Origin: an uncultured Gemmatimonadaceae bacterium
GTDB lineage: Bacteria > Gemmatimonadota > Gemmatimonadetes > Gemmatimonadales > Gemmatimonadaceae
Reading direction: 5' to 3'
Assembly: GCA_963829055.1 (NCBI GenBank)
Contig: CAWHHI010000012.1
Span: 352,001 to 416,000, forward strand
DNA: 64,000 nt
Below are positions 1-64,000 of the stretch, one piece after another. A program made the translations under genes and the position numbers. Every line of letters starts with the position of its first letter. Positions within the stretch are counted from its first letter, which is position 1. The notes under the pieces were generated by a model, which saw only the letters and a program-made list of their open reading frames with translations, made no database searches and was not told the origin of the DNA.

Positions 1-131
1 ACAAACGCCACGGCCGCGCTCGTCCACACAGCCCGCGCGGCGTCGGGCGATTCATACACGAACGTGAACGCCCACCCGGCCAGGGCAATCAGCACGAGGG
101 TCGCGGCGGCGAACAGGGCGACGGGTCTCAC
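1..131 (-). CDS. Membrane protein of the atp operon (AtpI-like), 5' part; runs off the window
   Basis: GTG start overlaps the upstream stop (GTGA); manual translation MRPVALFAAATLVLIALAGWAFTFVY is hydrophobic; lies downstream of an AtpZ/AtpI gene. Confidence 0.55.
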   Translation of the reverse strand, partial: MRPVALFAAATLVLIALAGWAFTFVYESPDAARAVWTSAAVAF

Positions 132-532
132 GCGGAACCTCCGGGATCGAGCGGTTCACGCGGGTCGCGGCGCTCAGCTGGGGACGACTCAGCCGCGGCG
201 CGCTTCCGCGCTCGCTTCGCTTCCTCGTCGCGCTCCAGATTTCCCATGAGCTGCCGATACATGCTGTAGAAGGCGGCGCCTGCGCCGAGAAACACGGCGA
301 GGTACACGAACGCGCTCGATCCAAACTTCCGATCGAGCCAGCTGCCAAGCCAGAGACTGACGAGGATCGTGATCGCGAACTGAAGCCCGACTCCAGCATA
401 TCGCGCGGCGTCGCTTCGCTCGCGCCGTTCCGGATCGGAAGGCAGCGCTGGCGGCGAGGCGGCCGGCAACTGTTGCCGGTTTCTATCCGCCCGCCCACGT
501 TCGGACGAGGGTGTTTCTGGATCCCCACTCAT
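128..532 (-). CDS. AtpZ/AtpI family ATP synthase accessory protein
   Basis: Family pattern RYAGVGLQFAITILVSLWLGSWLDRKFGS..LGAGAAFYSMYR with two TM helices; start uncertain. Confidence 0.8.
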   Translation of the reverse strand: MSGDPETPSSERGRADRNRQQLPAASPPALPSDPERRERSDAARYAGVGLQFAITILVSLWLGSWLDRKFGSSAFVYLAVFLGAGAAFYSMYRQLMGNLERDEEAKRARKRAAAESSPAERRDPREPLDPGGSA

Positions 533-751
533 TCCGCGCGGGAATTTAGGACTTTGTGAAATTTTTCGCAAGCTCGCCCCGAGCCGCCATCGAGCTACGC
601 ACATAACGCTTGAGGCCGTTTCACCAAATGCACGAATCATCACGACTTAAGTGTTACCTACTGCCTTGACCGTGCGTCACGCTGTTGATAGGTTTGGCCG
701 CAACAAGTACGTGAGGCCGAGCCCGCCGCCCGTCGCCCCGACCGTCTGTAA

Positions 752-1219
752 ATGCGTCTTCGGTACGTTCTTCCGCTCCTGGTAGCTTCTGCCCTGGCGT
801 TCGCCTATGCGTCGCCTTCGCCGTCGCATTCGTACGAACCCGTGCGCCGTCATGTCGTCCGGGACACGATCGCGTCGTCCCTCGACGTCAAGCTCGGCGA
901 GGACGTGAAGTTCAGCTTCCACGTCACCAATAGCTCCAACAAGCGCGTAGAACTTCGCTTCCCCAGCGGCAAGACGCACGATGTCGCCGTCCTGGACGGC
1001 CAGGGTCGCGAGGTTTGGCGCTGGAGCCAGGGTCGGATGTTCACCCAAGCGATGCAGAACAAGGTGCTCGCCGCCAGCGACACGATCACGTTCACCGAGA
1101 CATGGCGGCCCGAGCACGCCGGCAGCTACACCGTAGTAGCCTCCCTGCTCAGCCAGAACTACCCCTCCGAGCAGCGCGCCGAGTTCTCTCTGCCGAGCAA
1201 GACAGTCAGCCTGCGGTAG
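752..1219 (+). CDS. Exported BsuPI-domain (proteinase inhibitor-like) protein
   Basis: Signal peptide plus VTNSS..ELRFPSGKTHD..EVWRWSQGRMFTQA pattern. Confidence 0.8.
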   Translation: MRLRYVLPLLVASALAFAYASPSPSHSYEPVRRHVVRDTIASSLDVKLGEDVKFSFHVTNSSNKRVELRFPSGKTHDVAVLDGQGREVWRWSQGRMFTQAMQNKVLAASDTITFTETWRPEHAGSYTVVASLLSQNYPSEQRAEFSLPSKTVSLR

Positions 1220-1237
1220 GCAGCGGCACCACCGCGG

Positions 1238-2764
1238 CTACCGCGCGAGATCTGCCCAGGGAGTTGCCGGCAGATGCTCACTGAACACGCGCTCGACATC
1301 GAGCCCCTCACGCTTCACCAGACGCGCGAGCTCGGCGCGATAGGCGCCAGAGAACACCGGCTCGAACGCATCCGGTATCACGACATCGCTCGCATAGAGC
1401 AGCCGTCGCGCCGGTAGCCACACGAGCATCATCGCGGCCGAGTGCTGCCCGCGCGCTGGGCGAAGCTCGAGGCGCTCATCGCCTGTACCGAGCGTGAGCG
1501 CCCGTGAGACCGAACGAACGGTCGGCTGTGTGTGCGCCTTCGCGAGTGAGTCCGGCGCTTGGGCATGTGGCGCCGCGAGCAGCGCCTGCACGACCGGCGT
1601 TCCGACATCCGTCACGTAGATGGGAATCCCGCGCGCGGCGTATTCGCGGAGACCGCCTGCATGCATCCACATGGGCGACGTGTTGATCACCGCCTTCACG
1701 CGCATACCCGGCCAGCGCGTCGCAACGTCGGCCAGCACAGCCCTGCTCTTCGCGTTCGATTCCGGCGCCTCGATGATCACGATGCCATCGCGCTGACGGA
1801 CCGCCGCGGACTGATAGCCGCCCTGGTAGAGCACCACGCCGTCCGCGAGATCGACCGGAGTCAACTTCACGTTAGGCCCGCGCCCGGTGGCTGCGCGCTC
1901 AGCACCAAGACGGGTCGCGAACGCCAGGCGCACGCTGTCCGGGATTGCGACCGAGTCCGCGGGGACGTCGCTGTCGAGGTCGAGCGCGGTAACGACAAGC
2001 TCGCGGAACGGCTCGCCGTTGAGCGTCGTCGATCGCTGGCGCGGGTACCAGACACCGCGGCGTTCGAGCGCCCATGCCGACCACGTCGTCACGAAGCGCA
2101 CGTCGCCCCACATGGCCCAGAAGACGTAGCTCGGGTACGCTCGCACCAGCTCGACGCGCGTCGGGAACGCACTCTCCGCATCGATGAACAGGCGCACCGG
2201 CGCGCCATCGAGACCTAACGACACGACGCGATGCGTGATGCCACCCAGTACTGTGTCACGCCCGAGGCGCAGATCCCGCGCGTCGAGCGCGGTGAGCAAT
2301 ACGCGCTCGGGAGAAAGCGCGAGCTCCTCGCTGGCGGTAGTGAGGTCGACGTTCGCGCCCATCACCAACGCCGTTCCGCGAATCGCGGCCGGTACTCCTC
2401 GGTTCACGATCGTCGTCGTGGTGAACCGACCGGCGCGCATGGGCACGGCCTGCACGAGCGTGCGACGCAGCACGCTGTCGTTGCCCGACCTCAGTGTCGT
2501 CACGGTCTCCGAGATGACACGCGGTGGTGCATCGCCCCGCGTGATCGTCGACACCAGATATTCGGAGCCGACTTCTTCGACCCGCACGCCGCGAAGTGCG
2601 CGGAGGCGATCGATGCCGCCTATCGCTTCGGCGCTCGCGAGTACGACGTCGCGCGCTGTCTGTGCTCGGCGCGGCGCCGGATTGGGCCTGCGAGTGACAA
2701 CCGCGGAGGAAAGGGAGAAGGCGAAGCCGGCGGCGAGGACGGCAGTGGTCGCGGAGCGTAGCAT
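1238..2764 (-). CDS. Exported MBL-fold-like protein with degenerate metal site
   Basis: Signal peptide; IVIIEAP and VINTSPMWMHAGGLREY resemble MBL motifs, but HxHxDH is not intact. Confidence 0.6.
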   Translation of the reverse strand: MLRSATTAVLAAGFAFSLSSAVVTRRPNPAPRRAQTARDVVLASAEAIGGIDRLRALRGVRVEEVGSEYLVSTITRGDAPPRVISETVTTLRSGNDSVLRRTLVQAVPMRAGRFTTTTIVNRGVPAAIRGTALVMGANVDLTTASEELALSPERVLLTALDARDLRLGRDTVLGGITHRVVSLGLDGAPVRLFIDAESAFPTRVELVRAYPSYVFWAMWGDVRFVTTWSAWALERRGVWYPRQRSTTLNGEPFRELVVTALDLDSDVPADSVAIPDSVRLAFATRLGAERAATGRGPNVKLTPVDLADGVVLYQGGYQSAAVRQRDGIVIIEAPESNAKSRAVLADVATRWPGMRVKAVINTSPMWMHAGGLREYAARGIPIYVTDVGTPVVQALLAAPHAQAPDSLAKAHTQPTVRSVSRALTLGTGDERLELRPARGQHSAAMMLVWLPARRLLYASDVVIPDAFEPVFSGAYRAELARLVKREGLDVERVFSEHLPATPWADLAR

Positions 2765-2918
2765 GAAGGCGGGACGGAGGACGGGTGACAGGTGACGAGC
2801 GCCCACTATGGCCCGACTGCTTCCGCCCTGCCCTGCTCATGCAGCGAACGCGGCTTCCGTGCAGTAAGCGCCGCGACGCGTCAGCGAGCGCCACGCCGCT
2901 TACTCGACCACGATCGCG

Positions 2919-3408
2919 TCAGCGCTTTGCGGCAGCCCCGCCAAAGCGCACGAGCACCGTGTCGCGACGACGCTCGCTCACGCTGATCCGACTGCCGTCC
3001 TCGAGGCGAAGATCGAGCTGTCCGCGCTCACCACGCGTGAGCTCGCGCACGCGGTCGATGTTCACGATCGCGCCGCGGTGCACGCGCACGAACCGCGCTG
3101 GATCGAGCTGCCCCTCGAGCGACGACAGCGACTGCCTGACGAGAAACGACCCACTGACCGTGTGCAGTCACGAACACGACCGCGGGAAGCGCCTCTCTGG
3201 CGAGCGATGCGAGCACGGCGAATCCGTCGAGCTCCGGCATCTGCACGTCGAGAAACACGAGGTCGGGCGCGAGCTGTCGGATCGCGCCTAACGTCTCGAC
3301 ACCATTGCGACTCTCGCCCACGACCTCCACGTCCGCATAGCCCGCGAGCAACCCCCGAACCACGCTCCGCGCGAGCGGCTCATCATCGGCAATGAGCGCG
3401 CGGATCAC
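2919..3408 (-). pseudogene. LytTR response regulator with internal deletion
   Basis: REC N-half (LIADDEPLAR..FLDVQMPELDGF..VFVTAH) joins out of frame to a LytTR C-half (LHTVSGSFLVRQSLSSLEGQLDPARFVRVHRGAIVN). Confidence 0.8.
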
Positions 3409-4560
3409 TGGACCTCCGCGTACGACGACTGAAACGGCACACGGAGTGACGCCGTGGCGCCGCCGAGCGTGCCGGCGCCAAGCGTGAGGGAACAATCGGC
3501 GCCGTAGAGCCGCGTCAGGCGGGCACGCGTATCGGCCAGCCCGAGGCCGACGCCAGCCGATGCCACCGAGCCGCGAGCGGCGGCCGCGCCATCCGCCGTC
3601 ATGCCAGGACCGTCGTCACTCACGTCGATGGCGAGCGCACGTCCATCGCGTCGCGCGGAAATACGCAGCCGTCCCGCATTCCACGACGCAGCCACAGCGT
3701 GTCGCATCGCATTTTCCACCAGCGGCTGGACGACGAGCGACGGCACCACCGCATCGCCTACGCCAGGCTGCAGATCCCACTCGACGCGCAGCCGATCGGC
3801 GAAGCGGACCGCCTCGATGTCGAGATAGCGGCGCACGAACGCGAGCTCGTCGCGAAGACGCACCATGTCCGGCGCGTCACGGGAGATCGCCTCGCGCAGC
3901 AGCTCACTCAACTCGGCCACGACGCGAACCGCCGCCGCATTGTCGCCCCCACGCACCAGCGCGCCTATCGAGTGAAGTGCGTTGAACAGGAAGTGCGGGT
4001 GAAGGCGTGCCCGCAGTGTCGCCAGCTCGGCGCGCGCGAGCTGCTCGCGCAGCTCCGCATCACGGACCTCTCGTTCCTTGAGACGCCGCGCGTAGTCCAG
4101 CGCCGCGCCGGCCGCGATGATGGCACCCCACACGAGGGCCCCGATGGGCAGCCACGCGAGCGACACGCGCCACAGATAGCTGCCGAACGGGATGCGCACT
4201 GGTCCTCCCACTACGAGGTACGTCGCGCCTGCGTAGACGGTGCCGCGCAGACACGCAGCGGCACCAATGCCAAGCGCGTGCACCACAAGCGACTTCGCGG
4301 CCGGCGGCCAGGCGATTGGGTAGCGACGCGCCAGGCGCATGATCACGGGCGTCAGCGGCACCCAGATCAGCCATTCCGCCAACGCCGGCACGAGCGCTCG
4401 CGGCGGGGGCACGGGCGTGCCGTTGATGACCGCGGTCGCGTACATCTGCAGGACCATGAATGCGGCGGGCACGAGCCACACCGCGAGCGAGGATGGCCCC
4501 CTGGCGTCGCACGCGTGCGTGGTGGGCGGGTGCCGAGGGTACAGCAGGCGTCGGGGGCAT
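3405..4560 (-). CDS. LytS-type membrane sensor histidine kinase (apparent frameshift near 4490)
   Basis: LRARLHPHFLFNALHSI, QPLVENAMRH, SDDGPG, GLGL motifs; TM N-terminus; GTGA-coupled to the LytTR gene. Confidence 0.9.
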
Positions 4561-4741
4561 GGCGCAGTCTCATTCCGTGCACGCGTTCGGGCAACGCTGG
4601 TCGTGGCCAATCGGCGACGGACCCACACCAGTCCGGCCAACCATCGCGAACCACCCCAACCCTTTTGCATGGTCGCGCGTTAGCTTCCGCTTGGCACTTT
4701 CTAGAGTCCTGGGGCGTTCACTCACCGACACGAGGACAGGG

Positions 4742-5752
4742 GTGGGGACACAGCTACGCGAGCAACACCGCACCGACGAGCGTGACCTCGAGCTGCTGCA
4801 ACAGCTCACGCAGGCACGGAAGCGGCTCACCGACCAGATCGCGCGACGGATCATCGGCCAGGTCGATGTCATCGACAATCTGGTGGCGGCCATTCTCGCC
4901 GGCGGCCACGTGCTGCTGGTCGGTGTGCCGGGGGTGGCGAAGACGCTGCTCATTCAGACGCTGTCGCAGGCGCTCGACCTGAGCTTCAACCGCGTGCAGT
5001 TCACGCCGGACCTCATGCCGGCGGACATCACCGGCACCGAGCTGCTCGAGGAAGACCACGCCACCGGTCGCCGGGTCTTCAAGTACATCAAAGGCCCGGT
5101 GTTCGCGAACATCGTGCTCGCCGACGAGATCAACCGCGCCCCGCCAAAGACGCAGGCCGCGCTGCTCCAGGCGATGCAGGAGCACACGGTCACCGCGGCT
5201 GGCTCGACCCACGCGCTGCCCGAGCCGTTCTTCGTCCTCGCGACGCAGAACCCGATCGAGCAGGAAGCGACGTATCCGCTTCCCGAGGCACAGCTCGACC
5301 GGTTCATGTTCGAGCTCCGCATGGGCTACCCGTCGAAGGATGACGAGGAGCGCATCGTCGTCGCGACTACTGGCGCCACGGAGAACGAGATCGTCCCGGT
5401 GCTGCATGGGTCGCAGGTCATCGAGCTTCAGAAACTCGTGCGCCGCATCCCTGCTCCGCCGACGATCGTGAAGTACGCGGTGCACCTCGCCCGTGCCACG
5501 CGGCCGCAGGAGTCCGACGCCGGCCCCGAAGTGCGGAAATACGTGAGCTTCGGCGCCGGGCCCCGTGCGTCGCAGTATCTGGTGTTAGGCGCCAAGGCGC
5601 GTGCCGCGATGGACGGACGCCCCGTACCGGACATCGACGACGTGCGAGCCATTGCGCTGTCCGTGCTGCGACACCGCGTCGTCATGAACTTCCAGGGCGA
5701 AGCGGAAGGCGTGAGCGTCGAGAAGCTGCTGCCGCTCAACGAGAAGCGTTAG
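4742..5752 (+). CDS. moxR: MoxR family AAA+ ATPase
   Basis: GHVLLVGVPGVAKT, RVQFTPDLMPADITG, LADEINRAPPKTQAALLQAM, ATQNPIEQEATYPLPEAQLDRF. Confidence 0.93.
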   Translation: MGTQLREQHRTDERDLELLQQLTQARKRLTDQIARRIIGQVDVIDNLVAAILAGGHVLLVGVPGVAKTLLIQTLSQALDLSFNRVQFTPDLMPADITGTELLEEDHATGRRVFKYIKGPVFANIVLADEINRAPPKTQAALLQAMQEHTVTAAGSTHALPEPFFVLATQNPIEQEATYPLPEAQLDRFMFELRMGYPSKDDEERIVVATTGATENEIVPVLHGSQVIELQKLVRRIPAPPTIVKYAVHLARATRPQESDAGPEVRKYVSFGAGPRASQYLVLGAKARAAMDGRPVPDIDDVRAIALSVLRHRVVMNFQGEAEGVSVEKLLPLNEKR

Positions 5753-5775
5753 GAAACGCGTCCGCAAGAAGTCAG

Positions 5776-5811
5776 GCTCCGGAGGGCGCATGCGCCCTCC
5801 GGAGCTTTTTC
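5776..5811 (+). terminator. Intrinsic terminator
   Basis: Perfect 30-bp palindrome gctccggagggcgcatgcgccctccggagc followed by a T-run, between convergent genes. Confidence 0.85.
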
Positions 5812-5842
5812 ATCCGCTGCCCGCGGTCACACCACAGACACG

Positions 5843-6700
5843 TCAATCGTTAGGCATCGATCGTCGCACGGCCGAGGGCGGCGTGCCCTCGGCCGCATGG
5901 AATGCGCGCGTCAAATGGCTGTGGTCCGCAAAGCCCGCCTCGTGCGCGATGGCCGCAATCGACCGGTCACCTCGAATGAGCTCGGCCTTCACCCACTCGA
6001 TCTGCCGACGGCGTTGGTACTGCCACGGCGTAACCCCGTAGCGCCGCTTGAACGCCCGCGCGAACGACGACGGATGGAAACCCGCGACCGCCGCCAGCTC
6101 CGCGAGTTGAAACGCGCGGGTAAAATGCGCGTCGATGAATTCGCGCGCGCGCGCGAGTCGGGCAACAGCCCGTTCGCGGTCTCCGGGTGCGTGGCAGGTA
6201 GAGGTCGAGCGGACGAGTTGCGCGAGCATGGCCAGCACCAGCCCCTCGATGGCAAGGTCGCTCGCCTGATCGCGATGATGAAGCTCCCACTGTAGCTGGC
6301 CGGCGAGCGTACGCACGGTGCCATCCCCGACAATGGCCGCCCTGCCTAACAACCGCCTGATGCGTCGATCGCCGAGCGTTTGCTCCAGCGGAATATCGAC
6401 GATCGTGAGCCGTGTGCCAGCCGGATCGAATTGATTGGCATGCGGCTCTTCGGACGGCCGGATGTGCAGCATGCCGGCGCCGCAGACGGCCACTCCGCGG
6501 CGGGTCGTCTCGAGAAAGCTCCCGCGTGCGACGAACGAGAATGCCGGGCGCGCGTGTGTGTGGGTGGGCAGTGACATGCCGTTCGTGTATTCCGCGTCGA
6601 GAACCTGGTAGCCGGCAACCTCCGCGACGGCAATGCGTCGACCCGCCACGTCCGCAGTCGTGTCATGTGACGTCGCATATCCAGGCCGTGCTTCGATCAT
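5843..6700 (-). CDS. AraC family transcriptional regulator
   Basis: Cupin N-domain (HTH..HIRPSEEPHAN) and AraC HTH (IAHEAGFADHSHLTRAFH..GTPP); start uncertain. Confidence 0.9.
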   Translation of the reverse strand: MIEARPGYATSHDTTADVAGRRIAVAEVAGYQVLDAEYTNGMSLPTHTHARPAFSFVARGSFLETTRRGVAVCGAGMLHIRPSEEPHANQFDPAGTRLTIVDIPLEQTLGDRRIRRLLGRAAIVGDGTVRTLAGQLQWELHHRDQASDLAIEGLVLAMLAQLVRSTSTCHAPGDRERAVARLARAREFIDAHFTRAFQLAELAAVAGFHPSSFARAFKRRYGVTPWQYQRRRQIEWVKAELIRGDRSIAAIAHEAGFADHSHLTRAFHAAEGTPPSAVRRSMPND

Positions 6701-6931
6701 CAGTCCCGTCCCACGGAGAATCGACATGGCCAAGGTGGGGAGCGGGAACAAGAGCCGCCAACGCAATCTCATCAACTTTCAAATGAGCCGCGCTCATGGC
6801 TCCGCATGTCGCGCGGGCATGGCTGCGATCATCCAAGCGCCGGCACGGATCTGACAAGCGCTCCGTGTCGCCGAAGCCGATGATGCGCTCGAGACGAAAG
6901 CATGCTCCACCTTGATCCCCAGGAGTGCGCG

Positions 6932-7888
6932 ATGATCCTCGAGGTCCGCCACCTTCGTATTCTCGCGGCGATCGCCGATCACGGGACCGTATCGGCCGCC
7001 ACGAAGCAGGTTTACCTGACGCAGTCGGCAATCAGCCATCAACTGATCGAGCTCGAGCAGCGGCTCGGAGTACCGTTCTTCCACCGCACACCGAAAGGCA
7101 TGGTGCCTACGGATGCCGGCGCCGAGATGATCGGGGTCGCGCGCGACGTGCTCGCTCGGCTGGCGACCGCGGAAGCCTCGATGCTGCGGTCGACGCCACG
7201 CTTGGCCGGTCGGCTGCGCATCGGCACGGACTCGCCGCTTGCGCTCACGTGGCTGCCGGCCGCCGTCGCGAGCGTCCGTCGCCGGCTGCCGCACATCAGG
7301 GCGGAGCTCGTTCCGGAGACCCTCGCTCACGGCGTCGACGCCCTGTTCGAAGGCCGCTTCGAGCTCGCGGTCAGTGCTGATCCAGAGCCGGACCCACGAC
7401 TCGATCTCGTGCCGTTGTTCGACGAGGAGCTCGTCGCGTTGGTCGCGAGTGCCCACCGGCTCGCCGATCGCCCTCTCCTCTCGAGCGGTGACCTCCGCGT
7501 CGAGCAGCTCGCGGTTCACACCGCGCGGCCGGCGGAGCAGCGATGGCTCACGGATCGGCTCGCGGCTGCCGGTCTCGAGCCGATGCGCCTAACGCCCGTG
7601 ACGCTCACGGAGGCGATCATCGGGCTCGCCGAAGCCGGTGAAGCAGTCGCAATCGTTCCACGCCCGATCGCCGACGCCGCCGTGCGAGCAGGTCGGGTAC
7701 GCGCGCTACGCGTAGGCCAGCACGGCTTGCGTCGGCGATGGCACCTCGTGACGCTCGCGACCGGAGTCAGCGCTCTGCATGTGCAATGCTTTGTCGCGGC
7801 CATCCAGTCGGCCGCGACCGAGGCTGCTGGAATCTCCGACGAGCGGTCGATGCCCACCCGGTCACCACGCGTGCCGCGATCGGCCTAA
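6932..7888 (+). CDS. LysR family transcriptional regulator (MetR-like)
   Basis: LEVRHLRILAAIADHGTVSAATKQVYLTQSAISHQLIELEQRLG HTH. Confidence 0.93.
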   Translation: MILEVRHLRILAAIADHGTVSAATKQVYLTQSAISHQLIELEQRLGVPFFHRTPKGMVPTDAGAEMIGVARDVLARLATAEASMLRSTPRLAGRLRIGTDSPLALTWLPAAVASVRRRLPHIRAELVPETLAHGVDALFEGRFELAVSADPEPDPRLDLVPLFDEELVALVASAHRLADRPLLSSGDLRVEQLAVHTARPAEQRWLTDRLAAAGLEPMRLTPVTLTEAIIGLAEAGEAVAIVPRPIADAAVRAGRVRALRVGQHGLRRRWHLVTLATGVSALHVQCFVAAIQSAATEAAGISDERSMPTRSPRVPRSA

Positions 7889-7942
7889 CGCCTGTCGAGC
7901 ACCGAAACGCCTCGGCGCCCATCCGAGACGCCGGCCCGGGAG

Positions 7943-8728
7943 TCAGCCGATAGCCCGCCGATCGGCGCCAATCTCGGCGCGGATCAGATCGAGTACGTAG
8001 CGATGGCCGCCTCGCGAGCGAAGGTCGAGCGGACGCAGTCCTGTGTAGCGCTTACAGGTGACGCGCAGCGACGCGCCGGAGCGAAACCCAGCTGCGTCCG
8101 CGACCTGGTCCACCGAGCGGGCCGGGTCCTCCAGCAGGTGCGCCGCCACAAGCAGGCGCGACCACGTGATCAGCGCCGCTGCCCCCGGGAGACCGGCGCT
8201 GCCGAGCCGGCTGACGAGCGTGCGCCGGGCGATGCCTAACGCATGCGCGATGCCTTCCACGCCGTCGCTGCCGATGGGATTGTTGAGGCAGTAGGCAAGA
8301 ATCGGCCGCACGGAGGCGGACACGAACGGGCTCAATTCGGCGAACGCCTGCTCCCCGACGCGGCTCACCGCGGCTCGCGCAATGATCTGGCTGGCGACGG
8401 TCCCCACGTCATCGAAGTCTCGAACGATGACGTCGTCGGCACCGGCACGCACGAGGGCAATGAGCGAATGCGTGTCCGCAGCCGTCAGCGCGCAATGGGC
8501 GATGACCGGGAGCGACGGGAATCCTTGCCGGATTTCCGCCACCGTGGCCGCGGTCTGCCGCCCGATCTTGTCCGTCGGCTCGGTAATGACCAGGTGGACA
8601 CAAAAGCGGCGAACGAGTGCCCGCAGCCCTTCAATGCGTTCGCAGAAGTGCACCTCGGCCACACCGTGAAGACCACGGCGCAGCACGAGGCGGTCTCTGG
8701 GATCGAGAACGAGCGCGGCGACAATCAC
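7943..8728 (-). CDS. AraC-like HTH regulator with degenerate receiver-like N-terminus
   Basis: C-terminal SVDQVADAAGFRSGASLRVTCKRYTGLRP; N-terminus REC-like (LPVIAHC..AGADDVI). Confidence 0.7.
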   Translation of the reverse strand: MIVAALVLDPRDRLVLRRGLHGVAEVHFCERIEGLRALVRRFCVHLVITEPTDKIGRQTAATVAEIRQGFPSLPVIAHCALTAADTHSLIALVRAGADDVIVRDFDDVGTVASQIIARAAVSRVGEQAFAELSPFVSASVRPILAYCLNNPIGSDGVEGIAHALGIARRTLVSRLGSAGLPGAAALITWSRLLVAAHLLEDPARSVDQVADAAGFRSGASLRVTCKRYTGLRPLDLRSRGGHRYVLDLIRAEIGADRRAIG

Positions 8729-9109
8729 GCAACACTACTCCCGGCCAGTTGGCCGACGTCGAATCGAGATTTGTAAGGCCGAATCGGAGCGGACGGCAGT
8801 GCTCCGCGGAGCAGGAGGGTATGGGCCTGCACCGCGCCCGTCAAGAACACCAAAGCTTGCTGTCCGTTTAACGCGTGGCCATTGACCGGTCTGCTCACGG
8901 CGTTACGATTAGTGCGCATAGTGTTACCTTGGTAGCAGATCAGTTGGTGTCAGCCCGCGCCCCGCGGGAACACAACAGTCGCGCACAGATTCGACCTGCG
9001 CGGAACACGGTCCCATACCCACACCGACCAGCCTATGCCGAGCCGCGCGAGACCCGATAGAGCCTCACGAGCGGGAAGGGTTACGAAGAGCCAAAGGGTG
9101 GTGGCCGCT

Positions 9110-9907
9110 ATGAAGTCCAAGACACGAGGCAAAGGCCGCGGCGGCTCACGAGGCCCACGCGTGGTCAGCAGGAATGTCGCGCCGGCCATCGTCGCCATGA
9201 GTCGCGCGCTACGCGATGCGCGGACGAAGGCAGAGCTCAGCAAGGCCACAGCCGCCGATAAGATCGGTGTGCACTTCGTGACCCTGTACGCGTGGGAGAA
9301 CGAGAACCGCACCGACCAGCCGAGCGACGAGAACCTGGCGAAGGCCGCGAAGGCGTACGGCACCACGGCCGAGACGCTGCAGCGGCGCGCGAAGGCAATC
9401 GAAGCAGGGCTTAGCGCGGAATCGGGAGCAGGCGACGCCACCGAAAGCGCCGCTGCCCCAGCGGCGAAGAAGGCTCCAGCCAAGCGCGGCCGCCCAGCGA
9501 AGGTGAAAACACGAGGGGCACAACGCGCCGAGGCTCCTGCCCCGCCGGTAGCCAAGAGACCGGTGGGTCGGCCGAGGTCCACACCGGCCGTGAGCGCGCC
9601 GGTGAGCGCGCGGGTGAGCGCGCCTGCGAACGGCCGCGTCACGAATCATGCGCAGGTGACGCTGTCTCACCAGGCGTATGCGCGCGTGCTCCGCGTGCTC
9701 GCCGATCTCGCCGAGGACCTGTCGCTCTCGCCGTCAGCACTCGGCGCCGCACAGCAGGCGCTCACCGCTCCCGGAATGCTCGACGTCTTCGCCGCGTTCA
9801 CATCGGCGCCGATGACCGACGCCGACATCCTGAACGCGATCGACGCCACGAGCGTCGCCGTCCGCTCGTTCGTCGCCGCTCGGAAGGTCCCCGCGGGACA
9901 ACGGTAA
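9110..9907 (+). CDS. XRE-family HTH protein with Lys/Ala/Pro-rich AT-hook linker
   Basis: LRDARTKAELSKATAADKIGVHFVTLYAWEN HTH; KRGRPAK and KRPVGRPRS motifs. Confidence 0.75.
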   Translation: MKSKTRGKGRGGSRGPRVVSRNVAPAIVAMSRALRDARTKAELSKATAADKIGVHFVTLYAWENENRTDQPSDENLAKAAKAYGTTAETLQRRAKAIEAGLSAESGAGDATESAAAPAAKKAPAKRGRPAKVKTRGAQRAEAPAPPVAKRPVGRPRSTPAVSAPVSARVSAPANGRVTNHAQVTLSHQAYARVLRVLADLAEDLSLSPSALGAAQQALTAPGMLDVFAAFTSAPMTDADILNAIDATSVAVRSFVAARKVPAGQR

Positions 9908-9970
9908 CACGAGCATGCCCGTTTCGGGCGACCGCCACCACGGCGGCCGCCCGGAGCCGGCTGCGATTCA

Positions 9971-10420
9971 TTGTCGTGCGGTCGGCCTCTGCGCGTCCGG
10001 GACGCGTCAGTCGCGCTCGTGTTCGTCCTGGCGGCAGGCGCAGCGCGCCTAACGCTGGCACAGACGGTCACCGTCCCCACCGAAAGGCGTGGGTCGGCCG
10101 TGACAGCATCCGGTTCGACGCCATCGCGTAGCGCCGGTCGCCACCGTGCCCGTCGACTCCGCGCGGTGGGTCGACGCCGATAGCGTCATGGATCGCGATC
10201 TACCTGACGGGCTCTATTTCGGCATGAACGCCCGGGGGCTGCGTGACGATCTGGGCATCATGTCGCCCGGCGGTGATGCGGTGTAGGTGCCGCTCCAGCG
10301 CAGACGCAACGAGCTGGTCGTTGCCGTACCCGAGTACTCTGGTGGGTGGGCATTCTGGGCACGGCTGGACGCGGTGAGCCACGACGAATTTCCCCGGGGA
10401 CTAACTTTGGACGTACCACC
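9971..10420 (+). pseudogene. Probable gene remnant
   Basis: Signal-peptide-like start, a frame change, and an in-frame TAG within protein-like text (LYFGMNARGLRDDLGIMSPGGDAV*VPLQRRRNELVVAVPEYSGGWAFWARL). Confidence 0.35.
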
Positions 10421-10467
10421 AAAGACGGTGGTAGCAATCCGATCAGTTGTGCGAGGTCCCCTGGCCG

Positions 10468-11511
10468 ATGTACGCCACGTGTCTCTTCTGCAACCGCTCG
10501 CTCGGGCATAACGAGTCCATCGAGCATTTCCCCATCGGTCGTCGACTCGCGTTCGATGCGGCGAAAGGGCGCCTCTGGGTGGTGTGTCCGTCGTGCGAAC
10601 GATGGAACCTGACGCCGCTCGAGGAGCGGTGGGAAGCGATCGAGGACGCCGAACGTCTCTACCGCGGGACGCGACTGCGTGCCGCGACGGATCAGATCGG
10701 GCTCGCGCGCCTTCGAGACGGAACGGAGCTCGTGCGCATCGGCGAACCGCTACGCCCCGAGTTCGCCGCGTGGCGGTATGGCGATCAGTTCGGCAGACGC
10801 CGGCGCCGACAGGTGATCGTCGCGGGCGCGGGTGTCGCCGCGATCGGGGCCATCGTCGCAGGAGGCGTCGCCGTGGGCGCGTCGGTGGGCGGCGTCGGGT
10901 GGCTTCTCGCACGGCTCGTGCAATCGGCAATCAAGGGCAATCCACGGAGTGTGGTTGCCCGCATCCGCACCGAGGACCAGCAGATCCTTCGCGTTCGACT
11001 CGGCCATCTGTCGGAGACGACGCTGGACCGCGGCAGTTCGGCGCCGCTCTCGGTCGACCTGCGCCACGACGGCGGCAGGTGGGTGTTCGACGGGCCCGAG
11101 GCAATGCGTGTCGTCGCGACGCTGATGCCCAAGGTGAACCGCTACGGCGGCACCAAGCAGACGGTCGCCGAGGCGGTGACGGCCATCGAAGAGACGCGCG
11201 GCTCCGAAGGGTTCCTGGAGGCGCTCGCTCGAAGCGCCCGCGTGTACACGCGACCGCCCCCGAAGCCGGCGCGACGCCTCACGATCATGCACGACATGCC
11301 CGACGCCGGCCTGCTCGGCCTATCGCGAGTGCAGCGACTCGCGTTCGAGATGGCGCTGCACGAGGAGGCCGAACGGCGGGCGATGGAGGGCGAGCTCGGC
11401 GACCTCGAACGAGCGTGGCGCGAGGCGGAGGAGATCGCCGGTATCGCCGACGACCTGCTCGTGCCGGCTGGCGTGTCGACCCGGATCGAGGAGTTTCGCG
11501 AGCGCACGTGA
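10468..11511 (+). CDS. Hypothetical protein with N-terminal Zn ribbon and a TM segment
   Basis: CLFC...CPSC Cys pairs; hydrophobic Gly-rich segment; clean ORF. Confidence 0.75.
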   Translation: MYATCLFCNRSLGHNESIEHFPIGRRLAFDAAKGRLWVVCPSCERWNLTPLEERWEAIEDAERLYRGTRLRAATDQIGLARLRDGTELVRIGEPLRPEFAAWRYGDQFGRRRRRQVIVAGAGVAAIGAIVAGGVAVGASVGGVGWLLARLVQSAIKGNPRSVVARIRTEDQQILRVRLGHLSETTLDRGSSAPLSVDLRHDGGRWVFDGPEAMRVVATLMPKVNRYGGTKQTVAEAVTAIEETRGSEGFLEALARSARVYTRPPPKPARRLTIMHDMPDAGLLGLSRVQRLAFEMALHEEAERRAMEGELGDLERAWREAEEIAGIADDLLVPAGVSTRIEEFRERT

Positions 11512-11693
11512 TGTCGGGCGACGTGCACCGCCGCCTAACGTGACACGACTGCGCTGGCGCCGCGCGCCGCGCCGGCGCGAGGTGGTCCGCTCGGCGGACG
11601 CTGTCCTGGTACTAGACGGCCCCGTCATCGACCGGTGAAGTTGCGATGTCGCACCGGCGAGGGCGCCGGAGCGCGTCTCCTCGACCAACGACA

Positions 11694-12726
11694 ATGCCGA
11701 ACTCGACTCCTGCGCTGCGCCGCACGGCGGCCCGCGCACTCCTCGTTCTCGCCGTCGCGACTGCCTTCATCGGCTCGCACGGTTTCGGTAGCGGCCGCGC
11801 AGACGTCCGCTCGAAGCGGCTACGTTCTCGTCGCGAACCAACAATCGGCGAACGCGTCGCTGATCGATCTCGCGACCGACAGCATGCGCTTCATCGACGT
11901 CGGCGTGGGGCCGCACGAAGCCGTCATCGCGCCGAGCGGGCGCGTGGGCGTCGTGACCATCTACGGGACGCAGACGCCCGGCAACGAGCTGGCGATCATC
12001 GACATCAAGGCCGGTACCGTGAAGCGCAAGATCTCGCTCGGCGAGTACACGCGCCCGCATGGCGCGATGTTCCTGCCTGGCGACGAGTCGAGAGTCGTCG
12101 TTACCTCGGAGGCCACGCAGCGCATCGTCCTCGTCAACATCGAGAGCGGCACCGTGGAGGGGACCATCTCCACGGGCGCGGCCGGGTCGCATATGGTGGG
12201 CATTACCCGCGACGCATCGCGTGCGTTCACGTCGGACGTCGGTACCGGCGCGGTGTCGGAGATGGACCTCGTGAAGAAGGCGCTCGTGCGCGTGATTCCG
12301 ATCGCGCCGCGCGTCGAGGGCATCGCGGTCGCGCCGGATGGCAGCACCGTCTGGGCGGGCAGCAATACGAATGGCACCGTGAGTGTGATCGACACGAAGA
12401 GCGGAGCCATCGTCGAGACGTTGACCGGCTTCTCCCTGCCCTACCGGCTTGCGATCTCCGCCGACGGGCGCACCGCGATCATCTGTGATCCCCAGGGGAA
12501 CGCGATCCACGTCGCGGACGTGGCCACGCGGAAGGTGCTGTGGAAGCTCGAGGGGCTCGCGTCGCCCCGTGGGGTCTCGATCGCGCCTGACGGGAAGACC
12601 GCCTTCGTGACGCTGGCCGAGGACCCATCGGTGGGGATTGTGGATCTCGTTGGGCGAAAGGTCGTGCGAAAGATCGGTGTGGGTGCGTCGCCCGACGGCG
12701 TCGGATATGGCCCGGCGCCCCGATAG
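11694..12726 (+). CDS. YncE/YVTN beta-propeller exported protein (frameshift near 11790)
   Basis: Signal peptide in one frame; repeated blades (EGIAVAPDG, TVSVIDT, PRGVSIAPDGKTAFV) in the next. Confidence 0.85.
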
Positions 12727-12860
12727 GCGCCAACTTCGACGCGCGTTTCGACACCGGCTGCGACAGTCGTGCGAGGGCAAAATGACGCCTGACTGACGCG
12801 TTGCGTTTAATTGGAGCCGTGACGACTTTCTCAGATCCGTACACGGAGCCAGCAGTCCGC

Positions 12861-15800
12861 ATGATTCGCTTGCGGGCGTTAGGGCAATGCGTCGTCGAGG
12901 TCGGCGACCATCAGATCACGCCGGAATCGGACGTCCTCTTCGCGCTTCTGCTGTTCCTCAGCATGAGCGCGGGACGCGCCGTTCCCCGCGCTGAGCTGCT
13001 GGATCTACTCTGGCCCGATAGCGCGCCAAGAAACGCGCGACATCGCCTGCGGCAGGCGCTCTATCAACTCAAGAAGCTCGGCGCTCCGCTCGGGACGCTC
13101 GACTCGTTCGTCAATCGTGCGCGAAGCGGACGTCGAGGTCGACTACGTCCTCGGTGCGAGGAGTCGCCAGGCGCTGACGCGATCGGTCGCGGAAACGTCG
13201 CCGCTCGACTTCCTTCCGCACTATACGCCGACGTTCTCGGAGCCGTTCGCCCGCTGGGTGGAGTCCGAGCGTGATCGTGTGCGTGGGTCACTGCGTCGCT
13301 ATCTGCTGGAGGTCGTGGCGGACGCGCGACTCCGCGGGGACCACGCCGCCATCGTCGTGCTCGCGCGGGCATGCCTGGACCTCGATCCGCTGAATGGCGA
13401 CGCGACGTTCGCGCTGGCGGAAGCCCTCGCCGTGCGTGGCAACAGGGCCGAAGCGCTGGGCGTGCTCGATCAGTATCGGGCAGAGCGCCGAACGGATCAT
13501 GACGAGTCGCTGCGCGCCGCTCTGGCGCTTGCGGAAGCGGATTCTCGAGGCGGCGCGGCGATCGCCGTACGACGCGTCGCGTCAGGCGGAGCTCGTCGGT
13601 CGCGCGGAGATCGTGAGCGATCTGAGCGCGTGGATCTCCACCGGTGCCCACGTACGAACCGTCCTGGCGCTCTCGGGCGAGGCGGGTATCGGAAAAACCC
13701 GCCTGCTCGCGGAGGGCGCGCGCATTGCCGCGCTGCATGGCTTCCGCTGCCTCGAGTATCGCCCGGGCGCGAACGGCGAGGACCGCCCGCTCGCGGGGCT
13801 GCTGGATCTTCTCCCGCAGTTGCTCGCGCTTCCGGGAGCAGTCGGGTGCAACCCCGATTCGTACGGACGCCTCACGGAGCTCGCGCGTGGCGTTCACGCC
13901 GAGACCTCGATTCCGGCGGACACGACCGACTCGGCGTTCCGCTTCGCGACCTTGAGGCGGTCGGTCCTCGACCTCATCGAGGCGATTCTGACCGAGTGCG
14001 GCATTCTGCTGTCGCTCGACGATGCGCACGCGTTGGATCGGCCAACGCTCGAGATTCTGCTCGATGCGACCCGGTGCGGTGGACATCGGTTGGCGGTGCT
14101 GACAGCGATGCGTCCGGTGGGGCCGACGGCGGCGTTCCTGGAGGCACGCGCCGATGTGCGCCTCGTTCGCGTGCCTCGGCTCGATGCGGCGGCGTCGAGG
14201 CTGGTGGTGGCGCGGGATCTTCCGCCGCACGTCGCGGCGGAGCGCAAGAAGCTGATCGACTGGGCGGTGGACCTGGCGAACGGGAACCCCTTCTTCCTGG
14301 TCGAACTGTCAGCACACTGCGGGGGTGACGATCCGGGCGAATCTCTGCCGGAGTCCCTGCAGAGCGCGTTGGAGCGGAAGCTGGACGCGTTGTCGGCAAA
14401 CGCGAGGCTCGTGGTGCAGGCGTGTGCCGTGCTGGCGCAGAATTCGACGCTGGCGCGCCTGGAGACGATGTTGGCCCTGCCACCCCATGCGACGGCGAGC
14501 GCGCTGTCAGAATTGGAGCTGGCGGGCCTTATCGCGTCGCGTGATGGTCGGGTGGGGTGTCGGCATGATCTGATCGCGGATGCGGTGATGCGCGGGCTGG
14601 GTGGGACGCTCGGGAGCTACATGCATCGCCGGTGCGCGGTGGTGCTGGACCAGGAGCTGCGGTCGTCACCGGTGCCGTCTATCGCGTGGGACTGCGCACG
14701 GCACTGGGATGCGGCTGACGAACCGACGCGAGCACTCGAGCTGACCGGACTCATTGTCGACCGGTTGCTTTCGCTTGGGCCTGCCGAAGGCTGCAGCAGA
14801 CCTGTGCAGCGAGCAGAGCGGTACTGCAGGACGCGCAGAACAGCACGCCGAGCGGCTCTGTCGACTCAGCCGGGCTCTGCCGACTACTGTACGACTGGGA
14901 CGGCGTAATTGACGCACTGGAAAAGCGTCGGACGACTACTTCGAACCGCAGTCGACACTCGGCAGAGCATACGCGGAAGATGAGATCGCGCTGTTCGAAG
15001 CTCGATGGTGGCGCGACTACGACGGTCGCGTGCTCCGCCCGCGCTTCGGCGCGTAGTCGATGAGACGAGCGCCAACGCTCCATCGACTGCAAATGGCCGT
15101 CTTAGCCTGATCGTGGCTGACAACCACCAACGCGCGCGGACGCAGCTGACCAAATCGCGGGAATGCGTGGAAACAGTCGATCGCCACGACGCCCGCGAGA
15201 GACTCGAACAAGAGCTAGGGCTCGACTGTCTATCACTCTGCGTTCGGCGATCTCGACGAAGCCGTCTCGGACGGCAACGCGCGTTGTCGAGACCGAGCGA
15301 AGCGTAGCGGCACTTCGGCTGGACTTACTGCAGCGCGCTTCGCTGGTCGAGTATCCCTCTTAAGTTCGCTAACAACATGAAAGCGGCAATTGCAGCGCCT
15401 TCGACGAGGCCTATGATCGAGCGTCGCGGTCTAGAGCTTAGCGCCGAAATGTGGAATGCCGCCTACTATCTTGGAGGACCTCGCGCTGACTGCGAGGACG
15501 TGCGTCTCGCAGCTGGAATGGGCTCCGATATGCATGGCGATCGCTAGCGGAAGACGCCGACCGATCACCGCTAAGATGCTTCGACTCGACTACTTCTGGC
15601 TCGATTAGCGTTAATGCACGGCGATGTCAGCGGGCCGAGGCAACTTCTTGATCGATCGCGTGGCAGCTTGAGAACAGTCGATACCTCGGACGCGCGCCGA
15701 GCGAATCCGTGCTGGCACTGGATGTATTGCTCAGAGTGCGAACGACGGGAGCACACGCGTCTCGAGCCAGCTCGTTGCAGCGCCTGCAGCGGCTGCACTT

Positions 15801-16008
15801 CAGCACTCGCGAGTGCGGAGTCCACGACTTTGAGACGGCGCCGCTATCATGGCCGGACTTCTGCACTCGGCGAAGTGGGATGACGCGAAGCGCATCTACG
15901 ACATCTACTATGCGCCAATTCCGACGATCACGTAGCTCGCGGTCCACTCGACGTTACGCAGGTCCAGAGCACTAGATCCGCTACCACGCTTGAGCGCAGT
16001 GCGCGCTA
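12861..16008 (+). CDS. SARP/BTAD - AAA NTPase - helical repeat regulator, multiply frameshifted
   Basis: LRALG..RAELLDLLWP..RHRLRQALYQLKK; LDLDPLN (BTAD); GEAGIGKTRLL Walker A; LDDAH Walker B; GNPFFLVEL; 3' part garbled and end uncertain. Confidence 0.8.
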
Positions 16009-17344
16009 GATCACCTTGGTCGCCAGTTCGCATTCTTGGGCGACGCCGTTCGGCGTACGATCGATAGATTTCAGCCCAGGCTTCGCGTCGTCGACAATGC
16101 GGTCGCAAATCGCCGGGTCGAACTGCCGTCCTCGGAATCGCACGAACTCAGCTTTCGCCTCATCGACGCCAGCGCCTTCCGGTAAGGCCGGTCGGTCGTC
16201 ATCGCATCCAGCGTGTCGGCGAACATGATGATCCGCGATGCCAGCGGGAATCGACTCGCCCTTAATTCCGTCCGGATATCCGGTGCCGTCCCAGTTCTCG
16301 TGGTGATGTACGCACCGCCGGAACGACGTCCTTCGAGACTCGAGAGCAGACCAACGAGCTCGGCACTCCGAATCGGGTGACGCTTCATCATGTCCCACTC
16401 TTCTGGCGTTAGGCGACCCTCTTTCGCCAGAATTGGAGCAAACGCTTCGTCAATTTTTCCAACATCGTGAAGCAGCGCCGCAACGCCTACTCGCTCGACC
16501 TCAGCCGGCCGCAGCCCAATGGCGCTCGCGATGATCTTCGATGCTCGTGAGACGCGTTGGGAGTGGCCGGACGTGTACGGATCGCGCGCTTCGATTGCCG
16601 CGACCATCAGATCGAGCAGTTCTTCGGTGACCTTCGTTAGCTCAACGGTCGTTCGATACAGCTGCCGAACGCCCAGCAACGGGATGACCAGCGCCGCCGC
16701 ACCGCCTGGACCGAGGCCGCTGTAGAGCCACGCTAGGTAGAAGGTCAGAAACGCGGTGAGCGCAATGAATGGAGCAGTCGGCAGCGTGGTCGCCTTCCAG
16801 ATATCGACCACGCTGCGTTGCTGAACGATCGCGACCACGCCGCTGACGGTCGCCGTGTTTACCAGGATGACGCGTCAGCGACCAAGCAGGCCCGACCGAG
16901 CACCAGCTGCGAACGCGCGACGACGAGGAACGACGACCGCTTGGAGCAAGGAAAGACGAGCCACCTGCAGCTCTGTACACAAGTATCGCGAGCGACAGAC
17001 CCAAGTACCATTTGGGCGACGTTGAATAGCGCCCTTGACCCAGTGTCGCTTGCAGAGGATTTGAACCGATGCGCTGCCCACGCCGATTGCGGCAACAGCC
17101 GCCCAAGTCGGGCGCACAAAGCGCAGCCGCAGCGAACGGGATCAGTGAGATCGATCCGGTGCGCGCCCTTCGACGTGCTCATAGCTCAGCATTTCGGCGC
17201 CGACACCGAGAGCAGACAGCATAATAGCGCCGCGTAGAAACTGCGCACGCGTAACGCCGCCGATGCGTCTGTACAGACTACTAAGGCGGCAGCGATCCGG
17301 CGACTAGCGCAAACGATCGCGACGAACGGCAACGCCCGCTGCAT
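16006..17344 (-). CDS. Membrane-anchored HD-GYP phosphodiesterase, multiply frameshifted
   Basis: EARDPYTSGHSQRV, LLHDVGKI, HHHENWDGTGYPDG, ADTLDAMTTDRPYRKA, QFDP in successive frames; multi-TM N-terminus. Confidence 0.88.
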
Positions 17345-17534
17345 TTCGTTGCCCGAATTCGCACGAGGACGCCGCCGCGTCTCAAACACGCCCTGCCAAG
17401 GGCGCGGCGAGAGTCTCGTTAGGTCATTGCTTGGTCGGCTCACAGGCATTCGTCAGCTGGGCGCGGCTCGTCAGGGTGGAGTCGTGGAGGGCGGCCCTGC
17501 GTCAGGCTGAGGCTATGTCGCGCTACAGAAAGTC

Positions 17535-17578
17535 GCCCTGGTGGTCGCGAATACATGTTGCGAGTAGACACCGAGGGC
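17535..17578 (-). terminator. GC-rich hairpin downstream of the short peptide ORF
   Basis: GCCCTcGGTG...CACCAGGGC stem followed by GACTTTCT. Confidence 0.5.
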
Positions 17579-17590
17579 CCCGCTCCTCCC

Positions 17591-17638
17591 CTAGATCCAA
17601 CTGATCATCTGGGCCAGGGCAAGGATCCAAGAGATCAT
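17591..17638 (-). CDS. 15-aa peptide MISWILALAQMISWI
   Basis: GGGAGGTGA Shine-Dalgarno 8 nt before ATG; MISWI repeated with different Ser codons; TAG stop. Confidence 0.7.
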   Translation of the reverse strand: MISWILALAQMISWI

Positions 17639-17665
17639 AAAACGCGTCACCTCCCATTCAGTAAC

Positions 17666-17795
17666 GTCATACGCGCTTTTTGGGCGACGTATGCGACTCA
17701 GGTTGGCTCCGCTCGTAGTGCTTACTGGATTTGCCCGCTCAACTCGACTCCGCTCCTTGCGGGAACGGGGGCCGTCTCGGTTGTCGACTTACTTA
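17666..17795 (-). promoter_or_regulatory. Candidate structured RNA leader
   Basis: GCAA-capped hairpin at 17750-17768 with outer CGGC/GUCG pairing; second hairpin CATACG..CGTATG at 17666-17697. Confidence 0.4.
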
Positions 17796-17885
17796 TCTGA
17801 GGATCGCCTCTCGACTCCTATTCCTGAAGTTTGATCTCAGTCGCACCGGCGCAGACACGGCACGACCTGTTCGCTAGTACGTATG

Positions 17886-18668
17886 CTATCGCGTATGCGC
17901 GATCCAGCGGTTCGTCGCATCCAACACGGCCAACACACTCGCCGTCTCGGCGCTTTCCCGGATCTCGCAGCTTCCCGTCAACAAGGCACTCGTCCGCGCC
18001 AGCCGCGCCGTCACACCGACGAACACGAACTCGCGATCGAACGCCTCGATCAGTCGCACGCCATCCAGCGCCAACGCGCGATCACTCGGCTCCGCCAGCG
18101 CCAGCGCCTGTAACGCCGCCCGCGCCGCGAGCTCGATGCGCGATCGCTCGTTCTCCATTCCCTCGGCCTCGCCCACAAAGGACTCGTCGCCCTTCTTGAG
18201 CGTCACGCGACAGGCGATCCCCTTCGCGCGCGACCGGCGCACTTCGACGTCCTCGAAGTAGAGCAGCCGCCCATTCGCGCGCTCCACCTTCACCGGCAGC
18301 GTCGGCGTCACGGGCGCAGCAGCGGCGGCATCCGCCGCCGCCTTCGCCTCACGCTCCTTCGCGGCCTCGCGCAACGCTTCCTTCGATGGTTGCGATTCCA
18401 ACGTTGTCGCCACCGAGATCTTGCGATGGTCGACACGCATGCCGAGATGCGCGATCAACGCGCTCTCGATATTGCGAACCGTCTGCTTCGGTGTGACTTC
18501 CGACGTCGTGAGCACGTGGATCTCATCCACCGCGCCGTTGTCACTCGCGATGATCCGCGCCGCGATCACTCCCGGCAGCGTCGCCAGCAACTCCTCCGCA
18601 CGCCTGATGGGAAGAACGCTGCCAGCTATGAGCGAAGAAGAATGCGGGAGCGGCTGCGGCACAGTCAT
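17886..18668 (-). CDS. Hypothetical protein
   Basis: Clean ORF with VDEIHVL..PKQTVRNIESAL..VDHRKISVA and AVLDATNR; start uncertain. Confidence 0.75.
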   Translation of the reverse strand: MTVPQPLPHSSSLIAGSVLPIRRAEELLATLPGVIAARIIASDNGAVDEIHVLTTSEVTPKQTVRNIESALIAHLGMRVDHRKISVATTLESQPSKEALREAAKEREAKAAADAAAAAPVTPTLPVKVERANGRLLYFEDVEVRRSRAKGIACRVTLKKGDESFVGEAEGMENERSRIELAARAALQALALAEPSDRALALDGVRLIEAFDREFVFVGVTARLARTSALLTGSCEIRESAETASVLAVLDATNRWIAHTR

Positions 18669-18796
18669 TCGGGGAGGGGGCGAGGCAGGCCGCGATGCGG
18701 CCCAGTACAACGGCGTGTGTGACATGTTCCGCCGACAGTCTCCGGTAGGTCAACCGGGGGGATTTTGGCCGGACTATTATGAGCCCGATGAGGCTG

Positions 18797-20452
18797 TTAA
18801 TCAAGCGCGGAAGTGTCCACAACCAATTGGTATTCTCTAAGCTTCCGGTACAGCGTCCGCTCTCCTATCCCTAACAACTCCGCCGCCTTACGACGATTGC
18901 CGCGCGTCTCTCGCAACGCCGACTCGATGGCCGCGCGCTCGATCTCCGCCATCGTCATCCCCGGCCGAATCGTCACAACGCTCGGAGGGGGCGGCTGGTC
19001 CCGCGGTTCGATGCCCGATGGCGCCAAACGGAGCGCCGGACGACACGTCCGCCGGCCATACCGGGCCGCGCCCAGGACCGAGTGCCGGGGTTTGCGCCGG
19101 GCCGGGCATCGTGCGGTCGATCACTTCGATCGGTGGTCCGAGGACACTACTCGCCGCGCGCGTCAGCTGCTCGCGCGCCATGCGCTCTTCACCGAGTTGC
19201 CGGCGGAGCTCCTCGACCTGGAGCTTGAGCTCGACGAGACTCCGCACGATGAACTCCAACTCCCGCCCCTCGACGCCGGAGCGCTCGCGAACGATCGGCC
19301 CGACATGGACGGGAAGAAATCGTGCCGTCCCGCCCTCACGAATCTGACGCGGGATGTCGGCCGGGCCGATCTCGCGTCCGGGCGCGAGCACCACCATGCT
19401 CTCCACCAGATTGCGCAGCTCGCGCACGTTTCCCGGCCACGCATACTGTACGAGCTTGTCGAGCGCCTCCGGAGAGATGCCCTTGAACGGGCGATCGTGC
19501 TGACGCGACAGCTCGGTGATGAACTGCCTGACGAGTATCGGAATGTCCTCACGCCGTTCGCGCAGCGGCGGGAGATAGATGCTCAGCACGTTCAACCGGT
19601 AGTAGAGGTCAGCGCGAAACCTCCCCTCCTCGATCCCGTCGCGCAGCGGATTGTTCGTCGCCGCGATCGACACGCACATCGACGGGAATGGTCTGCGTGC
19701 CACCGACGCGCGTGATCTCGCGCTCCTCGAGCACGCGCAACAGCTTCACCTGCGTCGCGAGCGGCACGTCGCCGATCTCGTCGAGAAAGATCGTGCCGGT
19801 ATTCGCAAGCTCGAAGCGACCGATGCGTCGCTCGGTCGGCGCCGGTGAACGAGCCCTTCTCGTGTCCGAACAGCTCACTCTCGAGTAGCGTGTCCGGCAG
19901 CGCCCCGACGTTCACGGCGATGAACGGCTTCGACCGTCGTGGACTGAGCCGATGAATCGCTCGCGCAACCAGCTCCTTGCCCGTTCCGCTCTCGCCCTCG
20001 ATGAGCACCGTGCTGGATACCGGCGCGATCTGCTCGACCTTCACGAGCACTTCGCGGATGGCTTCCGACTGTCCGATCAGTCCCGTTAGGCGCGACAGCC
20101 GCCGCCGATCGAGCAGTCGCCGAATCGCGTCGACCACCTCGTCGACCACGATCGGCTTCGGATACACCTCCACGAAACCGATCGCGCGCAGCCGTTCATC
20201 GATCTCGGGATCGCGGACGTCCGCCAGCCCAACGACGGCCACACCTTCCCACAGCATCTCCCGAACGAGCGCGACGTTCTGCGGATCGACGAGCGCTCCA
20301 GTCATGACAATGACGTCGGGCTGCTCACGTCGGATGGCGCCGCGGACGTCGTCGAGTGGAGATACCACCGCGGTCTCCACACCGGATGCCTCGAGTTGGG
20401 CGTTGAGGCGAACCGCAGGTTCGACGTCGGTCAGACTAATCAGGACTTTCAC
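18797..20452 (-). CDS. Sigma-54-dependent activator with atypical receiver domain (about three frameshifts)
   Basis: [51 protein letters not shown], Fis [15 protein letters not shown]. Confidence 0.9.
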
Positions 20453-20533
20453 AGAACGGCTGGCTGGTTGCTGGTGCTCGTCCCCGGTCGTCGCGGCGCG
20501 TTGATCTGCTAGCGGTGACCAGTTGGCAGTGAT

Positions 20534-21016
20534 TCAATGGTCGGTTCGTTCACCCCGGACGATCGCGACCGCGTGATCGACGATGGGCACGAGGGCCGCG
20601 AGCGCGTCGCGCACGCCGCCCGGCGACCCGGGCAGGTTCACGATGAGCGTGCGGTGTCGCGATCCCGCGACTCCACGTGACAGTGCCGCGCGCGGGAATG
20701 CGTCGATGCAGGTCACACGGATGCGCTCGGCGATCCCGTCCGCCTCGCGCTCGAGCACCGCGCGAGTCGCCTCGGGCGTGTTGTCGCGGGCAGATAGTCC
20801 CGTGCCGCCCGTGGTCAATACGAGGTCGGCGCCGTCGCCATCGCACCAGGCGAGCAGCTGCCTAACGATCGCCACCGAATCGTCAGGCACGAGCGCGCGC
20901 CGCTCGATCGCGTAGCCGCGGCCTTCGGCCCAGGACACGATGGCATCTCCCGAACCGTCCGCGCGCTCACCGCGTGCGCCCGCGTCCGAGATGGTCAATA
21001 CGGCGACGCGCACCAC
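20534..21016 (-). CDS. MogA/MoaB molybdenum cofactor biosynthesis protein
   Basis: VLTISD, TTGGTGLSARDNTPEA, NLPGSPGGV. Confidence 0.92.
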   Translation of the reverse strand: MVRVAVLTISDAGARGERADGSGDAIVSWAEGRGYAIERRALVPDDSVAIVRQLLAWCDGDGADLVLTTGGTGLSARDNTPEATRAVLEREADGIAERIRVTCIDAFPRAALSRGVAGSRHRTLIVNLPGSPGGVRDALAALVPIVDHAVAIVRGERTDH

Positions 21017-21045
21017 CGACTCCCTCCTGCTGGGCCGCTTCTCGG

Positions 21046-22161
21046 CTAAAGATGACTCGCGTTCTTGTAGAACGGAGTCTTCGCGACCTCCGCTTTGACG
21101 AGCTTGCCGCGAATGTCGATGCCGATTTCACTGCCGGGCTTCGCATGCGCAGTCGGCACGTAACAGGTGCCGATCGGGACGTTGAGCGACGGACTCAACG
21201 TGCCGCTGCAGACGACGCCACTAGGCTCACCGTTGACCAGGACGGGGTAGCCATGGCGAGGGAACGCCCGCTCCGACGTCGTGAATCCCACGAGCTTGCG
21301 CGGAATTCCCTGCTCTTTCTGCCTGACGAGTGCGTCGCGGCCAACGAAGTCCCCCTTCGGCAGCTTCACGATCCACCCGAGATTCGCTTCGAGCGGCGTC
21401 ACGGTGTCGTCGATATCGTTGCCGTAGAGCGCCATGCCCATCTCGAGTCGCAGCGAGTCACGGCAGCCGAGCCCCGCGGGTGTGACCTCGCCGCCGGCGG
21501 TGAGCGCATTCCAGATGTGCGCGGCGCGCGTGTTGTCGAAGTACAGCTCGAAGCCGTCCTCGCCGGTGTAGCCCGTTCGCGAGACGATGATGTCCGGTAT
21601 TCCTGCGACGGTGCCGACAGCGAAGTGATAGTACTTGATCGTCGAGAGGTCGACGTTCGTCAACGGTTGGAGAATCCGCGCCGCCTGTGGGCCCTGCAGC
21701 GCGAGCAGCGCGATCTCCTCGCTCACATCCTCGATGCGCGCCTCGAACCGATCGAGGTGCTGACTGATATGTGCGAGGTCCTTCACGACGTTCGACGCGT
21801 TCACCACCATCATGAGGTGATCGTCGAAGCGATACACCAGACAGTCGTCCTCGAACGTGCCGCGCTCGTTCAGGATCGACGAATAGTGCGCCTGCCCGAT
21901 GGCAAGGCCGGCGACATCATTCGTCGTGACGTGCGAGACGAACTTGATCGCGTCGGCACCACGAATGATGAATTCACCCATGTGACTGACGTCGAACAAC
22001 CCGGCACGGTCCCTCACCGCCTTGTGTTCCGTGGTGATGCCGCTGGGGTACTGAACCGGCATCTCGTAGCCGGCAAACGGCACCATCTTGGCGCCGAGGC
22101 CGACGTGGATATCGTGGAGGGGCGTACGCTTGAGCGCCGCGCCGCTGTCGGTGGTGGTCAT
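21046..22161 (-). CDS. gcvT: Glycine cleavage system aminomethyltransferase T
   Basis: GAKMVPFAGYEMPVQY, FDVSHMGE, SRTGYTGEDGFE, GLGCRDSLRLE. Confidence 0.97.
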   Translation of the reverse strand: MTTTDSGAALKRTPLHDIHVGLGAKMVPFAGYEMPVQYPSGITTEHKAVRDRAGLFDVSHMGEFIIRGADAIKFVSHVTTNDVAGLAIGQAHYSSILNERGTFEDDCLVYRFDDHLMMVVNASNVVKDLAHISQHLDRFEARIEDVSEEIALLALQGPQAARILQPLTNVDLSTIKYYHFAVGTVAGIPDIIVSRTGYTGEDGFELYFDNTRAAHIWNALTAGGEVTPAGLGCRDSLRLEMGMALYGNDIDDTVTPLEANLGWIVKLPKGDFVGRDALVRQKEQGIPRKLVGFTTSERAFPRHGYPVLVNGEPSGVVCSGTLSPSLNVPIGTCYVPTAHAKPGSEIGIDIRGKLVKAEVAKTPFYKNASHL

Positions 22162-22206
22162 GATCGTGATGCTCCTGCAGGTACGCGAAGTACGGAGGTC
22201 GACAAC

Positions 22207-23094
22207 ATGGAAGGCAGGAATATGCCGGACTGGCAGCCGACGGCGAAAGGCCGCATCGCGTTTGTGACGCCGCTCGTGTGGCTACTCATGCTGGCAGTCA
22301 GTTCCTCGATATGCAGCGCGCAGTTCGGCGTGCTCGGCGGCAAGACCGCCGGCGCCCAGGTGCTCGTGATCGGAAGTTACCACATGAGCAACCCCGGTCT
22401 CGACGCGGTGAACATCACCGCCGACGACGTACTCGCCCCGAAGCGACAGCGCGAGATCGAGCAGCTCGCGGATCGCATCGCCGCGTTTCGCCCGACGAAG
22501 GTCGCGCTCGAGATCCCGTACGGGCGAGACTCGACGTCCAACATGCTGTACCGACGCTACGTCCAGGGGACGTACGCGCTCGATCACACGGAGATGCAGC
22601 AACTCGGATTTCGCATCGCGAAGGCAGCAGGCTTGCCGCGCATCTACGGCGTCGACTACAACCTCGACGTGAACGTCGCCAGCGTCATGGTGTGGGCGCT
22701 CACGCACGGCCAGGCGGACCTGCCCGCGGCGGTGCAGTCGTTGAGCACGCGACTGCTTGCCGAGGTGGACAGCATGATGAAGCACGCGACCGTGGGTGAG
22801 ATCGTGGCGACGCTCAACTCACCGCGTGCCGACTCCGCGCACGCGATCTACCTCGCCGCCTTACGAGTCGGAGCGGACACGGCCTACGTCGGGGCGAACA
22901 TGACGGCGCGATGGTACGAGCGGAATTTCAGGATCGCGTCGAACGTACTGCGTCTCATCGACGCGCCGACTGATCGGGTGCTGGTGCTCATCGGCGCGGC
23001 ACACGGGCCGATCCTGCGCGAGATTCTGTCGGGCGTACCGGGCGTGCGGATGCTTCCACCGGGCGACGCGCTGCGGGGCGCTCCTGGTCGTTAG
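22207..23094 (+). CDS. Exported DUF5694-like protein
   Basis: GSYHMSNPG, FRPTKVALE, QLGFRIAK, WYERNFRI, LIGAAH; start uncertain. Confidence 0.7.
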   Translation: MEGRNMPDWQPTAKGRIAFVTPLVWLLMLAVSSSICSAQFGVLGGKTAGAQVLVIGSYHMSNPGLDAVNITADDVLAPKRQREIEQLADRIAAFRPTKVALEIPYGRDSTSNMLYRRYVQGTYALDHTEMQQLGFRIAKAAGLPRIYGVDYNLDVNVASVMVWALTHGQADLPAAVQSLSTRLLAEVDSMMKHATVGEIVATLNSPRADSAHAIYLAALRVGADTAYVGANMTARWYERNFRIASNVLRLIDAPTDRVLVLIGAAHGPILREILSGVPGVRMLPPGDALRGAPGR

Positions 23095-23125
23095 GCGCCC
23101 CGCGGCGTGAACGCGCGGATCGTGG

Positions 23126-23710
23126 TCAGCGCGCCTCGCTATCGACTCCGCGCTGGATCTCGCGCTCGTTCACCGTGCGAATGCTGCCGACGTTCGGCGG
23201 CGACCCGGTGACAATGGCTTTCGCGACTTCGAACAGCACGATGGGTCTGGGCTTGGTCACCTTCATGTAGACCACCGACTCGGCTTCCACGAGGATGAGT
23301 GCGATACGCGGGTCGCGCGGGGAACCGTCGCGGTCGCCACCCTCGTCGCCGAGCCACGCCTTCCAGTCGGGCTTGTACAGCTCGCGTACGAGCTCCGGAT
23401 CGCTAGAGACCGTCGCGAGTCCGGACACGGACACCCACTCGCGTGACCGGTCCTTGTAGTAGGCGAGGTTCACGTGGGGATCGTTCATGAGATCATCGAG
23501 CTTGTGCGCCTCGACATTCGTCATGAACCAGAGGTCGACGCCGCTCGTGCGCTCCTGGGTCTGCATCGGCCGCGATACGAGATGCCCATCGGCACGCCTG
23601 GTGGTGAACATGGCGATCTCGATGCCGTCGATCAGCTCGTACAGATCGTCGAGCTTCTTCTCGGTCGACACTGCGTCATCTCGATTTCTGTCCGTCGCCT
23701 TGTCCGCCAT
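23126..23710 (-). CDS. Pyridoxamine 5'-phosphate oxidase-like general stress protein
   Basis: IAMFTT..LVSRPM..LWF..VNLAY..WVSVSG. Confidence 0.85.
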   Translation of the reverse strand: MADKATDRNRDDAVSTEKKLDDLYELIDGIEIAMFTTRRADGHLVSRPMQTQERTSGVDLWFMTNVEAHKLDDLMNDPHVNLAYYKDRSREWVSVSGLATVSSDPELVRELYKPDWKAWLGDEGGDRDGSPRDPRIALILVEAESVVYMKVTKPRPIVLFEVAKAIVTGSPPNVGSIRTVNEREIQRGVDSEAR

Positions 23711-23928
23711 CGTCAGTCACCTCATTCGTTGTATCGGTGTTAAAGCGTAGGCCGAGGCCAAGGGCAGAAGACGTGCCGCAGCAAGGTCGACATGTCGGGA
23801 GATCTTCGGCTTCGGGCTCTTGACCTCGAGGCCCGGGCGGCGGAACGTATCGACGCTGTCGCCGTGCCGTCTCGCATTGCGTCGTGCCTGCGCCCACGCG
23901 TCGCCAATCGCCTACAGAGGACGAGACA

Positions 23929-25239
23929 ATGACCGTGCTGTTCGTGGGAATGAGTCACGCAACGGCACCTCTCGCCATCATCGAACGCATCGGCTTCACC
24001 GCCGACGACGCGGTTGCGACGCTCGCGCGCATAACGCTTGACGACGTCCAGCCCACACTGCCGTTTCGCGAGCTCGTGGTGCTGTCCACGTGTCATCGCG
24101 TCGAGCTCTATGCCGTGCCCACCGACCATGCCACGCGACAGAGCGCCGCGCTCGACGCACTCGCTCGCGTTCTCACGGAGCGCGCGAGCGCGGGCGACGT
24201 GTCGGATTCGCACCTCCGCCGCCTCGTCGGGCCCGACGCGACGCGCCATCTCTTTCGCGTCGCCGCGGGCCTCGAGTCGATGGTCCTCGGTGAGGCAGAA
24301 GTGCTCGGGCAAGTGTCCGGAGCACTCGCACTCGGCTTGCGGGTCGGCGCGGTCGGCCCGGTGCTGACGCCAGTGTTCGAGGCAGCCGTTCGCACGGGGC
24401 GTCGCGCGCGCGCCGAAACCGCGATCGCGACGGCACCGGCCACCGTCAGCTCCATCGCCGCCGAGTTGGCGGAGGAGCTCGCGGACGAGCTGCGAGGACG
24501 ACGCGCGCTCTTTCTCGGCGCGGGGAAAATCGCCGTGCACACGGCGAAAGCGCTGCGGACACGCGGCTTCTGGGATATGACGATCGCCGCGTCAGCACCG
24601 GCCGACGCTCCCGGACTCGCCGAGCTGGGCGCAACCGTGGTGGCGCCTGACGCGGTAGCGCGCGCAATCGCCGAGAGTGATCTGGTGTTCACGTGTGCGT
24701 CGTCGCCGCCACTCCTGGTGGACGCGGCGATGGTCCGTCGGGCCATGCGTGGTCGGAAGGCGCGTCCGCTCGCGTTCATCGACCTCGCCGCGGGTGACGC
24801 GTTGGATCCTGCGGTGGCCGAGCTCGCGGGCGTACGCGTGGTCGGTCCCGCGGAGCTGCGCGAGCGTATCGACGTGGCCATCGCCGGGCGTCGTCGTGAA
24901 GCGCCGCTTGTCGAGACCGTAGTCGAAGAAGAGCTTCGAGCCCTCCAGGCGCGCACCGAGGGCAGCTCGCTGAGCGGCGTCGTTGCCGCGTTGCGCGCTC
25001 GAGCGGAAGAGATCCGCCAACGAGAACTGGCACGCGCGCTGGCCGCGGTGCCTAACGCCGACCCCGTGGTCCGCACGCAGCTCGAGTGGCTGTCCGTGTC
25101 GCTCGTGAACAAGCTACTGGACGAGCCGACGCGCCGGCTACGCGCTGAAGCCACGCACGGGCACGTGAACCCGTACGCGGACGTCACGCGCGAGCTGTTC
25201 GGGCTCTCGGGCGAGCGCGCCGACCTTCCGCCTGCCTAA
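23929..25239 (+). CDS. hemA: Glutamyl-tRNA reductase (divergent)
   Basis: GMSHATAP, LSTCHRVELY, HLFRVAAGLESMVLGE, GAGKI, LVNKLL. Confidence 0.85.
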   Translation: MTVLFVGMSHATAPLAIIERIGFTADDAVATLARITLDDVQPTLPFRELVVLSTCHRVELYAVPTDHATRQSAALDALARVLTERASAGDVSDSHLRRLVGPDATRHLFRVAAGLESMVLGEAEVLGQVSGALALGLRVGAVGPVLTPVFEAAVRTGRRARAETAIATAPATVSSIAAELAEELADELRGRRALFLGAGKIAVHTAKALRTRGFWDMTIAASAPADAPGLAELGATVVAPDAVARAIAESDLVFTCASSPPLLVDAAMVRRAMRGRKARPLAFIDLAAGDALDPAVAELAGVRVVGPAELRERIDVAIAGRRREAPLVETVVEEELRALQARTEGSSLSGVVAALRARAEEIRQRELARALAAVPNADPVVRTQLEWLSVSLVNKLLDEPTRRLRAEATHGHVNPYADVTRELFGLSGERADLPPA

Positions 25240-25251
25240 CGCTCATATCCG

Positions 25252-25288
25252 AAAAAACCGCCCCGTTCTCGCGTAGAACGGGGCGGTT
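25252..25288. terminator. Intrinsic terminator between convergent hemA and bcp
   Basis: aaccgccccgttct/agaacggggcggtt stem with an adjacent A-run (U-tract for the minus strand). Confidence 0.85.
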
Positions 25289-25290
25289 CG

Positions 25291-25752
25291 TCAGCTTGCT
25301 TCCAGCGCCTCGGCGACCTGCGCCGCATGGCCCGTGGCGTTGACCTTCTCGAAGACGTGCGTGACACGACCGTCGCGACCGATGAGAAAGGTGGTCCGCT
25401 CGACGCCCATGTACGTCTTGCCGTAATTCTTCTTCTCCTTCCAGACGCCGTACTGCTCGGCCACCGCATGCTCCGAGTCCGCGAGCAACGTGAACGGCAG
25501 CGAGAACTTCTTCTTGAACTTGGCCTGCGCGAGCACCGTGTCGGGGCTCACGCCAAGGATCACCGCATCCAGTCCCTCGAACCGAGGGAACGCGTCACGA
25601 AACTCGGACGCCTCGGTGGTTCACCCAGGGGTATCGGCCTTGGGATAGAAGTAGAGCACGATGCGCTTGCCCACCTGATCGGAGAGCGTCAGTGGCTCTC
25701 CCTCGTCCGTGAGCAAGGTGAAATCGGGTGGAATCGAGCCGGAAGAAATCAT
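25291..25752 (-). CDS. bcp: BCP/PrxQ peroxiredoxin, probable selenoprotein (in-frame TGA at codon 44)
   Basis: VLYFYPKADTPG[TGA]TTEASEFRD..ILGVSPD..GVERTTFLI, all in one frame, 153 aa. Confidence 0.88.
25580..25620 (-). promoter_or_regulatory. SECIS-like hairpin
   Basis: Immediately 3' of the UGA: ACCGAGG/CCUCGGU and GCGUC/GACGC stems with apical CGAGUUUCG. Confidence 0.65.
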
Positions 25753-25804
25753 TACGTGCGGCTGGGTGCTGGGTGGTCGTGCTGGGTGGACTGCTGCGTG
25801 CTCG

Positions 25805-26716
25805 CTAGCTCAGGGCCTCGCCGCCGATCAACGCGGCCATGATCGCCTTCTGAATGTGGAGTCGATTCTCGGCCTCGTCCCACACGTAGCTCTGTGGTCC
25901 ATCGATCACGTCGGCAGTGACCTCTTCTCCGCGGTGCGCGGGAAGACAGTGCAGGAAGATCGCGTCGTTTGCCGCGCGCTTCATGAGACGCGCATCGACC
26001 GTGTATCCGGCGAACGCTTTCTCCCGTTCCTTCTGCTCCTCTTCCTGGCCCATTGATGCCCACACGTCGGTGTTGACGACGTGCGCGCCCGCGGCGGCCT
26101 CGTTAGGGTCTCGCACGAGCGTGACGTTCCCCTCGCGTCGCCCGCGCTCGAGAATCTCCGGATTCGGATCGTAGCCTTCCGGGCACGCCAGCGACAGCTC
26201 GAAGCCGAGCCGGTATGCGGCATTGATCCAGGAGTTGGCCATGTTGTTGCCGTCGCCGATCCACGCGACCTTCTTCCCTTCGTAGGAGCCGAGGCGCTGG
26301 CGAATCGTGAGCACGTCGGCGAGCACCTGGCAGGGATGGAGCAAATCGGTGAGGCCATTGATCACCGGCACGCGCGAGTACTGCGCGAGCTGCTCGACGT
26401 CGCTGTGCGCGAACGTGCGGATCATGATCCCGTCCACATAACGCGAGAGCACGCGCGCGGTATCGGGCACCGGTTCTCCGCGGCCAATCTGCACGTCGCG
26501 CGACGACAGGAAGAGCGCGTGCCCACCGAGTTGAAACGTCCCCGCCTCGAACGACACGCGAGTTCGCGTCGACGACTTGAGGAAGATCATGGCCAGCGAT
26601 TTCCCGGCGAGCGGCTTCTTCGTGTACGCGCCGGTGCGCATCGACTCGGCGAGCTCGAACAGCTGGTCGAGCTCGGCGCGCGTGAAATCCGGGATCGCCA
26701 GAAAATGACGAGGCAT
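25805..26716 (-). CDS. argF: Ornithine carbamoyltransferase
   Basis: SSTRTRVSF, HPCQ, TDVWASMGQE, FLHCLPAHRG, EAENRLH. Confidence 0.97.
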   Translation of the reverse strand: MPRHFLAIPDFTRAELDQLFELAESMRTGAYTKKPLAGKSLAMIFLKSSTRTRVSFEAGTFQLGGHALFLSSRDVQIGRGEPVPDTARVLSRYVDGIMIRTFAHSDVEQLAQYSRVPVINGLTDLLHPCQVLADVLTIRQRLGSYEGKKVAWIGDGNNMANSWINAAYRLGFELSLACPEGYDPNPEILERGRREGNVTLVRDPNEAAAGAHVVNTDVWASMGQEEEQKEREKAFAGYTVDARLMKRAANDAIFLHCLPAHRGEEVTADVIDGPQSYVWDEAENRLHIQKAIMAALIGGEALS

Positions 26717-26718
26717 TC

Positions 26719-26827
26719 TCGGGAATAGGGAATTGGGAATCGGGAATCGAAACTACGGGATACGGAGCACTCGCGGTGCGCGAAGCGCGCACCGTCGATT
26801 CCCCATTCCCGATTCCCGATTCCCCGA
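26719..26827. repeat. Inverted array of GGGAATN heptamers (REP-like hairpin)
   Basis: gggaatagggaattgggaatcgggaatcga ... tcgattccccattcccgattcccgattcccc. Confidence 0.8.
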
Positions 26828-26828
26828 G

Positions 26829-28322
26829 CTACAGAATATACCTGCGAAGATCCTCGTCTTCCATCACCGGCCGCAACCGATCGTTCACGACCGTCCGATC
26901 CACGTTGATCGGCGCCGTGCCGCGATCGGGAAGCTCGTACATCACGTCCTCGAGCAGCGTCGTCATGACGGTGTGCAGCCGCCGCGCCCCAATGTTCTCC
27001 ATGCGGCCATTCACCACCGTGGCGATGCGCGCGATCTCGGCGACGCCATCGGGCGTGAACGTCAGCTTCGCCCCCTCCGCCTCGACGAGCGCGGCGTACT
27101 GCTTCGTCAGCGCGTTCTCCGGCTCGGTCATGATGCGAACGAAGTCCTCTTCCGTCAGCGGCTTGAGCTCGACGCGAATCGGGAAGCGACCCTGCAACTC
27201 GGGAATGAGATCGCTCGGCTTCGATACGTGGAACGCGCCAGCGGCGATGAAGAGCACGTGATCCGTCTTCACCATGCCGTACTTGGTCTGCACGTTCGAG
27301 CCTTCGACGATCGGCAGCAGATCGCGCTGCACGCCTTCGCGCGACACGTCCGGGCCCGCGCCGCCTTCACCACGCGCGCCGGCGATCTTGTCGATCTCGT
27401 CGAGGAAGATGATGCCTAACTTCTCCACGCGCTCCAGCGCATCGGCGTTGACGTCCTCGAGATCGATGAGCTTGTCGAACTCCTGCTCGAGCAGAATGCG
27501 GCGGGCTTCGGCCACCTTCACCGTACGCTTCTTCTTCCGCTTGGGAAGCATGTCCTGAAGCATCTCGGTGAAGTTCTCCATCCCCTCGGGCGCGCCCTGC
27601 GGGACCATCATGTCGAACATCGGCCCCTGCTGCGTCACCTCGACCTCGACCTCGCGCGTCTCGAGCTGTCCGTCGATGAGCAGCTGCTTGAGCTTTTCAC
27701 GGGTGCGCTTGTAGCGATCCATCACCGCATCACGATCGGTCTCGTGCTGTACGGAGCCGTCCGCGCCGACGACGAACACGCCCGGAACCGACGAGGACGA
27801 CGCGTTCGACGTTGCAGCCGCGCTCGCCCCGACCGGCGACGGCGTCGCCGATGACGCTTTCGCCTCGGAAGGAACGGGCAGCAGCAGGTCGAGCAGTCGC
27901 TCGTCGACCTTCTCGTTCGCGAGATCCTCGACGTCGCCTTCGCGCTCGTTGCGCACCATGTCGATGGCGCTCTCGACGAGATCACGTACCATCGCCTCGA
28001 CGTCGCGGCCGACGTATCCGACCTCGGTGAACTTCGACGCTTCGACCTTCACGAACGGGGCACCGGCGAGCTTGGCGAGACGGCGCGCGATCTCCGTCTT
28101 ACCGACACCCGTGGGGCCGATCAGGATGATGTTGTTAGGCGAGATCTCGTCGCGAATGGCATCGGGCGCGCGCTGTCGGCGCCATCGATTGCGAAGCGCG
28201 ATGGCAACCGCCTTCTTCGCGTCGCCCTGACCGACGATGTATCGATCGAGCTCGGCGACGATCTGACGTGGTGTGAGATCAGCGAGGCGGGCGACCACCT
28301 GCTGCGTGCGAGTGCTGGGCAT
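26829..28322 (-). CDS. hslU: ATP-dependent protease ATPase subunit HslU
   Basis: ALRNRWRR, GPTGVGKTEIARRLA, FTEVGYVGRDV, GVQRDLLP, ENIGARRL. Confidence 0.98.
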   Translation of the reverse strand: MPSTRTQQVVARLADLTPRQIVAELDRYIVGQGDAKKAVAIALRNRWRRQRAPDAIRDEISPNNIILIGPTGVGKTEIARRLAKLAGAPFVKVEASKFTEVGYVGRDVEAMVRDLVESAIDMVRNEREGDVEDLANEKVDERLLDLLLPVPSEAKASSATPSPVGASAAATSNASSSSVPGVFVVGADGSVQHETDRDAVMDRYKRTREKLKQLLIDGQLETREVEVEVTQQGPMFDMMVPQGAPEGMENFTEMLQDMLPKRKKKRTVKVAEARRILLEQEFDKLIDLEDVNADALERVEKLGIIFLDEIDKIAGARGEGGAGPDVSREGVQRDLLPIVEGSNVQTKYGMVKTDHVLFIAAGAFHVSKPSDLIPELQGRFPIRVELKPLTEEDFVRIMTEPENALTKQYAALVEAEGAKLTFTPDGVAEIARIATVVNGRMENIGARRLHTVMTTLLEDVMYELPDRGTAPINVDRTVVNDRLRPVMEDEDLRRYIL

Positions 28323-28367
28323 CGGGAGTGGCGAAATGCGAAAAAGGCGGTCAGTCCCGAGGCGCTG

Positions 28368-28919
28368 CTAACCCTGCGCCTCGAGCACCGTGATGTTGGT
28401 ATTGGTGTACACGCAGATCTCGCCCGCGATCTCCAGACCGCGCCGCACGATCTCGGCTGGCGTCATGGTCGTGGACGAGACGAGGGCGCGCGCCGCGGCG
28501 AGTGCGTACGAGCCGCCGGAGCCGATCGCGAGAATGCCGTCGTCCGGCTCGATGATGTCGCCGGTGCCGGAGATCACGAAGCCGTTATTGCGGTCGACGA
28601 CGATGAGCAACGCTTCGAGCCGACGAAGCACGCGATCGCTGCGCCAGTCCTTCGCGAGCTCGACGGCGGCGCGGGACAGGTTGTTTGGATATCGCTCGAG
28701 CTTCTCCTCGAACTTCTCGAACAGCGTGAACGCGTCGGCCGCGCTACCGGCGAAACCGGCGAGCAGCTGACCATTGCGAAGCGCGCGGACCTTCTGCGCG
28801 TTGGACTTCATGACAGTGTCGCCGACGGTCACCTGGCCGTCGCCGCCTAGCGCGACTTTACCATCGCGGCGGACAGCGAGAATGGTCGTCGCGCGAATAC
28901 GAGGGAGCGTGCTGTGCAT
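28368..28919 (-). CDS. hslV: ATP-dependent protease peptidase subunit HslV
   Basis: [32 protein letters not shown]. Confidence 0.97.
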
Positions 28920-28985
28920 GCTGGAAAACATAGCGGCTGGGCCGACGCAGTGGCCCAGCGCGCGAACGCGTCTCCGCCCCGGCGA

Positions 28986-29544
28986 TCAGCGAATACGCAA
29001 GCGCGGCTGACCTTCGGGCGGCGTGTCGTCGCTGCCGGACTTTCCGGAATTCGCGACGCCCTCAGCCGCCGTCAGAATCGGAGCCTCGCGGTCACCGCGC
29101 AGCGGCGCTCCGCTCTCGCGGCGGCGGGCTGTCGGCGAGTCCCGGGACGACCGTCGGCCGTACAGGGTTTCCGGTATTCACGCCGTTGGTCTGCCCGGTT
29201 CGCGGCTCGGATCGCTTTTCGCCGCGGCGAGCGGCGCCGCGGAAGAGGAACGTCTCACGGAGGTAGCGCCGGTTGAGCCACGCACCAGCGGCGAGCAGTG
29301 CCGCGCCCGCCAACACCGCGACCGTGCCGAATCGCCACTGGTCACGACCAATCAACGCCGCTGCCATCCCCAGAATCCCCAGACCGACAAGGGTTTCGCC
29401 GCCGCGGTGCCGCTCCGTGCGTTCCCGACGCCGACGTTCTCGCGACTGCGCGAGCGCTTCGGGAAGCTGGGCGTCGAGCACCACCCCCAGGCCGAGGATG
29501 GCGACGATGACACCAATGAAGACCGGAATCTGTTCGAACCGCAT
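28986..29544 (-). CDS. Hypothetical membrane protein (possible frameshift near 29100)
   Basis: Three hydrophobic segments; ORF stops at 29092, another frame continues to ..PRLRIR. Confidence 0.65.
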
Positions 29545-29581
29545 GCCACCTAACCTTGCAAAAAGGAGGCGAGCCCGGGAA

Positions 29582-30568
29582 TCACGCGCGAGGATGGGCT
29601 TTTCGGTAGACCTGCTTCAGCCGTTCGACGCTGGTGTGCGTGTATATCTGCGTGGTGGAAATAGAGGCATGGCCGAGCAACTCCTGAACCGCCCGCAGAT
29701 CCGCGCCGGCATCGAGCAGATGCGTGGCGAATGTGTGGCGAAGCGAGTGCGTGCTCAAGCCCGCGCTCTCATCGATCTGCGCGAGGAATTTCGTCACGAT
29801 GAGCTGGATGGCGCGCGTGCTGAGACGCCTGCCGTTGACGCTGAGAAAAAACGCGGCGCGATCGACCTTCGCTCCGAGATTGCTCGCCAGTTCATCGCGC
29901 TTCGCTTCGTAGTTGCGGAGCGCGAGTGACGCGTGATCGCCAACCGGAATGATGCGCTGCTTTCGCCCCTTCCCCGTCACCTTCACCTGCTGCGAGACGA
30001 GATCGAGATCGCCGCGGCTCACACCACGCAATTCGGACAACCGCATTCCGGTCGAGTAGAACAGCTCGAGGATCGCGAGATTGCGGACGTCGTTGAATCG
30101 ACCCTCCCAGGCGCGGACCTCCGCCGTCTGGAAGACGAGATCGATCTGCGCACGATCGAGGTAGCTGGGCAGATAACGGTCGATTTTCGGCGAACCCACG
30201 GCACGCGCGGGATTCGCGTCCACGACCTCGTTGCGGTGGAGAAAGCGGTAAAACCCGCGGACCGCGGACAGCGCACGCGCGGTCGATCGCTTCGACAGAC
30301 CGCGCCGCGTTAGGTGCCCGAGGAAACCCCGGATGGCGAGGCGATCCACGCCCTGCCACGACCACTCGCCATCGCCGTAGTACGTCGACAGAAAAAAGAC
30401 GAGCTCCGACAGATCACGCGTGTAGGCCACGATGGTGTTCGGCGACACATCGCGTTCGTTGCGGAGATGGTCCAGGTATTCAGCGACCTCCGGAGAGGCG
30501 ACAACGGGCGTCGGCGGAGCCTCGACCGCTTCGGTCCTGTGCGACGACGGTTGCCGGCGCGACTTCAA
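29582..30568 (-). CDS. xerC: Tyrosine recombinase XerC
   Basis: TGMRLSEL, GKGRKQR, HSLRHTFATH, LGHASISTTQIY; lies between trmFO and hslV. Confidence 0.93.
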   Translation of the reverse strand: MKSRRQPSSHRTEAVEAPPTPVVASPEVAEYLDHLRNERDVSPNTIVAYTRDLSELVFFLSTYYGDGEWSWQGVDRLAIRGFLGHLTRRGLSKRSTARALSAVRGFYRFLHRNEVVDANPARAVGSPKIDRYLPSYLDRAQIDLVFQTAEVRAWEGRFNDVRNLAILELFYSTGMRLSELRGVSRGDLDLVSQQVKVTGKGRKQRIIPVGDHASLALRNYEAKRDELASNLGAKVDRAAFFLSVNGRRLSTRAIQLIVTKFLAQIDESAGLSTHSLRHTFATHLLDAGADLRAVQELLGHASISTTQIYTHTSVERLKQVYRKAHPRA

Positions 30569-31971
30569 CCGATCGCCACCAGCGAGAGGCCATTCGCGAC
30601 GCTCCACACGTCCAACGATCGCAACGCACGCTCAGCGAGCATCTCGCGCTTCCGCCGCTTGTCGCGAATGGGTGGCTCGAGGTCATCGAGCAGGCCGAAG
30701 TTCGCGTTCATCGGCTGGAAGTGCCGCGGGTCCGCCTCGTTCAGATACCGGTACAGCGCGCCAAGCATCGTCGTCGGCGGGGGAATCACAGGCTCCTCGC
30801 CGGCAAGCAACCGGGCGAGGTTGATCCCGGCGAGCAGTCCAGTCGCGGAGCTCTCGGTGTAGCCTTCGACGCCGGTGAGCTGGCCGGCGAACAGCGTCAT
30901 CGGGTCGTCGCGCAGCGAAAGGTGTCGCGTTAGGGCGGCTGCCGCGTTCACGTACGAATTGCGATGTACGGATCCCCAGCGCAGGAATTCCGCCTCGCCG
31001 AGGCCGGGGATCATGCGGAACACGCGCTGCTGTTCCCGCGTGCGCAGTCGGGTCTGAAAGCCGACGAGGTTCCACATGCGGCCACCGCGGTCTTCCATGC
31101 GGAGCTGCGCTATCGCGTAGGCATCGCGACCGGTACGCGGGTCGCGCAGTCCGACCGGCTTCATCGGACCGAACCGCAGCGTCTCGCGGCCGCGCCGCGC
31201 CATCTCCTCGACCGGCATGCATCCCTCGAAGTACGGGATGGGGTCGAACGCCTGGCCCTCGTACTGATCGGCCGAGATGAGTGCGTCGAGGAACGCCTCG
31301 TACTGCTCGCGCGTGAACGGGCAGTTCACGTACGCACCCTCGCCCGCGAGGTCGGGCCCGCCGTCGGACGCGGTGTCGGCGCCGGTCATCGTTTCCTTCC
31401 CATAACGCGACGCGCGAAACACGATCGCTGGGTCGATGGACTCGCCGGCGACGATCGGCGCGATGGCATCGTAGAAGGCCAGCGACTCGACGCCGAGCCG
31501 CGCCTGGATGGTGGCCGACAGCGCGTCGGACGTGAGTGGACCAGTGGCCACGATGCCCGGCGACGGCAGGTCGACGACTTCGTCGTGAACGACGTCGATG
31601 CGCGGATGTGCTCGCACCCAACGGTCGATTGTCCCGGCGAACACATCGCGGTCTACCGCGAGCGCTGACCCGCCCGGGACGCGCGCCTCATCCGCCGCTC
31701 GGAGAATGATCGACCCGAGTGCACGCATCTCGGCCTTGAGCAAGCCGTGCGCGTTGGATGTCTCCGTGCTCTTGAACGTGTTGGAGCACACCAGCTCCGC
31801 CAGAAGCGGAGAGCGGTGAGCTGGCGTCACACGAAGGGGACGCATCTCGTGCAGCACGACCGCGTGCCCACGCTCAGCGAGTTGCCACGCGGCCTCGCTG
31901 CCTGCGAGACCGCCACCCGCGATATGAATCGTTTGCTTCTCGCCCCGTTCTCCGCTCAGCAGACTCGCCAT
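30565..31971 (-). CDS. trmFO: tRNA (uracil-54) methyltransferase TrmFO
   Basis: GGGLAGSEAA, AELVCSNT, FYDAIAP, FGPMKPVGL, GVEGYTES, FQPMNANFG. Confidence 0.97.
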   Translation of the reverse strand: MASLLSGERGEKQTIHIAGGGLAGSEAAWQLAERGHAVVLHEMRPLRVTPAHRSPLLAELVCSNTFKSTETSNAHGLLKAEMRALGSIILRAADEARVPGGSALAVDRDVFAGTIDRWVRAHPRIDVVHDEVVDLPSPGIVATGPLTSDALSATIQARLGVESLAFYDAIAPIVAGESIDPAIVFRASRYGKETMTGADTASDGGPDLAGEGAYVNCPFTREQYEAFLDALISADQYEGQAFDPIPYFEGCMPVEEMARRGRETLRFGPMKPVGLRDPRTGRDAYAIAQLRMEDRGGRMWNLVGFQTRLRTREQQRVFRMIPGLGEAEFLRWGSVHRNSYVNAAAALTRHLSLRDDPMTLFAGQLTGVEGYTESSATGLLAGINLARLLAGEEPVIPPPTTMLGALYRYLNEADPRHFQPMNANFGLLDDLEPPIRDKRRKREMLAERALRSLDVWSVANGLSLVAIG

Positions 31972-32031
31972 GCGGGAATGATAGCACGTCGTCGCGGAGT
32001 GGGCACCGCGACGGCGGCGCCGTCTGACGCG

Positions 32032-33066
32032 CTACGCCGCGCGCTGCGACGCGAGGCCGCGGCGAGCGCGCGCGCCGGGCGAAGTCGCGGGGACACCACT
32101 GCGTGACGGCGCAGTCGTGCGCGCACCAGTGACGATGAGCACCACCGCGATCACGATCACGCCCATGGCCACGCCGGTGCGCATCGTAAACGCCTCACCG
32201 AGAATCGCCCAGCCGAGCAATACTGCCACAACCGGATTCACGTACGCATGCGTCGCGACGCGCGACGGCACGGAGACGCGCATGAGCCACAGGTACGCGC
32301 TGAACCCAACGAGCGCACCGGCAACCACGAGATACGCGATGGCCACGACCGAGCTCGGCGTAATGGCCGCCAGCGACACGCGATGATGTTCCCCGAGCAC
32401 GAAGCCAATTCCGAGGGATAGCACGGCTCCCGCGATCATCTGCATTCCGGTCGCCCGAGCTGGCGCCGCCGGGAGCGCCGCGCGACGCGAGTACAGCGCA
32501 CCGCCAGACCACGTGAGCGCCGCGAGCGCCAGCGCGCCGACGCCTAACAAGTCGACACCCGAACCAGGCGCGGCGAGTGACGGTCCAATCAGAATGGCCA
32601 GGCCGCCGATGCCAACCGCGACGCCAGCAATGACGCGGGGCGCTGGCGCCTGCCGGGCACTCAGGGCTTCGAGCAACACCATCCAGAGCGGTGTCGTCGC
32701 CAGCACGAGCGACGTGATGCCGGAGGGAACGGAGAGCTCCGCCCAACTGACGAGCGCAGTCCCGCCGACGATCAGCATGGCTCCGACCAGGAACGCATCG
32801 CGCCACGCGCGAACGCGGCTACTCACACGAAGCGCCGGATCCTCACTCGGCGTCCCTTTCGCTCTCCAGCCGGACCAGGCGTACAGCAGCACGCCGGCAA
32901 TCAGGAAGCGCGTCCCCGTCATGAGGAACGGCGGCACCGTTTCGATCGCGTACTTGATCGCGAGGTACGTCGAGCCCCAGATGAGATAGATCGCCGCAAA
33001 CGCGGCGCCGAGCATCAGGCGCGACGGTGCGGCGGCGGGTTCGGTCGGCCGATCAACGGTTGTCAT
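32032..33066 (-). CDS. EamA/DMT transporter (YedA-like)
   Basis: IYLIWGSTYLAIK, THAYVNPVVAVLLG; about 10 TM segments. Confidence 0.92.
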   Translation of the reverse strand: MTTVDRPTEPAAAPSRLMLGAAFAAIYLIWGSTYLAIKYAIETVPPFLMTGTRFLIAGVLLYAWSGWRAKGTPSEDPALRVSSRVRAWRDAFLVGAMLIVGGTALVSWAELSVPSGITSLVLATTPLWMVLLEALSARQAPAPRVIAGVAVGIGGLAILIGPSLAAPGSGVDLLGVGALALAALTWSGGALYSRRAALPAAPARATGMQMIAGAVLSLGIGFVLGEHHRVSLAAITPSSVVAIAYLVVAGALVGFSAYLWLMRVSVPSRVATHAYVNPVVAVLLGWAILGEAFTMRTGVAMGVIVIAVVLIVTGARTTAPSRSGVPATSPGARARRGLASQRAA

Positions 33067-33550
33067 CTCCAGCCTCACGAGACCGCCCGACATCGGCGCC
33101 AGCAATGGGAATCGTCGATGTCTCTTTGGCGGTCCGCAGGACGATGGTGGTCTTCGTCGATCCGATCCCATCGAGCGCGCCAATGCGTTCGGAGAGCAAC
33201 TGGTTGAGGGCCGTCGTGTCGCGCACACGCACCTTCAACATGAAGCAGTCTTCACCGGCGATGTGGTGAACTTCCTGGACCTCCGGCATGGCGACGAGCG
33301 CAGCTTCGGTGAGCGGCGCACCTCGCCGTTCCTCCGAGCGAACCAGCACGAACGCCAGCAGGCCGAGGTCAACGGCGGCGGGGTCGATGTTCGCGTTGTA
33401 GCCCCTGACCGCCCCCCGCTCTTCGAGCTTGCGGATACGCTCGAACACGGCGGACGGGGCGAGTCCGACGCGACGCCCGAGCTCCGCGTTCGAGATCCGG
33501 GCGTCCGCCTGAAGCGTCTCGAGAATGGCGAGTGAGGTTTGGTCGATCAT
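33053..33550 (-). CDS. Lrp/AsnC regulator
   Basis: ILETLQADARISNAELGRRVGL..ERIRKLEE; EVHHIAGEDCF. Confidence 0.93.
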   Translation of the reverse strand: MIDQTSLAILETLQADARISNAELGRRVGLAPSAVFERIRKLEERGAVRGYNANIDPAAVDLGLLAFVLVRSEERRGAPLTEAALVAMPEVQEVHHIAGEDCFMLKVRVRDTTALNQLLSERIGALDGIGSTKTTIVLRTAKETSTIPIAGADVGRSREAGDDNR

Positions 33551-33586
33551 ACGGCCAAACCTAGTGATTTACAGTCGAATCGTCAA

Positions 33587-34474
33587 CTACAGTGCCGTTT
33601 CACAGGCGATTCGTCTGTCTACGACGGTCGGACGCAACTCCAGCGCTACGCAGAGCGCATCGGCCATCTGGCCCGCCGTCATGTAGCGCTCGGCAGGATC
33701 CGCCACGAGCGATCGCCGGAGCACGGTCGCAAGCTCGTCCGGCACGTCGCGTCTGAGCGTCCGAATATCCGGCGGGGGCTCATCGATTCGCCGCTGCATC
33801 GACTCCCGCGGCGAGGAGGCCGCGAACGGCAACTGGCCCGTGAGCATCTCCAGCAGCACGCATCCCAGCGAATAGAGATCCGACCGGGAGTCGGCCACCC
33901 GCCGGCCGGCGACCTGTTCGGGGCTGATGTAGTTCGCCGTGCCGACAATGTATTTCTTCGGGTCGCGGGAGTCGGCGGCGGACGTCAGCGCCGGTGCGCG
34001 CGCATGCCCGAAATCGAGCAGGACAGCCGCGTTAGGCGTGAGCAGGATGTTGTCCGGCTTCACGTCGCGGTGCACGACGCCGTGCGAGTGCACGTGACCG
34101 AGTGCCAGTGCGATGTCGCGGGCGATACGCGCGGCATCGCTCGTGGAAAACGCGCCGTCGCGCGCGAGACGCTGGCGTATCGTCTCGCCTTCGAGGAACG
34201 GCATGGCGAAGAACAGCGTGCCCTGCGCCTCACCCGCATCGCGGATGGGCACGATGTTGGGGTGCGACATCTTCTGCAGGATCTGCATCTCGAGCAGGAA
34301 GAACTTCGACCGTTCCACCGCCGCCGCGCCGGTCTTCATGACTTTCACGACCACGCGCTCACCGTCGCGCTCACGCGTCGCGAGGTATACACGCGACGTC
34401 GCGCCAGTCCCGAGCTCGCCCGCGATGGACCAGCCGGTGCCCAGCCGCGATTCAATGGCGGCGATAAGATTCAT
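33587..34474 (-). CDS. Stand-alone Hanks-type Ser/Thr kinase
   Basis: GTGATSRVY, VVVK, HRDVKPDN, DFG, GTANYISPEQ, DLYSLG. Confidence 0.92.
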   Translation of the reverse strand: MNLIAAIESRLGTGWSIAGELGTGATSRVYLATRERDGERVVVKVMKTGAAAVERSKFFLLEMQILQKMSHPNIVPIRDAGEAQGTLFFAMPFLEGETIRQRLARDGAFSTSDAARIARDIALALGHVHSHGVVHRDVKPDNILLTPNAAVLLDFGHARAPALTSAADSRDPKKYIVGTANYISPEQVAGRRVADSRSDLYSLGCVLLEMLTGQLPFAASSPRESMQRRIDEPPPDIRTLRRDVPDELATVLRRSLVADPAERYMTAGQMADALCVALELRPTVVDRRIACETAL

Positions 34475-34528
34475 TGTCGTGTGAAGGGTCCCGTCGTCAC
34501 TCGGTCACCAGATAGACGACCGAACGGG

Positions 34529-37096
34529 TCAGACGGCTACGGCTTCCTCGGGCTCCGGGCTAACGACGTCCCATTCATTGCCACACTTGACGCACTTTCG
34601 GAACTCGCCCCGAGTCTTGTTCGACTTCATCTCGGCGCCGAGGTATCCGCATTCCGGGCACTTCTCGGGTACCGGCTTGTCCCAACACACGAAGTCGCAG
34701 TTCGGATAGTTGGAGCAGCCGTAGAACGCCTTGCCACGTTTCTTGGAGCGACGCTCGGCGATCTCGCCGCCGTCTTTCGGACAGATCACGCCCGTGGGCA
34801 TCGACCGTGTCCCACGACACTTCGGAAAGCGACTGCAACCGAGGAAAAAGCCGGACCGGCCGTCACGTTTGAGCATTGGCGCGCCGCACTCGTGACATAT
34901 GTACGACGTTGGCTCGGCTGGCTTGCGGTCACCCTTGAGGGGTCGGGTGAACTTACACGTCTTGGGGTGGTTCTCACAGGCGACGAACGGTCCGAAGAAC
35001 CCGCCTTTGGCCATGAGTCGGCCGCCGCAGTCCGGGCATTTCTCCGTCGCCAGCGCCGACAGGTCATGCGCCTCGGCGATGAGGCTCTCGACCTGCACAG
35101 AATTGAGGGACTTCTCGAACGGGCCATAGAACTCGCTGAGGACGCGCCGCCACGGCATGGCGCCTTCCTCGATCTTGTCGAGCTCGCCTTCCATCCCCGA
35201 GGTGAAGCCGACGTTGAAGATGTCGGGGAATTGCTTCACCATCACGCGTTCGACACTCTCGCCTAACGACGTCGGGAAGAACCGCCGCTGTTCGAGCTGC
35301 GTGTAGTGGCGATCTACCAGAGTGGAAATAATCTGGGCATAGGTAGAAGGGCGGCCGATCCCGAGTCGCTCGAGCTCTTTCACGAGGCTCGCTTCCGAGA
35401 AGCGTGGGGGCGGCTCGGTGAAGTGCTGTGAGGGCGTGATCTCACGCACCGGGACACAGCTGTCCCTTTTCCAGCACGGGCAGCGCCTGCTCGTCTTCCA
35501 GGGCGCGGTGGTCGCCTTCCTCGTGCGTCTCGCGATAGAGCGCGAGGAAGCCGGGGAACTTGATCACGCTTCCCGTCGAGCGGAATAGATACGTGTGGGA
35601 CGTCTGGATGCCGACGTCCGCCTGGGCGAGGTCGTAGTCGACCGTGGTCGTGTCGAACACCGCCGGCGCCATCTGCGACGCCATGAAGCGCTGCCAGATG
35701 AGCTGGTAGAGCTTGAACTGGTCGTCCTTGAGATAGCGCCTAACGAGATCCGGCCGGCGTGACGGGTCGGTCGGTCGAATCCCTTCGTGCGCGTCCTGCG
35801 CGTTCTGCGCGTTGTTCTTGCCGCCGCCATAGAGCATTGGCGACGCGGCGAGATAATCCGCGCCGAACAGGGTGCGCAGGTGGTCACGCGCCTGGAGCGC
35901 GGCACTCTCGGCCACACGCGTCGAGTCCGTGCGCATGTACGTGATGAGCCCGACCGCGCCCTCGGCGGGGCCGATGTCGATGCCCTCGTAGAGGTCCTGC
36001 GCGAGACGCATCGTGCGCTTCGACCCGAAGCTGAGCTTCTTCGCGGCTTCCTGCTGCAGCGTGCTGGTCGTGAATGGCGGCGACGAGTTCTTGCGACGCT
36101 CGCGGCGCTTTACCTCGGTGACCGGGAATGCCCCGATCACTTCCCCGTTCGGCGAACGCTGATCACGTCGAGCGACAGCCGCGGCTACGCGCTCGACTTC
36201 ACCGACCATGGCCTGCGCGTCGGGCCCGTTACCAATCTCCGGCTTCTTGCCGTCGACGTGATGGAGCTTCGCCGTGAAGCGCTGCGCGTTCGCCTCGAGC
36301 TGTGCCTCGATGGTCCAATACTCGACCGCCTTGAACGCGCGAATCTCTCGCTCGCGCTCGACGATCAGCCTGAGCGCGACCGTTTGCACGCGGCCCGCGG
36401 AGATGCCCTTCTTGACCGTCTTCCAGAGGATTGGGCTCGCCTTGTAGCCGACGAGTCGATCGAGCACGCGTCGCGCCTGCTGGGCTTCGACCTTCTTGTC
36501 GTCGATCTGGCCGGCATTCGCGATAGCGCGCTGCACGGCGTCCTTCGTGATCTCATGGAACATCACGCGCCGCACGGGGGCCCCGCCGCGCCGCTTGATC
36601 TGTTCCGACACGTGCCAGGCGATCGCTTCGCCTTCCCGGTCAGGGTCGGTCGCGAGGAAGACTTCCTTGGAATCGTGCGCGGCAGACTTGAGATCCGCGA
36701 GCGTTTTCTCCTTTCCCGAGATGGTGACGTACTCGGGCTCGAAGCCGTTCGCGATGTCGATACCGAGCTTCTTCTCAGGCAAGTCCCGCAGATGCCCGAC
36801 GGTCGCCTTCACGCGGTAGCCACGACCAAGGTACTTGCCGATGGTCTTGGCTTTCGCGGGCGATTCGACGATCACGAGCGACGTCGAACCGGCGGGTGCC
36901 GGTGTCGCATCGTCCTCGCCCGGAACGGTCGCGGCGACCTTGCGGCCGCGCGCTTTCGTCGCGGCCTTCTTCTTCGCCGCTGGACGGCGACGAGGCGTCT
37001 TGGCCGCCGGGCGCGCGGCGCTCCCGCGCCCCGCTACCCGACGGGTGCGACTGGTTCTTCGGTCGATTCGGACGACGGTTCCTTCTTTCGGGCCAT
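34529..37096 (-). CDS. topA: DNA topoisomerase I with Zn ribbons (frameshifts near 35450 and in the 5' extension)
   Basis: IVESPAK, ATDPDREGE, SAGRVQ, ITYMRTD, GIGRPSTY, C-terminal CxxC repeats. Confidence 0.95.
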
Positions 37097-37100
37097 TCTG

Positions 37101-37529
37101 TCAGTGAACGGTAGCGTGATCGGACGACGGGCCGGACGGGTCGTACCCTGAACCCTCCATAAGCGCCCGCAGGTCGTCGAGCGCAATACGACCATCGATC
37201 TGCATGAGCGCCCGCTCGATCACGTGCTCGAGCTCGGCGGTGGTCAGCGCCCCGGAACCGGTGAGCGTCAGCAAGTGGCCCCAGGCATCAGGGGCGAACC
37301 GACCACGCTCGTGCGGGCCCATCACGCGAAAGGTCATGTGGTTGTGAACGACCGACTGAGCGCCGGTCGCGCGAATAGGAATCTCTGAGAACAGCAGCGA
37401 CAGAATCTCACCAATCTGGCGCCTATCGTACCCTTCGTACGACAAAAACGCTTCGACCTCCTCGACGTTCGCGTCTGCGGCGAACCGCTCGCGCAACACC
37501 GACAGGAGGTCTGCCAACCGATCATCCAT
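37101..37529 (-). CDS. smg: DUF494/Smg family protein
   Basis: FRVMGPHERGR..ELEHVIERALM pattern; sits upstream of topA. Confidence 0.7.
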   Translation of the reverse strand: MDDRLADLLSVLRERFAADANVEEVEAFLSYEGYDRRQIGEILSLLFSEIPIRATGAQSVVHNHMTFRVMGPHERGRFAPDAWGHLLTLTGSGALTTAELEHVIERALMQIDGRIALDDLRALMEGSGYDPSGPSSDHATVH

Positions 37530-37537
37530 GGCCAAAC

Positions 37538-38107
37538 CTATCCGGCCTTTATAGTAGAGGCAAGCTCGACGAGTTTATCTACAACTCTTTTCACGTCAAG
37601 CAGTTCCGCGCTTACGACGTGATCCGCCTGGGCATAGAGCTTTTCGCGGTCCACGAGAAAACGCTTGAGCTCAGCGAGCGGATCAGGCCTGGAAAGTAGC
37701 GGCCGGGCCGAGCGCTGGGAGCCCAAACGGGCGAGCGCGGTTTCCGGCTTGACCTTGAGATAGAGCAGGATCGCCGGCGGTCGAATGATCTCGACCACGC
37801 CCTTGTTGGTGACCCAACCACCACCCGGCGCGACGACCATGTTCCCGCACTGCCGGAGCTCCAGCGTCAGCTCCTGCTCGAGCTGGCGGAAGTACGGTTC
37901 GCCGCGGACCGCGAAGATCTCGGAGATCGTAGACCCTTCGCGGCGCTCGATCTCGCGATCGAAATCGAGAAACGACCGGTTCAGCCGCTCGGCCAGTGCT
38001 TCGCCGACGACGCTCTTTCCCGCGCCGGGCAGCCCGACGAGGATGAGGTGTGGCTTCCCGACTTCAACGTCGGAGACGTTCTGCGACGTGCGAAAGATAG
38101 CTGTCAT
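37538..38107 (-). CDS. aroK: Shikimate kinase
   Basis: [28 protein letters not shown]. Confidence 0.95.
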
Positions 38108-39255
38108 AGTTGCGCCTCGTTTCCGCGAGCGAATCGCCGCCGAACTTTTCGAGAGCCGCCTGCGCCAATACGAACGCCGTCATCGCTTCCGCAATGACGC
38201 CCATGGCTGGGACGGCGGTCACGTCGCTGCGCTCCGCCGTTGCCGACGCGCTCTCCCCTGTCGCTACGTCCACGGTCGCCAACGGGCGCATGAGCGTGCT
38301 GATAGGCTTCATGGCCACCCGCAACACCAGTGGCTCCCCCGTTGTCATGCCGCCTTCGAGCCCTCCGGCTCGATTCGTCCTGCGACGAACATTGCCTGCC
38401 AGCGTTCGGCCCGGCGCCGGCTCCATCTCGTCGTGCACGTCGGCTCCAGTGCGTCGTGCTGCCTCGAACCCAATGCCGACTTCTACTCCCTTGACGGCCG
38501 GAATGGACATGAGCGCGGCAGCGAGCCGGCCGTCCAGCTTTCGATCCCACGACACGTGAGACCCGAGCCCCACCGGTAACCCGCGACACACGACTTCACA
38601 GATGCCACCGAGCGTGTTGCCTTCCCGCTTGATCGCATCGATATGCGTAATCATCACCGCCTCAGCGGCACGGTCAAGCGTCCTGAGCGGCGACGCATCG
38701 GCCGCGCCGTTGATGTCATCCGGCAGCGGATCCGGCACGCTCGCGTCGATGCCGCCCAGGTGCACGAGGTGACTTCCGATCTGCACGTCGAGCTCGGACA
38801 AGCAGCCGCTTGCAGATCGCCCCCGCCGCGACGCGCGCGGTCGTCTCGCGTGCGGACGCACGCTCGAGGATGTCGCGTGCATCATCGCGGTCGTACTTGA
38901 GTAGACCCGTGAGGTCCGCGTGTCCCGGACGCACGCGCGTCACGGCGCGGCGGCGCGGATCAGGATCTCCATCGCGCGGCGCCGCATCCATCACGTCCTG
39001 CCAATTCTTCCAATCGCGATTCGCTATGGACATCGCGATCGGCGAACCGATCGTCTGGCCCGCCCTAACGCCTGAAAGAAACTGCACCACATCGGATTCG
39101 ATCTGCATCCGCCGGCCGCGCCCGTACCCCTGTTGGCGTCTCGAGAGCTCGACGTCGACATGCTCGGCCAGAAGCGGAAGCCCGGCCGGCATTCCTTCGA
39201 GTACGCTGACGAGCGCCGGCCCGTGTGATTCTCCAGCGGTGGTGAAGCGCAACAT
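38064..39255 (-). CDS. aroC: Chorismate synthase (frameshift near 38800)
   Basis: [38 protein letters not shown]. Confidence 0.95.
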
Positions 39256-39277
39256 GACGATGGTATCACCTTAAATG

Positions 39278-39305
39278 CGCGAGCCCGACCAAGGCCGGGC
39301 TCGCG
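39278..39305. terminator. Hairpin after the pilus operon
   Basis: cgcgagcccg/cgggctcgcg inverted repeat; no clear U-tract. Confidence 0.45.
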
Positions 39306-39336
39306 AGTCAATGCGGATCAGCGGAGCTGTGCGTCG

Positions 39337-41785
39337 CTATTTGATATCGCTCGCGTGCACATCAATCATAACCAATCCTTCCGGCGTCAACCCGAACAGC
39401 TTCACGACCAGTGAGGCATCGGCTGCTTTCTCGGCCGTCGTCGGGTATACCGCGCGGAGCGGTCCATAGAGATTGCTGCGAATCGGAATGCGACCACGCA
39501 GTCGGTAGCTGTAGCTGTCGACGATCTGGATCGAGAAGTCACCCGAGGCGACGAACGCGACGCGCGCGGAGAGATCGGCGGTCTGCTCGTCCACGTTTCC
39601 GGGGTGGAACGCCACGCCAGCACCCGCGGCGAACGTAGCGTACTTGCCCTGCAGGCGCAGCGCCGAATCGGAGAAGAACGTCTCGACGCCGTGCACCACG
39701 ATGTTCGTACTGTTGTTGTTGATCGCGAGACCGAACACCCGGTCCGACGCGTTGTTGGTCAAATCCTTCACTTCGATCGGCGGCGAGTACTGCTCGCTGT
39801 ACGCGGGAGTTCCGCTCGGGTCGAACACGACGACGACCCGACCCGCGCCGCCACCGGTGTTCGCTTCGCCGAACGCGACACGCCGACGATCGCCGCCAAC
39901 AGCGACGAAGTTGGTATCGGGCAGCGCGAGCGAGCCGACGCTCAGGTCCTTCACGTCATCGGCGTTCGCGCCGAGCGCGCGCAGCGCCGCAATGGCCCCG
40001 GGGATCGTCGCGTCCTGGACGCACTGGCTGGTGCTCGGATCCGCACCTACCGCGTGATCGCAGACGATGATCGAATCCGGCACGCCATTCTGGCCGGCGA
40101 GCACGTCGACGTCGTCGGCGTTGAGGATGACCCAGCGACCGCGAGCGATCGTACCATACTGCCAGATCTGACGCGGCTCAGCGCGCGGATCGAGGAAGTT
40201 GTCGATGCGGCGGAGCGTGCCCGGAGAAGCTTCCTGCGTGGGACGCGTCGAGTAGTAGAGCGCACCGCTTGCCGACTGCGCGATGATACTGCGGGCGGTC
40301 GGAGTAGTCGATCGGCGCGGACACGCTGTACTTGTAGCCGCCGCTCGTCTGGTCCTTCGACCAGCTGACGTCGAAGATATACGCGTTCGCGGTCTTGATG
40401 CGGCCAGACTCGCTGCGGCTCGCTAGGTCCACGCGGCTGATGTTCGTGCCGCCGGAGTTCGCGACGAGCAGCATGGAACCGCTGTTGTCGATCGCCATGC
40501 CCCATGGCTGCGCGCCGACGGACACCGCGGCCAGCTTGGACACCGTGGCGCCGTAGTCGAACGCCTCGAGCTCGTTCTTGTTGATGTTCGAGACGTAGAC
40601 GCGAGACCGCACGGTGTCGACGGCGATGTCCGCACCGAGGCTGCCGACGGGCAGGCTCGTGGTATGGCCGAACGCGAAGACCGTAGGATCGCGTTTCGCG
40701 ATGGCGTCGCTCGAGGTCGGAATGTTCGCTCCGCTCGCGACGGCAAAGCCCTTGTGGTTCGCCTGATCGACGGCGTACCCGATCACGAACAGCCCGCGTC
40801 CGCGCAGGGTTGCCGGGACGTTCCATTCGATGCGTCGCACGACCTGCTGCGCCGGCGTGGCGATCGGAATCTCGAACGAGCCGACCTGCAAGCCGGTCGA
40901 GTCCTTCACGATGTACCCCAGCGCCTTGATCAGCCCGTCCGGGTCGCGGCCGGTGAGATCCAGTGAGTCGCCGGCCTCCATGCGGGGCGGGACGGTCTGA
41001 TAGACGAGCGGGGTCTGCGTGTCGGCGCCGGGCGCCCCGACGCGGACGGTCATGGCGTCACCCGTGCCTTGCAGCCCGTTCCGGTTTTCGGCAAACGGTG
41101 TGACGGTGAACGTCGCGCCAACAGCGACGGACGACGGCACGGTGAACGAGAAGGTGACCGTGTCGTTCTTTGGGTAGGGCACCGAGAAGAGCGAACTATC
41201 CGAACGCGTCAGCGCGGACGGCCCACTCGACCGGTACCCGAGTTTGGTGATGCCGAGCGTGTCGATACCCTGCACGCTGAGCGTGTAGGTGCCGCCAGCA
41301 ATGACGGCCGCGTCGGGATTCAGGAGGAGGACGCCTGGAATCGTCGGATCGAACGCGACAGCGGTGACCTCGGCGGTTCCCTTGTTGCCGCCGGCATCGA
41401 TGACGGTCGCGCGAATGATCATCGCTCGCCCCGAGGGAACGCCCGAGAGCTGCAACTTGGAACTGCGCGAGACTGTATTCAAGCCGGCGGTCGTCGCGAC
41501 GCTATCGGCCTTGAGGACCGTGCCGTCAACGACGACACTCGTCACGATCGCCTGGATCGCGGCGTTGTCGGTCGCGTTCACCGTCACGCTGAGCGGCAAG
41601 CGAATGTTCACCGAGTCGACTTTCGGTGGCGCGTTCTTCACGCCTTCCACCGAGAGAGTCACCGTCGGGACGATGAGATCGCCCGACGATGAGGTGAGAT
41701 TGGTACTGTCGCAGCCCGCGAGCGCGGCGGCCAGCACGCCAGCAGACAGCGCACCGGGTGCCGCGCGACGAACGAAGTGATTCAT
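39337..41785 (-). CDS. Large lipoprotein, Ig-like beta-rich region plus beta-propeller (frameshift near 40290)
   Basis: Lipobox LAGC; VGAQPWGMAID..LLVANSGGTNIS blades; directly downstream of pilQ. Confidence 0.75.
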
Positions 41786-41819
41786 CAGAGGAGATATCGA
41801 GGGAAGATTCCGGATTCGA

Positions 41820-43742
41820 TCAGCGGGCGCCGCCGGGGGGCCGAACAGCCTCCCCTTCGTCGATGATGTGCGGGGTGATCAGCACGAGCAGGTCGCGCTT
41901 CTCTTCGCGGCTGTCCGTCTGCGAGAACAGCTTGCCGATGAGCGGCAGCTGGCTGAGGATCGGAATGCCGGAGCGGTTGCGAACGACCTGGGTCTGCGTG
42001 AGACCGCCGATGACCGCGGTCTCGCCGTCGGCGACGAGGAGCTGGTTGTCGGCGCGGCTCTTGTCGAAGAAGAACCCGAGGTCACCACCGACGACGTTCA
42101 GCCGCGATTGCTCGGCGTGGACGGTCATGCGGATCTGGCGGTTGCTCGTGATGTGCGGGGTGACGCGGAGAATGATGCCGCTTTCCTTGAACTGCACGTT
42201 GGCGCGGGCGGTAACGCCGACCTGGCCGGCGCTTCCCGCGTCGATCACGCGGATCGGCGTTTCCTGACCGACGAGAATCTCCGCCATGCGATTGTCGAGC
42301 GTGACGATGCTCGGTTCGGCCTGGAGGTCAGCGAGGTTTTCCTCGTGCAGCGCGTCGAGGAACGACGTTAGGCTGTAATTGCCAATGGCTGTAGAGAACA
42401 GGAGACTGAGCGCGGATCCGACGCGGTACTTGCGGCTCGCGTTCGCGATGCCGGCGAGCGCCTCACCACCGAGCTGCACCTGGGACTCGAGGGTGGACGC
42501 CGGCTGGCCCGGGTACGAGTGCGGCGCGAGCGTGTTGAAGTAGGCAGCCGGGCTGGCGAGGTCGTAGCTGATACCGAGATTCTCGATCGACGTGCGGTTG
42601 ACCGAGATGATCTTGGCGCGCAGCGCCACCTGTGGCGTGCGGACATCGAGGTTCTTGATGTAGCTCATCAGGTCCGGCATCCGCGACGCAACCTCGGTGA
42701 CGAGGAGCGTGTTCGTCGATGTGTCGGCGACGACGCCGCCGCGGACGATGCACGTCGCAGCACCGACAACGTTCTGCTGGTTACCGCCACCCGCACCCGA
42801 CGCCGCGGTTGTGAGACCGGCCTTGGAGCAATCCTTCGAGAGAAGCGAGGCGATCGTCTGCACGAGCGACGACGCGCTCGCGTAATTGACCGCGACGAGC
42901 TGCGTAGTCAGCGGCTCGTTCGCTTCCTTGGCGAGAATGTTCGCGTAGCTATCCACCGAGATGATCCCGGTGTTCTCTTCCGACGCGGCGAGACCCTGCG
43001 CCTGCAGGATCGCCTGCAAGGCGACATCCCACGGCTGATCCTTGATCTCGGCGGTAACCGTGCCCTGAACGTCGCGGCCGATCACGATTGTGCGCTGCGA
43101 GAACGACGCGAACGCCGCGATCACGTCGCGGATGTCGGAGTTCTGATAGGTGACGGTGATACGCGGCTGCTGTGAGCGCTGCGGATTGAACGTCAGCTTC
43201 TCGCGCGCCGCGGCAGCCGCGGTCGTGCGCGCACCGTCGTTGCGCGTCTCGGCGGCCACGCTGCCCGCCGACGCGGCGGCGACCCGATCGCCGGCGTGCC
43301 AGGCGACGAACTTCTCGGCGCCGACGACGGCGATGCGAATCTCGTTGTCATGGCGCGTCACTTCATACTCACGGCTGGCGTCGAGCTCCAGCACGAGGCG
43401 GACGACGTCCGGCTTGTACTGGGCGAGCCTAACGTTGGTGATACCCGCGCGGGATATCTTGTCGTACATCTGCAGGGGCAGGCCCAGACGCGCGCCGGTC
43501 AGGTCGATCACGACGCGATCGGGACCCGTCAGCACGAAATCAGAGACGTCGACGGGACCACTAATGCCCACGACCACTTCAGCACGTCCCGAGGACGGCA
43601 CGATGCTCACGCCAGTGACGGCGTTGACGCCCTCACGAGCGCGGGCGGGTGCGGGGGCCGTGACGTGCGCGGCGCTCGCGCGGCCGGCGCTCCCGAGCAG
43701 GGCGGCGGCCGTCAGTGCGACCAGCGTACAGACTCGACTCAT
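41820..43742 (-). CDS. pilQ: Type IV pilus secretin with AMIN domain
   Basis: PDRVVIDL, DQPWDVAL, GIILRVTPHI, DGETAVIGGL, LLVLITPHI. Confidence 0.95.
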   Translation of the reverse strand: MSRVCTLVALTAAALLGSAGRASAAHVTAPAPARAREGVNAVTGVSIVPSSGRAEVVVGISGPVDVSDFVLTGPDRVVIDLTGARLGLPLQMYDKISRAGITNVRLAQYKPDVVRLVLELDASREYEVTRHDNEIRIAVVGAEKFVAWHAGDRVAAASAGSVAAETRNDGARTTAAAAAREKLTFNPQRSQQPRITVTYQNSDIRDVIAAFASFSQRTIVIGRDVQGTVTAEIKDQPWDVALQAILQAQGLAASEENTGIISVDSYANILAKEANEPLTTQLVAVNYASASSLVQTIASLLSKDCSKAGLTTAASGAGGGNQQNVVGAATCIVRGGVVADTSTNTLLVTEVASRMPDLMSYIKNLDVRTPQVALRAKIISVNRTSIENLGISYDLASPAAYFNTLAPHSYPGQPASTLESQVQLGGEALAGIANASRKYRVGSALSLLFSTAIGNYSLTSFLDALHEENLADLQAEPSIVTLDNRMAEILVGQETPIRVIDAGSAGQVGVTARANVQFKESGIILRVTPHITSNRQIRMTVHAEQSRLNVVGGDLGFFFDKSRADNQLLVADGETAVIGGLTQTQVVRNRSGIPILSQLPLIGKLFSQTDSREEKRDLLVLITPHIIDEGEAVRPPGGAR

Positions 43743-44408
43743 TTCGTCCTCGCTTGATTTGAATCATCCATCGCCAGCTCCTGCTGACGGCTGAAACCGA
43801 ATTCCTCGATCGTGAACGTCACCGCTTTCTGCGAGATGCGGGCGACGCGCATGCGGCCGATTTGTTGCCCAACTTTGATGCGGTATTGTTCGTGGCTCGT
43901 GACATCGCGAAGGATCGCCACCGAGTTACGACCGGCGGGATCGATCAGAATCCCGCTGATCGTCAGGTCGCTGATCATCGGGCGAAGCTCGCCGATGGTC
44001 ATGAGCGAGACGAAGGGGTCGCGACGACCGCTCTGCTCGTAGGCGTAGACTTCGCGACGCAGCACGACCCTGCCTGCGGTGTCCATCGGTGCGCTGGCGC
44101 GCGTTGCCGCGCCTGCCGCGCGTCGCCCGCACCCCGCGCGAGCGCGACGTGTCCGCGGGACTCTCGACCACGCGCTTGGCAGCGCTCGAGGAGGAGCCCC
44201 CGCGCACGTTCGCGCTCGCGGCAGACGCCGCGGCATTCGCGCTGTCGACGTTCGTCATCGCCAGCGTGTGCGTGTTGGTCTTCGCGACCGCCGAGTTGGT
44301 GGTCTGTTTGATCCGCGAAATGTTAGGCAGCGACTGCGCCTGGGTCGTCGCGACCGCGGTGGTCGAGACGATCGCGAGCGCACCGGCCAGAACGAGGCGA
44401 CGCATCAT
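43739..44408 (-). CDS. pilP: PilP-like protein (frameshift near 44200)
   Basis: YEQSGRRDPFVSL..ISGIL..YRIKVGQQIG; lies between pilO and pilQ. Confidence 0.7.
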
Positions 44409-45037
44409 GACTTACTCCCACCCGCCGGAGCGGGACGCGGGGCGGCGGTCTTCGCGACGTAGGTCTGCAGCTCAAACCGAGAGTCGAGGACCGAGTTGTT
44501 GTTCTTGAGGGCTTTCTTGCGCTGATCGGCCGCGGCACCACTGCCGAGCGGCGACAGCGCCAGGTTCACCGGCGCGACGATGCGCGTCAGCGAGCCGACG
44601 TTGGCGAGGAACTCGCCGAGCGCGTGGTAATCGCCAATGACGGCGACCTGATATCGATAGGTGTCGAACTGCTCTCCTTCGACCACCGGCTGCGGCTTCA
44701 CGGTGGCGAGGTCGAGGCCGACGCGACGCGCGGCCGTCGAGACCTGCTCGAGCAGCGCCGGCACTTCGTTGCTCGTCGGCACGAGCTGGCGCATCACTTC
44801 GAGATTCTCTTGCAGCTTCACCGCTTCGGCGCGCAGCTGGTCGACGTTGCCTTTCGCGAGCTCCGCCTTTGCCCGCTGGTTGTTCACATCGAGCGAATCA
44901 ACGTGCGCCTGCAGGCTGGCGAGGACGTCGGCCTTCGGCGAGAAGACGTATGCGTAGTACAGTCCGATCAGGGCGACGGCGACGATGACGAGAAGCACCA
45001 TCACCTGGTCGCGCTGATTCTTCGGGAGCAGGGCCAT
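44405..45037 (-). CDS. pilO: Type IV pilus protein PilO
   Basis: TM plus coiled coil; LVPTSNEVPALLEQV, GDYHALGEF. Confidence 0.92.
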   Translation of the reverse strand: MALLPKNQRDQVMVLLVIVAVALIGLYYAYVFSPKADVLASLQAHVDSLDVNNQRAKAELAKGNVDQLRAEAVKLQENLEVMRQLVPTSNEVPALLEQVSTAARRVGLDLATVKPQPVVEGEQFDTYRYQVAVIGDYHALGEFLANVGSLTRIVAPVNLALSPLGSGAAADQRKKALKNNNSVLDSRFELQTYVAKTAAPRPAPAGGSKS

Positions 45038-45046
45038 GGTAGCCTC

Positions 45047-45772
45047 TTACTTGGACGACAGGGTAACGGGGACGGTCGCAATCGCCGACGCGTCAGGACG
45101 CTCGTACTCGGCCTCGAGGAGGAACTCCTGCACTTCCTTGCCTTCGAGGGTCACCAGTTCGGCCTTCGCGATCGTGACGTTCTTCACGAACGGCGAGGAC
45201 TCGAGCAGCTTCATGAAGCGCGTGAGCGCCTGGATATCGACCGTGTTGCCGGAGATCTGGAACTTCAGCGTCGCCGGAGCAGGCGGCGGAGGCGGAACGG
45301 GCTTGCCCTTGCCGTCCTTCGCCGGAGCCGGTGCAGGTGTGGGCGTCGCGGCCGCGACCATCGCGCTCTGCGCGATGGTCTTGAGCCACGTGTACGGCGG
45401 CAGCGAGCGGCTCACCTCGTCCATGATGTGCGCCCACACGAAGCGGTCGTTGTCGATGCTCTTGATGATCTCGAGCTGGCGACGAACCGAGTCCCGTTGC
45501 GACTCGGCGCGATTGCGCTCGCGGAGCACGGCGACGTAGCGGGTCGAGTCCTGCACCGAGCGACGCTCTCGCTCGGTGAGCTCCTCGGCGCGACCGGCCT
45601 GCGACAGATGCAGGGCGCCGATGGCGCCGACGGCGGCGATGATGCTCACCGCTGCCGCGATCATGAATGGGTCCTTGACGCGCGCCCCCGCCTTACCAGC
45701 GATGGCGGTGAGGCTGAAGCCGGTGGAGCGGTTTTTCTTACCGCTACCCGGCAGAAGATTGATCTCGATCAT
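45047..45772 (-). CDS. pilN: Type IV pilus protein PilN
   Basis: MIEINLLP; LPPYTWL; FMKLLESSPF. Confidence 0.92.
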   Translation of the reverse strand: MIEINLLPGSGKKNRSTGFSLTAIAGKAGARVKDPFMIAAAVSIIAAVGAIGALHLSQAGRAEELTERERRSVQDSTRYVAVLRERNRAESQRDSVRRQLEIIKSIDNDRFVWAHIMDEVSRSLPPYTWLKTIAQSAMVAAATPTPAPAPAKDGKGKPVPPPPPAPATLKFQISGNTVDIQALTRFMKLLESSPFVKNVTIAKAELVTLEGKEVQEFLLEAEYERPDASAIATVPVTLSSK

Positions 45773-45795
45773 CGGAGTTCGGTCGCGGTGAAGGA

Positions 45796-46839
45796 CTAGG
45801 CGGCCTGACGAAGCGCGAGCCCGATCGGGAGCATGAGCAGCGGTGCCACTTCGTCGGTCACGAGCGAATCCAGCGCGCCTTCGCGCACCTTGAGGTTCGC
45901 GAGCGGGTTGGCCTGCTCGACGCGCACACGCAAGCGGTTGGCGAGCGCCTCGGTGAGTCCGGGCACGCGGGCGCCGCCACCGCACGTATAGACCGCACGC
46001 ATCTGATTGCCCGACCGTGAAGAGGACGCGAGGAACGCGGCGGCGCGCTCGATGCCAACAGCGATCTCTTCGCCGCGGCTCTCGATCACCGCGTCCAGGT
46101 GCGGCGACCGGTCGTAGCCCTGGAGCAACAGCTCGGCCTCTTCGGCGCCCAGTCCACGCTCACGCTGCAGATCCTCGCGGAAGCGGCGCGTGCCCACCGT
46201 GATGTCACGGGTGAGGATCGGTACGCCATCGTCGAGAATGTTGATGTTCGTGACTTCGTGTCCGATGTTGATCAGGCCGACGACGCCGTTCATCGCGTCG
46301 GGGTGGTTGAGCTCGAACGCGTTATGCAGCGCGAACGCATCGACGTCGACGACGGTCGGCGTTAGGCCGGCATCCGTCAGGAGGTGCATCTTCGACTCGA
46401 TGAGGTCGCGCTTGGCGGCCACGAGGAGGACGCTCATCTCCATGCCGTCGCCATCGGGATCGAGGATCTGGAAGTCCAGCTCCACCGACTCCATGTCGAA
46501 CGGAACGTGCTGCTCGGCCTCCCAGCGCATCAGCTCGCGGGCCTGGCTCTCGCGCACGCGCTCGATCTGGATCTTCTTGATGATCACGTCGCGGCCGCCG
46601 ACGGCGGTCACGATCTCTTTCGACTTGATGCCGGCCGCCTCGATGGCGTTCCGCACGGCCTCGGTCACGATGCCCGGGTCCATGACTTCGCCCTCGACGA
46701 TCGCGTCGGCGAGCAGCGGCATGATGGCCACCTTGGTCAGCTCGGGCTCACCGCGCGAGTGATCGATGACCGCGACCTTGATGAGGCCGGAGCCAATGTC
46801 GAGGCCGATCGTTGTCTTCTTGCGTCCGAAGAGCGCCAT
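45796..46839 (-). CDS. pilM: Type IV pilus protein PilM
   Basis: IGLDIGS, EAEQHVPF, LLVAAKR, CGGGA, GLALR. Confidence 0.95.
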   Translation of the reverse strand: MALFGRKKTTIGLDIGSGLIKVAVIDHSRGEPELTKVAIMPLLADAIVEGEVMDPGIVTEAVRNAIEAAGIKSKEIVTAVGGRDVIIKKIQIERVRESQARELMRWEAEQHVPFDMESVELDFQILDPDGDGMEMSVLLVAAKRDLIESKMHLLTDAGLTPTVVDVDAFALHNAFELNHPDAMNGVVGLINIGHEVTNINILDDGVPILTRDITVGTRRFREDLQRERGLGAEEAELLLQGYDRSPHLDAVIESRGEEIAVGIERAAAFLASSSRSGNQMRAVYTCGGGARVPGLTEALANRLRVRVEQANPLANLKVREGALDSLVTDEVAPLLMLPIGLALRQAA

Positions 46840-47330
46840 AGCGAGGGTGCCGAGTCGAGGTGGATCGTGCGACGCCGACGAAGGCGCCGTGCTGTCGTTG
46901 CCATCGCCCTGCATGCGCCGCGGACTGACCGATCGTTCCGCTCCGCGCATCGCCGGACCAGCCTAACGTGACACAGTCGCCCGGGCGAGCTACACCACGG
47001 CAACCGATGACAAGAGGCATTTTGACCACAGGCCCGGTCGAATCTGCCAACAACACGATTGCGCGTTGCCGCTGGTAACAGCGTGTGACGCCACACGTTC
47101 GGACGTGCATCGTTGTGTGTTGAGAGTCACGCTAACAGCGTGGGAATAACCACGCGTGAAGGGTTTTCCCGGGAGAAGTACACCCATACCTCTCACGACG
47201 ACGCACGCGCCTCACGCGGTACCGTCGCGCGGCGATGTGACGCACGGCACCACGCACCGTCCGACTCGACACCCGGCATCACAGCGCCGTCGTTATGCAA
47301 GCACGTCGTGACGGCGCGCGACATGACGCG

Positions 47331-48497
47331 TCAGCGCAACTCTACCCACCAACGCTCGGGTGTGCGCGTGAGCCGCGACGTTCCAAGCACGGCACGGCTC
47401 ACCGCACAGCTCGCGAAGCGAATCGTGCCACCGTCCGCGATACGCGAGCCACCGGCTCGATCGCCATCCTGCGCGAACGCAATGCCGACGATCTCTGCGC
47501 CGGTGCCGGCGACGACGATGTCATCGCCAACGATGACCACGCCGACGAAACGCGCACCGGCTTCGACGCGAAGACTGCCATCAACGAGCAGAATTCCCTG
47601 CCCTACCGAGCCAGCGGCCAGGACGAGCGAACCTCGGACGTGCACGAGCGCGTAATAGTCGGCGCACGCGCCCGCGCGCCCCGGGTCGCCCCAGTTGAGC
47701 GGATCCGCGCGATCACACTGGCTTGCACGAACTGACGGGCGAGGCGCTAGTGTCCCGCCGGGCAAATCGATCGACGCGCGATCGGCAAGCGCCGCAGCTG
47801 CGTCAATGCCACCGGACGCCCCGGTGGAATCATTCGTTAGGCCCGTTGCTAAGACGACTGGCGGGGTACCGGTCACACCGGCCGGGGGAACACCAGAGCA
47901 TTGTGCACCGCACACGAGCGTCGTGTCAGGCACCGCAACGCCCGCCACACTCGACGCAGCGCCTTCGTTGCAGAGACCGCCTGGCGCGGCCGTCGTGGTG
48001 TCGATGCCCTCTATGACTCCACCGTCGACGGTCACCACTCCGCCGGCGGTCAGCGTCGCACGGAGTGGAATCCTCGCGTTAACGAGGCTTAGCGATGCGG
48101 CAATGGTGTGACGAGTCGGAATGCCACGGCCATCGCTGGCGTAAGCGCCGTACGCGGTGATCAGAAATCCGCTGCGTTGCACGCGTGTGGCGGTGACAAC
48201 GACCCGATCACCCATCGTCGCAACGCCATCGTCCGCGGTGTCGCCCACGAACTCGGACGCACCGATGGCCAGCGAGGTATTGCGCCGAGGATCCCAGGCT
48301 GCGATCGCGCGCTCGAGAGCCCATTCCGCCGTGGCCATGGCGCGCTGGTCAGCGAGGTCGGTTCGGCCGGCCCGCAGCTCCTCAGTCGAGACGAACAGTG
48401 CGCCGGCGACGAGCGCCGACAGCAGCACGAGCGCCATGATTGCCGCCGGGAGCGCGAAGCCGCCACGGTCTGCGTGCGCCATGCGAGTTGAGCTCAT
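47331..48497 (-). CDS. PilX-like minor pilin
   Basis: RGGFAL prepilin leader lacking Glu5; GQGILLVDG C-terminal region. Confidence 0.75.
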   Translation of the reverse strand: MSSTRMAHADRGGFALPAAIMALVLLSALVAGALFVSTEELRAGRTDLADQRAMATAEWALERAIAAWDPRRNTSLAIGASEFVGDTADDGVATMGDRVVVTATRVQRSGFLITAYGAYASDGRGIPTRHTIAASLSLVNARIPLRATLTAGGVVTVDGGVIEGIDTTTAAPGGLCNEGAASSVAGVAVPDTTLVCGAQCSGVPPAGVTGTPPVVLATGLTNDSTGASGGIDAAAALADRASIDLPGGTLAPRPSVRASQCDRADPLNWGDPGRAGACADYYALVHVRGSLVLAAGSVGQGILLVDGSLRVEAGARFVGVVIVGDDIVVAGTGAEIVGIAFAQDGDRAGGSRIADGGTIRFASCAVSRAVLGTSRLTRTPERWWVELR

Positions 48498-49414
48498 CGG
48501 TTTCTCACGCGCACGGTGACGGTCTGCGAGTCGGTGTACGCACGCGAGCTTCCTGACATGCCAGCGCCAGGCGTACCACGCACGACGATCTCGATACGCG
48601 CGATGCGCGCGGCATCGGCGGCCGACGAAACCAGGCCGCCCGAGTCATCGAAATAGCGTAGCGAAAGCCCGCTTCCCCCACGGCGAGAATAGGCGGAATA
48701 CGGCCCGCTGACGGGCTGCACCACTCCGAAAGCGGTACCATCCCATTCCGAGTAGCCGAGGAACCAGTCGTTCGTGCTGGCGCGGTAGAAGCGGTAGCGG
48801 ACGCGGCGCAATACGCGCACGAACGCACCGGGACCAACCGACGGCGGAATGCGCGTGCCGGCCGTAAATCGCAGCTGGAGGCGCGCTGCCGGAGTCGAGC
48901 CCGTAGGGTCGATCAGCGGTGACGTGGCGCACACGTCCATGCGAGTCGCCGCGCTCGCGACGTCCAGTCGCGTCCACCCAGTGGTTGATGAATCGCGCGG
49001 TGAGTCGGCCGACGCGTCCGAGTCATACACGAGCGCGATGTCGCCGGATTGCGGGGTGGTGGCGAACGCCGTGAGACGTTGCGCGCTCGCGGCCTGGGCC
49101 GGCACGAGGTCGATCGCTCCGCCGCCGGCCACGGTATCACACGCTACCGCGGCGCCGATGGTCGCGCGGACCTCGAGCGCGGAGTCCGAGAAGGCGAGCA
49201 CGTCACCGGCGGTTGGCGAGAGCGCGCGCAGCTCACCGGGCAGGATGCCCGTTGCATCTCGGAGGGAGACGCGCTGCTCGACGAGAGACGCCGCGTTCGT
49301 GAAGAAGCGCTGCTGGCGCCGCAGCACGCCGCCGATGGCCGCGGCGACGATGCCGCCCAGCACCATCACGATGAGGAGCTCGATCGTGGAGAACCCCGCG
49401 CGTGTCACTCGCAT
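48494..49414 (-). CDS. PilW-like minor pilin
   Basis: AGFSTIELLIVM prepilin motif; C-terminal VRVRN. Confidence 0.8.
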   Translation of the reverse strand: MRVTRAGFSTIELLIVMVLGGIVAAAIGGVLRRQQRFFTNAASLVEQRVSLRDATGILPGELRALSPTAGDVLAFSDSALEVRATIGAAVACDTVAGGGAIDLVPAQAASAQRLTAFATTPQSGDIALVYDSDASADSPRDSSTTGWTRLDVASAATRMDVCATSPLIDPTGSTPAARLQLRFTAGTRIPPSVGPGAFVRVLRRVRYRFYRASTNDWFLGYSEWDGTAFGVVQPVSGPYSAYSRRGGSGLSLRYFDDSGGLVSSAADAARIARIEIVVRGTPGAGMSGSSRAYTDSQTVTVRVRNR

Positions 49415-49743
49415 GGCACGAGCGCGCGATAGGCGTCTCGCCGAGCTCCCCGTCGGAGCGCCGAGCCGACGCTCAGGTCGACGCGTGCCGCGGCCGAGTC
49501 GCGCGCGACGGTCCACCGCAGCGTCGTGCGATCACGCGCGACCGAGCTGCTCGTTAGGCTCGCGCAGGGCGTCGCGGTGAGCGAATCGAGAATGGAGCGG
49601 GCGAGGTGGGCGGTGCTCGTGAGCTGCCCGCCCTCTCCGACCTGTGACGCGACCAGACCGGCCGTCGCGGCGAGCGCGAGCACGCCGACGGTCAGGACGA
49701 CGATGGCGACGAGGAGCTCGATGATGGTGAACGCTGGGCGCAT
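49405..49743 (-). CDS. PilV-like minor pilin
   Basis: AFTIIELLVAIVVLTVGVLALA. Confidence 0.8.
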   Translation of the reverse strand: MRPAFTIIELLVAIVVLTVGVLALAATAGLVASQVGEGGQLTSTAHLARSILDSLTATPCASLTSSSVARDRTTLRWTVARDSAAARVDLSVGSALRRGARRDAYRALVPCE

Positions 49744-49871
49744 GCCGACCAAGATGGGCGGCATGCCTCGGGTGTCGGCATCGTTCGCGCTCCGTTGTCA
49801 TCGTTTTCCTCCGCGTCGCGCCTCGTTATGCGCGAGCTGCCGCGGTCCCAGTAGGCGACCTACGGGATGCA

Positions 49872-49904
49872 AGAAGGGCGGTGGCCAGAGGCCACCGCCC
49901 TTCT
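49872..49904 (-). terminator. Hairpin after the downstream major pilin
   Basis: agaagggcggtggcc/ggccaccgcccttct perfect stem. Confidence 0.65.
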
Positions 49905-49934
49905 CCTGCACCGCTGGGAAACCGCTCAGGCGCG

Positions 49935-50339
49935 TTAGTTACACTTCGGCTCCGCCTCGACGGTCGCGGGACCGACCGCGGCGACGCCGATGAAGATCGA
50001 GCAGGTGCGGGTCGTCGCGCTGTGCGCCGCCGTGGCGCTCCAGCCCGAGCCGCCCGTCGCCACCGCGGCCACTGCCACGCCCGCCGACGGGACGAACCCG
50101 GCCAGCGACGTCGTGGTCCCGGCCTGATTGGAGCCGCTGCCGGTCGTGTAGACCTGGAAGTCGGAGAAGTAGCCTTCCTGCACCGTCGCCATGTTGCGGA
50201 GGTCGGACTTCATCGACGCCAGGTACGCCTTCTCCTTCGTGTTCGCGAACTTCGGGATCGCGATCGCGGCGAGAATACCGATGATCACGACGACGATCAG
50301 GAGCTCGATCAGGGTGAAGCCCTTTCGATTAGTACGCAT
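49935..50339 (-). CDS. pilA: Type IVa major pilin, copy 2
   Basis: KGFTLIELLIVVVIIGILAAIAIPKF; C-terminal Cys pair. Confidence 0.95.
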   Translation of the reverse strand: MRTNRKGFTLIELLIVVVIIGILAAIAIPKFANTKEKAYLASMKSDLRNMATVQEGYFSDFQVYTTGSGSNQAGTTTSLAGFVPSAGVAVAAVATGGSGWSATAAHSATTRTCSIFIGVAAVGPATVEAEPKCN

Positions 50340-50401
50340 AGACGGTGTCTTCCTTAGGTAGCGAGGTCGTACGAGGTGCGCCGCCGCAGCGGGGCGAGAT
50401 C

Positions 50402-50432
50402 GGCGGGGGTCGCCGTTAGGCGGCCCCCCGCC
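50402..50432 (-). terminator. Hairpin between the two pilin genes
   Basis: ggcgggggtcgcc-gtta-ggcggccccccgcc. Confidence 0.55.
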
Positions 50433-50446
50433 AGTACAGCAAGAGC

Positions 50447-50854
50447 TTAGTTACACTTCGGTTCAGCTTCGACGGTCGCGGGACCGACCGCGGCGACGCC
50501 GATGAAGATCGAGCAGGTGCGGGTCGTCGCGCTGTGCGCCGCCGTGGCGCTCCAGCCCGAGCCGCCCGTCGCCACCGCGGCCACTGCCACGCCCGCCGAC
50601 GGGACGAACCCGGCCAGCGACGCGGTGGTGCCGGCTTGGTTCTTCCCGCTGCCGGTCGTGTAGACCTGGAAGTCGGAGAAGTAGCCTTCCTGCACCGTCG
50701 CCATGTTGCGGAGGTCGGACTTCATCGACGCGAGGTACGCCTTCTCCTTCGTGTTCGCGAACTTCGGGATCGCGATCGCGGCGAGAATACCGATGATCAC
50801 GACGACGATCAGAAGTTCGATCAGGGTGAAGCCCTTGCGAGTGGTGTTGCGCAT
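50447..50854 (-). CDS. pilA: Type IVa major pilin, copy 1
   Basis: Same motif; mature protein differs from copy 2 at two residues. Confidence 0.95.
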   Translation of the reverse strand: MRNTTRKGFTLIELLIVVVIIGILAAIAIPKFANTKEKAYLASMKSDLRNMATVQEGYFSDFQVYTTGSGKNQAGTTASLAGFVPSAGVAVAAVATGGSGWSATAAHSATTRTCSIFIGVAAVGPATVEAEPKCN

Positions 50855-50932
50855 GCGTGTTACTCTCCGAATGCCTGAGGGGGTCTCAACGTGCGTCTGA
50901 CGTTGCAGTGCACGATTCACGGTCGAGGGTAA

Positions 50933-50949
50933 GGCAACGCGCGGACCAA
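50933..50949 (-). promoter_or_regulatory. Sigma-54 promoter of pilA
   Basis: TTGGTCCGCGCGTTGCC gives GG-N10-GC spacing about 80 nt upstream of pilA; pilR is nearby. Confidence 0.65.
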
Positions 50950-51198
50950 CGGCTCTGGACGCACGTTCAGCGTTTACCGGCAACGACTTGGGCGAATAGT
51001 GCGGTACGTCGCAACGCTAAAAACGGGGAGTGTTTTGCGCTCTCTCTTGCAGTCTGCCACGGCAATCACCGTCTCCCCTTTCCGGCCAGACCGCCTCAGC
51101 GCGAGCGTGGCCAATTCGCCAGTACTACGCCGCGCGCCTCGAGGGAAAGACGCATTCCGAAAACCGCGGTAACCACTGCATGCATAACGCGATGCGCA

Positions 51199-52002
51199 TC
51201 ACGGAGCGAACACGTTGTATCGCACGATGTGCCAGAACGCCGCAACACCATCCTTCCATCCGATCTTCTTCCCCTCGGCGTAGGTGCGCCCGGAGTACGA
51301 GATCGGCACCTCGTAAATGCGAGTTTTCGCCTGTGCGAGTCTCGCCGTCACCTCGGGCTCGAAGCCGAAGCGATCAGACGTCAGGACGAGCTCCCGCGCG
51401 ACCTCACCACGGATCGCCTTGTAGCACGTCTCCATGTCGGTGAGGTTGAGGTTCGTGAACATGTTGCTCAACAACGTGAGCATCTTGTTCCCGACCGAGT
51501 GCCAGAAGTACAGCACGCGATGCGGTCCGCTCAGAAAGCGTGAGCCGAACACCGCGTCGGCGAGTCCCGAGATGATCGGCTCGAGCAGCGCCGGCCAGTC
51601 GGCGGGATCGTACTCGAGATCTGCGTCCTGCACGATCACGACGTTCCCGGTGCTCGCCGCCAAGGCTGTGCGGATCGCGGCGCCCTTCCCCATGTTGCGC
51701 GGCTGGTGGATGAGGCGATGAATCCGGCCGTCAGCGTACAGGCGATCGAGAATCTCCTTCGTGCCGTCCGTCGAGAAGTCGTTGACGCAGATGATCTCTT
51801 TCCGAACCGGCACCGCGTGCACCTGGTTGAGAATGAGCTCGATCGTGTTGCGCTCGTTGTAGACCGGGATGAGCACGGACAGTACGAGCGAGTCGCGATC
51901 GATGGGCGTGCGGCCGCGCATGCGCGGCGTGGATCCTGGGACGGCGGTTTCCGGCGCACGCACGACCGGTTCGGTCGGGGTCAGTCTTCGGGTCGAGGTC
52001 AT
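51199..52002 (-). CDS. GT2 glycosyltransferase (polyprenol-phosphate sugar synthase-like)
   Basis: IPVYNE, NDFSTDGT, NMGKGAA, QDADLEYDP, TDMETCYK, FGFEPE. Confidence 0.92.
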   Translation of the reverse strand: MTSTRRLTPTEPVVRAPETAVPGSTPRMRGRTPIDRDSLVLSVLIPVYNERNTIELILNQVHAVPVRKEIICVNDFSTDGTKEILDRLYADGRIHRLIHQPRNMGKGAAIRTALAASTGNVVIVQDADLEYDPADWPALLEPIISGLADAVFGSRFLSGPHRVLYFWHSVGNKMLTLLSNMFTNLNLTDMETCYKAIRGEVARELVLTSDRFGFEPEVTARLAQAKTRIYEVPISYSGRTYAEGKKIGWKDGVAAFWHIVRYNVFAP

Positions 52003-53598
52003 TTCGGGACAGGTTCGTAAACGCGGGCCACGCTGATGCTGCCCGCATACCGCAGCTTGGGTGGGTGGGCCTCGATCAGCAAGGTCGCCGACGCGATGCC
52101 CTGCTCCGTCGACGCAATGAACCACCGCGGGTGGATGCGCTCGATCATATCCTCGAGCACGGCGGCGTTCTGTGCGGGTGTCAGCGGCGTGATGTGGCCG
52201 AGCGCCGTGAATTTGGCGGTCGGAACCGCGCGTCTTCCGGCGTAGAGATACACGATGAGATCGTGGTCGGTGGCAACCACGTCGTCCGGGCGCGTCGAGC
52301 GAGCGACCCATTCGGCGATCGGCTTCGCCTGTGTTCCGGCATCGCTCTGGATGTTGACCCACCATTTATCGCGCACGCCGCGCGTGTTGTGCGCGGCGTA
52401 ACCAGCCGTGACGATCGCGACTCCGGCCATTGCCGCCAGACGCAGCGCACGCGTGCCTGACGCATCTGGGCGCCAGGCCCAGGTCGTACGGACGCCAGCG
52501 ACGAACAGTCCCGCCAACACCGGCCACCAGACAAGCGCGAACCGTGTCGGTTCGAACGGCCACGCGAGAATCACTACGGCGTAGCCGCCGAGGAACACCA
52601 ACGTGACCGGAATGCGACGCCACAGCGTTGCCGCCGCCACACCGAGCATGGCGAGCACCACACCTAACGAGACGAGCCGTGGCGCGACCGGCGGCACCGG
52701 CAGCGTGACGTATCCGAGGAACCCGAACAGCTCGTTGGCATTCTTCGCGATCACCGCCTTCGCGAACGCGAGGCCGCCCGCTCGGTAGCCTTCGGACAGC
52801 CACGGCCCGTACGCACCGTATTTCCCAACGAATGGTGCGGGCATCTCGCCCTGATACGCTGGATACCCACAGCTGCCACGGCACGATGAACACCATCGCC
52901 ACCACACCCAGCACGAGCGCAGACCGCCAGCGACGCCGCAGGAGCAGGACGAGCAGCGCGGCCGGTAGCATGAAAACACCGACGGTGCGCACGAGCGCCA
53001 GGACGCCGATGAGCGCACCCGCGCCCGCGGCCGACCTGACCTCGCCATCGTCGGCCGCGCGCTCCGCCACCAGTAGCGTTGGCAGCACGAGCGCCATGTA
53101 CAGTGGTTCCGAGAGCACCACGCCTGTGATCACCAGCACGACGACCGAGATCGTGCCCACCATGGCGGCGATACATGCGCCCAGCGATCCGAGCGCGAGC
53201 CGCGTCCGCGAGAAGCGATACGTCCCGACAGCCGTGACCGCCAGGAACAGCGCGTTCACGAACTTGAAAACGACGATATTGTCGGGAAAGGATGGAAAGA
53301 GCTTCCACAGCCCGGCGAGCAGCAGCGGGTATCCGGGGGGAAAGTGCGTCGCGTGCGGCGATCCCGGCATGTTGATCATGCGGAACCCTTCACCAGTCGC
53401 GAGTGCCTTGGCGAGCGTCACATAGATCGCGTCATCCTGAAAGACTCCGACCGGCCACGGCGTGACCGTCAGAAGCGCGACCGCGAGCGCGATAGCGCCA
53501 ACCACGAACGGTGCGACACGATCAGCCGAAAGACCGCGTGAGCCATGCGTCGCGTGCGCGAGCGGCGCTGCTCGATCGAGCTCGCCAATAGCCGTCAT
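51999..53598 (-). CDS. Multi-TM GT-C fold glycosyltransferase-like protein, paralog 2 (frameshift near 52860)
   Basis: VGVFQDDAIY..LAKALATG..THFPPGYP, VLSEP, LVRT, RF. Confidence 0.75.
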
Positions 53599-55228
53599 CG
53601 CGACCACCGGCGCGAAGATGGCCGCCGTCGGCAGCAGCGCGTGAACACGTAGCTCGGGCGGTGTCCGCATCGACAGCGCGCGCGCCGAGATCACCGCGTA
53701 CGACGTCGTGCCGATGACGTACGTGGGCTGGTAGCGCGCGACGATCGTGCGCAGCGTTTCCGTCGCGAAAGCGTACGTCTGCTCCTTCAGGTATTCCTCG
53801 GGCGTGAACGTCCCCACCGGGACCGCCCGGCGGCCGGTGTAGAGAAAGACGAGCGGGTCGTCTTCCATTGCGATGATATCGGTGGGGCGTGTCGATGCGC
53901 GAATCCATTCCACTACTGGAGTCGCGCGAGCCGCGGTCACGCGAGGTACGGAGTCGCGCCAGTGCTGCCGCACACCGTTCACGTTGTACCACGCGAAGCC
54001 CGCCACGACCAGGATGCACGCCCCCAGCGCGACGTACCGGCCAACTCGCCGTGGCACGCTCCCAGGCCGTTGCTCGATGACGAACCCGACACCGAGCGCG
54101 AGCATCGCGGCGAACAGCGGCAGCAGCGCCCACACGAAGCGCGTCGGCTCGAACGGCCACACGACGACGAGCGCCATGTAGGCGGCGACGAACCAGATCG
54201 TCACCGGCGCACGACGCGCGAGACGCCACGCACCGATCGCGATGAGCGCCGTGCGCAACGACCGCGGCCGGCATGCGTAGCGGACTCGGTGACGCCTCAC
54301 TGCCTGTGAACATTGTCCACATCATGCCGTAGAGCGCGCGCGCGTTGCGCGCTACGACCTGCCACACGAACGTCAGGCCGTGTTCTCGCACCGCGTTGGA
54401 CATCCACGCGTCGTATGGTCCGTACTTCCCCATGAGCACGGGTGGAATCTCGGAGCCGTGCGCCGCAACCCAGATGTGCCACGGAACGATGAACAGCGCG
54501 CACGCAGCAAGCGCCAACACTGCGGGCACGAACTTCCGTCGCATGACGAGCACGAGCGCGAACGCCGGGATCACGAACATTCCAGCCGTGCGCACCATCG
54601 CGAGCGCGCCGCCGGCCAGCCCCACAAACAGCGCGCTGCGCCAGTCGGCCTGATCGGCCACACGCTCGGCGTAGACCAAGAGCAGCATCAGGAGCGCCAT
54701 GAACATGGGCTCCGAGAGCACGAAGACGCCGAAGATGAGCGCCGGCATCGACACGGTGCCCGCCACACCCACAGTAGCCGAGCCTAACGCCGACAGCCCG
54801 AGGCGGTCTCGGCCGAAGCGGAACGCCGCGAACGCCGCGAGCGCGAGGAACCCTGCGTTCGCGAACGTGAACACGGCGACGTTCTGCGGGAATTGCGGCG
54901 AGAGCTTCCAGAGCAGCGCGAGGAATAGTGGATAGCCGGGCGGATAGTGTGTCGCGTACGGTGCGCCGGGCAAGTTCAGGTAGCGATATCCTTCCCCGCT
55001 CGCGAGCGCCTTGCCGAGCACGACGTAGATCCCGTCGTCCTGGAACACGCCGACAGGCCAATTTGGAATCGCAACGAAGGCGATGGCAAGCGCCACAGCC
55101 GCGACCAGGACACCGATCGCTCGTGAATCGCCGAACGTCGCGCGGATACCGGGGTCCGGGTACGCGGTGCTGCCGAAGTCTTCGGGCACTGCGCCAACGC
55201 CCTCGGGGGTGCGTAGAGAGATGCTCAT
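53595..55228 (-). CDS. Multi-TM GT-C fold glycosyltransferase-like protein, paralog 1 (frameshift near 54250)
   Basis: VGVFQDDGIY..THYPPGYP, VLSEP, VWPFEPTRF; as assembled it reads into paralog 2 without a stop. Confidence 0.75.
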
Positions 55229-56727
55229 TTCCGCGGGAGCGGGAGAGTGCGCGCGATGCGAGCAGAGTCCAGCAGCGCGATAGCTGCGGCCGCTCGCTGT
55301 TGACGCTCGGCGACGTTTGCCGCCTCTCGGTACACGACGGAATCGCGCGGGAACAGCCGCCGTGCGATCACGAGCTCTCGTTCGGCCTCATCGAGTGCAT
55401 TCGCGCCACGAAGCACGCGACCGGCAGCGAGATGCGCCTCGTACGATTCGGGATGATCGGTGAGCAGCGCCAGCAGATACGTCCGATCGTCGTGCCATAC
55501 GGGCGTCCGCGTCCATGTGCGAACGCCGAATGCCACTACCACCGATGCCGTAGCGGCCGCGACCATCGCGGATCGCGTGAAGAGATAGCGCTCTGCCACG
55601 GCGCCGGCAGCCAGGCAAATCCCCACGCTGGCGAGGTAGAGCGTTCGCTCGGCGAGGAGGACGCCTGAAGCGAAGATCACGTTCGACACCGGGGCCAGCG
55701 CGATAGGGACCCACAGGATCGCGAAGGCCAATACAGCCCATCGTGCACGGCGCAGTAGCACCACGACCGCGACCCCGAGCAGCACGGCGATCACGACGCC
55801 CAACAGCGTCATGGCCGACAGCCCTGGCGACGGTGAGATGACGTTAGGCGCGTAGCTGGCCGACAGGTCAGCGGGCGCGATGAGCAGGCGAGCGTAATGC
55901 GGGATCACTCGGGCGACGAGCTCGAGCCGAGACCCGAATGTCGTTCCGGCGAACACCCGCGCCGGCGCAGTGATCTCGCGGGCGTGGAAAACGGCGAGCA
56001 GCACGACGGCGTAAGCGGCCGTCACGGCACCGTATGCCGCGTACATCCGCCGACGCAATCGCAGCGACGCGCGCCAGTCGCGCTCGAGCACGAAATCATT
56101 CGCCGCGGCCAACGCGAGAAAGACGATTGCGCTCTCCTTGCTGAGGAGCCCGAGCGCGAAGAACGGAACAGCCATCCAGCTCGAGCGTCGGTGCGCGAGC
56201 AGCGCAGCGATAGCGAACACCGTACCCATCGGCTCGAGCCGGCCCACGACGTTGGAGATCGCCTCGACGTGAACGGGATGCACCGCGAACAGGAGCGCGG
56301 CGATGCCGGCCGCGACCGGCGCGAGCAGCTCGGCGGCGAGCAACCACACCATGAGTGTCGCCAGCGCGTGCCAGAGCACGTTGACGGCGTGAAACCATCG
56401 CGCATCGCCGCCGGACACGACCCAGTCGAACGCGAACGACAGAATCCCTAGTGGTCGGTACTGGCCGCCACCAATGGCCTCGGGCCAGTACGGGAGTGCG
56501 AACGCTCTCCATGCGCTCGCGGGCGATGTCACGAGCGGGTTGCGCACGATGACGCCGCCGTCGTCCAGGACGAATCCGTTCGCGAGCGCGTTCGCGTAGA
56601 CGAGCATCGCCGCGGCCATCGCACCCACCATCGCGACGCGCTTCACGCGCAGGCGGCCGGTGAGATCGACAAACGCCGGCGTCGCGGCCCCGCGCGAACG
56701 GCCCTGCGGCACGGCGCCCGCTGTCAC
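55225..56727 (-). CDS. TMTC-like protein O-glycosyltransferase with short TPR tail
   Basis: GFVLDD..I..NP, YRPL, FHAVNVLWH, LFAVHPVHVEAISNVVGR, LLSKES, AERTLYL, W..D. Confidence 0.85.
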   Translation of the reverse strand: MTAGAVPQGRSRGAATPAFVDLTGRLRVKRVAMVGAMAAAMLVYANALANGFVLDDGGVIVRNPLVTSPASAWRAFALPYWPEAIGGGQYRPLGILSFAFDWVVSGGDARWFHAVNVLWHALATLMVWLLAAELLAPVAAGIAALLFAVHPVHVEAISNVVGRLEPMGTVFAIAALLAHRRSSWMAVPFFALGLLSKESAIVFLALAAANDFVLERDWRASLRLRRRMYAAYGAVTAAYAVVLLAVFHAREITAPARVFAGTTFGSRLELVARVIPHYARLLIAPADLSASYAPNVISPSPGLSAMTLLGVVIAVLLGVAVVVLLRRARWAVLAFAILWVPIALAPVSNVIFASGVLLAERTLYLASVGICLAAGAVAERYLFTRSAMVAAATASVVVAFGVRTWTRTPVWHDDRTYLLALLTDHPESYEAHLAAGRVLRGANALDEAERELVIARRLFPRDSVVYREAANVAERQQRAAAAIALLDSARIARTLPLPRK

Positions 56728-58103
56728 GCCTCGGCCCCGAACCGCGACAGCTTGCGATGCAACGTCGACGGGTCGATGCCTAACGTCTCGGCCGCGCGGG
56801 TCTTGTTGCCCGCCTCGCTCTGCAGCACCCACATGATGTACGCGCGCTCGATCGTCTCGAGCGTCGGATTCCGAACCGGACGCTCTTCCACCAGTTTGAC
56901 CGGGTCCGGCGCCATGATGCGGTCGGGGAGACCGTCGATCTCGATGACCTCGCCCGGCGTGAGAATCACGGCCCGCTCGAGCGCGTTCTCCAGCTCTCGA
57001 ACGTTGCCTGGCCACGAGTAGTTCATCAGCGCATCCTGAGCGTTCGCGCTGAGCCGTTTCGGGGTTTCGCCGCGCTGCATGCCCGACCGATCGAGGAACG
57101 ATCCGGCCAGCAACGGAATGTCGTCGCGGCGCTCGCGAAGCGGCGGCAGGTAGATCGCGATGACGTTGAGCCGGTAGTAGAGATCGCGCCGGAAGATGCC
57201 ACGGCGAATATCCTCCTCGAGATCACGATTCGTGGCCGCGACGAGCCGAGTGTCGATGGGCTGCGACTCCGTCGCGCCGACAGGAATCACTTCGCGATGC
57301 TGCAGCACGCGCAGCAACTTCACCTGCGTCGCGGGCGTCGTTTCGCCGATCTCGTCGAGAAAGAACGTGCCCTTCGCGGCCGCCGTAAACAGACCGCTCT
57401 TGTCCTTCACGGCTCCAGTGAACGAACCCTTCACGTGGCCGAACAACTCGCTCTCGAGCAGACTCTCGGGAAGCGCGCCGCAGTTGATCGAGAGGAACGG
57501 CCCCTCGGTCCGATTCGACAGGTCGTGAATGTAGCGGGAGATCACTTCCTTACCCGTACCGGATTCACCCTGAATGAGTACGGTCGATTCCGTAGGCGCG
57601 ACCGTTTCGGCGAGTCGCAACACGTCGAGCCAGTTGCGGCTGTTGCCGATCGGCCGCGAGCCCACGTGCTTGTCGCGCCGACGGATCTCCTGCTTGAGCG
57701 ACGAGTTCTCGACACGCAAATGCCGATGCTCGGCAGCGCGTCGAAGGATCGCGACCAGCTCGTCGTTCCGAAACGGCTTCTGAATGTAGTAGAACGCACC
57801 TTCGTTCACGGCCTGCATCGCCGACTGCAGAGTCGCCTGCGCCGTCATCAGGATGACGGGCGTGTTCGGGTCACGCTGTCGCGCCGCGGACAACACCTGC
57901 AAGCCACTCACGGTCGGCATGCGAACGTCGCTCAGCACGATGTCCGGCGACAGCGACTCGATCTGATCGAGTCCGGCCTTTCCGCCGAGAGCGACGTGAG
58001 GCACGAACCCTTCGTTCTTCAGGAGGATGCGCAGTGAGTCCAGGATCCCGGCCTCATCGTCGATGATCAGGACGTTAGGTGCGCCGTTCGAACGCTCGCT
58101 CAC
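56724..58103 (-). CDS. pilR: Sigma-54 response regulator PilR-like
   Basis: REC (IIDDE, SDVRMP, QKP), [14 protein letters not shown], Fis HTH; inside the pilus locus. Confidence 0.85.
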   Translation of the reverse strand: MSERSNGAPNVLIIDDEAGILDSLRILLKNEGFVPHVALGGKAGLDQIESLSPDIVLSDVRMPTVSGLQVLSAARQRDPNTPVILMTAQATLQSAMQAVNEGAFYYIQKPFRNDELVAILRRAAEHRHLRVENSSLKQEIRRRDKHVGSRPIGNSRNWLDVLRLAETVAPTESTVLIQGESGTGKEVISRYIHDLSNRTEGPFLSINCGALPESLLESELFGHVKGSFTGAVKDKSGLFTAAAKGTFFLDEIGETTPATQVKLLRVLQHREVIPVGATESQPIDTRLVAATNRDLEEDIRRGIFRRDLYYRLNVIAIYLPPLRERRDDIPLLAGSFLDRSGMQRGETPKRLSANAQDALMNYSWPGNVRELENALERAVILTPGEVIEIDGLPDRIMAPDPVKLVEERPVRNPTLETIERAYIMWVLQSEAGNKTRAAETLGIDPSTLHRKLSRFGAEA

Positions 58104-59794
58104 ACGAGTTCTCCATTGTCGGACTGATGAGACGGCAACAGTACGGTCACGCGGGTTCCACGATCATCGCTGTCCACGAACACGAAGCCCGAGTGGGCTT
58201 CGATGGCGCGGTGCACGATGCTGAGCCCGAGACCACTGCCGCCGGGCTTCGTGGTAAAAAAGGGATCGAACAATCGATCGCGGATCTCGAGCGGGATGCC
58301 GGGCCCGTCGTCGGAAACGCGCAGCGCGACGCCGCCGAGGTCGAACGACACTCCTGCGGGCACCTCATCCATCGAAAGCGGTGCGAGCTCGACGCGCACG
58401 CGGCCACCGTCCGGCGATGCCTGTACGGCGTTGAGCGCGAGATTGAACACGGCGCGATGCAGTAGGTCCTCGTCGCCATCCACGATCATTCCCTCCGCCA
58501 TACCGCAGACGACCTCTACGTTACTTGGTCGATCTGGGTGTGCCGACGCGAGGCTCGCAGCGCCGCGCGCCACGGCCGAGAGGTCGACGGGCTCGACGCG
58601 GGCTACGCGGACACGGGCAAAGTCCAGAAATTCCGACAGCAACCGCGACAGGCGATCGGACTCCCGAACGACCAACTCCGCCAGCGTGCGCTCGTCAACC
58701 GTCGTGCGAGGCGACCGAGCGAGTTGCTCGATCGCGCTCCGGATGGACGCCAGCGGGTTCTTGATCTCGTGCGCGAGCGATGCGCTCAGCTCGGCCACCG
58801 CCTCGAGCCGCTCGGCCCGCGCGTGGAGGGAGTCGAGGCGCTTCTGGTCGGAAATATCCTGAAAGATCGCGGTCGCCGTAGCCTCGGCTGCGCCATTGTC
58901 GCCCGCGGAGTTGGTCGTATTCAGCCCGATCGGAAAGCGACGATCGTGCACCGTCACCGTGCCCTCGGCCCGAGTCGTGCGTGTCCCGTCCTGCGCTGCA
59001 CGTTCGAGCGCGCGTGCCAATTCCGGCGCGGTGTTCGCGATCGTCTCGATGACCGGCGAGCCGACATGCTCATCGAGCTGCAACCCGAGGAGTTGGGACG
59101 CTGCGGGGTTCGCATAGACGAGCCCGCCGGTGGCGTCGACCGTGACGATCCCGCTGCGTATGTTCCGAAGGATGTCGGCGGCCTGTAGACGCACCTTCAC
59201 CAGTTCGGCCGCGAGTTGCTCGGTACCGGCGCCCGCCTGGCGCAGCCGAGCGGCGATGTATCCGCTGCCCAGCGCGACTGCGGAGAAGACACCCAGCTGC
59301 AACCAGACACCCAGGTCGATCTGTGTGCCCGGCGCGAGGAGTACGTCCGCGAAGTACAGGACGCATCCGAGCGCCGCGACCAGCAGTCCGCCCGAGAACG
59401 GAAGGAGCAGCGACGCCGCCGCGATCACCAGGATATAGAGGGCGGCGAACTGCGACGTGCCGCCGCCCGTCACGTGAACGATCGCCGTCACGACCACGAG
59501 GTCGAACAGCGACTGGATATAGAGGAATCCGGGACGAAGCGGAGACCGATAGACGATGCTGTACAGCGCTGACCCGGCGGTGAACGCGAGGGCGCCGATG
59601 ATGAGCAGCGACGCCACGAGCGTGAGCCCGGCATCGGCATTCTTCCACGCGACGACGGCCGCGATGAAGATCGCGGCGGACATGGCCAGTCGGCCGAGAT
59701 AGACCCAGCGCAGAATCCTGTGCGGGTCCAGAATCGGCGGACGACGGGAATCGTCGGCGCGGGTGATCGGGATCACCGGCAGGGGATGTTGCAA
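58100..59794 (-). CDS. pilS: Sensor kinase PilS-like
   Basis: About 6 TM segments (HVTGG..S.F..LY), PAS, LAHEIKNPL, PFFTTK, GLGL. Confidence 0.88.
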   Translation of the reverse strand: MQHPLPVIPITRADDSRRPPILDPHRILRWVYLGRLAMSAAIFIAAVVAWKNADAGLTLVASLLIIGALAFTAGSALYSIVYRSPLRPGFLYIQSLFDLVVVTAIVHVTGGGTSQFAALYILVIAAASLLLPFSGGLLVAALGCVLYFADVLLAPGTQIDLGVWLQLGVFSAVALGSGYIAARLRQAGAGTEQLAAELVKVRLQAADILRNIRSGIVTVDATGGLVYANPAASQLLGLQLDEHVGSPVIETIANTAPELARALERAAQDGTRTTRAEGTVTVHDRRFPIGLNTTNSAGDNGAAEATATAIFQDISDQKRLDSLHARAERLEAVAELSASLAHEIKNPLASIRSAIEQLARSPRTTVDERTLAELVVRESDRLSRLLSEFLDFARVRVARVEPVDLSAVARGAASLASAHPDRPSNVEVVCGMAEGMIVDGDEDLLHRAVFNLALNAVQASPDGGRVRVELAPLSMDEVPAGVSFDLGGVALRVSDDGPGIPLEIRDRLFDPFFTTKPGGSGLGLSIVHRAIEAHSGFVFVDSDDRGTRVTVLLPSHQSDNGELV

Positions 59795-59908
59795 ATTGCG
59801 CTGAAGTAGACTTCGGGGGATCTATGGCATTCTGCTACGATCTGGACGATCTGGTTTGGAGGTTGTTTCCGAGTGCAACTGGCTGAGCATCTGAGCTTTG
59901 GCGCGTAC

Positions 59909-61240
59909 ATGTGGCGCCTGGTGGTGGTCATTCTGCTCGTTCTCGCCAACGCGTTCTTCGTTGCGGCGGAGTTCGCGCTCGTCGGGTCGCGGCGGAGCAA
60001 GATCGATCAGATGGCGGGTGAAGGAGACCGGCTCGCGAAGGCGGCGCAGACCGCGCTCAAAGACCTGGATCGGTACATCTCGGCCACGCAGCTGGGGATC
60101 ACGCTCGCATCGCTCGGGTTGGGGTGGATCGGCGAACCCGCGCTCGCGGGTCTGGTCGATCGGTTTCTCGCCCTGTTCGGCGTCCACCCGCCGGCGGCCG
60201 CCGTGCACACCGCGGCCGGAGTGGTCACGGCCTTCGTCATCATCACGTTCCTTCACATCGTGCTCGGCGAGTTGGCGCCGAAGTCGATGGCCCTGGTGAA
60301 GCCCGAAGGCGTGAGCCGGGCGCTGGCGATCCCGCTCATGGTATTCGCCCGCGTCATGTCGCCGGCGATCACGCTGCTGAATGGCACCGCGAACTGGCTC
60401 ATGCGACGGCTCGGCATCGCGCCGCAGTCGGAAGCGCAGCATGTGCACTCACCGGAAGAGCTACGACTTCTCGTGATGCAGGCGCGCGCGCACGGCACGC
60501 TCGACGAGGCCGATTCGGCGATGTTGGCCGGGGTGTTCGACTTCCACGAGAAGAAGGCGTACGACGTCATGCGACCACGCACCGAAGTCGCGGCGCTCGA
60601 CATCGAATCCACCGCGGCCGAGGTGTGGGAATTCGTGCGACGCGAGCGCTACTCGCGGTATCCGGTGTATCGCGATACGCTCGACGACGTCGCCGGCGTG
60701 TTCCTGGCGAAGGACCTCTGGCTTTATGACGGACAGGAGCCGTTCTCGCTCGAGACCTTCGTGCGGCAGGCGCTGTACGTGCCGTCGAGTCGGGCGGCCG
60801 AACGCGTGCTCGACGACCTGCGGAAGACGCGGGCGCAGATGGCCGTGGTGCTGGACGAATACGGCGGCACCGCCGGCATCGTGACGATGGAAGACCTCAT
60901 CGAGGAAGTCGTCGGAGACATTGCAGACGAGTACGACTTCGCCTCGCGTACGGCAGTGATGACGGACGGCGTGCTCGAGCTGGCCGGCTCGCTGTCGCTC
61001 GTGGACGTGCGGTCGGACTACGGGCTCCGAATTCCGGAAGGCGACTGGTCGACGTTAGGCGGCTACGCGTTCGGCCGCGTGGGCCGCGTGCCGAAGATCG
61101 GCGACCGGGTGCCCTTCCCCGGCGGCGAGTTGGAAGTCATTGCGATGGATGGTCGCCGGGTGGCGGGACTCCGCGTACACCGCGACAACGCGACGAAGAC
61201 CGATACGCCCGCAACGGCGGCCGCTGCTCTGCATCCATGA
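59909..61240 (+). CDS. CNNM/DUF21-CBS-CorC (hemolysin-family) protein
   Basis: NAFFVAAEFALV, TQLGITLASLGLGW, GELAPK, DEYGGTAGIVTMEDL. Confidence 0.93.
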   Translation: MWRLVVVILLVLANAFFVAAEFALVGSRRSKIDQMAGEGDRLAKAAQTALKDLDRYISATQLGITLASLGLGWIGEPALAGLVDRFLALFGVHPPAAAVHTAAGVVTAFVIITFLHIVLGELAPKSMALVKPEGVSRALAIPLMVFARVMSPAITLLNGTANWLMRRLGIAPQSEAQHVHSPEELRLLVMQARAHGTLDEADSAMLAGVFDFHEKKAYDVMRPRTEVAALDIESTAAEVWEFVRRERYSRYPVYRDTLDDVAGVFLAKDLWLYDGQEPFSLETFVRQALYVPSSRAAERVLDDLRKTRAQMAVVLDEYGGTAGIVTMEDLIEEVVGDIADEYDFASRTAVMTDGVLELAGSLSLVDVRSDYGLRIPEGDWSTLGGYAFGRVGRVPKIGDRVPFPGGELEVIAMDGRRVAGLRVHRDNATKTDTPATAAAALHP

Positions 61241-61258
61241 AGGGACAGTGTGGACTGC

Positions 61259-61535
61259 AACGGCTTTGACAGGATGGGCAGAATGGGCAGGATGACGGCA
61301 ACGGCAACGGCAACTACATGACAGGATTGGCAGGATGGACAGGATTGAACAGAGGCTCCGTGTCGCGCCCAACGTCCCTCCCGCAACGAGCCCAGTGTGA
61401 GAGGAACGGCCGCTCAGGACGCCACTCGCTCCGAGATGTGTTCCCACATTCGTTAGGCCCCGGCGACACGCTCCCCGACGCCGAGACAGTCATCCTGCCA
61501 ATCCTGCCAATCCTGGCCATCCTGTCAAAGCCGTT
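61259..61535. repeat. MITE/REPIN-like element with terminal inverted repeats and 9-mer repeats
   Basis: AACGGCTTTGACAGGATGG ... CCATCCTGTCAAAGCCGTT; CAGGATNGG units on both arms. Confidence 0.75.
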
Positions 61536-61569
61536 TCGTAGTTTCCTGTCCGGCAGATAGCGCCGACCA

Positions 61570-62007
61570 ATGATCGACGAATCCACCGAGGGCCTTCGCG
61601 TCAACGACAGTGTCGTCATTCCTCGTGACGAGCTCGCGACGCGCGCGTCCCGCGCTGGCGGTGCGGGCGGGCAGCACGTGAACACGTCGTCCACGCGCAT
61701 CGAGCTGCTGTGGAACGTCGGCACGACGCGCGCGCTGTCGGAAGAGCAGCGCGCGCGCGTGTTGCAGAAGCTCTCGTCGCGGCTGGACAGCGAACAAACC
61801 GTTCGTGTCGTGGCGAGCGATCGGCGGAGCCAGCGTCAGAATCGCGAGAGCGCCGAAGAACGGCTGGCCGATCTCGTGCGCGCCGCGCTCGTCGTCCCGA
61901 AGAAGCGTCGGCCAACGAAGCCGAGTCGCGCGGCGAAGCAGGCGCGGCTGGATTCGAAGAAACGAACGAGCGACAAGAAGCGCCAGCGGCGCTGGCAAGG
62001 CGACTGA
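61570..62007 (+). CDS. arfB: Alternative ribosome-rescue peptidyl-tRNA hydrolase
   Basis: GAGGQHVN, RSQRQNR, basic tail RRPTKPSR. Confidence 0.95.
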   Translation: MIDESTEGLRVNDSVVIPRDELATRASRAGGAGGQHVNTSSTRIELLWNVGTTRALSEEQRARVLQKLSSRLDSEQTVRVVASDRRSQRQNRESAEERLADLVRAALVVPKKRRPTKPSRAAKQARLDSKKRTSDKKRQRRWQGD

Positions 62008-62160
62008 GCGTCGGCGTGGCTCACGGACGCATGACGGGCTGTCTGCGACATGCCCGATTGGAAAGGGGGCTCACCAATCCTGCATGAAGCAAACAGCCCG
62101 TCAACAGACGTCGGCCGTACTCCGGCGCCTAACGCACGACGCCGGTCCAGTGTGGCTCTC

Positions 62161-62886
62161 TCAGTGCGTCGGAATCCCGATCGACACGCCGAAGCGATAG
62201 GTGACGAAGTTCGCTTCGCTCCGGATCGGATTGATGACGATGCTCCCGTCCGGCCTGTCCCTGATGCTTCCCTCGCGGAGGTACGTCGCTTCGCCGTTCC
62301 GGTGGAACGTAGCACCGAGATCGAGGAGCACCGGCGTGCGACCCAGGAACAATGGGATCATGAAGCCGCCACCGCCTGTGAGCGCGAACACGACATCGTC
62401 GTGATTCGTCGTATCGAACAGATTCTCGGCGTCGTTGTTCCCGCTCAGCGATGAATGCGTGAAGAAGTAGCTCATCCCCGCCGTAGCGTTGATGTATGGA
62501 CGCAGCGGCCCGGCGGGAACAGTGATCTGCGGGCCGATGCCAGCGAACGCGATGTCGTTGCTCGTGTTCACATTCACGTCGACGCGGCAGCTGAACGGAC
62601 AGATGGTCGTGTTCTCACTGCCGTACTGCAGGAACCCGCCTTCGGCGCGAATGCCGAACACCCGATCGCGATCGAGATTCCAGACGAATCCGCCGGTGAC
62701 GCCGTACCCCTGACCGATGAAATCATTGAAAGCGCCAATGGGCTGCGCGACGGCGAAATTGATGTCGCCGTAGGCACGCGGAAGCGTCGCGTCGGTGCGG
62801 CGGGCCGGCGTACCCTGTGCCGAGAGCGTCGATGCGATTGCACTCGTGAGTACGAGCGCGCTGAAAATGCGAGGTGCGCGAAACAT
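62161..62886 (-). CDS. Outer-membrane beta-barrel-like protein
   Basis: Signal peptide, alternating beta strands, LRPY, C-terminal YRFGVSIG. Confidence 0.7.
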   Translation of the reverse strand: MFRAPRIFSALVLTSAIASTLSAQGTPARRTDATLPRAYGDINFAVAQPIGAFNDFIGQGYGVTGGFVWNLDRDRVFGIRAEGGFLQYGSENTTICPFSCRVDVNVNTSNDIAFAGIGPQITVPAGPLRPYINATAGMSYFFTHSSLSGNNDAENLFDTTNHDDVVFALTGGGGFMIPLFLGRTPVLLDLGATFHRNGEATYLREGSIRDRPDGSIVINPIRSEANFVTYRFGVSIGIPTH

Positions 62887-63085
62887 GAGACCCGTTAGGT
62901 AGAGTCGCCGCAGGAGACGCGGCTTCTGGTTTCGAAGCAATACGTCCCCGCGCATTGAACGTTTCACGATCGACGTCGGCCGTCCCTGGGCGATGATACC
63001 GCTCGATCGCGCAAAAAGTGCCCGAAGGCAAACTGCTGAACCCATCGGGCACTGCGGGCGTCACCGGCCGGTCGTTCCGCTCAAC

Positions 63086-64000
63086 TCACCACGGAATGTC
63101 CTCACCGAACGGATCACCCGGCGGCGGACGAAGTGCCGGGCTCGGCGTCGGAAGCTCGCGACGCTCGATCCAGCGTACGAAGTCGCCGGCAAGGCTCGCG
63201 AAGTGCGCGCGCTGCTCGACCGTGCCCGCGCGTGACTGGCTGCGCGCTCGCGGCAGCAGCTCCGTGATCTTCAGCTCCGCCATCGCCCGGACCTCCGGCG
63301 CCGCACCGCTGTCGGCGGCGAGCGAGAGCAACCGGTCGGCGACAGCGCGCTGTGCGACGCGCGACAGCGCCGCCATCTTCGGCGAGGCGGGAGCGGCACG
63401 ACCCCATGTTCCATCGATGAGCGCGTCGATCGTCTGCGCCAGCGTTAGGCTGCGCTCGCCGTACGCCCCCTGCTGCACGAGACGGGCAGCCCGTTCGCGT
63501 TGGAGGACGCCGTCGACGATCATCTGCGCGAGCGTGCGGGCGGCGCCGAGCTCATCGAATGCCGGTCGAGTGCGCGTTCCGAACAGCTCGACGGACCCGC
63601 TGTACGAGAATGGCCGCGGCGCGAGCAGCGTCAGGACGGTGTCGGGGATCGCGAGCTCCGCTGGCTGTAGTCCCGCGACGAGCGCGGCAAGCGCCTGTCG
63701 TTGCCGCGCGGCACTGACTGGGCGCGATGCCTGCTGGCCATCGCCCGCGAGCGCGTTGCTGTACTCGAGCCCTCCAACCGCCTTCGTCGTGGAGTTGATC
63801 GCGAAGCGGTGGAAGAAGTAGAGCGGCGCAAAACGCTCCTGCAGCAGCGCCACCGGCTCGCCGGGTCGAAGATTCGCGAGTCCGAATCGGCTCATCGCCA
63901 CGCGGCGTACGTCCGTCTGATGCCGAAGGAATTCCAGCTCGGTCGCGGCGTCGTCCCAGAGATTCGTGCGCGGGTCCGAGGCGAAGTCGGGACGTGCGTC
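63086..64000 (-). CDS. Zinc-dependent metalloprotease (EcxA/DUF4953-like), 3' part
   Basis: NLWDD, PLYFFHRF, RQRQAL patterns; the HExxH site is not in the window. Confidence 0.6.
   Translation of the reverse strand, partial: DARPDFASDPRTNLWDDAATELEFLRHQTDVRRVAMSRFGLANLRPGEPVALLQERFAPLYFFHRFAINSTTKAVGGLEYSNALAGDGQQASRPVSAARQRQALAALVAGLQPAELAIPDTVLTLLAPRPFSYSGSVELFGTRTRPAFDELGAARTLAQMIVDGVLQRERAARLVQQGAYGERSLTLAQTIDALIDGTWGRAAPASPKMAALSRVAQRAVADRLLSLAADSGAAPEVRAMAELKITELLPRARSQSRAGTVEQRAHFASLAGDFVRWIERRELPTPSPALRPPPGDPFGEDIPW

Follow-up and report, generated by a model that had tools for sequence, protein, structure and literature searches.

Is the non-palindromic octamer GCCTAACG, which recurs across the 64-kb window (the whole stretch of 64,000 nucleotides analysed here, from an uncultured soil member of the Gemmatimonadaceae), a product of chance or a word that the genome maintains, and if it is maintained, what reads it? 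In the window, we found 31 exact matches, 16 on the plus strand and 15 on the minus strand. Dinucleotide-preserving shuffles of the same stretch (n = 100) gave a mean of 1.19 copies (sd 1.06, maximum 4), and none of the 100 reached 31. The CCTAAC core occurs 50 times, as the 31 exact words plus 19 variants (ACCTAACG six times, GCCTAACA five times, CCCTAACG four times and four others once each). A previous sequence-only reading of the window had listed 31 copies and about 19 variants that keep the core; an exact-match search returned the same strands and coordinates for all 31, and the recount gave exactly 19 variants. Its G+C content of about 68% was near right, if slightly high, the measured value being 0.64-0.68 per 4 kb. 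It had also placed copies in topA, pilM, pilQ, mog and hemA, where we found them in all five cases, and had stated that the motif supplies stop codons, which two copies do.

The copies lie in every frame, on both strands of genes and between genes. Read in frame as xxG CCT AAC G, the word encodes Pro-Asn at 1870..1877 (minus; CDS 1238-2587(-)), and the same frame is used at 5848..5855 (minus; 3' end of an AraC-type regulator, 5843-6751(-)), 25050..25057 (plus; hemA-like gene, 23929-25239(+)), 34030..34037 (minus; Ser/Thr kinase gene, 33587-34474(-)) and 55842..55849 (minus; CDS 55225-56727(-)). The frame xGC CTA ACG (Leu-Thr) occurs at 7587..7594 (plus; LysR-type gene, 6902-7888(+)), a copy that is exact in the relative G005, one-off in G002 and three-off in G001. 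It recurs on the minus strand at 16407..16414 (HD-domain gene, 16071-16838(-)), 42366..42373 (pilQ, 41820-43742(-)), 46360..46367 (pilM, 45796-46839(-)), 47835..47842 (383-aa ORF of the minor-pilin operon, 47331-48482(-)), 49552..49559 (PilV-like gene, 49405-49764(-)) and 63443..63450 (a minus-strand CDS from 63086 that runs off the window). Antisense copies read xCG TTA GGC (Leu-Gly) at 8234..8241 (plus; CDS 7943-8728(-)), 35261..35268 (plus; C-terminal piece of topA, 34529-35449(-)), 56778..56785 (plus; pilR-like sigma-54 activator, 56724-58103(-)) and 61053..61060 (minus; CNNM/CorC gene, 59873-61240(+)), or xxC GTT AGG C (Val-Arg) on the plus strand at 20860..20867 (MoCF/mog-like gene, 20534-21016(-)), 35738..35745 (N-terminal piece of topA, 35442-36875(-)) and 43427..43434 (pilQ again). 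The stop codons are those of the LysR-type gene (TAA at 7886-7888, plus-strand copy 7883..7890) and the hemA-like gene (TAA at 25237-25239, plus-strand copy 25234..25241). One copy (50414..50421, minus) sits between two tandem pilin genes, and the remaining ones fall outside the gene calls made in this analysis: 3286..3293, 10047..10054, 11533..11540 (just past CDS 10468-11508), 46961..46968, 54782..54789 and 62127..62134 on the plus strand, and 20084..20091, 23089..23096 and 61451..61458 on the minus strand.

The source genome of the window (G000; 7.78 Mb, 86% complete) carries 5,004 copies, or 0.64 per kb, where 60-300 are expected, with 2,457 on the forward and 2,547 on the reverse strand. 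The observed/expected ratio is 17-49 under Markov models of orders 0-3 and 72-83 against a background in which the word is masked. The signal is confined to the 8-mer, the flanks holding at most 0.13 bit. Neighbour words mutated in the core are at background rarity (13-24 copies), flank variants are 14-21 times enriched, and only 86 of the 7,103 CCTAAC cores lack both flanking Gs. A word-poor relative has no hyper-abundant word of another kind.

Some genes of this assembly (topA, aroC, addAB) are split by frameshifts, which suggests consensus errors and raises the possibility that sequencing, assembly or base-calling, the last of which the sequence-only reading had also considered, produced the enrichment. 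We give this a negligible probability. Positions 7000-12000 of the window are covered by contigs of four runs from four independent studies, and among the 40 differences listed (of 40 + 88) none falls inside the five copies of this segment; since contigs from four studies carry the stretch, the word is not a base-calling artefact. Moreover, six other genomes of the genus (260-1,170 contigs) have 2,501-5,112 copies each, and foreign-looking stretches inside the G000 assembly have none. As far as the present data go, the artefact is refuted.

Codon usage does not account for the word either. Within gene calls we observed 3,123 copies, compared with 148 ± 10.6 when synonymous codons were shuffled within genes (n = 20, maximum 174). 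Among peptide-compatible sites, the word occupies 863 of 1,494 x-P-N-[VADEG] sites (58%, the highest of the classes), 1,271 of 5,612 [SPTA]-L-G sites, 578 of 2,877 [SRCG]-L-T sites and 409 of 3,745 x-V-R-x sites, and the occupancy of these four classes is ordered by codon cost. Nearly half of all TTA codons in G000 (1,272 of 2,660, 48%) lie inside the word. Thus, the word overrides codon preference. It enters ordinary genes and the stretches between them by point substitution, at about one copy per 1.5 kb.

We compared orthologs of G000 and its sister species G001 (235 gene pairs, 81% amino-acid identity). Word sites were exact in the partner in 47/94 and 47/96 cases, as against 51/360 control 8-mers (14%), so that retention of word sites is 3.5 times that of neighbouring 8-mers, with amino-acid identity at word codons equal to that at controls. 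In the word-poor G008, 0 of 84 sites were exact. Judged from these alignments, copies are retained or re-created at the same positions in sister species. We conclude that the word is genuine and is actively maintained throughout the genome: the codon-aware shuffle, the saturation of peptide sites and the ortholog retention uphold the earlier proposal of a maintained tag over chance or codon usage. The candidate causes which that proposal had offered were DNA uptake, methylation or repair, and a nucleoid protein.

The arrangement of the copies bears on what might maintain them. Across 145 bins of 50 kb, the two orientations are homogeneously mixed (chi2 152, p 0.32) and do not follow GC skew (Spearman -0.16, p 0.06). 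No replichore or strand skew appeared across the G000 chromosome bins, which excludes reassignment as a Chi- or KOPS-like element, the outcome that strong skew had been expected to bring. Copies avoid one another within about 500 bp: at 0-100 bp the chance of meeting the next copy is 0.14 per kb, and it climbs until it levels off at about 0.75 per kb from 600 bp onwards, whereas control 8-mers of the same abundance are clustered. Among pairs within 100 bp, 41 are same-strand and 30 opposite-strand, so inverted pairs are not in excess. A zone of about 500 bp that is closed to further copies, followed by a flat next-copy chance, balanced strands and copies both in and between genes might be expected of sites that a nucleoid-associated or chromosome-organising protein binds and that weak selection holds in very large populations. 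We regard such a protein as a poor prospect: no candidate was found, and it would leave unexplained the phage structural-gene copies, the repeated independent origins and the integron-core identity described below.

The other strand of the word, CGTTAGGC, equals the R' core of integron attC and attI sites together with the preceding C (CG and TTAGGC on the two sides of the crossover point). R' has the consensus GTTRRRY, with crossover after the first base, according to PMC12901181. In word-poor relatives, the majority of copies lie within cassette arrays. In the word-poor G021, 40 of 65 copies fall in three one-strand runs; in the runs on C95 and C80 the copies belong to attC sites roughly 95 nt long, each finishing with CGTTAGGC directly 5' of the next cassette's ribosome-binding site and ATG. 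G019 has the same cassette-array pattern. G000 itself encodes an integron integrase that scores 265.7 bits against a cut-off of 265 (intI at C20 208041-208958); beside the gene, a one-strand word array ends at 207188. The integron of the verrucomicrobial G485 has ...CGTTAGGC at its attI junction and CGTTAG[GA][CT] at the ends of its attC sites; attC sites of G021, G019, G000 and G485 end in the same 8-mer. By sequence comparison, then, the word is spelled as the R' crossover core of integrons in the same bacterial groups. The sequence-only reading, which was right about a maintained tag, had missed this identity.

One may ask whether the copies are themselves IntI sites, that is, bare R boxes serving as attG-like landing pads or secondary sites, or by-products of IntI. 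The spelling is identical, and the attC and attI sites of G021, G019, G000 and G485 carry the word. According to PMC12901181, IntI1 binds the R box of attI1 in double-stranded form and genomes contain attG sites, and PMC10127599 describes off-target inversions by IntI at GTTRRRY sites. We nevertheless consider this explanation distinctly unlikely. An inverse core lies 40-140 nt upstream of 262 of 5,002 copies, compared with 231 on the control side; thus more than 95% of copies are bare. The attC palindrome R''-L''...L'-R' is absent at most copies, the flanks are without signal, and only the C20 run has the position of a cassette array beside intI, the other approximately 5,000 copies being dispersed. 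Of 9 word-rich genomes, 4 have an IntI above the cut-off, compared with 14 of the 22 others, and none was found in the word-rich G486. Copies also lie within essential genes, where an inserted cassette would be lethal. GTCTAACG (R' CGTTAGAC), which is frequent in attC sites, shows no genome-wide enrichment (0.40 of expectation), and the depletion of near pairs peaks below 100 bp, where looping between sites is least likely.

Phage contigs carry the word as well. Structural regions of L350 (7 copies in 13.6 kb), L379 (12 in 7.8 kb) and L362 (18 in 20 kb), on contigs with terminase, major head and endolysin genes, have a host-like word density, and 16 of the 18 copies in L362 are on one strand. 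Because phage loci were picked for two close word copies, the sample is biased, and only 2 of the 80 loci sustain 0.5 copies per kb or more, both strands counted, over a length of 7 kb or more. These contigs bear on an intracellular "self" tag, an 8-mer like Chi, that is read by a DNA-degrading or recombination machine such as AddAB: word-carrying DNA would be spared or recombined, so that chromosomes, plasmids and phages of the hosts would all accumulate the word. An AddAB-like pair of PDDEXK nuclease domains is present at C15:11673-16010. We judge this rather unlikely given the biased phage sample, the constant orientation independent of GC skew, unlike Chi and KOPS, the failure to find RecC in G000 (86% complete), and an observed/expected ratio of about 75, far above that of Chi, whose excess over expectation is few-fold.

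Accumulation in all resident DNA, including phage contigs, together with absence from foreign-looking stretches and near absence from the interiors of cassettes (a single copy inside them between L010 703 and 9189), would also be indirectly in keeping with a mutational or repair bias, in which a methyltransferase plus short-patch repair, or another motif-directed conversion, generates the word, as proposed for HIP1. This has little to recommend it. Vsr was searched for in G000 and not found, and the word's C>T neighbours bear no very-short-patch signature: the three stand at 0.40, 2.18 and 0.71 of expectation, with no special depletion in comparison with other variants of the core. Nor is the word a palindrome, and gain from several different neighbour words would call for more than one mismatch specificity.

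The explanation that we tentatively favour is a transfer tag like the uptake sequences of Pasteurellaceae (USS) and Neisseriaceae (DUS), whose reader recognises the integron core. A sequence-specific DNA-binding machine would read the CCTAAC core together with one or both flanking Gs. It would bias which DNA moves from cell to cell, whether through uptake or through some other route of transfer, with homologous recombination as the next step; in this way word-carrying alleles would spread by molecular drive, the process proposed for USS and DUS. Since the reader would recognise the integron core, it would also favour cassette-carrying DNA. The short-range avoidance of copies fits the notion that one tag per fragment is enough. 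In favour of such a tag are the USS/DUS-like density and strand balance, this avoidance, the type IV pilus locus of the window (pilMNOPQ, pilins, pilSR) and the ComEC, DprA and ComEA-like domain present in the G000 genome. The competence machinery is weak evidence, since the same families match in 10-11 of 14 control genomes and are near-universal.

Against it, no reader was found among the candidates considered (ComP, Vsr, RecC, TopIB, presence of IntI, pilins). The two pilins of the window match in 31 of 31 genomes searched, and two minor-pilin ORFs have matches in sister genomes of both kinds, word-rich and word-poor. The ComP-like pilin that the sequence-only reading had proposed to look for did not turn up: the ComP_DUS profile (PF16732), which bears on membership of the DUS type only and not of the USS type, matches 0 of 9 word-rich genomes, and its weak matches in 10 of 31 genomes are all in word-poor or intermediate ones. 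An uptake tag does not require the host-like word density of phage structural regions. The interference range of 500 bp is shorter than usual transformation tracts, and natural transformation has, to our knowledge, not been reported in these bacterial groups. Word richness has at least five separate origins within Gemmatimonadaceae and a further one in a narrow verrucomicrobial lineage, and pure uptake drive leaves these repeated origins of an integron-core word, in two phyla, unexplained.

A stronger version of the transfer tag, in which several soil lineages independently copied it from the integron crossover core, appears unlikely to us. In that case these bacteria would preferentially acquire cassette-carrying DNA, which amounts to "cassette fishing". 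Thousands of chromosomal R boxes would arise as a by-product, turning the whole chromosome into a field of potential IntI sites, and these boxes might be a source of new cassettes, whose origin so far lacks an explanation.

A full-text literature search found no description of the word (the matches listed are primers and unrelated sequences), in agreement with the sequence-only reading, which knew of none, and no pairing of "uptake sequence" with a Gemmatimonad. Among known systems, Chi (RecBCD/AddAB) and KOPS (FtsK) are likewise chromosome-wide over-represented 8-mers, and an AddAB-like locus is present here; they differ in their skew, the present word having none in orientation, RecC was not found, and enrichment here, unlike that of Chi, is tens of times. 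HIP1 (GCGATCGC) of cyanobacteria, which has been linked to methyltransferases, is also a hyper-abundant 8-mer found within genes in all frames; it is a palindrome, whereas GCCTAACG is asymmetric and not its own reverse complement. The R' box of integrons (attC, attI, attG) shares the core letter for letter, including the preceding C, but the copies here are more than 95% bare 8-mers, away from intI and in housekeeping genes, and IntI presence does not track word richness. The USS and DUS are likewise short, non-palindromic words at about one per kb, equal on both strands, located within genes in all frames against codon preference, with a strict core and tolerant ends, a spacing evener than random and a restriction to certain lineages. 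In contrast to them, the word-rich genomes here do not have the ComP_DUS receptor family, there is neither the excess of inverted pairs of the Neisseria DUS terminators nor the AT-rich flanks of the Haemophilus USS, the same word, rather than dialects of it, recurs in several lineages and two phyla, and that word equals an integron recombination core.

The sequence-only reading had reported 16 plus-strand and 15 minus-strand copies of GCCTAACG in the window, and we recovered all 31 exact copies at the same positions. It had also estimated about 19 variants keeping CCTAAC; there are exactly 19 (50 cores in the window, 31 of them the full word). Copies lie in the genes that it named, namely topA (split; both pieces), pilQ (twice), pilM, a mog-like gene and a hemA-like gene, and those at 7883 and 25234 furnish the TAA of two genes. 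In 100 dinucleotide-preserving shuffles of the window, the mean was 1.19 copies (maximum 4) versus 31 real ones. The whole genome (G000; 7.78 Mb, 20 contigs, 66-67% G+C), in which the window occupies C12:352001-416000, holds 5,004 copies (2,457 + 2,547), or 0.64 per kb. A genome-wide Markov comparison gave expectations of 102-297 copies (order 0 to 3) versus 5,004, falling to 60-69 at orders 2 and 3 when the word was masked from the background. GCCTAACG is by a wide margin the most over-represented 8-mer of G000 and ranks 18th in 8-mer frequency despite its three A/T letters. Its flanks show no conservation beyond the eight letters (information ≤0.13 bit).

Gene contexts were taken from our own crude caller (6,782 calls, 71% coverage). 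Frameshift-split genes in the assembly (topA, aroC, addAB) make this an underestimate of coverage, so that the figure of 1,524 copies "outside genes" is a maximum. The topA at window 34529-36875 consists of two pieces meeting at ~35445, and split genes also occur at C6:21576-22798 (aroC) and C15:10335-16049 (addAB-like); these overlapping or adjacent frames point to frameshift errors in the assembly. Within called genes, the word occurs in the frames xCG TTA GGC (1,271 copies), xxG CCT AAC G (857), xGC CTA ACG (577) and xxC GTT AGG C (405), and it furnishes a stop codon 370 times. The codon-preserving shuffle, named beforehand as a possible refutation, gave 148 ± 10.6 copies (maximum 174 in 20 shuffles) versus 3,123 in genes, and shuffling codon order gave 62 ± 8. 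The word fills 58% of x-P-N-[VADEG] sites, 23% of [SPTA]-L-G, 20% of [SRCG]-L-T and 11% of x-V-R-[LPHQR], filling that climbs as the number of rare codons needed by the frame falls. Nearly half of all TTA codons (1,272/2,660, 48%) and 579 of the 3,520 CTA codons lie within the word, and the PN dipeptide stands at 1.39x expectation.

The word is not an artefact. Part of window 7000-12000 is contained in 20 public runs from 15 studies; in four runs from four studies aligned to this segment, none of the 40 differences listed (88 more lie beyond those) fell inside its five copies, which answers the concern about base calling. Six further genomes of the genus (260-1,170 contigs each) hold 2,501-5,112 copies. 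The longest word-free stretches of G000 sit at the ends of contigs (C6:5440-55037, C11:1-46789 and C6:591808-623330) and carry fragmented aroC, ftsK, folD, pepA, trpG and DAHP synthase genes, second copies of which, 47-65% identical, are found elsewhere in G000. These deserts are probably chimeric or contaminant DNA, brought in from another, word-poor organism during assembly or binning, and as such provide an internal negative control. C19:1-11556 (56.5% G+C), likewise word-free at a contig end and with housekeeping genes duplicated elsewhere, is probably of this origin too. Two window stretches are longer than in syntenic contigs of G001 (same genus) and G005: 1225-4653 (~3.4 kb versus 63-157 bp), with two word copies within, and 7827-10466, 2.6 kb of extra DNA versus 0.2-1.5 kb.

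Strong replichore skew had been named as the sign of a Chi- or KOPS-like element. The orientation of copies fitted a binomial across 145 bins of 50 kb (chi2 152, p 0.32) and showed no relation to GC skew (rho -0.16, p 0.06). In this the word is unlike Chi and KOPS. The word also occurs on viral contigs. Among 80 viral-contig loci drawn by a two-copy pattern, a choice that biases the sample, most had two copies only or one-strand arrays resembling cassette arrays. Three loci are set apart from these: (i) L350 (13.6 kb, G+C 0.68), with 7 copies (3 plus, 4 minus), encodes terminase, head-tail joining and major head proteins; (ii) L379 (7.8 kb, G+C 0.60), with 12, encodes a virion protein and an endolysin; and (iii) L362 (20 kb) has 18, of which 16 are on the same strand. 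No homologues of the L350 and L379 phage proteins were found in G000. Such phage copies would be accounted for by a Chi-like protective tag, a reading we nevertheless regard as unlikely and one that does not account for the total absence of skew. Three contigs labelled viral, of G+C 0.30-0.52 (L354, L351 and L396), whose 8-14 copies share one strand with at most one exception, resemble integron cassette arrays set in low-G+C DNA.

We next compared orthologous sites between species. Since only one of nine copies fell within blastn alignments of window 1-20000 to five genomes of the genus, protein-guided alignments were used instead. Against 370 kb of G001 (235 gene pairs, 81% amino-acid identity), 47 of 94 G000 copies were exact in G001 and 47 of 96 G001 copies exact in G000, versus 51 of 360 control 8-mers located 30 or 45 nt away. 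Gain and loss in orthologs, the check proposed earlier, is thus visible: unshared sites mostly differ by at least 2 letters, indicating that copies are gained and lost by substitution. With compatible sites filled to this degree, a shared copy may reflect a parallel gain as well as inheritance; in either case the pressure is current in both species. Across 187 gene pairs (58% identity) in 400 kb of the word-poor G008, none of 84 sites bears the word, and no alternative hyper-abundant word, or "dialect", was found there. Amino-acid identity was equal for word and control codons (0.83 vs 0.78 and 0.61 vs 0.61).

Variants of the word reveal what is tolerated. In G000, core-mutated forms are at background rarity (GTCTAACG, 24; GCTTAACG, 24; GCCTAATG, 13), end variants are 14-21x enriched (ACCTAACG, 827; CCCTAACG, 428; GCCTAACA, 435) and GCATAACG is 9x enriched; only 86 of 7,103 CCTAAC cores have a flanking G on neither side. 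A putative reader, the machinery that would recognize the word, therefore appears to need CCTAAC plus one flanking G. Copies also keep apart: the chance of a next copy is 0.14 per kb within 0-100 bp, then 0.29, 0.50, 0.59 and 0.64, and levels at ~0.75 per kb beyond 600 bp, whereas three equally frequent control 8-mers cluster. Inverted pairs are not in excess in G000, and the sole hairpin of its kind seen was a perfect one of 55 nt (C18:97493-97547), bounded by the word and, at the far end, by its reverse complement. Accumulation driven by repair or methylation seems improbable to us; C>T neighbor words in G000 carry no very-short-patch repair signature, and Vsr was not found in this genome. 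We give equally little credence to a nucleoid protein.

Our survey of the phylum took in 401 genomes from 148 genera and 12 families, with the unpublished G013, G079, G199, G118, G425 and G426 counted in tallies only. Word-rich genomes are confined to certain genera within the family of the window: the window's own genus g1 (5,004 copies in G000), g9 (6,360), g43 (4,469), g40 (3,479-4,141, yet 66 in the congeneric G289), g37, g39, g45, g30, g5, g42 and g33. Enrichment is weaker in two neighboring families, in one genus each, and in the rest of the phylum the word is scarcer than its own backward reading. A single-gene HslU tree of 31 genomes implies that the "rich" label changed at least 5-6 times: it groups g1, g9, g37, g45 and g22 (support 96/93) and places rich genomes beside poor ones, the g40 trio with G289 (97/92), G300 with G124 (99/92) and G010 with G151 (92/82). 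HemA was unusable as a marker; the hemA-like window gene (23929-25239) is a divergent second copy, with relatives of 70-75% within the genus only and 31-41% elsewhere in the family, and the other HemA lies at C5:167738-168970.

A one-genome-per-species scan for two copies 200-230 bp apart returned, as repeated names among the matches listed, Gemmatimonadaceae/Gemmatimonas and Chthoniobacterales/Verrucomicrobiae/Spartobacteria (names as in the records). Four of five verrucomicrobial genomes with this pair pattern hold 2,140-5,186 copies (0.7-1.4 per kb). In the rich ones the word lies on both strands and in all frames, at 57-62% G+C, with a consensus extended to cGCCTAACGA; of 301 genomes sampled evenly across that phylum, only 2 are rich. 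At least eight G000 frames (C12:39890-43880 and C20:368410-378713) match one verrucomicrobial gene at 55-79% identity. The C20 group includes four tandem genes (385-492 aa), and the one frame scanned is an epoxide-hydrolase-type alpha/beta hydrolase; the frames are a gene-family expansion, possibly acquired.

The spelling of the word leads to integrons. In word-poor relatives, the scarce copies form one-strand runs spaced 500-600 bp (40 of 65 copies in three runs in G021). In runs inspected in G021 and G019, each copy ends a ~95-nt imperfect palindrome, 5'-GCCTAACa ... CGTTAGGC-3', directly 3' of which lie a ribosome-binding site and the ATG of the next gene. By their sequence, these palindromes are identified as integron attC sites, with CGTTAGGC as their R' core; PMC12901181 gives the R' consensus as GTTRRRY, with crossover after the first base. 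The phylum Gemmatimonadota appears among listed integron hosts in the literature. One of the attC primers HS286/HS287 reportedly ends in CGTTAGSC. In the verrucomicrobial G485, the attI junction reads ...CGTTAGGC and attC sites end in CGTTAG[GA][CT]; four of the five pair-pattern verrucomicrobial genomes have an integron integrase.

Among 31 relatives, 18 have an integron integrase (IntI; TIGR02249) above cut-off. The G000 gene (C20:208041-208958) scores 265.7 bits (cut-off 265) and accompanies a co-directional one-strand array. Cassettes of this chromosomal integron (loci L091 and L010) lie downstream of intI in the same direction, with copies up to 207188; they include esterase, Lgt, DUF1990, DUF1801, BrnT-like toxin and DUF4440 genes, and their interiors (L010, 703 to 9189) contain one word copy. 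Dispersed copies show no excess of attC-like context (an inverse core 40-140 nt upstream in 262 of 5,002, versus 231 on the control side) and are bare R boxes. Direct IntI involvement, which would account for the spelling, is improbable in our judgment: it leaves bare copies within essential genes unexplained, and IntI presence matches richness poorly. A stand-alone frame at C4:2849-3239 encodes the first 104 residues of an integron integrase (SAM-like DNA-binding domain) and then stops. It is probably a remnant, although it may be a domesticated DNA-binding domain; a comparable fragment lies at the edge of a G002 contig.

Candidate readers were then weighed. The ComP-like receptor proposed earlier was sought as ComP_DUS (PF16732) and found in none of nine word-rich genomes, and cassettes of the G000 integron encode no reader-like product. 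RecC was not found in G000. IntI was rejected, since its distribution does not follow richness. Topoisomerase IB occurs in 34 of 65 genomes irrespective of richness: it is missing from the rich G160, G319, G345, G115, G125, G486 and g73 and present in the poor G289, G009, G011, G017 and others. Paralogous poxvirus-type topoisomerase IB genes (C4:50277-51404 and C19:85120-85710) are present in 7 of 7 genus genomes, and one shares 59% identity with a verrucomicrobial homologue. The tandem PilA-type pilin genes of the window (49938-50339 and 50450-50854), 97% identical to each other, were dismissed because homologues occur in 31 of 31 genomes searched; their closest match outside the genus is in the word-rich g9 (G014, 79%), with other genera searched at ≤69%. 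Pilus-operon ORFs of 304 and 383 aa have homologues of 31-39% identity in rich and poor sisters alike. Across phyla, we compared all G000 gene calls by tblastn with 1.08 Mb of four word-rich verrucomicrobial genomes. A Pfam scan of the 20 + 99 best shared proteins gave only housekeeping functions besides topoisomerase IB, a miss that means little because at most about a quarter of any genome was sampled.

In several lineages, then, a strong, current and strand-symmetric pressure acts on the DNA itself, following a short-range "one is enough" rule with a spelling borrowed from the integron core. Independent origins where same-core integrons are endemic suggest a putative reader tuned to this core or descended from something that reads it. 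We found no description of the word in the literature (full-text matches listed, in both orientations, were primers or unrelated sequences) and no literature on uptake sequences in a Gemmatimonad. The two soil phyla carrying the word have received little bench work. Sister genomes, some bearing it and some not, together with a defined 8-mer, offer handles for identifying the reader. For annotation, the word distorts codon usage, and its absence marks out foreign or chimeric sequence within metagenome-assembled genomes.

The closest known systems are the uptake sequences of Pasteurellaceae (USS) and Neisseriaceae (DUS), which the word fits in density and anatomy. Biased uptake followed by recombination is the only process we know of that writes such words, and we tentatively favor it here, while granting that it may well be wrong: word-bearing DNA would be taken up preferentially and recombined into the chromosome, so that the word would come to be written genome-wide. 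This reading leaves the phage copies and the short interference range unexplained, and no receptor was found for it. To our knowledge, tagging of own DNA by uptake words is known in two bacterial families only, and how such words originate is unexplained. A genome-wide word of this kind now appears in two soil phyla, with several origins, spelled like the sequence that integron integrases cut, and so joins two problems: the origin of such words and the movement and origin of cassettes.

Follow-up and report, generated by a model that had tools for sequence, protein, structure and literature searches.

The window, by which we mean the whole 64,000-nt stretch of DNA analysed here, holds on its minus strand an upstream conserved protein gene (17886..18725), a structured leader containing a micro-ORF of 15 codons (17591..17638), and a gene for a membrane HD-GYP phosphodiesterase (16006..17449). 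The micro-ORF runs from an ATG at 17638 to a TAG ending at 17591 and encodes MISWILALAQMISWI, a hydrophobic, amphipathic peptide with Trp as its second-last residue. As the first-pass annotation of this DNA had described, it is preceded by the Shine-Dalgarno (SD) word GGGAGGTGA at 17655-17647 (extended to GGGAGGTGACGC at 17644..17655) with a spacer of 8 nt, it encodes its first Ser by TCT and its second by AGT, and it has the same orientation as the multi-TM HD-GYP gene. That annotation had also taken the MISWI at both ends of the peptide to be a repeat conserved as peptide rather than as DNA, a view that did not survive comparison: the two copies are identical at 13 of 15 nucleotides, and an exact 5-mer repeat occurs in 1 of the 32 distinct peptides of the window's clade. 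The same-genus peptides of two genomes, MISWLLALAQLISWN and MISWLLALASLISWN, read MISWL...LISWN in its place. Among 869 SD-led ORFs of 10-35 aa in the window's genome, four have a repeated 5-mer, and only MISWILALAQMISWI of these is hydrophobic; the exact MISWI repeat is a peculiarity of this genome. A near-identical public contig differs within the ORF by a single listed change, a synonymous CTG>TTG at 17617, and has indels near 19013-19020, at the sigma-54 activator described below. Since assembled contigs cannot reveal transcript ends, strand or level, we left out of the evidence an RNA-library contig from a relative that covers 17592-17834; thin coverage of the HD-GYP gene in the same RNA runs likewise carries no evidential weight.

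The HD-GYP gene, a nearby sigma-54 activator and an AAA regulator are each spread over several frames, so assembly indels are likely, and the 3' end of the enzyme gene is approximate. Its start is probably the in-frame ATG at 17449, 141 nt past the peptide stop, since the reading from there begins MPVSRP and matches the N-terminus MPVTRP of a congener; no SD word lies ahead of this ATG. An earlier start is possible, given that ATG 17546 is only one base out of frame (a single indel would restore it) and that the congener has an in-frame ATG of its own about 50 nt past the peptide stop. The distance of about 250 nt between peptide and enzyme in the first-pass annotation fits ATG 17344, whereas the likelier start lies 141 nt away. 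The frameshifted copy in the window has no Pfam match and was assigned by orthology. All four catalytic motifs are present in it, over two frames; these motifs (HD, HHE..GYP, D..DA and RPYR) occur in 90, 86, 88 and 92, respectively, of 93 intact orthologues. Judged by its sequence, the window enzyme is an orthologue of membrane HD-GYP c-di-GMP phosphodiesterases, with predicted catalysis. In six congeners the enzyme was not found with the queries used, and four same-genus contigs that hold the upstream gene (L142-L145) all stop inside that gene or shortly past the micro-ORF. A plasmid search with the MASE9 part of the enzyme, described next, gave no match.

The sensor domain MASE9 (PF20972) lies N-terminal to HD-GYP, with a match in 69 of 84 intact orthologues at E<=0.01 and above the cut-off in L006 and L008. 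To our knowledge this orphan sensor has no established ligand. The L008 MASE9 domain, modelled with AlphaFold (pLDDT 93.5), gave as its best VIA-align match to ECF S-components a Z of 13.9 (rmsd 2.9, 160 aligned); S-type components of ECF transporters fill the best 14 rows, at Z 10-14, before another family appears at 8.2, and the Foldseek E for the S-component match is only 0.036. As modelled, MASE9 has the six-helix topology of the ECF S-component, a ligand-pocket fold; this is a likeness of fold alone and does not imply a ligand. The S-components among the structural matches bind vitamins or metals. Galperin and Chou, in the text of their preprint cited here, class MASE9 as an uncharacterised sensor with predicted intramembrane ligand binding (bioRxiv 10.1101/2021.11.05.467447). 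MASE9 evolves faster than the HD domain of the same proteins (mean distance 0.70 vs 0.36). Enzymes of the window's clade (17449-17390 in the window; also L002, L003 and L032-L059) bear an N-terminal extension in which an RLxPRPW motif is conserved, and in this clade a variable spacer of 100-200 nt past the peptide goes with shorter, two-Trp peptides.

The check proposed with the first-pass annotation, a search for syntenic micro-ORFs with synonymous variation upstream of orthologous HD-GYP genes, found them at nearly all of these loci. Enzyme orthologues are present in 215 of 401 family genomes (a tally that includes five unpublished genomes), and the named records that hold them are mostly Gemmatimonadota MAGs. 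We inspected 138 loci, 133 of the MASE9 type and 5 non-MASE9 HD-GYP controls. Nine of the 133 had no upstream room, and of the 124 assessable Gemmatimonadota loci 123 have a small hydrophobic ORF upstream (118 called by rule, 5 by hand owing to weaker SD matches); the sole miss, L023, has a frameshifted copy of the micro-ORF. None of the five controls has a hydrophobic Trp ORF, a weak control because two of them lack upstream room. Removal of six duplicate loci left 117 distinct peptides of 15-35 aa (median 21), with Trp last or second-last in 108 and no terminal Trp in 9. One of the nine exceptions, L005, comes from an unpublished genome (G013) that also entered the tests of helix arms and leader pattern described below; no conclusion depends on L005.

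Selection acts on the encoded amino acids. Across 25 disjoint pairs picked on leader DNA (471 codons), pN/pS is 0.48 in the peptide frame as against 1.07 and 1.44 in the other two, and differences at the three codon positions number 141/101/198; the window ORF differs from that of MISWLLALAQLISWN by 5 synonymous changes over 9 sites and 4 replacement changes over 33. The micro-ORF is a real, conserved protein-coding gene. Its product is an amphipathic helix with a short terminal Trp tail: 108 of 118 peptides have a helical moment higher than the median of their shuffles (p<0.05 in 28), and the Trp is preceded by a small residue at -5 and Asp/Glu/Gly at -4. In the window's clade, 29 of 30 peptides contain 2-4 Trp, and a Trp lies 10-11 residues ahead of the terminal Trp, about three helical turns, in 27 of its 32 distinct peptides. 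Of the 118 peptides, 110 are neutral or negatively charged overall, and just 9 have Lys or Arg within the first five residues, so ordinary Sec export is unlikely; a Sec precursor's basic n-region ahead of a hydrophobic core is not a general feature of this Gemmatimonadota set of 118. Searches of Pfam and NCBIfam with five peptides of 23-35 aa returned no family. Variant peptides ending in His (L005, L067), with Trp 3-6 residues from the end (L014, L093, L098, L105, L117) or without Trp (L012) are natural variants usable for studies of specificity. The suggestion in the first-pass annotation that the peptide modulates the HD-GYP membrane domain is thus supported in part: the coding sequence is conserved, and amphipathicity, selection and the terminal Trp fit a role at the level of the molecule.

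Around the ORF lies an RNA element of about 230 nt (z -2.0 for the window copy), closed by a long-range helix, P1, whose 5' strand is at 17762..17789 and whose 3' strand, at 17563..17586, begins 4 nt past the stop codon. The strong hairpin that had been noted just downstream of the ORF proved to be this 3' strand: 17590-17500 folds no better than its shuffles (z +0.87; 163 of 200 shuffles fold as well), and a local hairpin was rejected in favour of long-range pairing of this stretch with 17789-17762. In 105 of 119 loci with room, P1 duplex energy is -37.2 kcal/mol for cognate arms, compared with -30.2 for non-cognate arms, -28.9 for shuffled arms and -29.1 for coding controls. When all 105 5' arms are ranked, the cognate one comes first in 16 cases and falls within the top 5% in 45. 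The G-rich and C-rich strands are exchanged in L131, L139 and L140, and 13 of 118 3' arms have neither a G-run nor an SD-like word. Within the loop, a hairpin with a conserved bulged A and a variable stem (P3, 17660..17698) shows changes on both sides at 7 pairs among 29 sequences, and three AGCG(A/G)(A/G) repeats lie at 17754-17749, 17739-17734 and 17713-17708; at least three copies of this repeat occur in 94 of 104 leaders, compared with 1 of 104 coding control stretches. The last repeat overlaps a candidate anti-SD strand, GCG-GA-GCC-AA-CC (17701..17712), which is predicted to pair with the SD at a probability of about 0.97 in the window copy, and the inner pairs of this stem are possible in 86-106 of 106 loci. 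The strand is conserved and shows no compensatory changes, as would follow from an invariant SD side, and, averaged over 104 loci, openness is at least as high in the SD window as across the entire leader (0.39 vs 0.38). By covariation, the ORF is embedded in a closed-loop RNA, with a putatively paired ribosome-binding site.

Of 201 family genomes, 112 match a pattern running from the repeats to the SD, most of them a single time, compared with 2 matches for a reversed control; no second leader copy was found in the window's genome by blastn or by pattern. Two matches occur in G014, G055, G064, G093, G095, G100 and G157, some of them identical and possibly assembly duplicates, the pair in G100 being divergent. 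The leader of L046 is without hairpin P3 and part of the SD and retains the ORF and both P1 arms. A search of Rfam 15 with 20 loci at E<=5 found no match to the leader, the two chance matches both falling within the HD-GYP coding region.

Homologues of the upstream protein number 2851 cluster representatives at E<=0.001. Pfam and NCBIfam searches assigned it to no family, and the ESM Atlas returned only unnamed Gemmatimonadota clusters. Its C-domain resembles the regulatory domain of LeuA/citramalate synthase (Foldseek E 3.5e-5; Z 9.4, rmsd 3.2, 110 aligned), and its small N-domain has a CDF-CTD/BolA-like fold. Tandem dsRNA-binding domains are also among the structural matches of the C-domain, and RNA binding by this protein is a guess. 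Where a gene has been inserted after the upstream gene (L164, L169, L178 and others), the leader stays with the peptide; in one lineage (L164, L169, L178, L012, L020) the extra gene between upstream gene and leader, judged by eye, resembles a small response regulator. The sigma-54 activator, in several frames, lies immediately upstream of the module at 18888-20452 on the minus strand. On the other side of the enzyme, a convergent ORF belonging to one of two sequence clusters lies 3' of it in 75 of 86 loci (62 + 13). Three representatives match AAA_16, one of them also BTAD and, weakly, TPR. The frameshifted window copy (identified part 12801..14908, plus strand) is homologous to these (35%, E 7e-56), and we list this Trans_reg_C-BTAD-AAA-TPR regulator as a conserved neighbour and candidate module member only. 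The pairing of an adjacent histidine kinase with an AgrB-type processing gene that marks agr-type systems was not found in the module neighbourhood.

The same gene order recurs in plasmid-collection records of two named Bacillota, Natranaerobius thermophilus and Subdoligranulum variabile: an upstream homologue, a hydrophobic ORF of 25-28 aa, a membrane HD-GYP gene and DUF5317. Both Bacillota peptides have basic residues near the N-terminus. AGCG repeats are kept in both leaders (L146:6662-6922 and L147:6608-6830), and the 5'-3' helix is also kept in that of Natranaerobius; for Subdoligranulum, the P1 test gave no support (z 0.2). DUF5317, a membrane gene next in line after the enzyme in Bacillota, was not found in 151 genomes of the phylum of the window, and no paper on it was found in the literature searched; both DUF5317 and MASE9 also match Thermus thermophilus and Thermotoga maritima. 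Distant homologues of the upstream protein, used to scan metagenomes, gave 82 loci, 60 of them with room; 52 had MASE9 and 49 a micro-ORF by rule (L214 being a false call), and most of the loci are Gemmatimonadota-like by GC and SD.

The peptide was tested for co-variation with the sensor. By partial correlation over all pairs of 74 loci, the peptide correlates with MASE9 at 0.23, with the HD domain at 0.05 and with the upstream protein at 0.07; the all-pairs value for leader and MASE9 is 0.05. Over all pairs of 42 loci, the values are 0.35 for peptide and MASE9 and -0.03 for peptide and convergent regulator. For 37 disjoint pairs, peptide and MASE9 give 0.34 (p 0.024), compared with 0.31 (p 0.03) for the non-coding leader as control, and 21 disjoint pairs give 0.08 (p 0.35). 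Within the window's clade there is no excess for MASE9 (0.14 vs 0.16 and 0.14). Because kin are not independent, co-evolution is weak support at best: the signal for co-variation beyond shared ancestry is mixed, inconsistent and lost under stricter tests.

We propose a three-part module of LeuA-regulatory-fold protein, closed-loop RNA with micro-ORF, and MASE9-HD-GYP enzyme, in which a translationally gated peptide binds MASE9 and tunes c-di-GMP breakdown, a proposal for which belief and doubt are about evenly balanced. The SD would be held in its stem, and synthesis of the peptide would have to await a remodelling of the RNA, perhaps brought about by the upstream protein as it binds the AGCG repeats. 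The peptide helix would then lodge in the inner membrane, and its Trp tail, intact or clipped, would enter the MASE9 pocket and alter c-di-GMP hydrolysis in either direction. Where P1 ends near the enzyme start, translation of the peptide may also couple both genes. We favour a role for the peptide as a molecule because the amino-acid constraint, the amphipathicity and the Trp tail exceed the needs of a passive uORF, and because P1 cannot cover the enzyme start in much of the window's clade; as a signal or partner of the MASE9 sensor domain, the peptide is a candidate, and unproven. Counting against this reading are the nine peptides that lack a terminal Trp, the scarcity of Lys and Arg near the N-terminus, the failure to find DUF5317 in 151 genomes of the phylum and, outside the window's clade, the closeness of the P1 G-run to the next ATG, which suits control in cis.

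The structured RNA enclosing the ORF also keeps a cis-regulatory reading in play, which we consider possible, if on balance doubtful: a ribosome finishing the micro-ORF would melt P1 and free the HD-GYP initiation region, much as mgtQ does for mgtB (as described in the cited sections of PMC8092293), and the peptide sequence would matter only for ribosome behaviour. It would account for a P1 3' strand that starts a few bases past the stop and covaries with the 5' strand (105 loci), for a G-run that outside the window's clade lies a median of 14 nt before the next ATG (69 loci), and for the missing SD word ahead of ATG 17449. It sits poorly, however, with the window's clade, where the G-run lies 72-294 nt ahead of the conserved PRPW motif (32 loci) and 10 of 28 loci have their first in-frame enzyme start more than 100 nt past the peptide stop, and with the C-rich arms of L131, L139 and L140; moreover, amphipathicity and a small-acidic-x-x-x-Trp tail would be unneeded for unmasking. 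Given those 10 of 28 distant starts and the 13 of 118 arms without G-run or SD-like word, P1 is not a general lock on the ribosome-binding site of the enzyme, and whether it overlaps the downstream initiation region in the window hinges on the choice between starts 17449 and 17546. A peptide that is a ligand and a leader that acts in cis can both hold. The peptide might instead signal to a cytoplasmic receptor, either the convergent BTAD-AAA-TPR regulator or the upstream protein. TPR receptors of peptides are established in the RRNPP family, the regulator is present at 75 of 86 loci with its AAA_16, BTAD and weak TPR matches, and the modelled fold of the upstream protein is an amino-acid-binding regulatory one. 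This is nevertheless unlikely: the all-pairs correlation of peptide and regulator is -0.03, disjoint pairs give 0.22 without reaching significance (p 0.17), and the regulator is not co-transcribed with the module and is not among the annotated genes after the module in the Natranaerobius record.

Very unlikely, in our estimate, is a type I toxin-like locus, in which an mRNA folded so as to sequester its SD and pair its 5' and 3' parts would encode a membrane-active peptide. PMC8594479 names SD sequestration and long-distance 5'-3' pairing among the determinants of type I toxin mRNAs; here the pairing (P1) is backed by covariation and the SD stem is predicted only, and an RNA of about 230 nt falls within their 150-400 nt. 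The locus nevertheless has a fixed place, flanked by the same pair of genes in Gemmatimonadota and Bacillota alike, mostly in one copy per genome; its peptide, at 15 aa, is shorter than their 20-60 aa, 110 of 118 peptides carry no net positive charge, and a sigma-70 scan, a weak guide in this phylum, found no antisense promoter-like site. Least probable is a tryptophan-sensing attenuator or arrest peptide, for which TrpL and TnaC are the reference cases. A Trp codon that is nearly invariant at one or two codons from the stop, beside the P1 3' strand, and the 2-4 Trp of 29 of 30 clade peptides would suit such a device, but adjacent Trp-Trp is uncommon among the peptides, some of which end without Trp, the downstream gene lies outside the Trp pathway, and no U-tract follows P1 in the window copy.

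With the peptide read as a MASE9 ligand, a broader and more doubtful picture can be drawn across phyla: an amino-acid-sensing LeuA-fold protein would read the AGCG repeats of a closed-loop mini-mRNA and license a strain-variable, Trp-tailed peptide as the ligand of MASE9, whose modelled fold is that of vitamin-transporter S-components. If so, this would be peptide-to-c-di-GMP signalling, possibly from cell to cell, in a diderm phylum. More generally, the proposed module would, if true, tie small-peptide signalling to c-di-GMP turnover, supply a ligand for a sensor of S-component fold and add an RNA motif absent from Rfam. A synthetic peptide and its cognate enzyme make the question of the MASE9 ligand directly and cheaply testable, and the authors of the S. 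venezuelae study suspected, in the portion cited here, missing activating signals for HdgA/HdgB (PMC6205966). No description of the module was found in the open-access PMC and bioRxiv literature, and the main text of the Galperin and Chou preprint contains neither 'peptide' nor 'Gemmatimonad'; the module, with peptide control of a membrane sensor as its proposed function, is real and undescribed in the open-access papers searched.

Several known systems share parts of this arrangement. MgrB and SafA, which act on PhoQ, are likewise short hydrophobic peptides on a membrane sensor, as is proposed here, and Trp is key in MgrB (both in the cited sections of PMC8534201). In our case, the putative target is a c-di-GMP phosphodiesterase and not a kinase, and the peptides, at 15-35 aa, are hypervariable, have no basic N-terminus and lie inside a closed-loop RNA. 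Peptide pheromones with an all-TM receptor, ComX and SHP among them, are a further comparison. With this type, represented by AIP and AgrC (PMC8534201), the module shares a variable peptide that has an amphipathic N-part and a short C-terminal tail and is encoded beside a fast-evolving membrane sensor. Unlike pheromone systems, the module has no gene dedicated to processing or export within the conserved neighbourhood covered here, its peptides have no cyclisation residue, its predicted output is c-di-GMP and its host here is diderm.

The mgtQ ORF of Salmonella, in the cited account (PMC8092293), is also a small ORF between two operon genes, overlapping a helix near the downstream start, whereas here the helix joins the 5' and 3' parts across about 200 nt and, in the window's clade, lies far from where the next gene starts, and the peptide is amphipathic and under amino-acid constraint. 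With type I toxin mRNAs (entries cited from T1TAdb, PMC8594479), the leader shares SD sequestration, which is predicted here, 5'-3' pairing and a small hydrophobic ORF; unlike them, it is operon-embedded and mostly single copy, with no antitoxin seen and with neutral or acidic peptides. The closest relatives of the enzyme itself are the MASE9-HD-GYP phosphodiesterases of the type of T. maritima TM1467 and S. venezuelae HdgA, (bioRxiv 10.1101/2021.11.05.467447; PMC6205966), whose domain architecture is the same in the intact orthologues. In contrast to those known enzymes, the gene here always follows a micro-ORF and a structured RNA, and the window's clade adds the N-terminal RLxPRPW extension.
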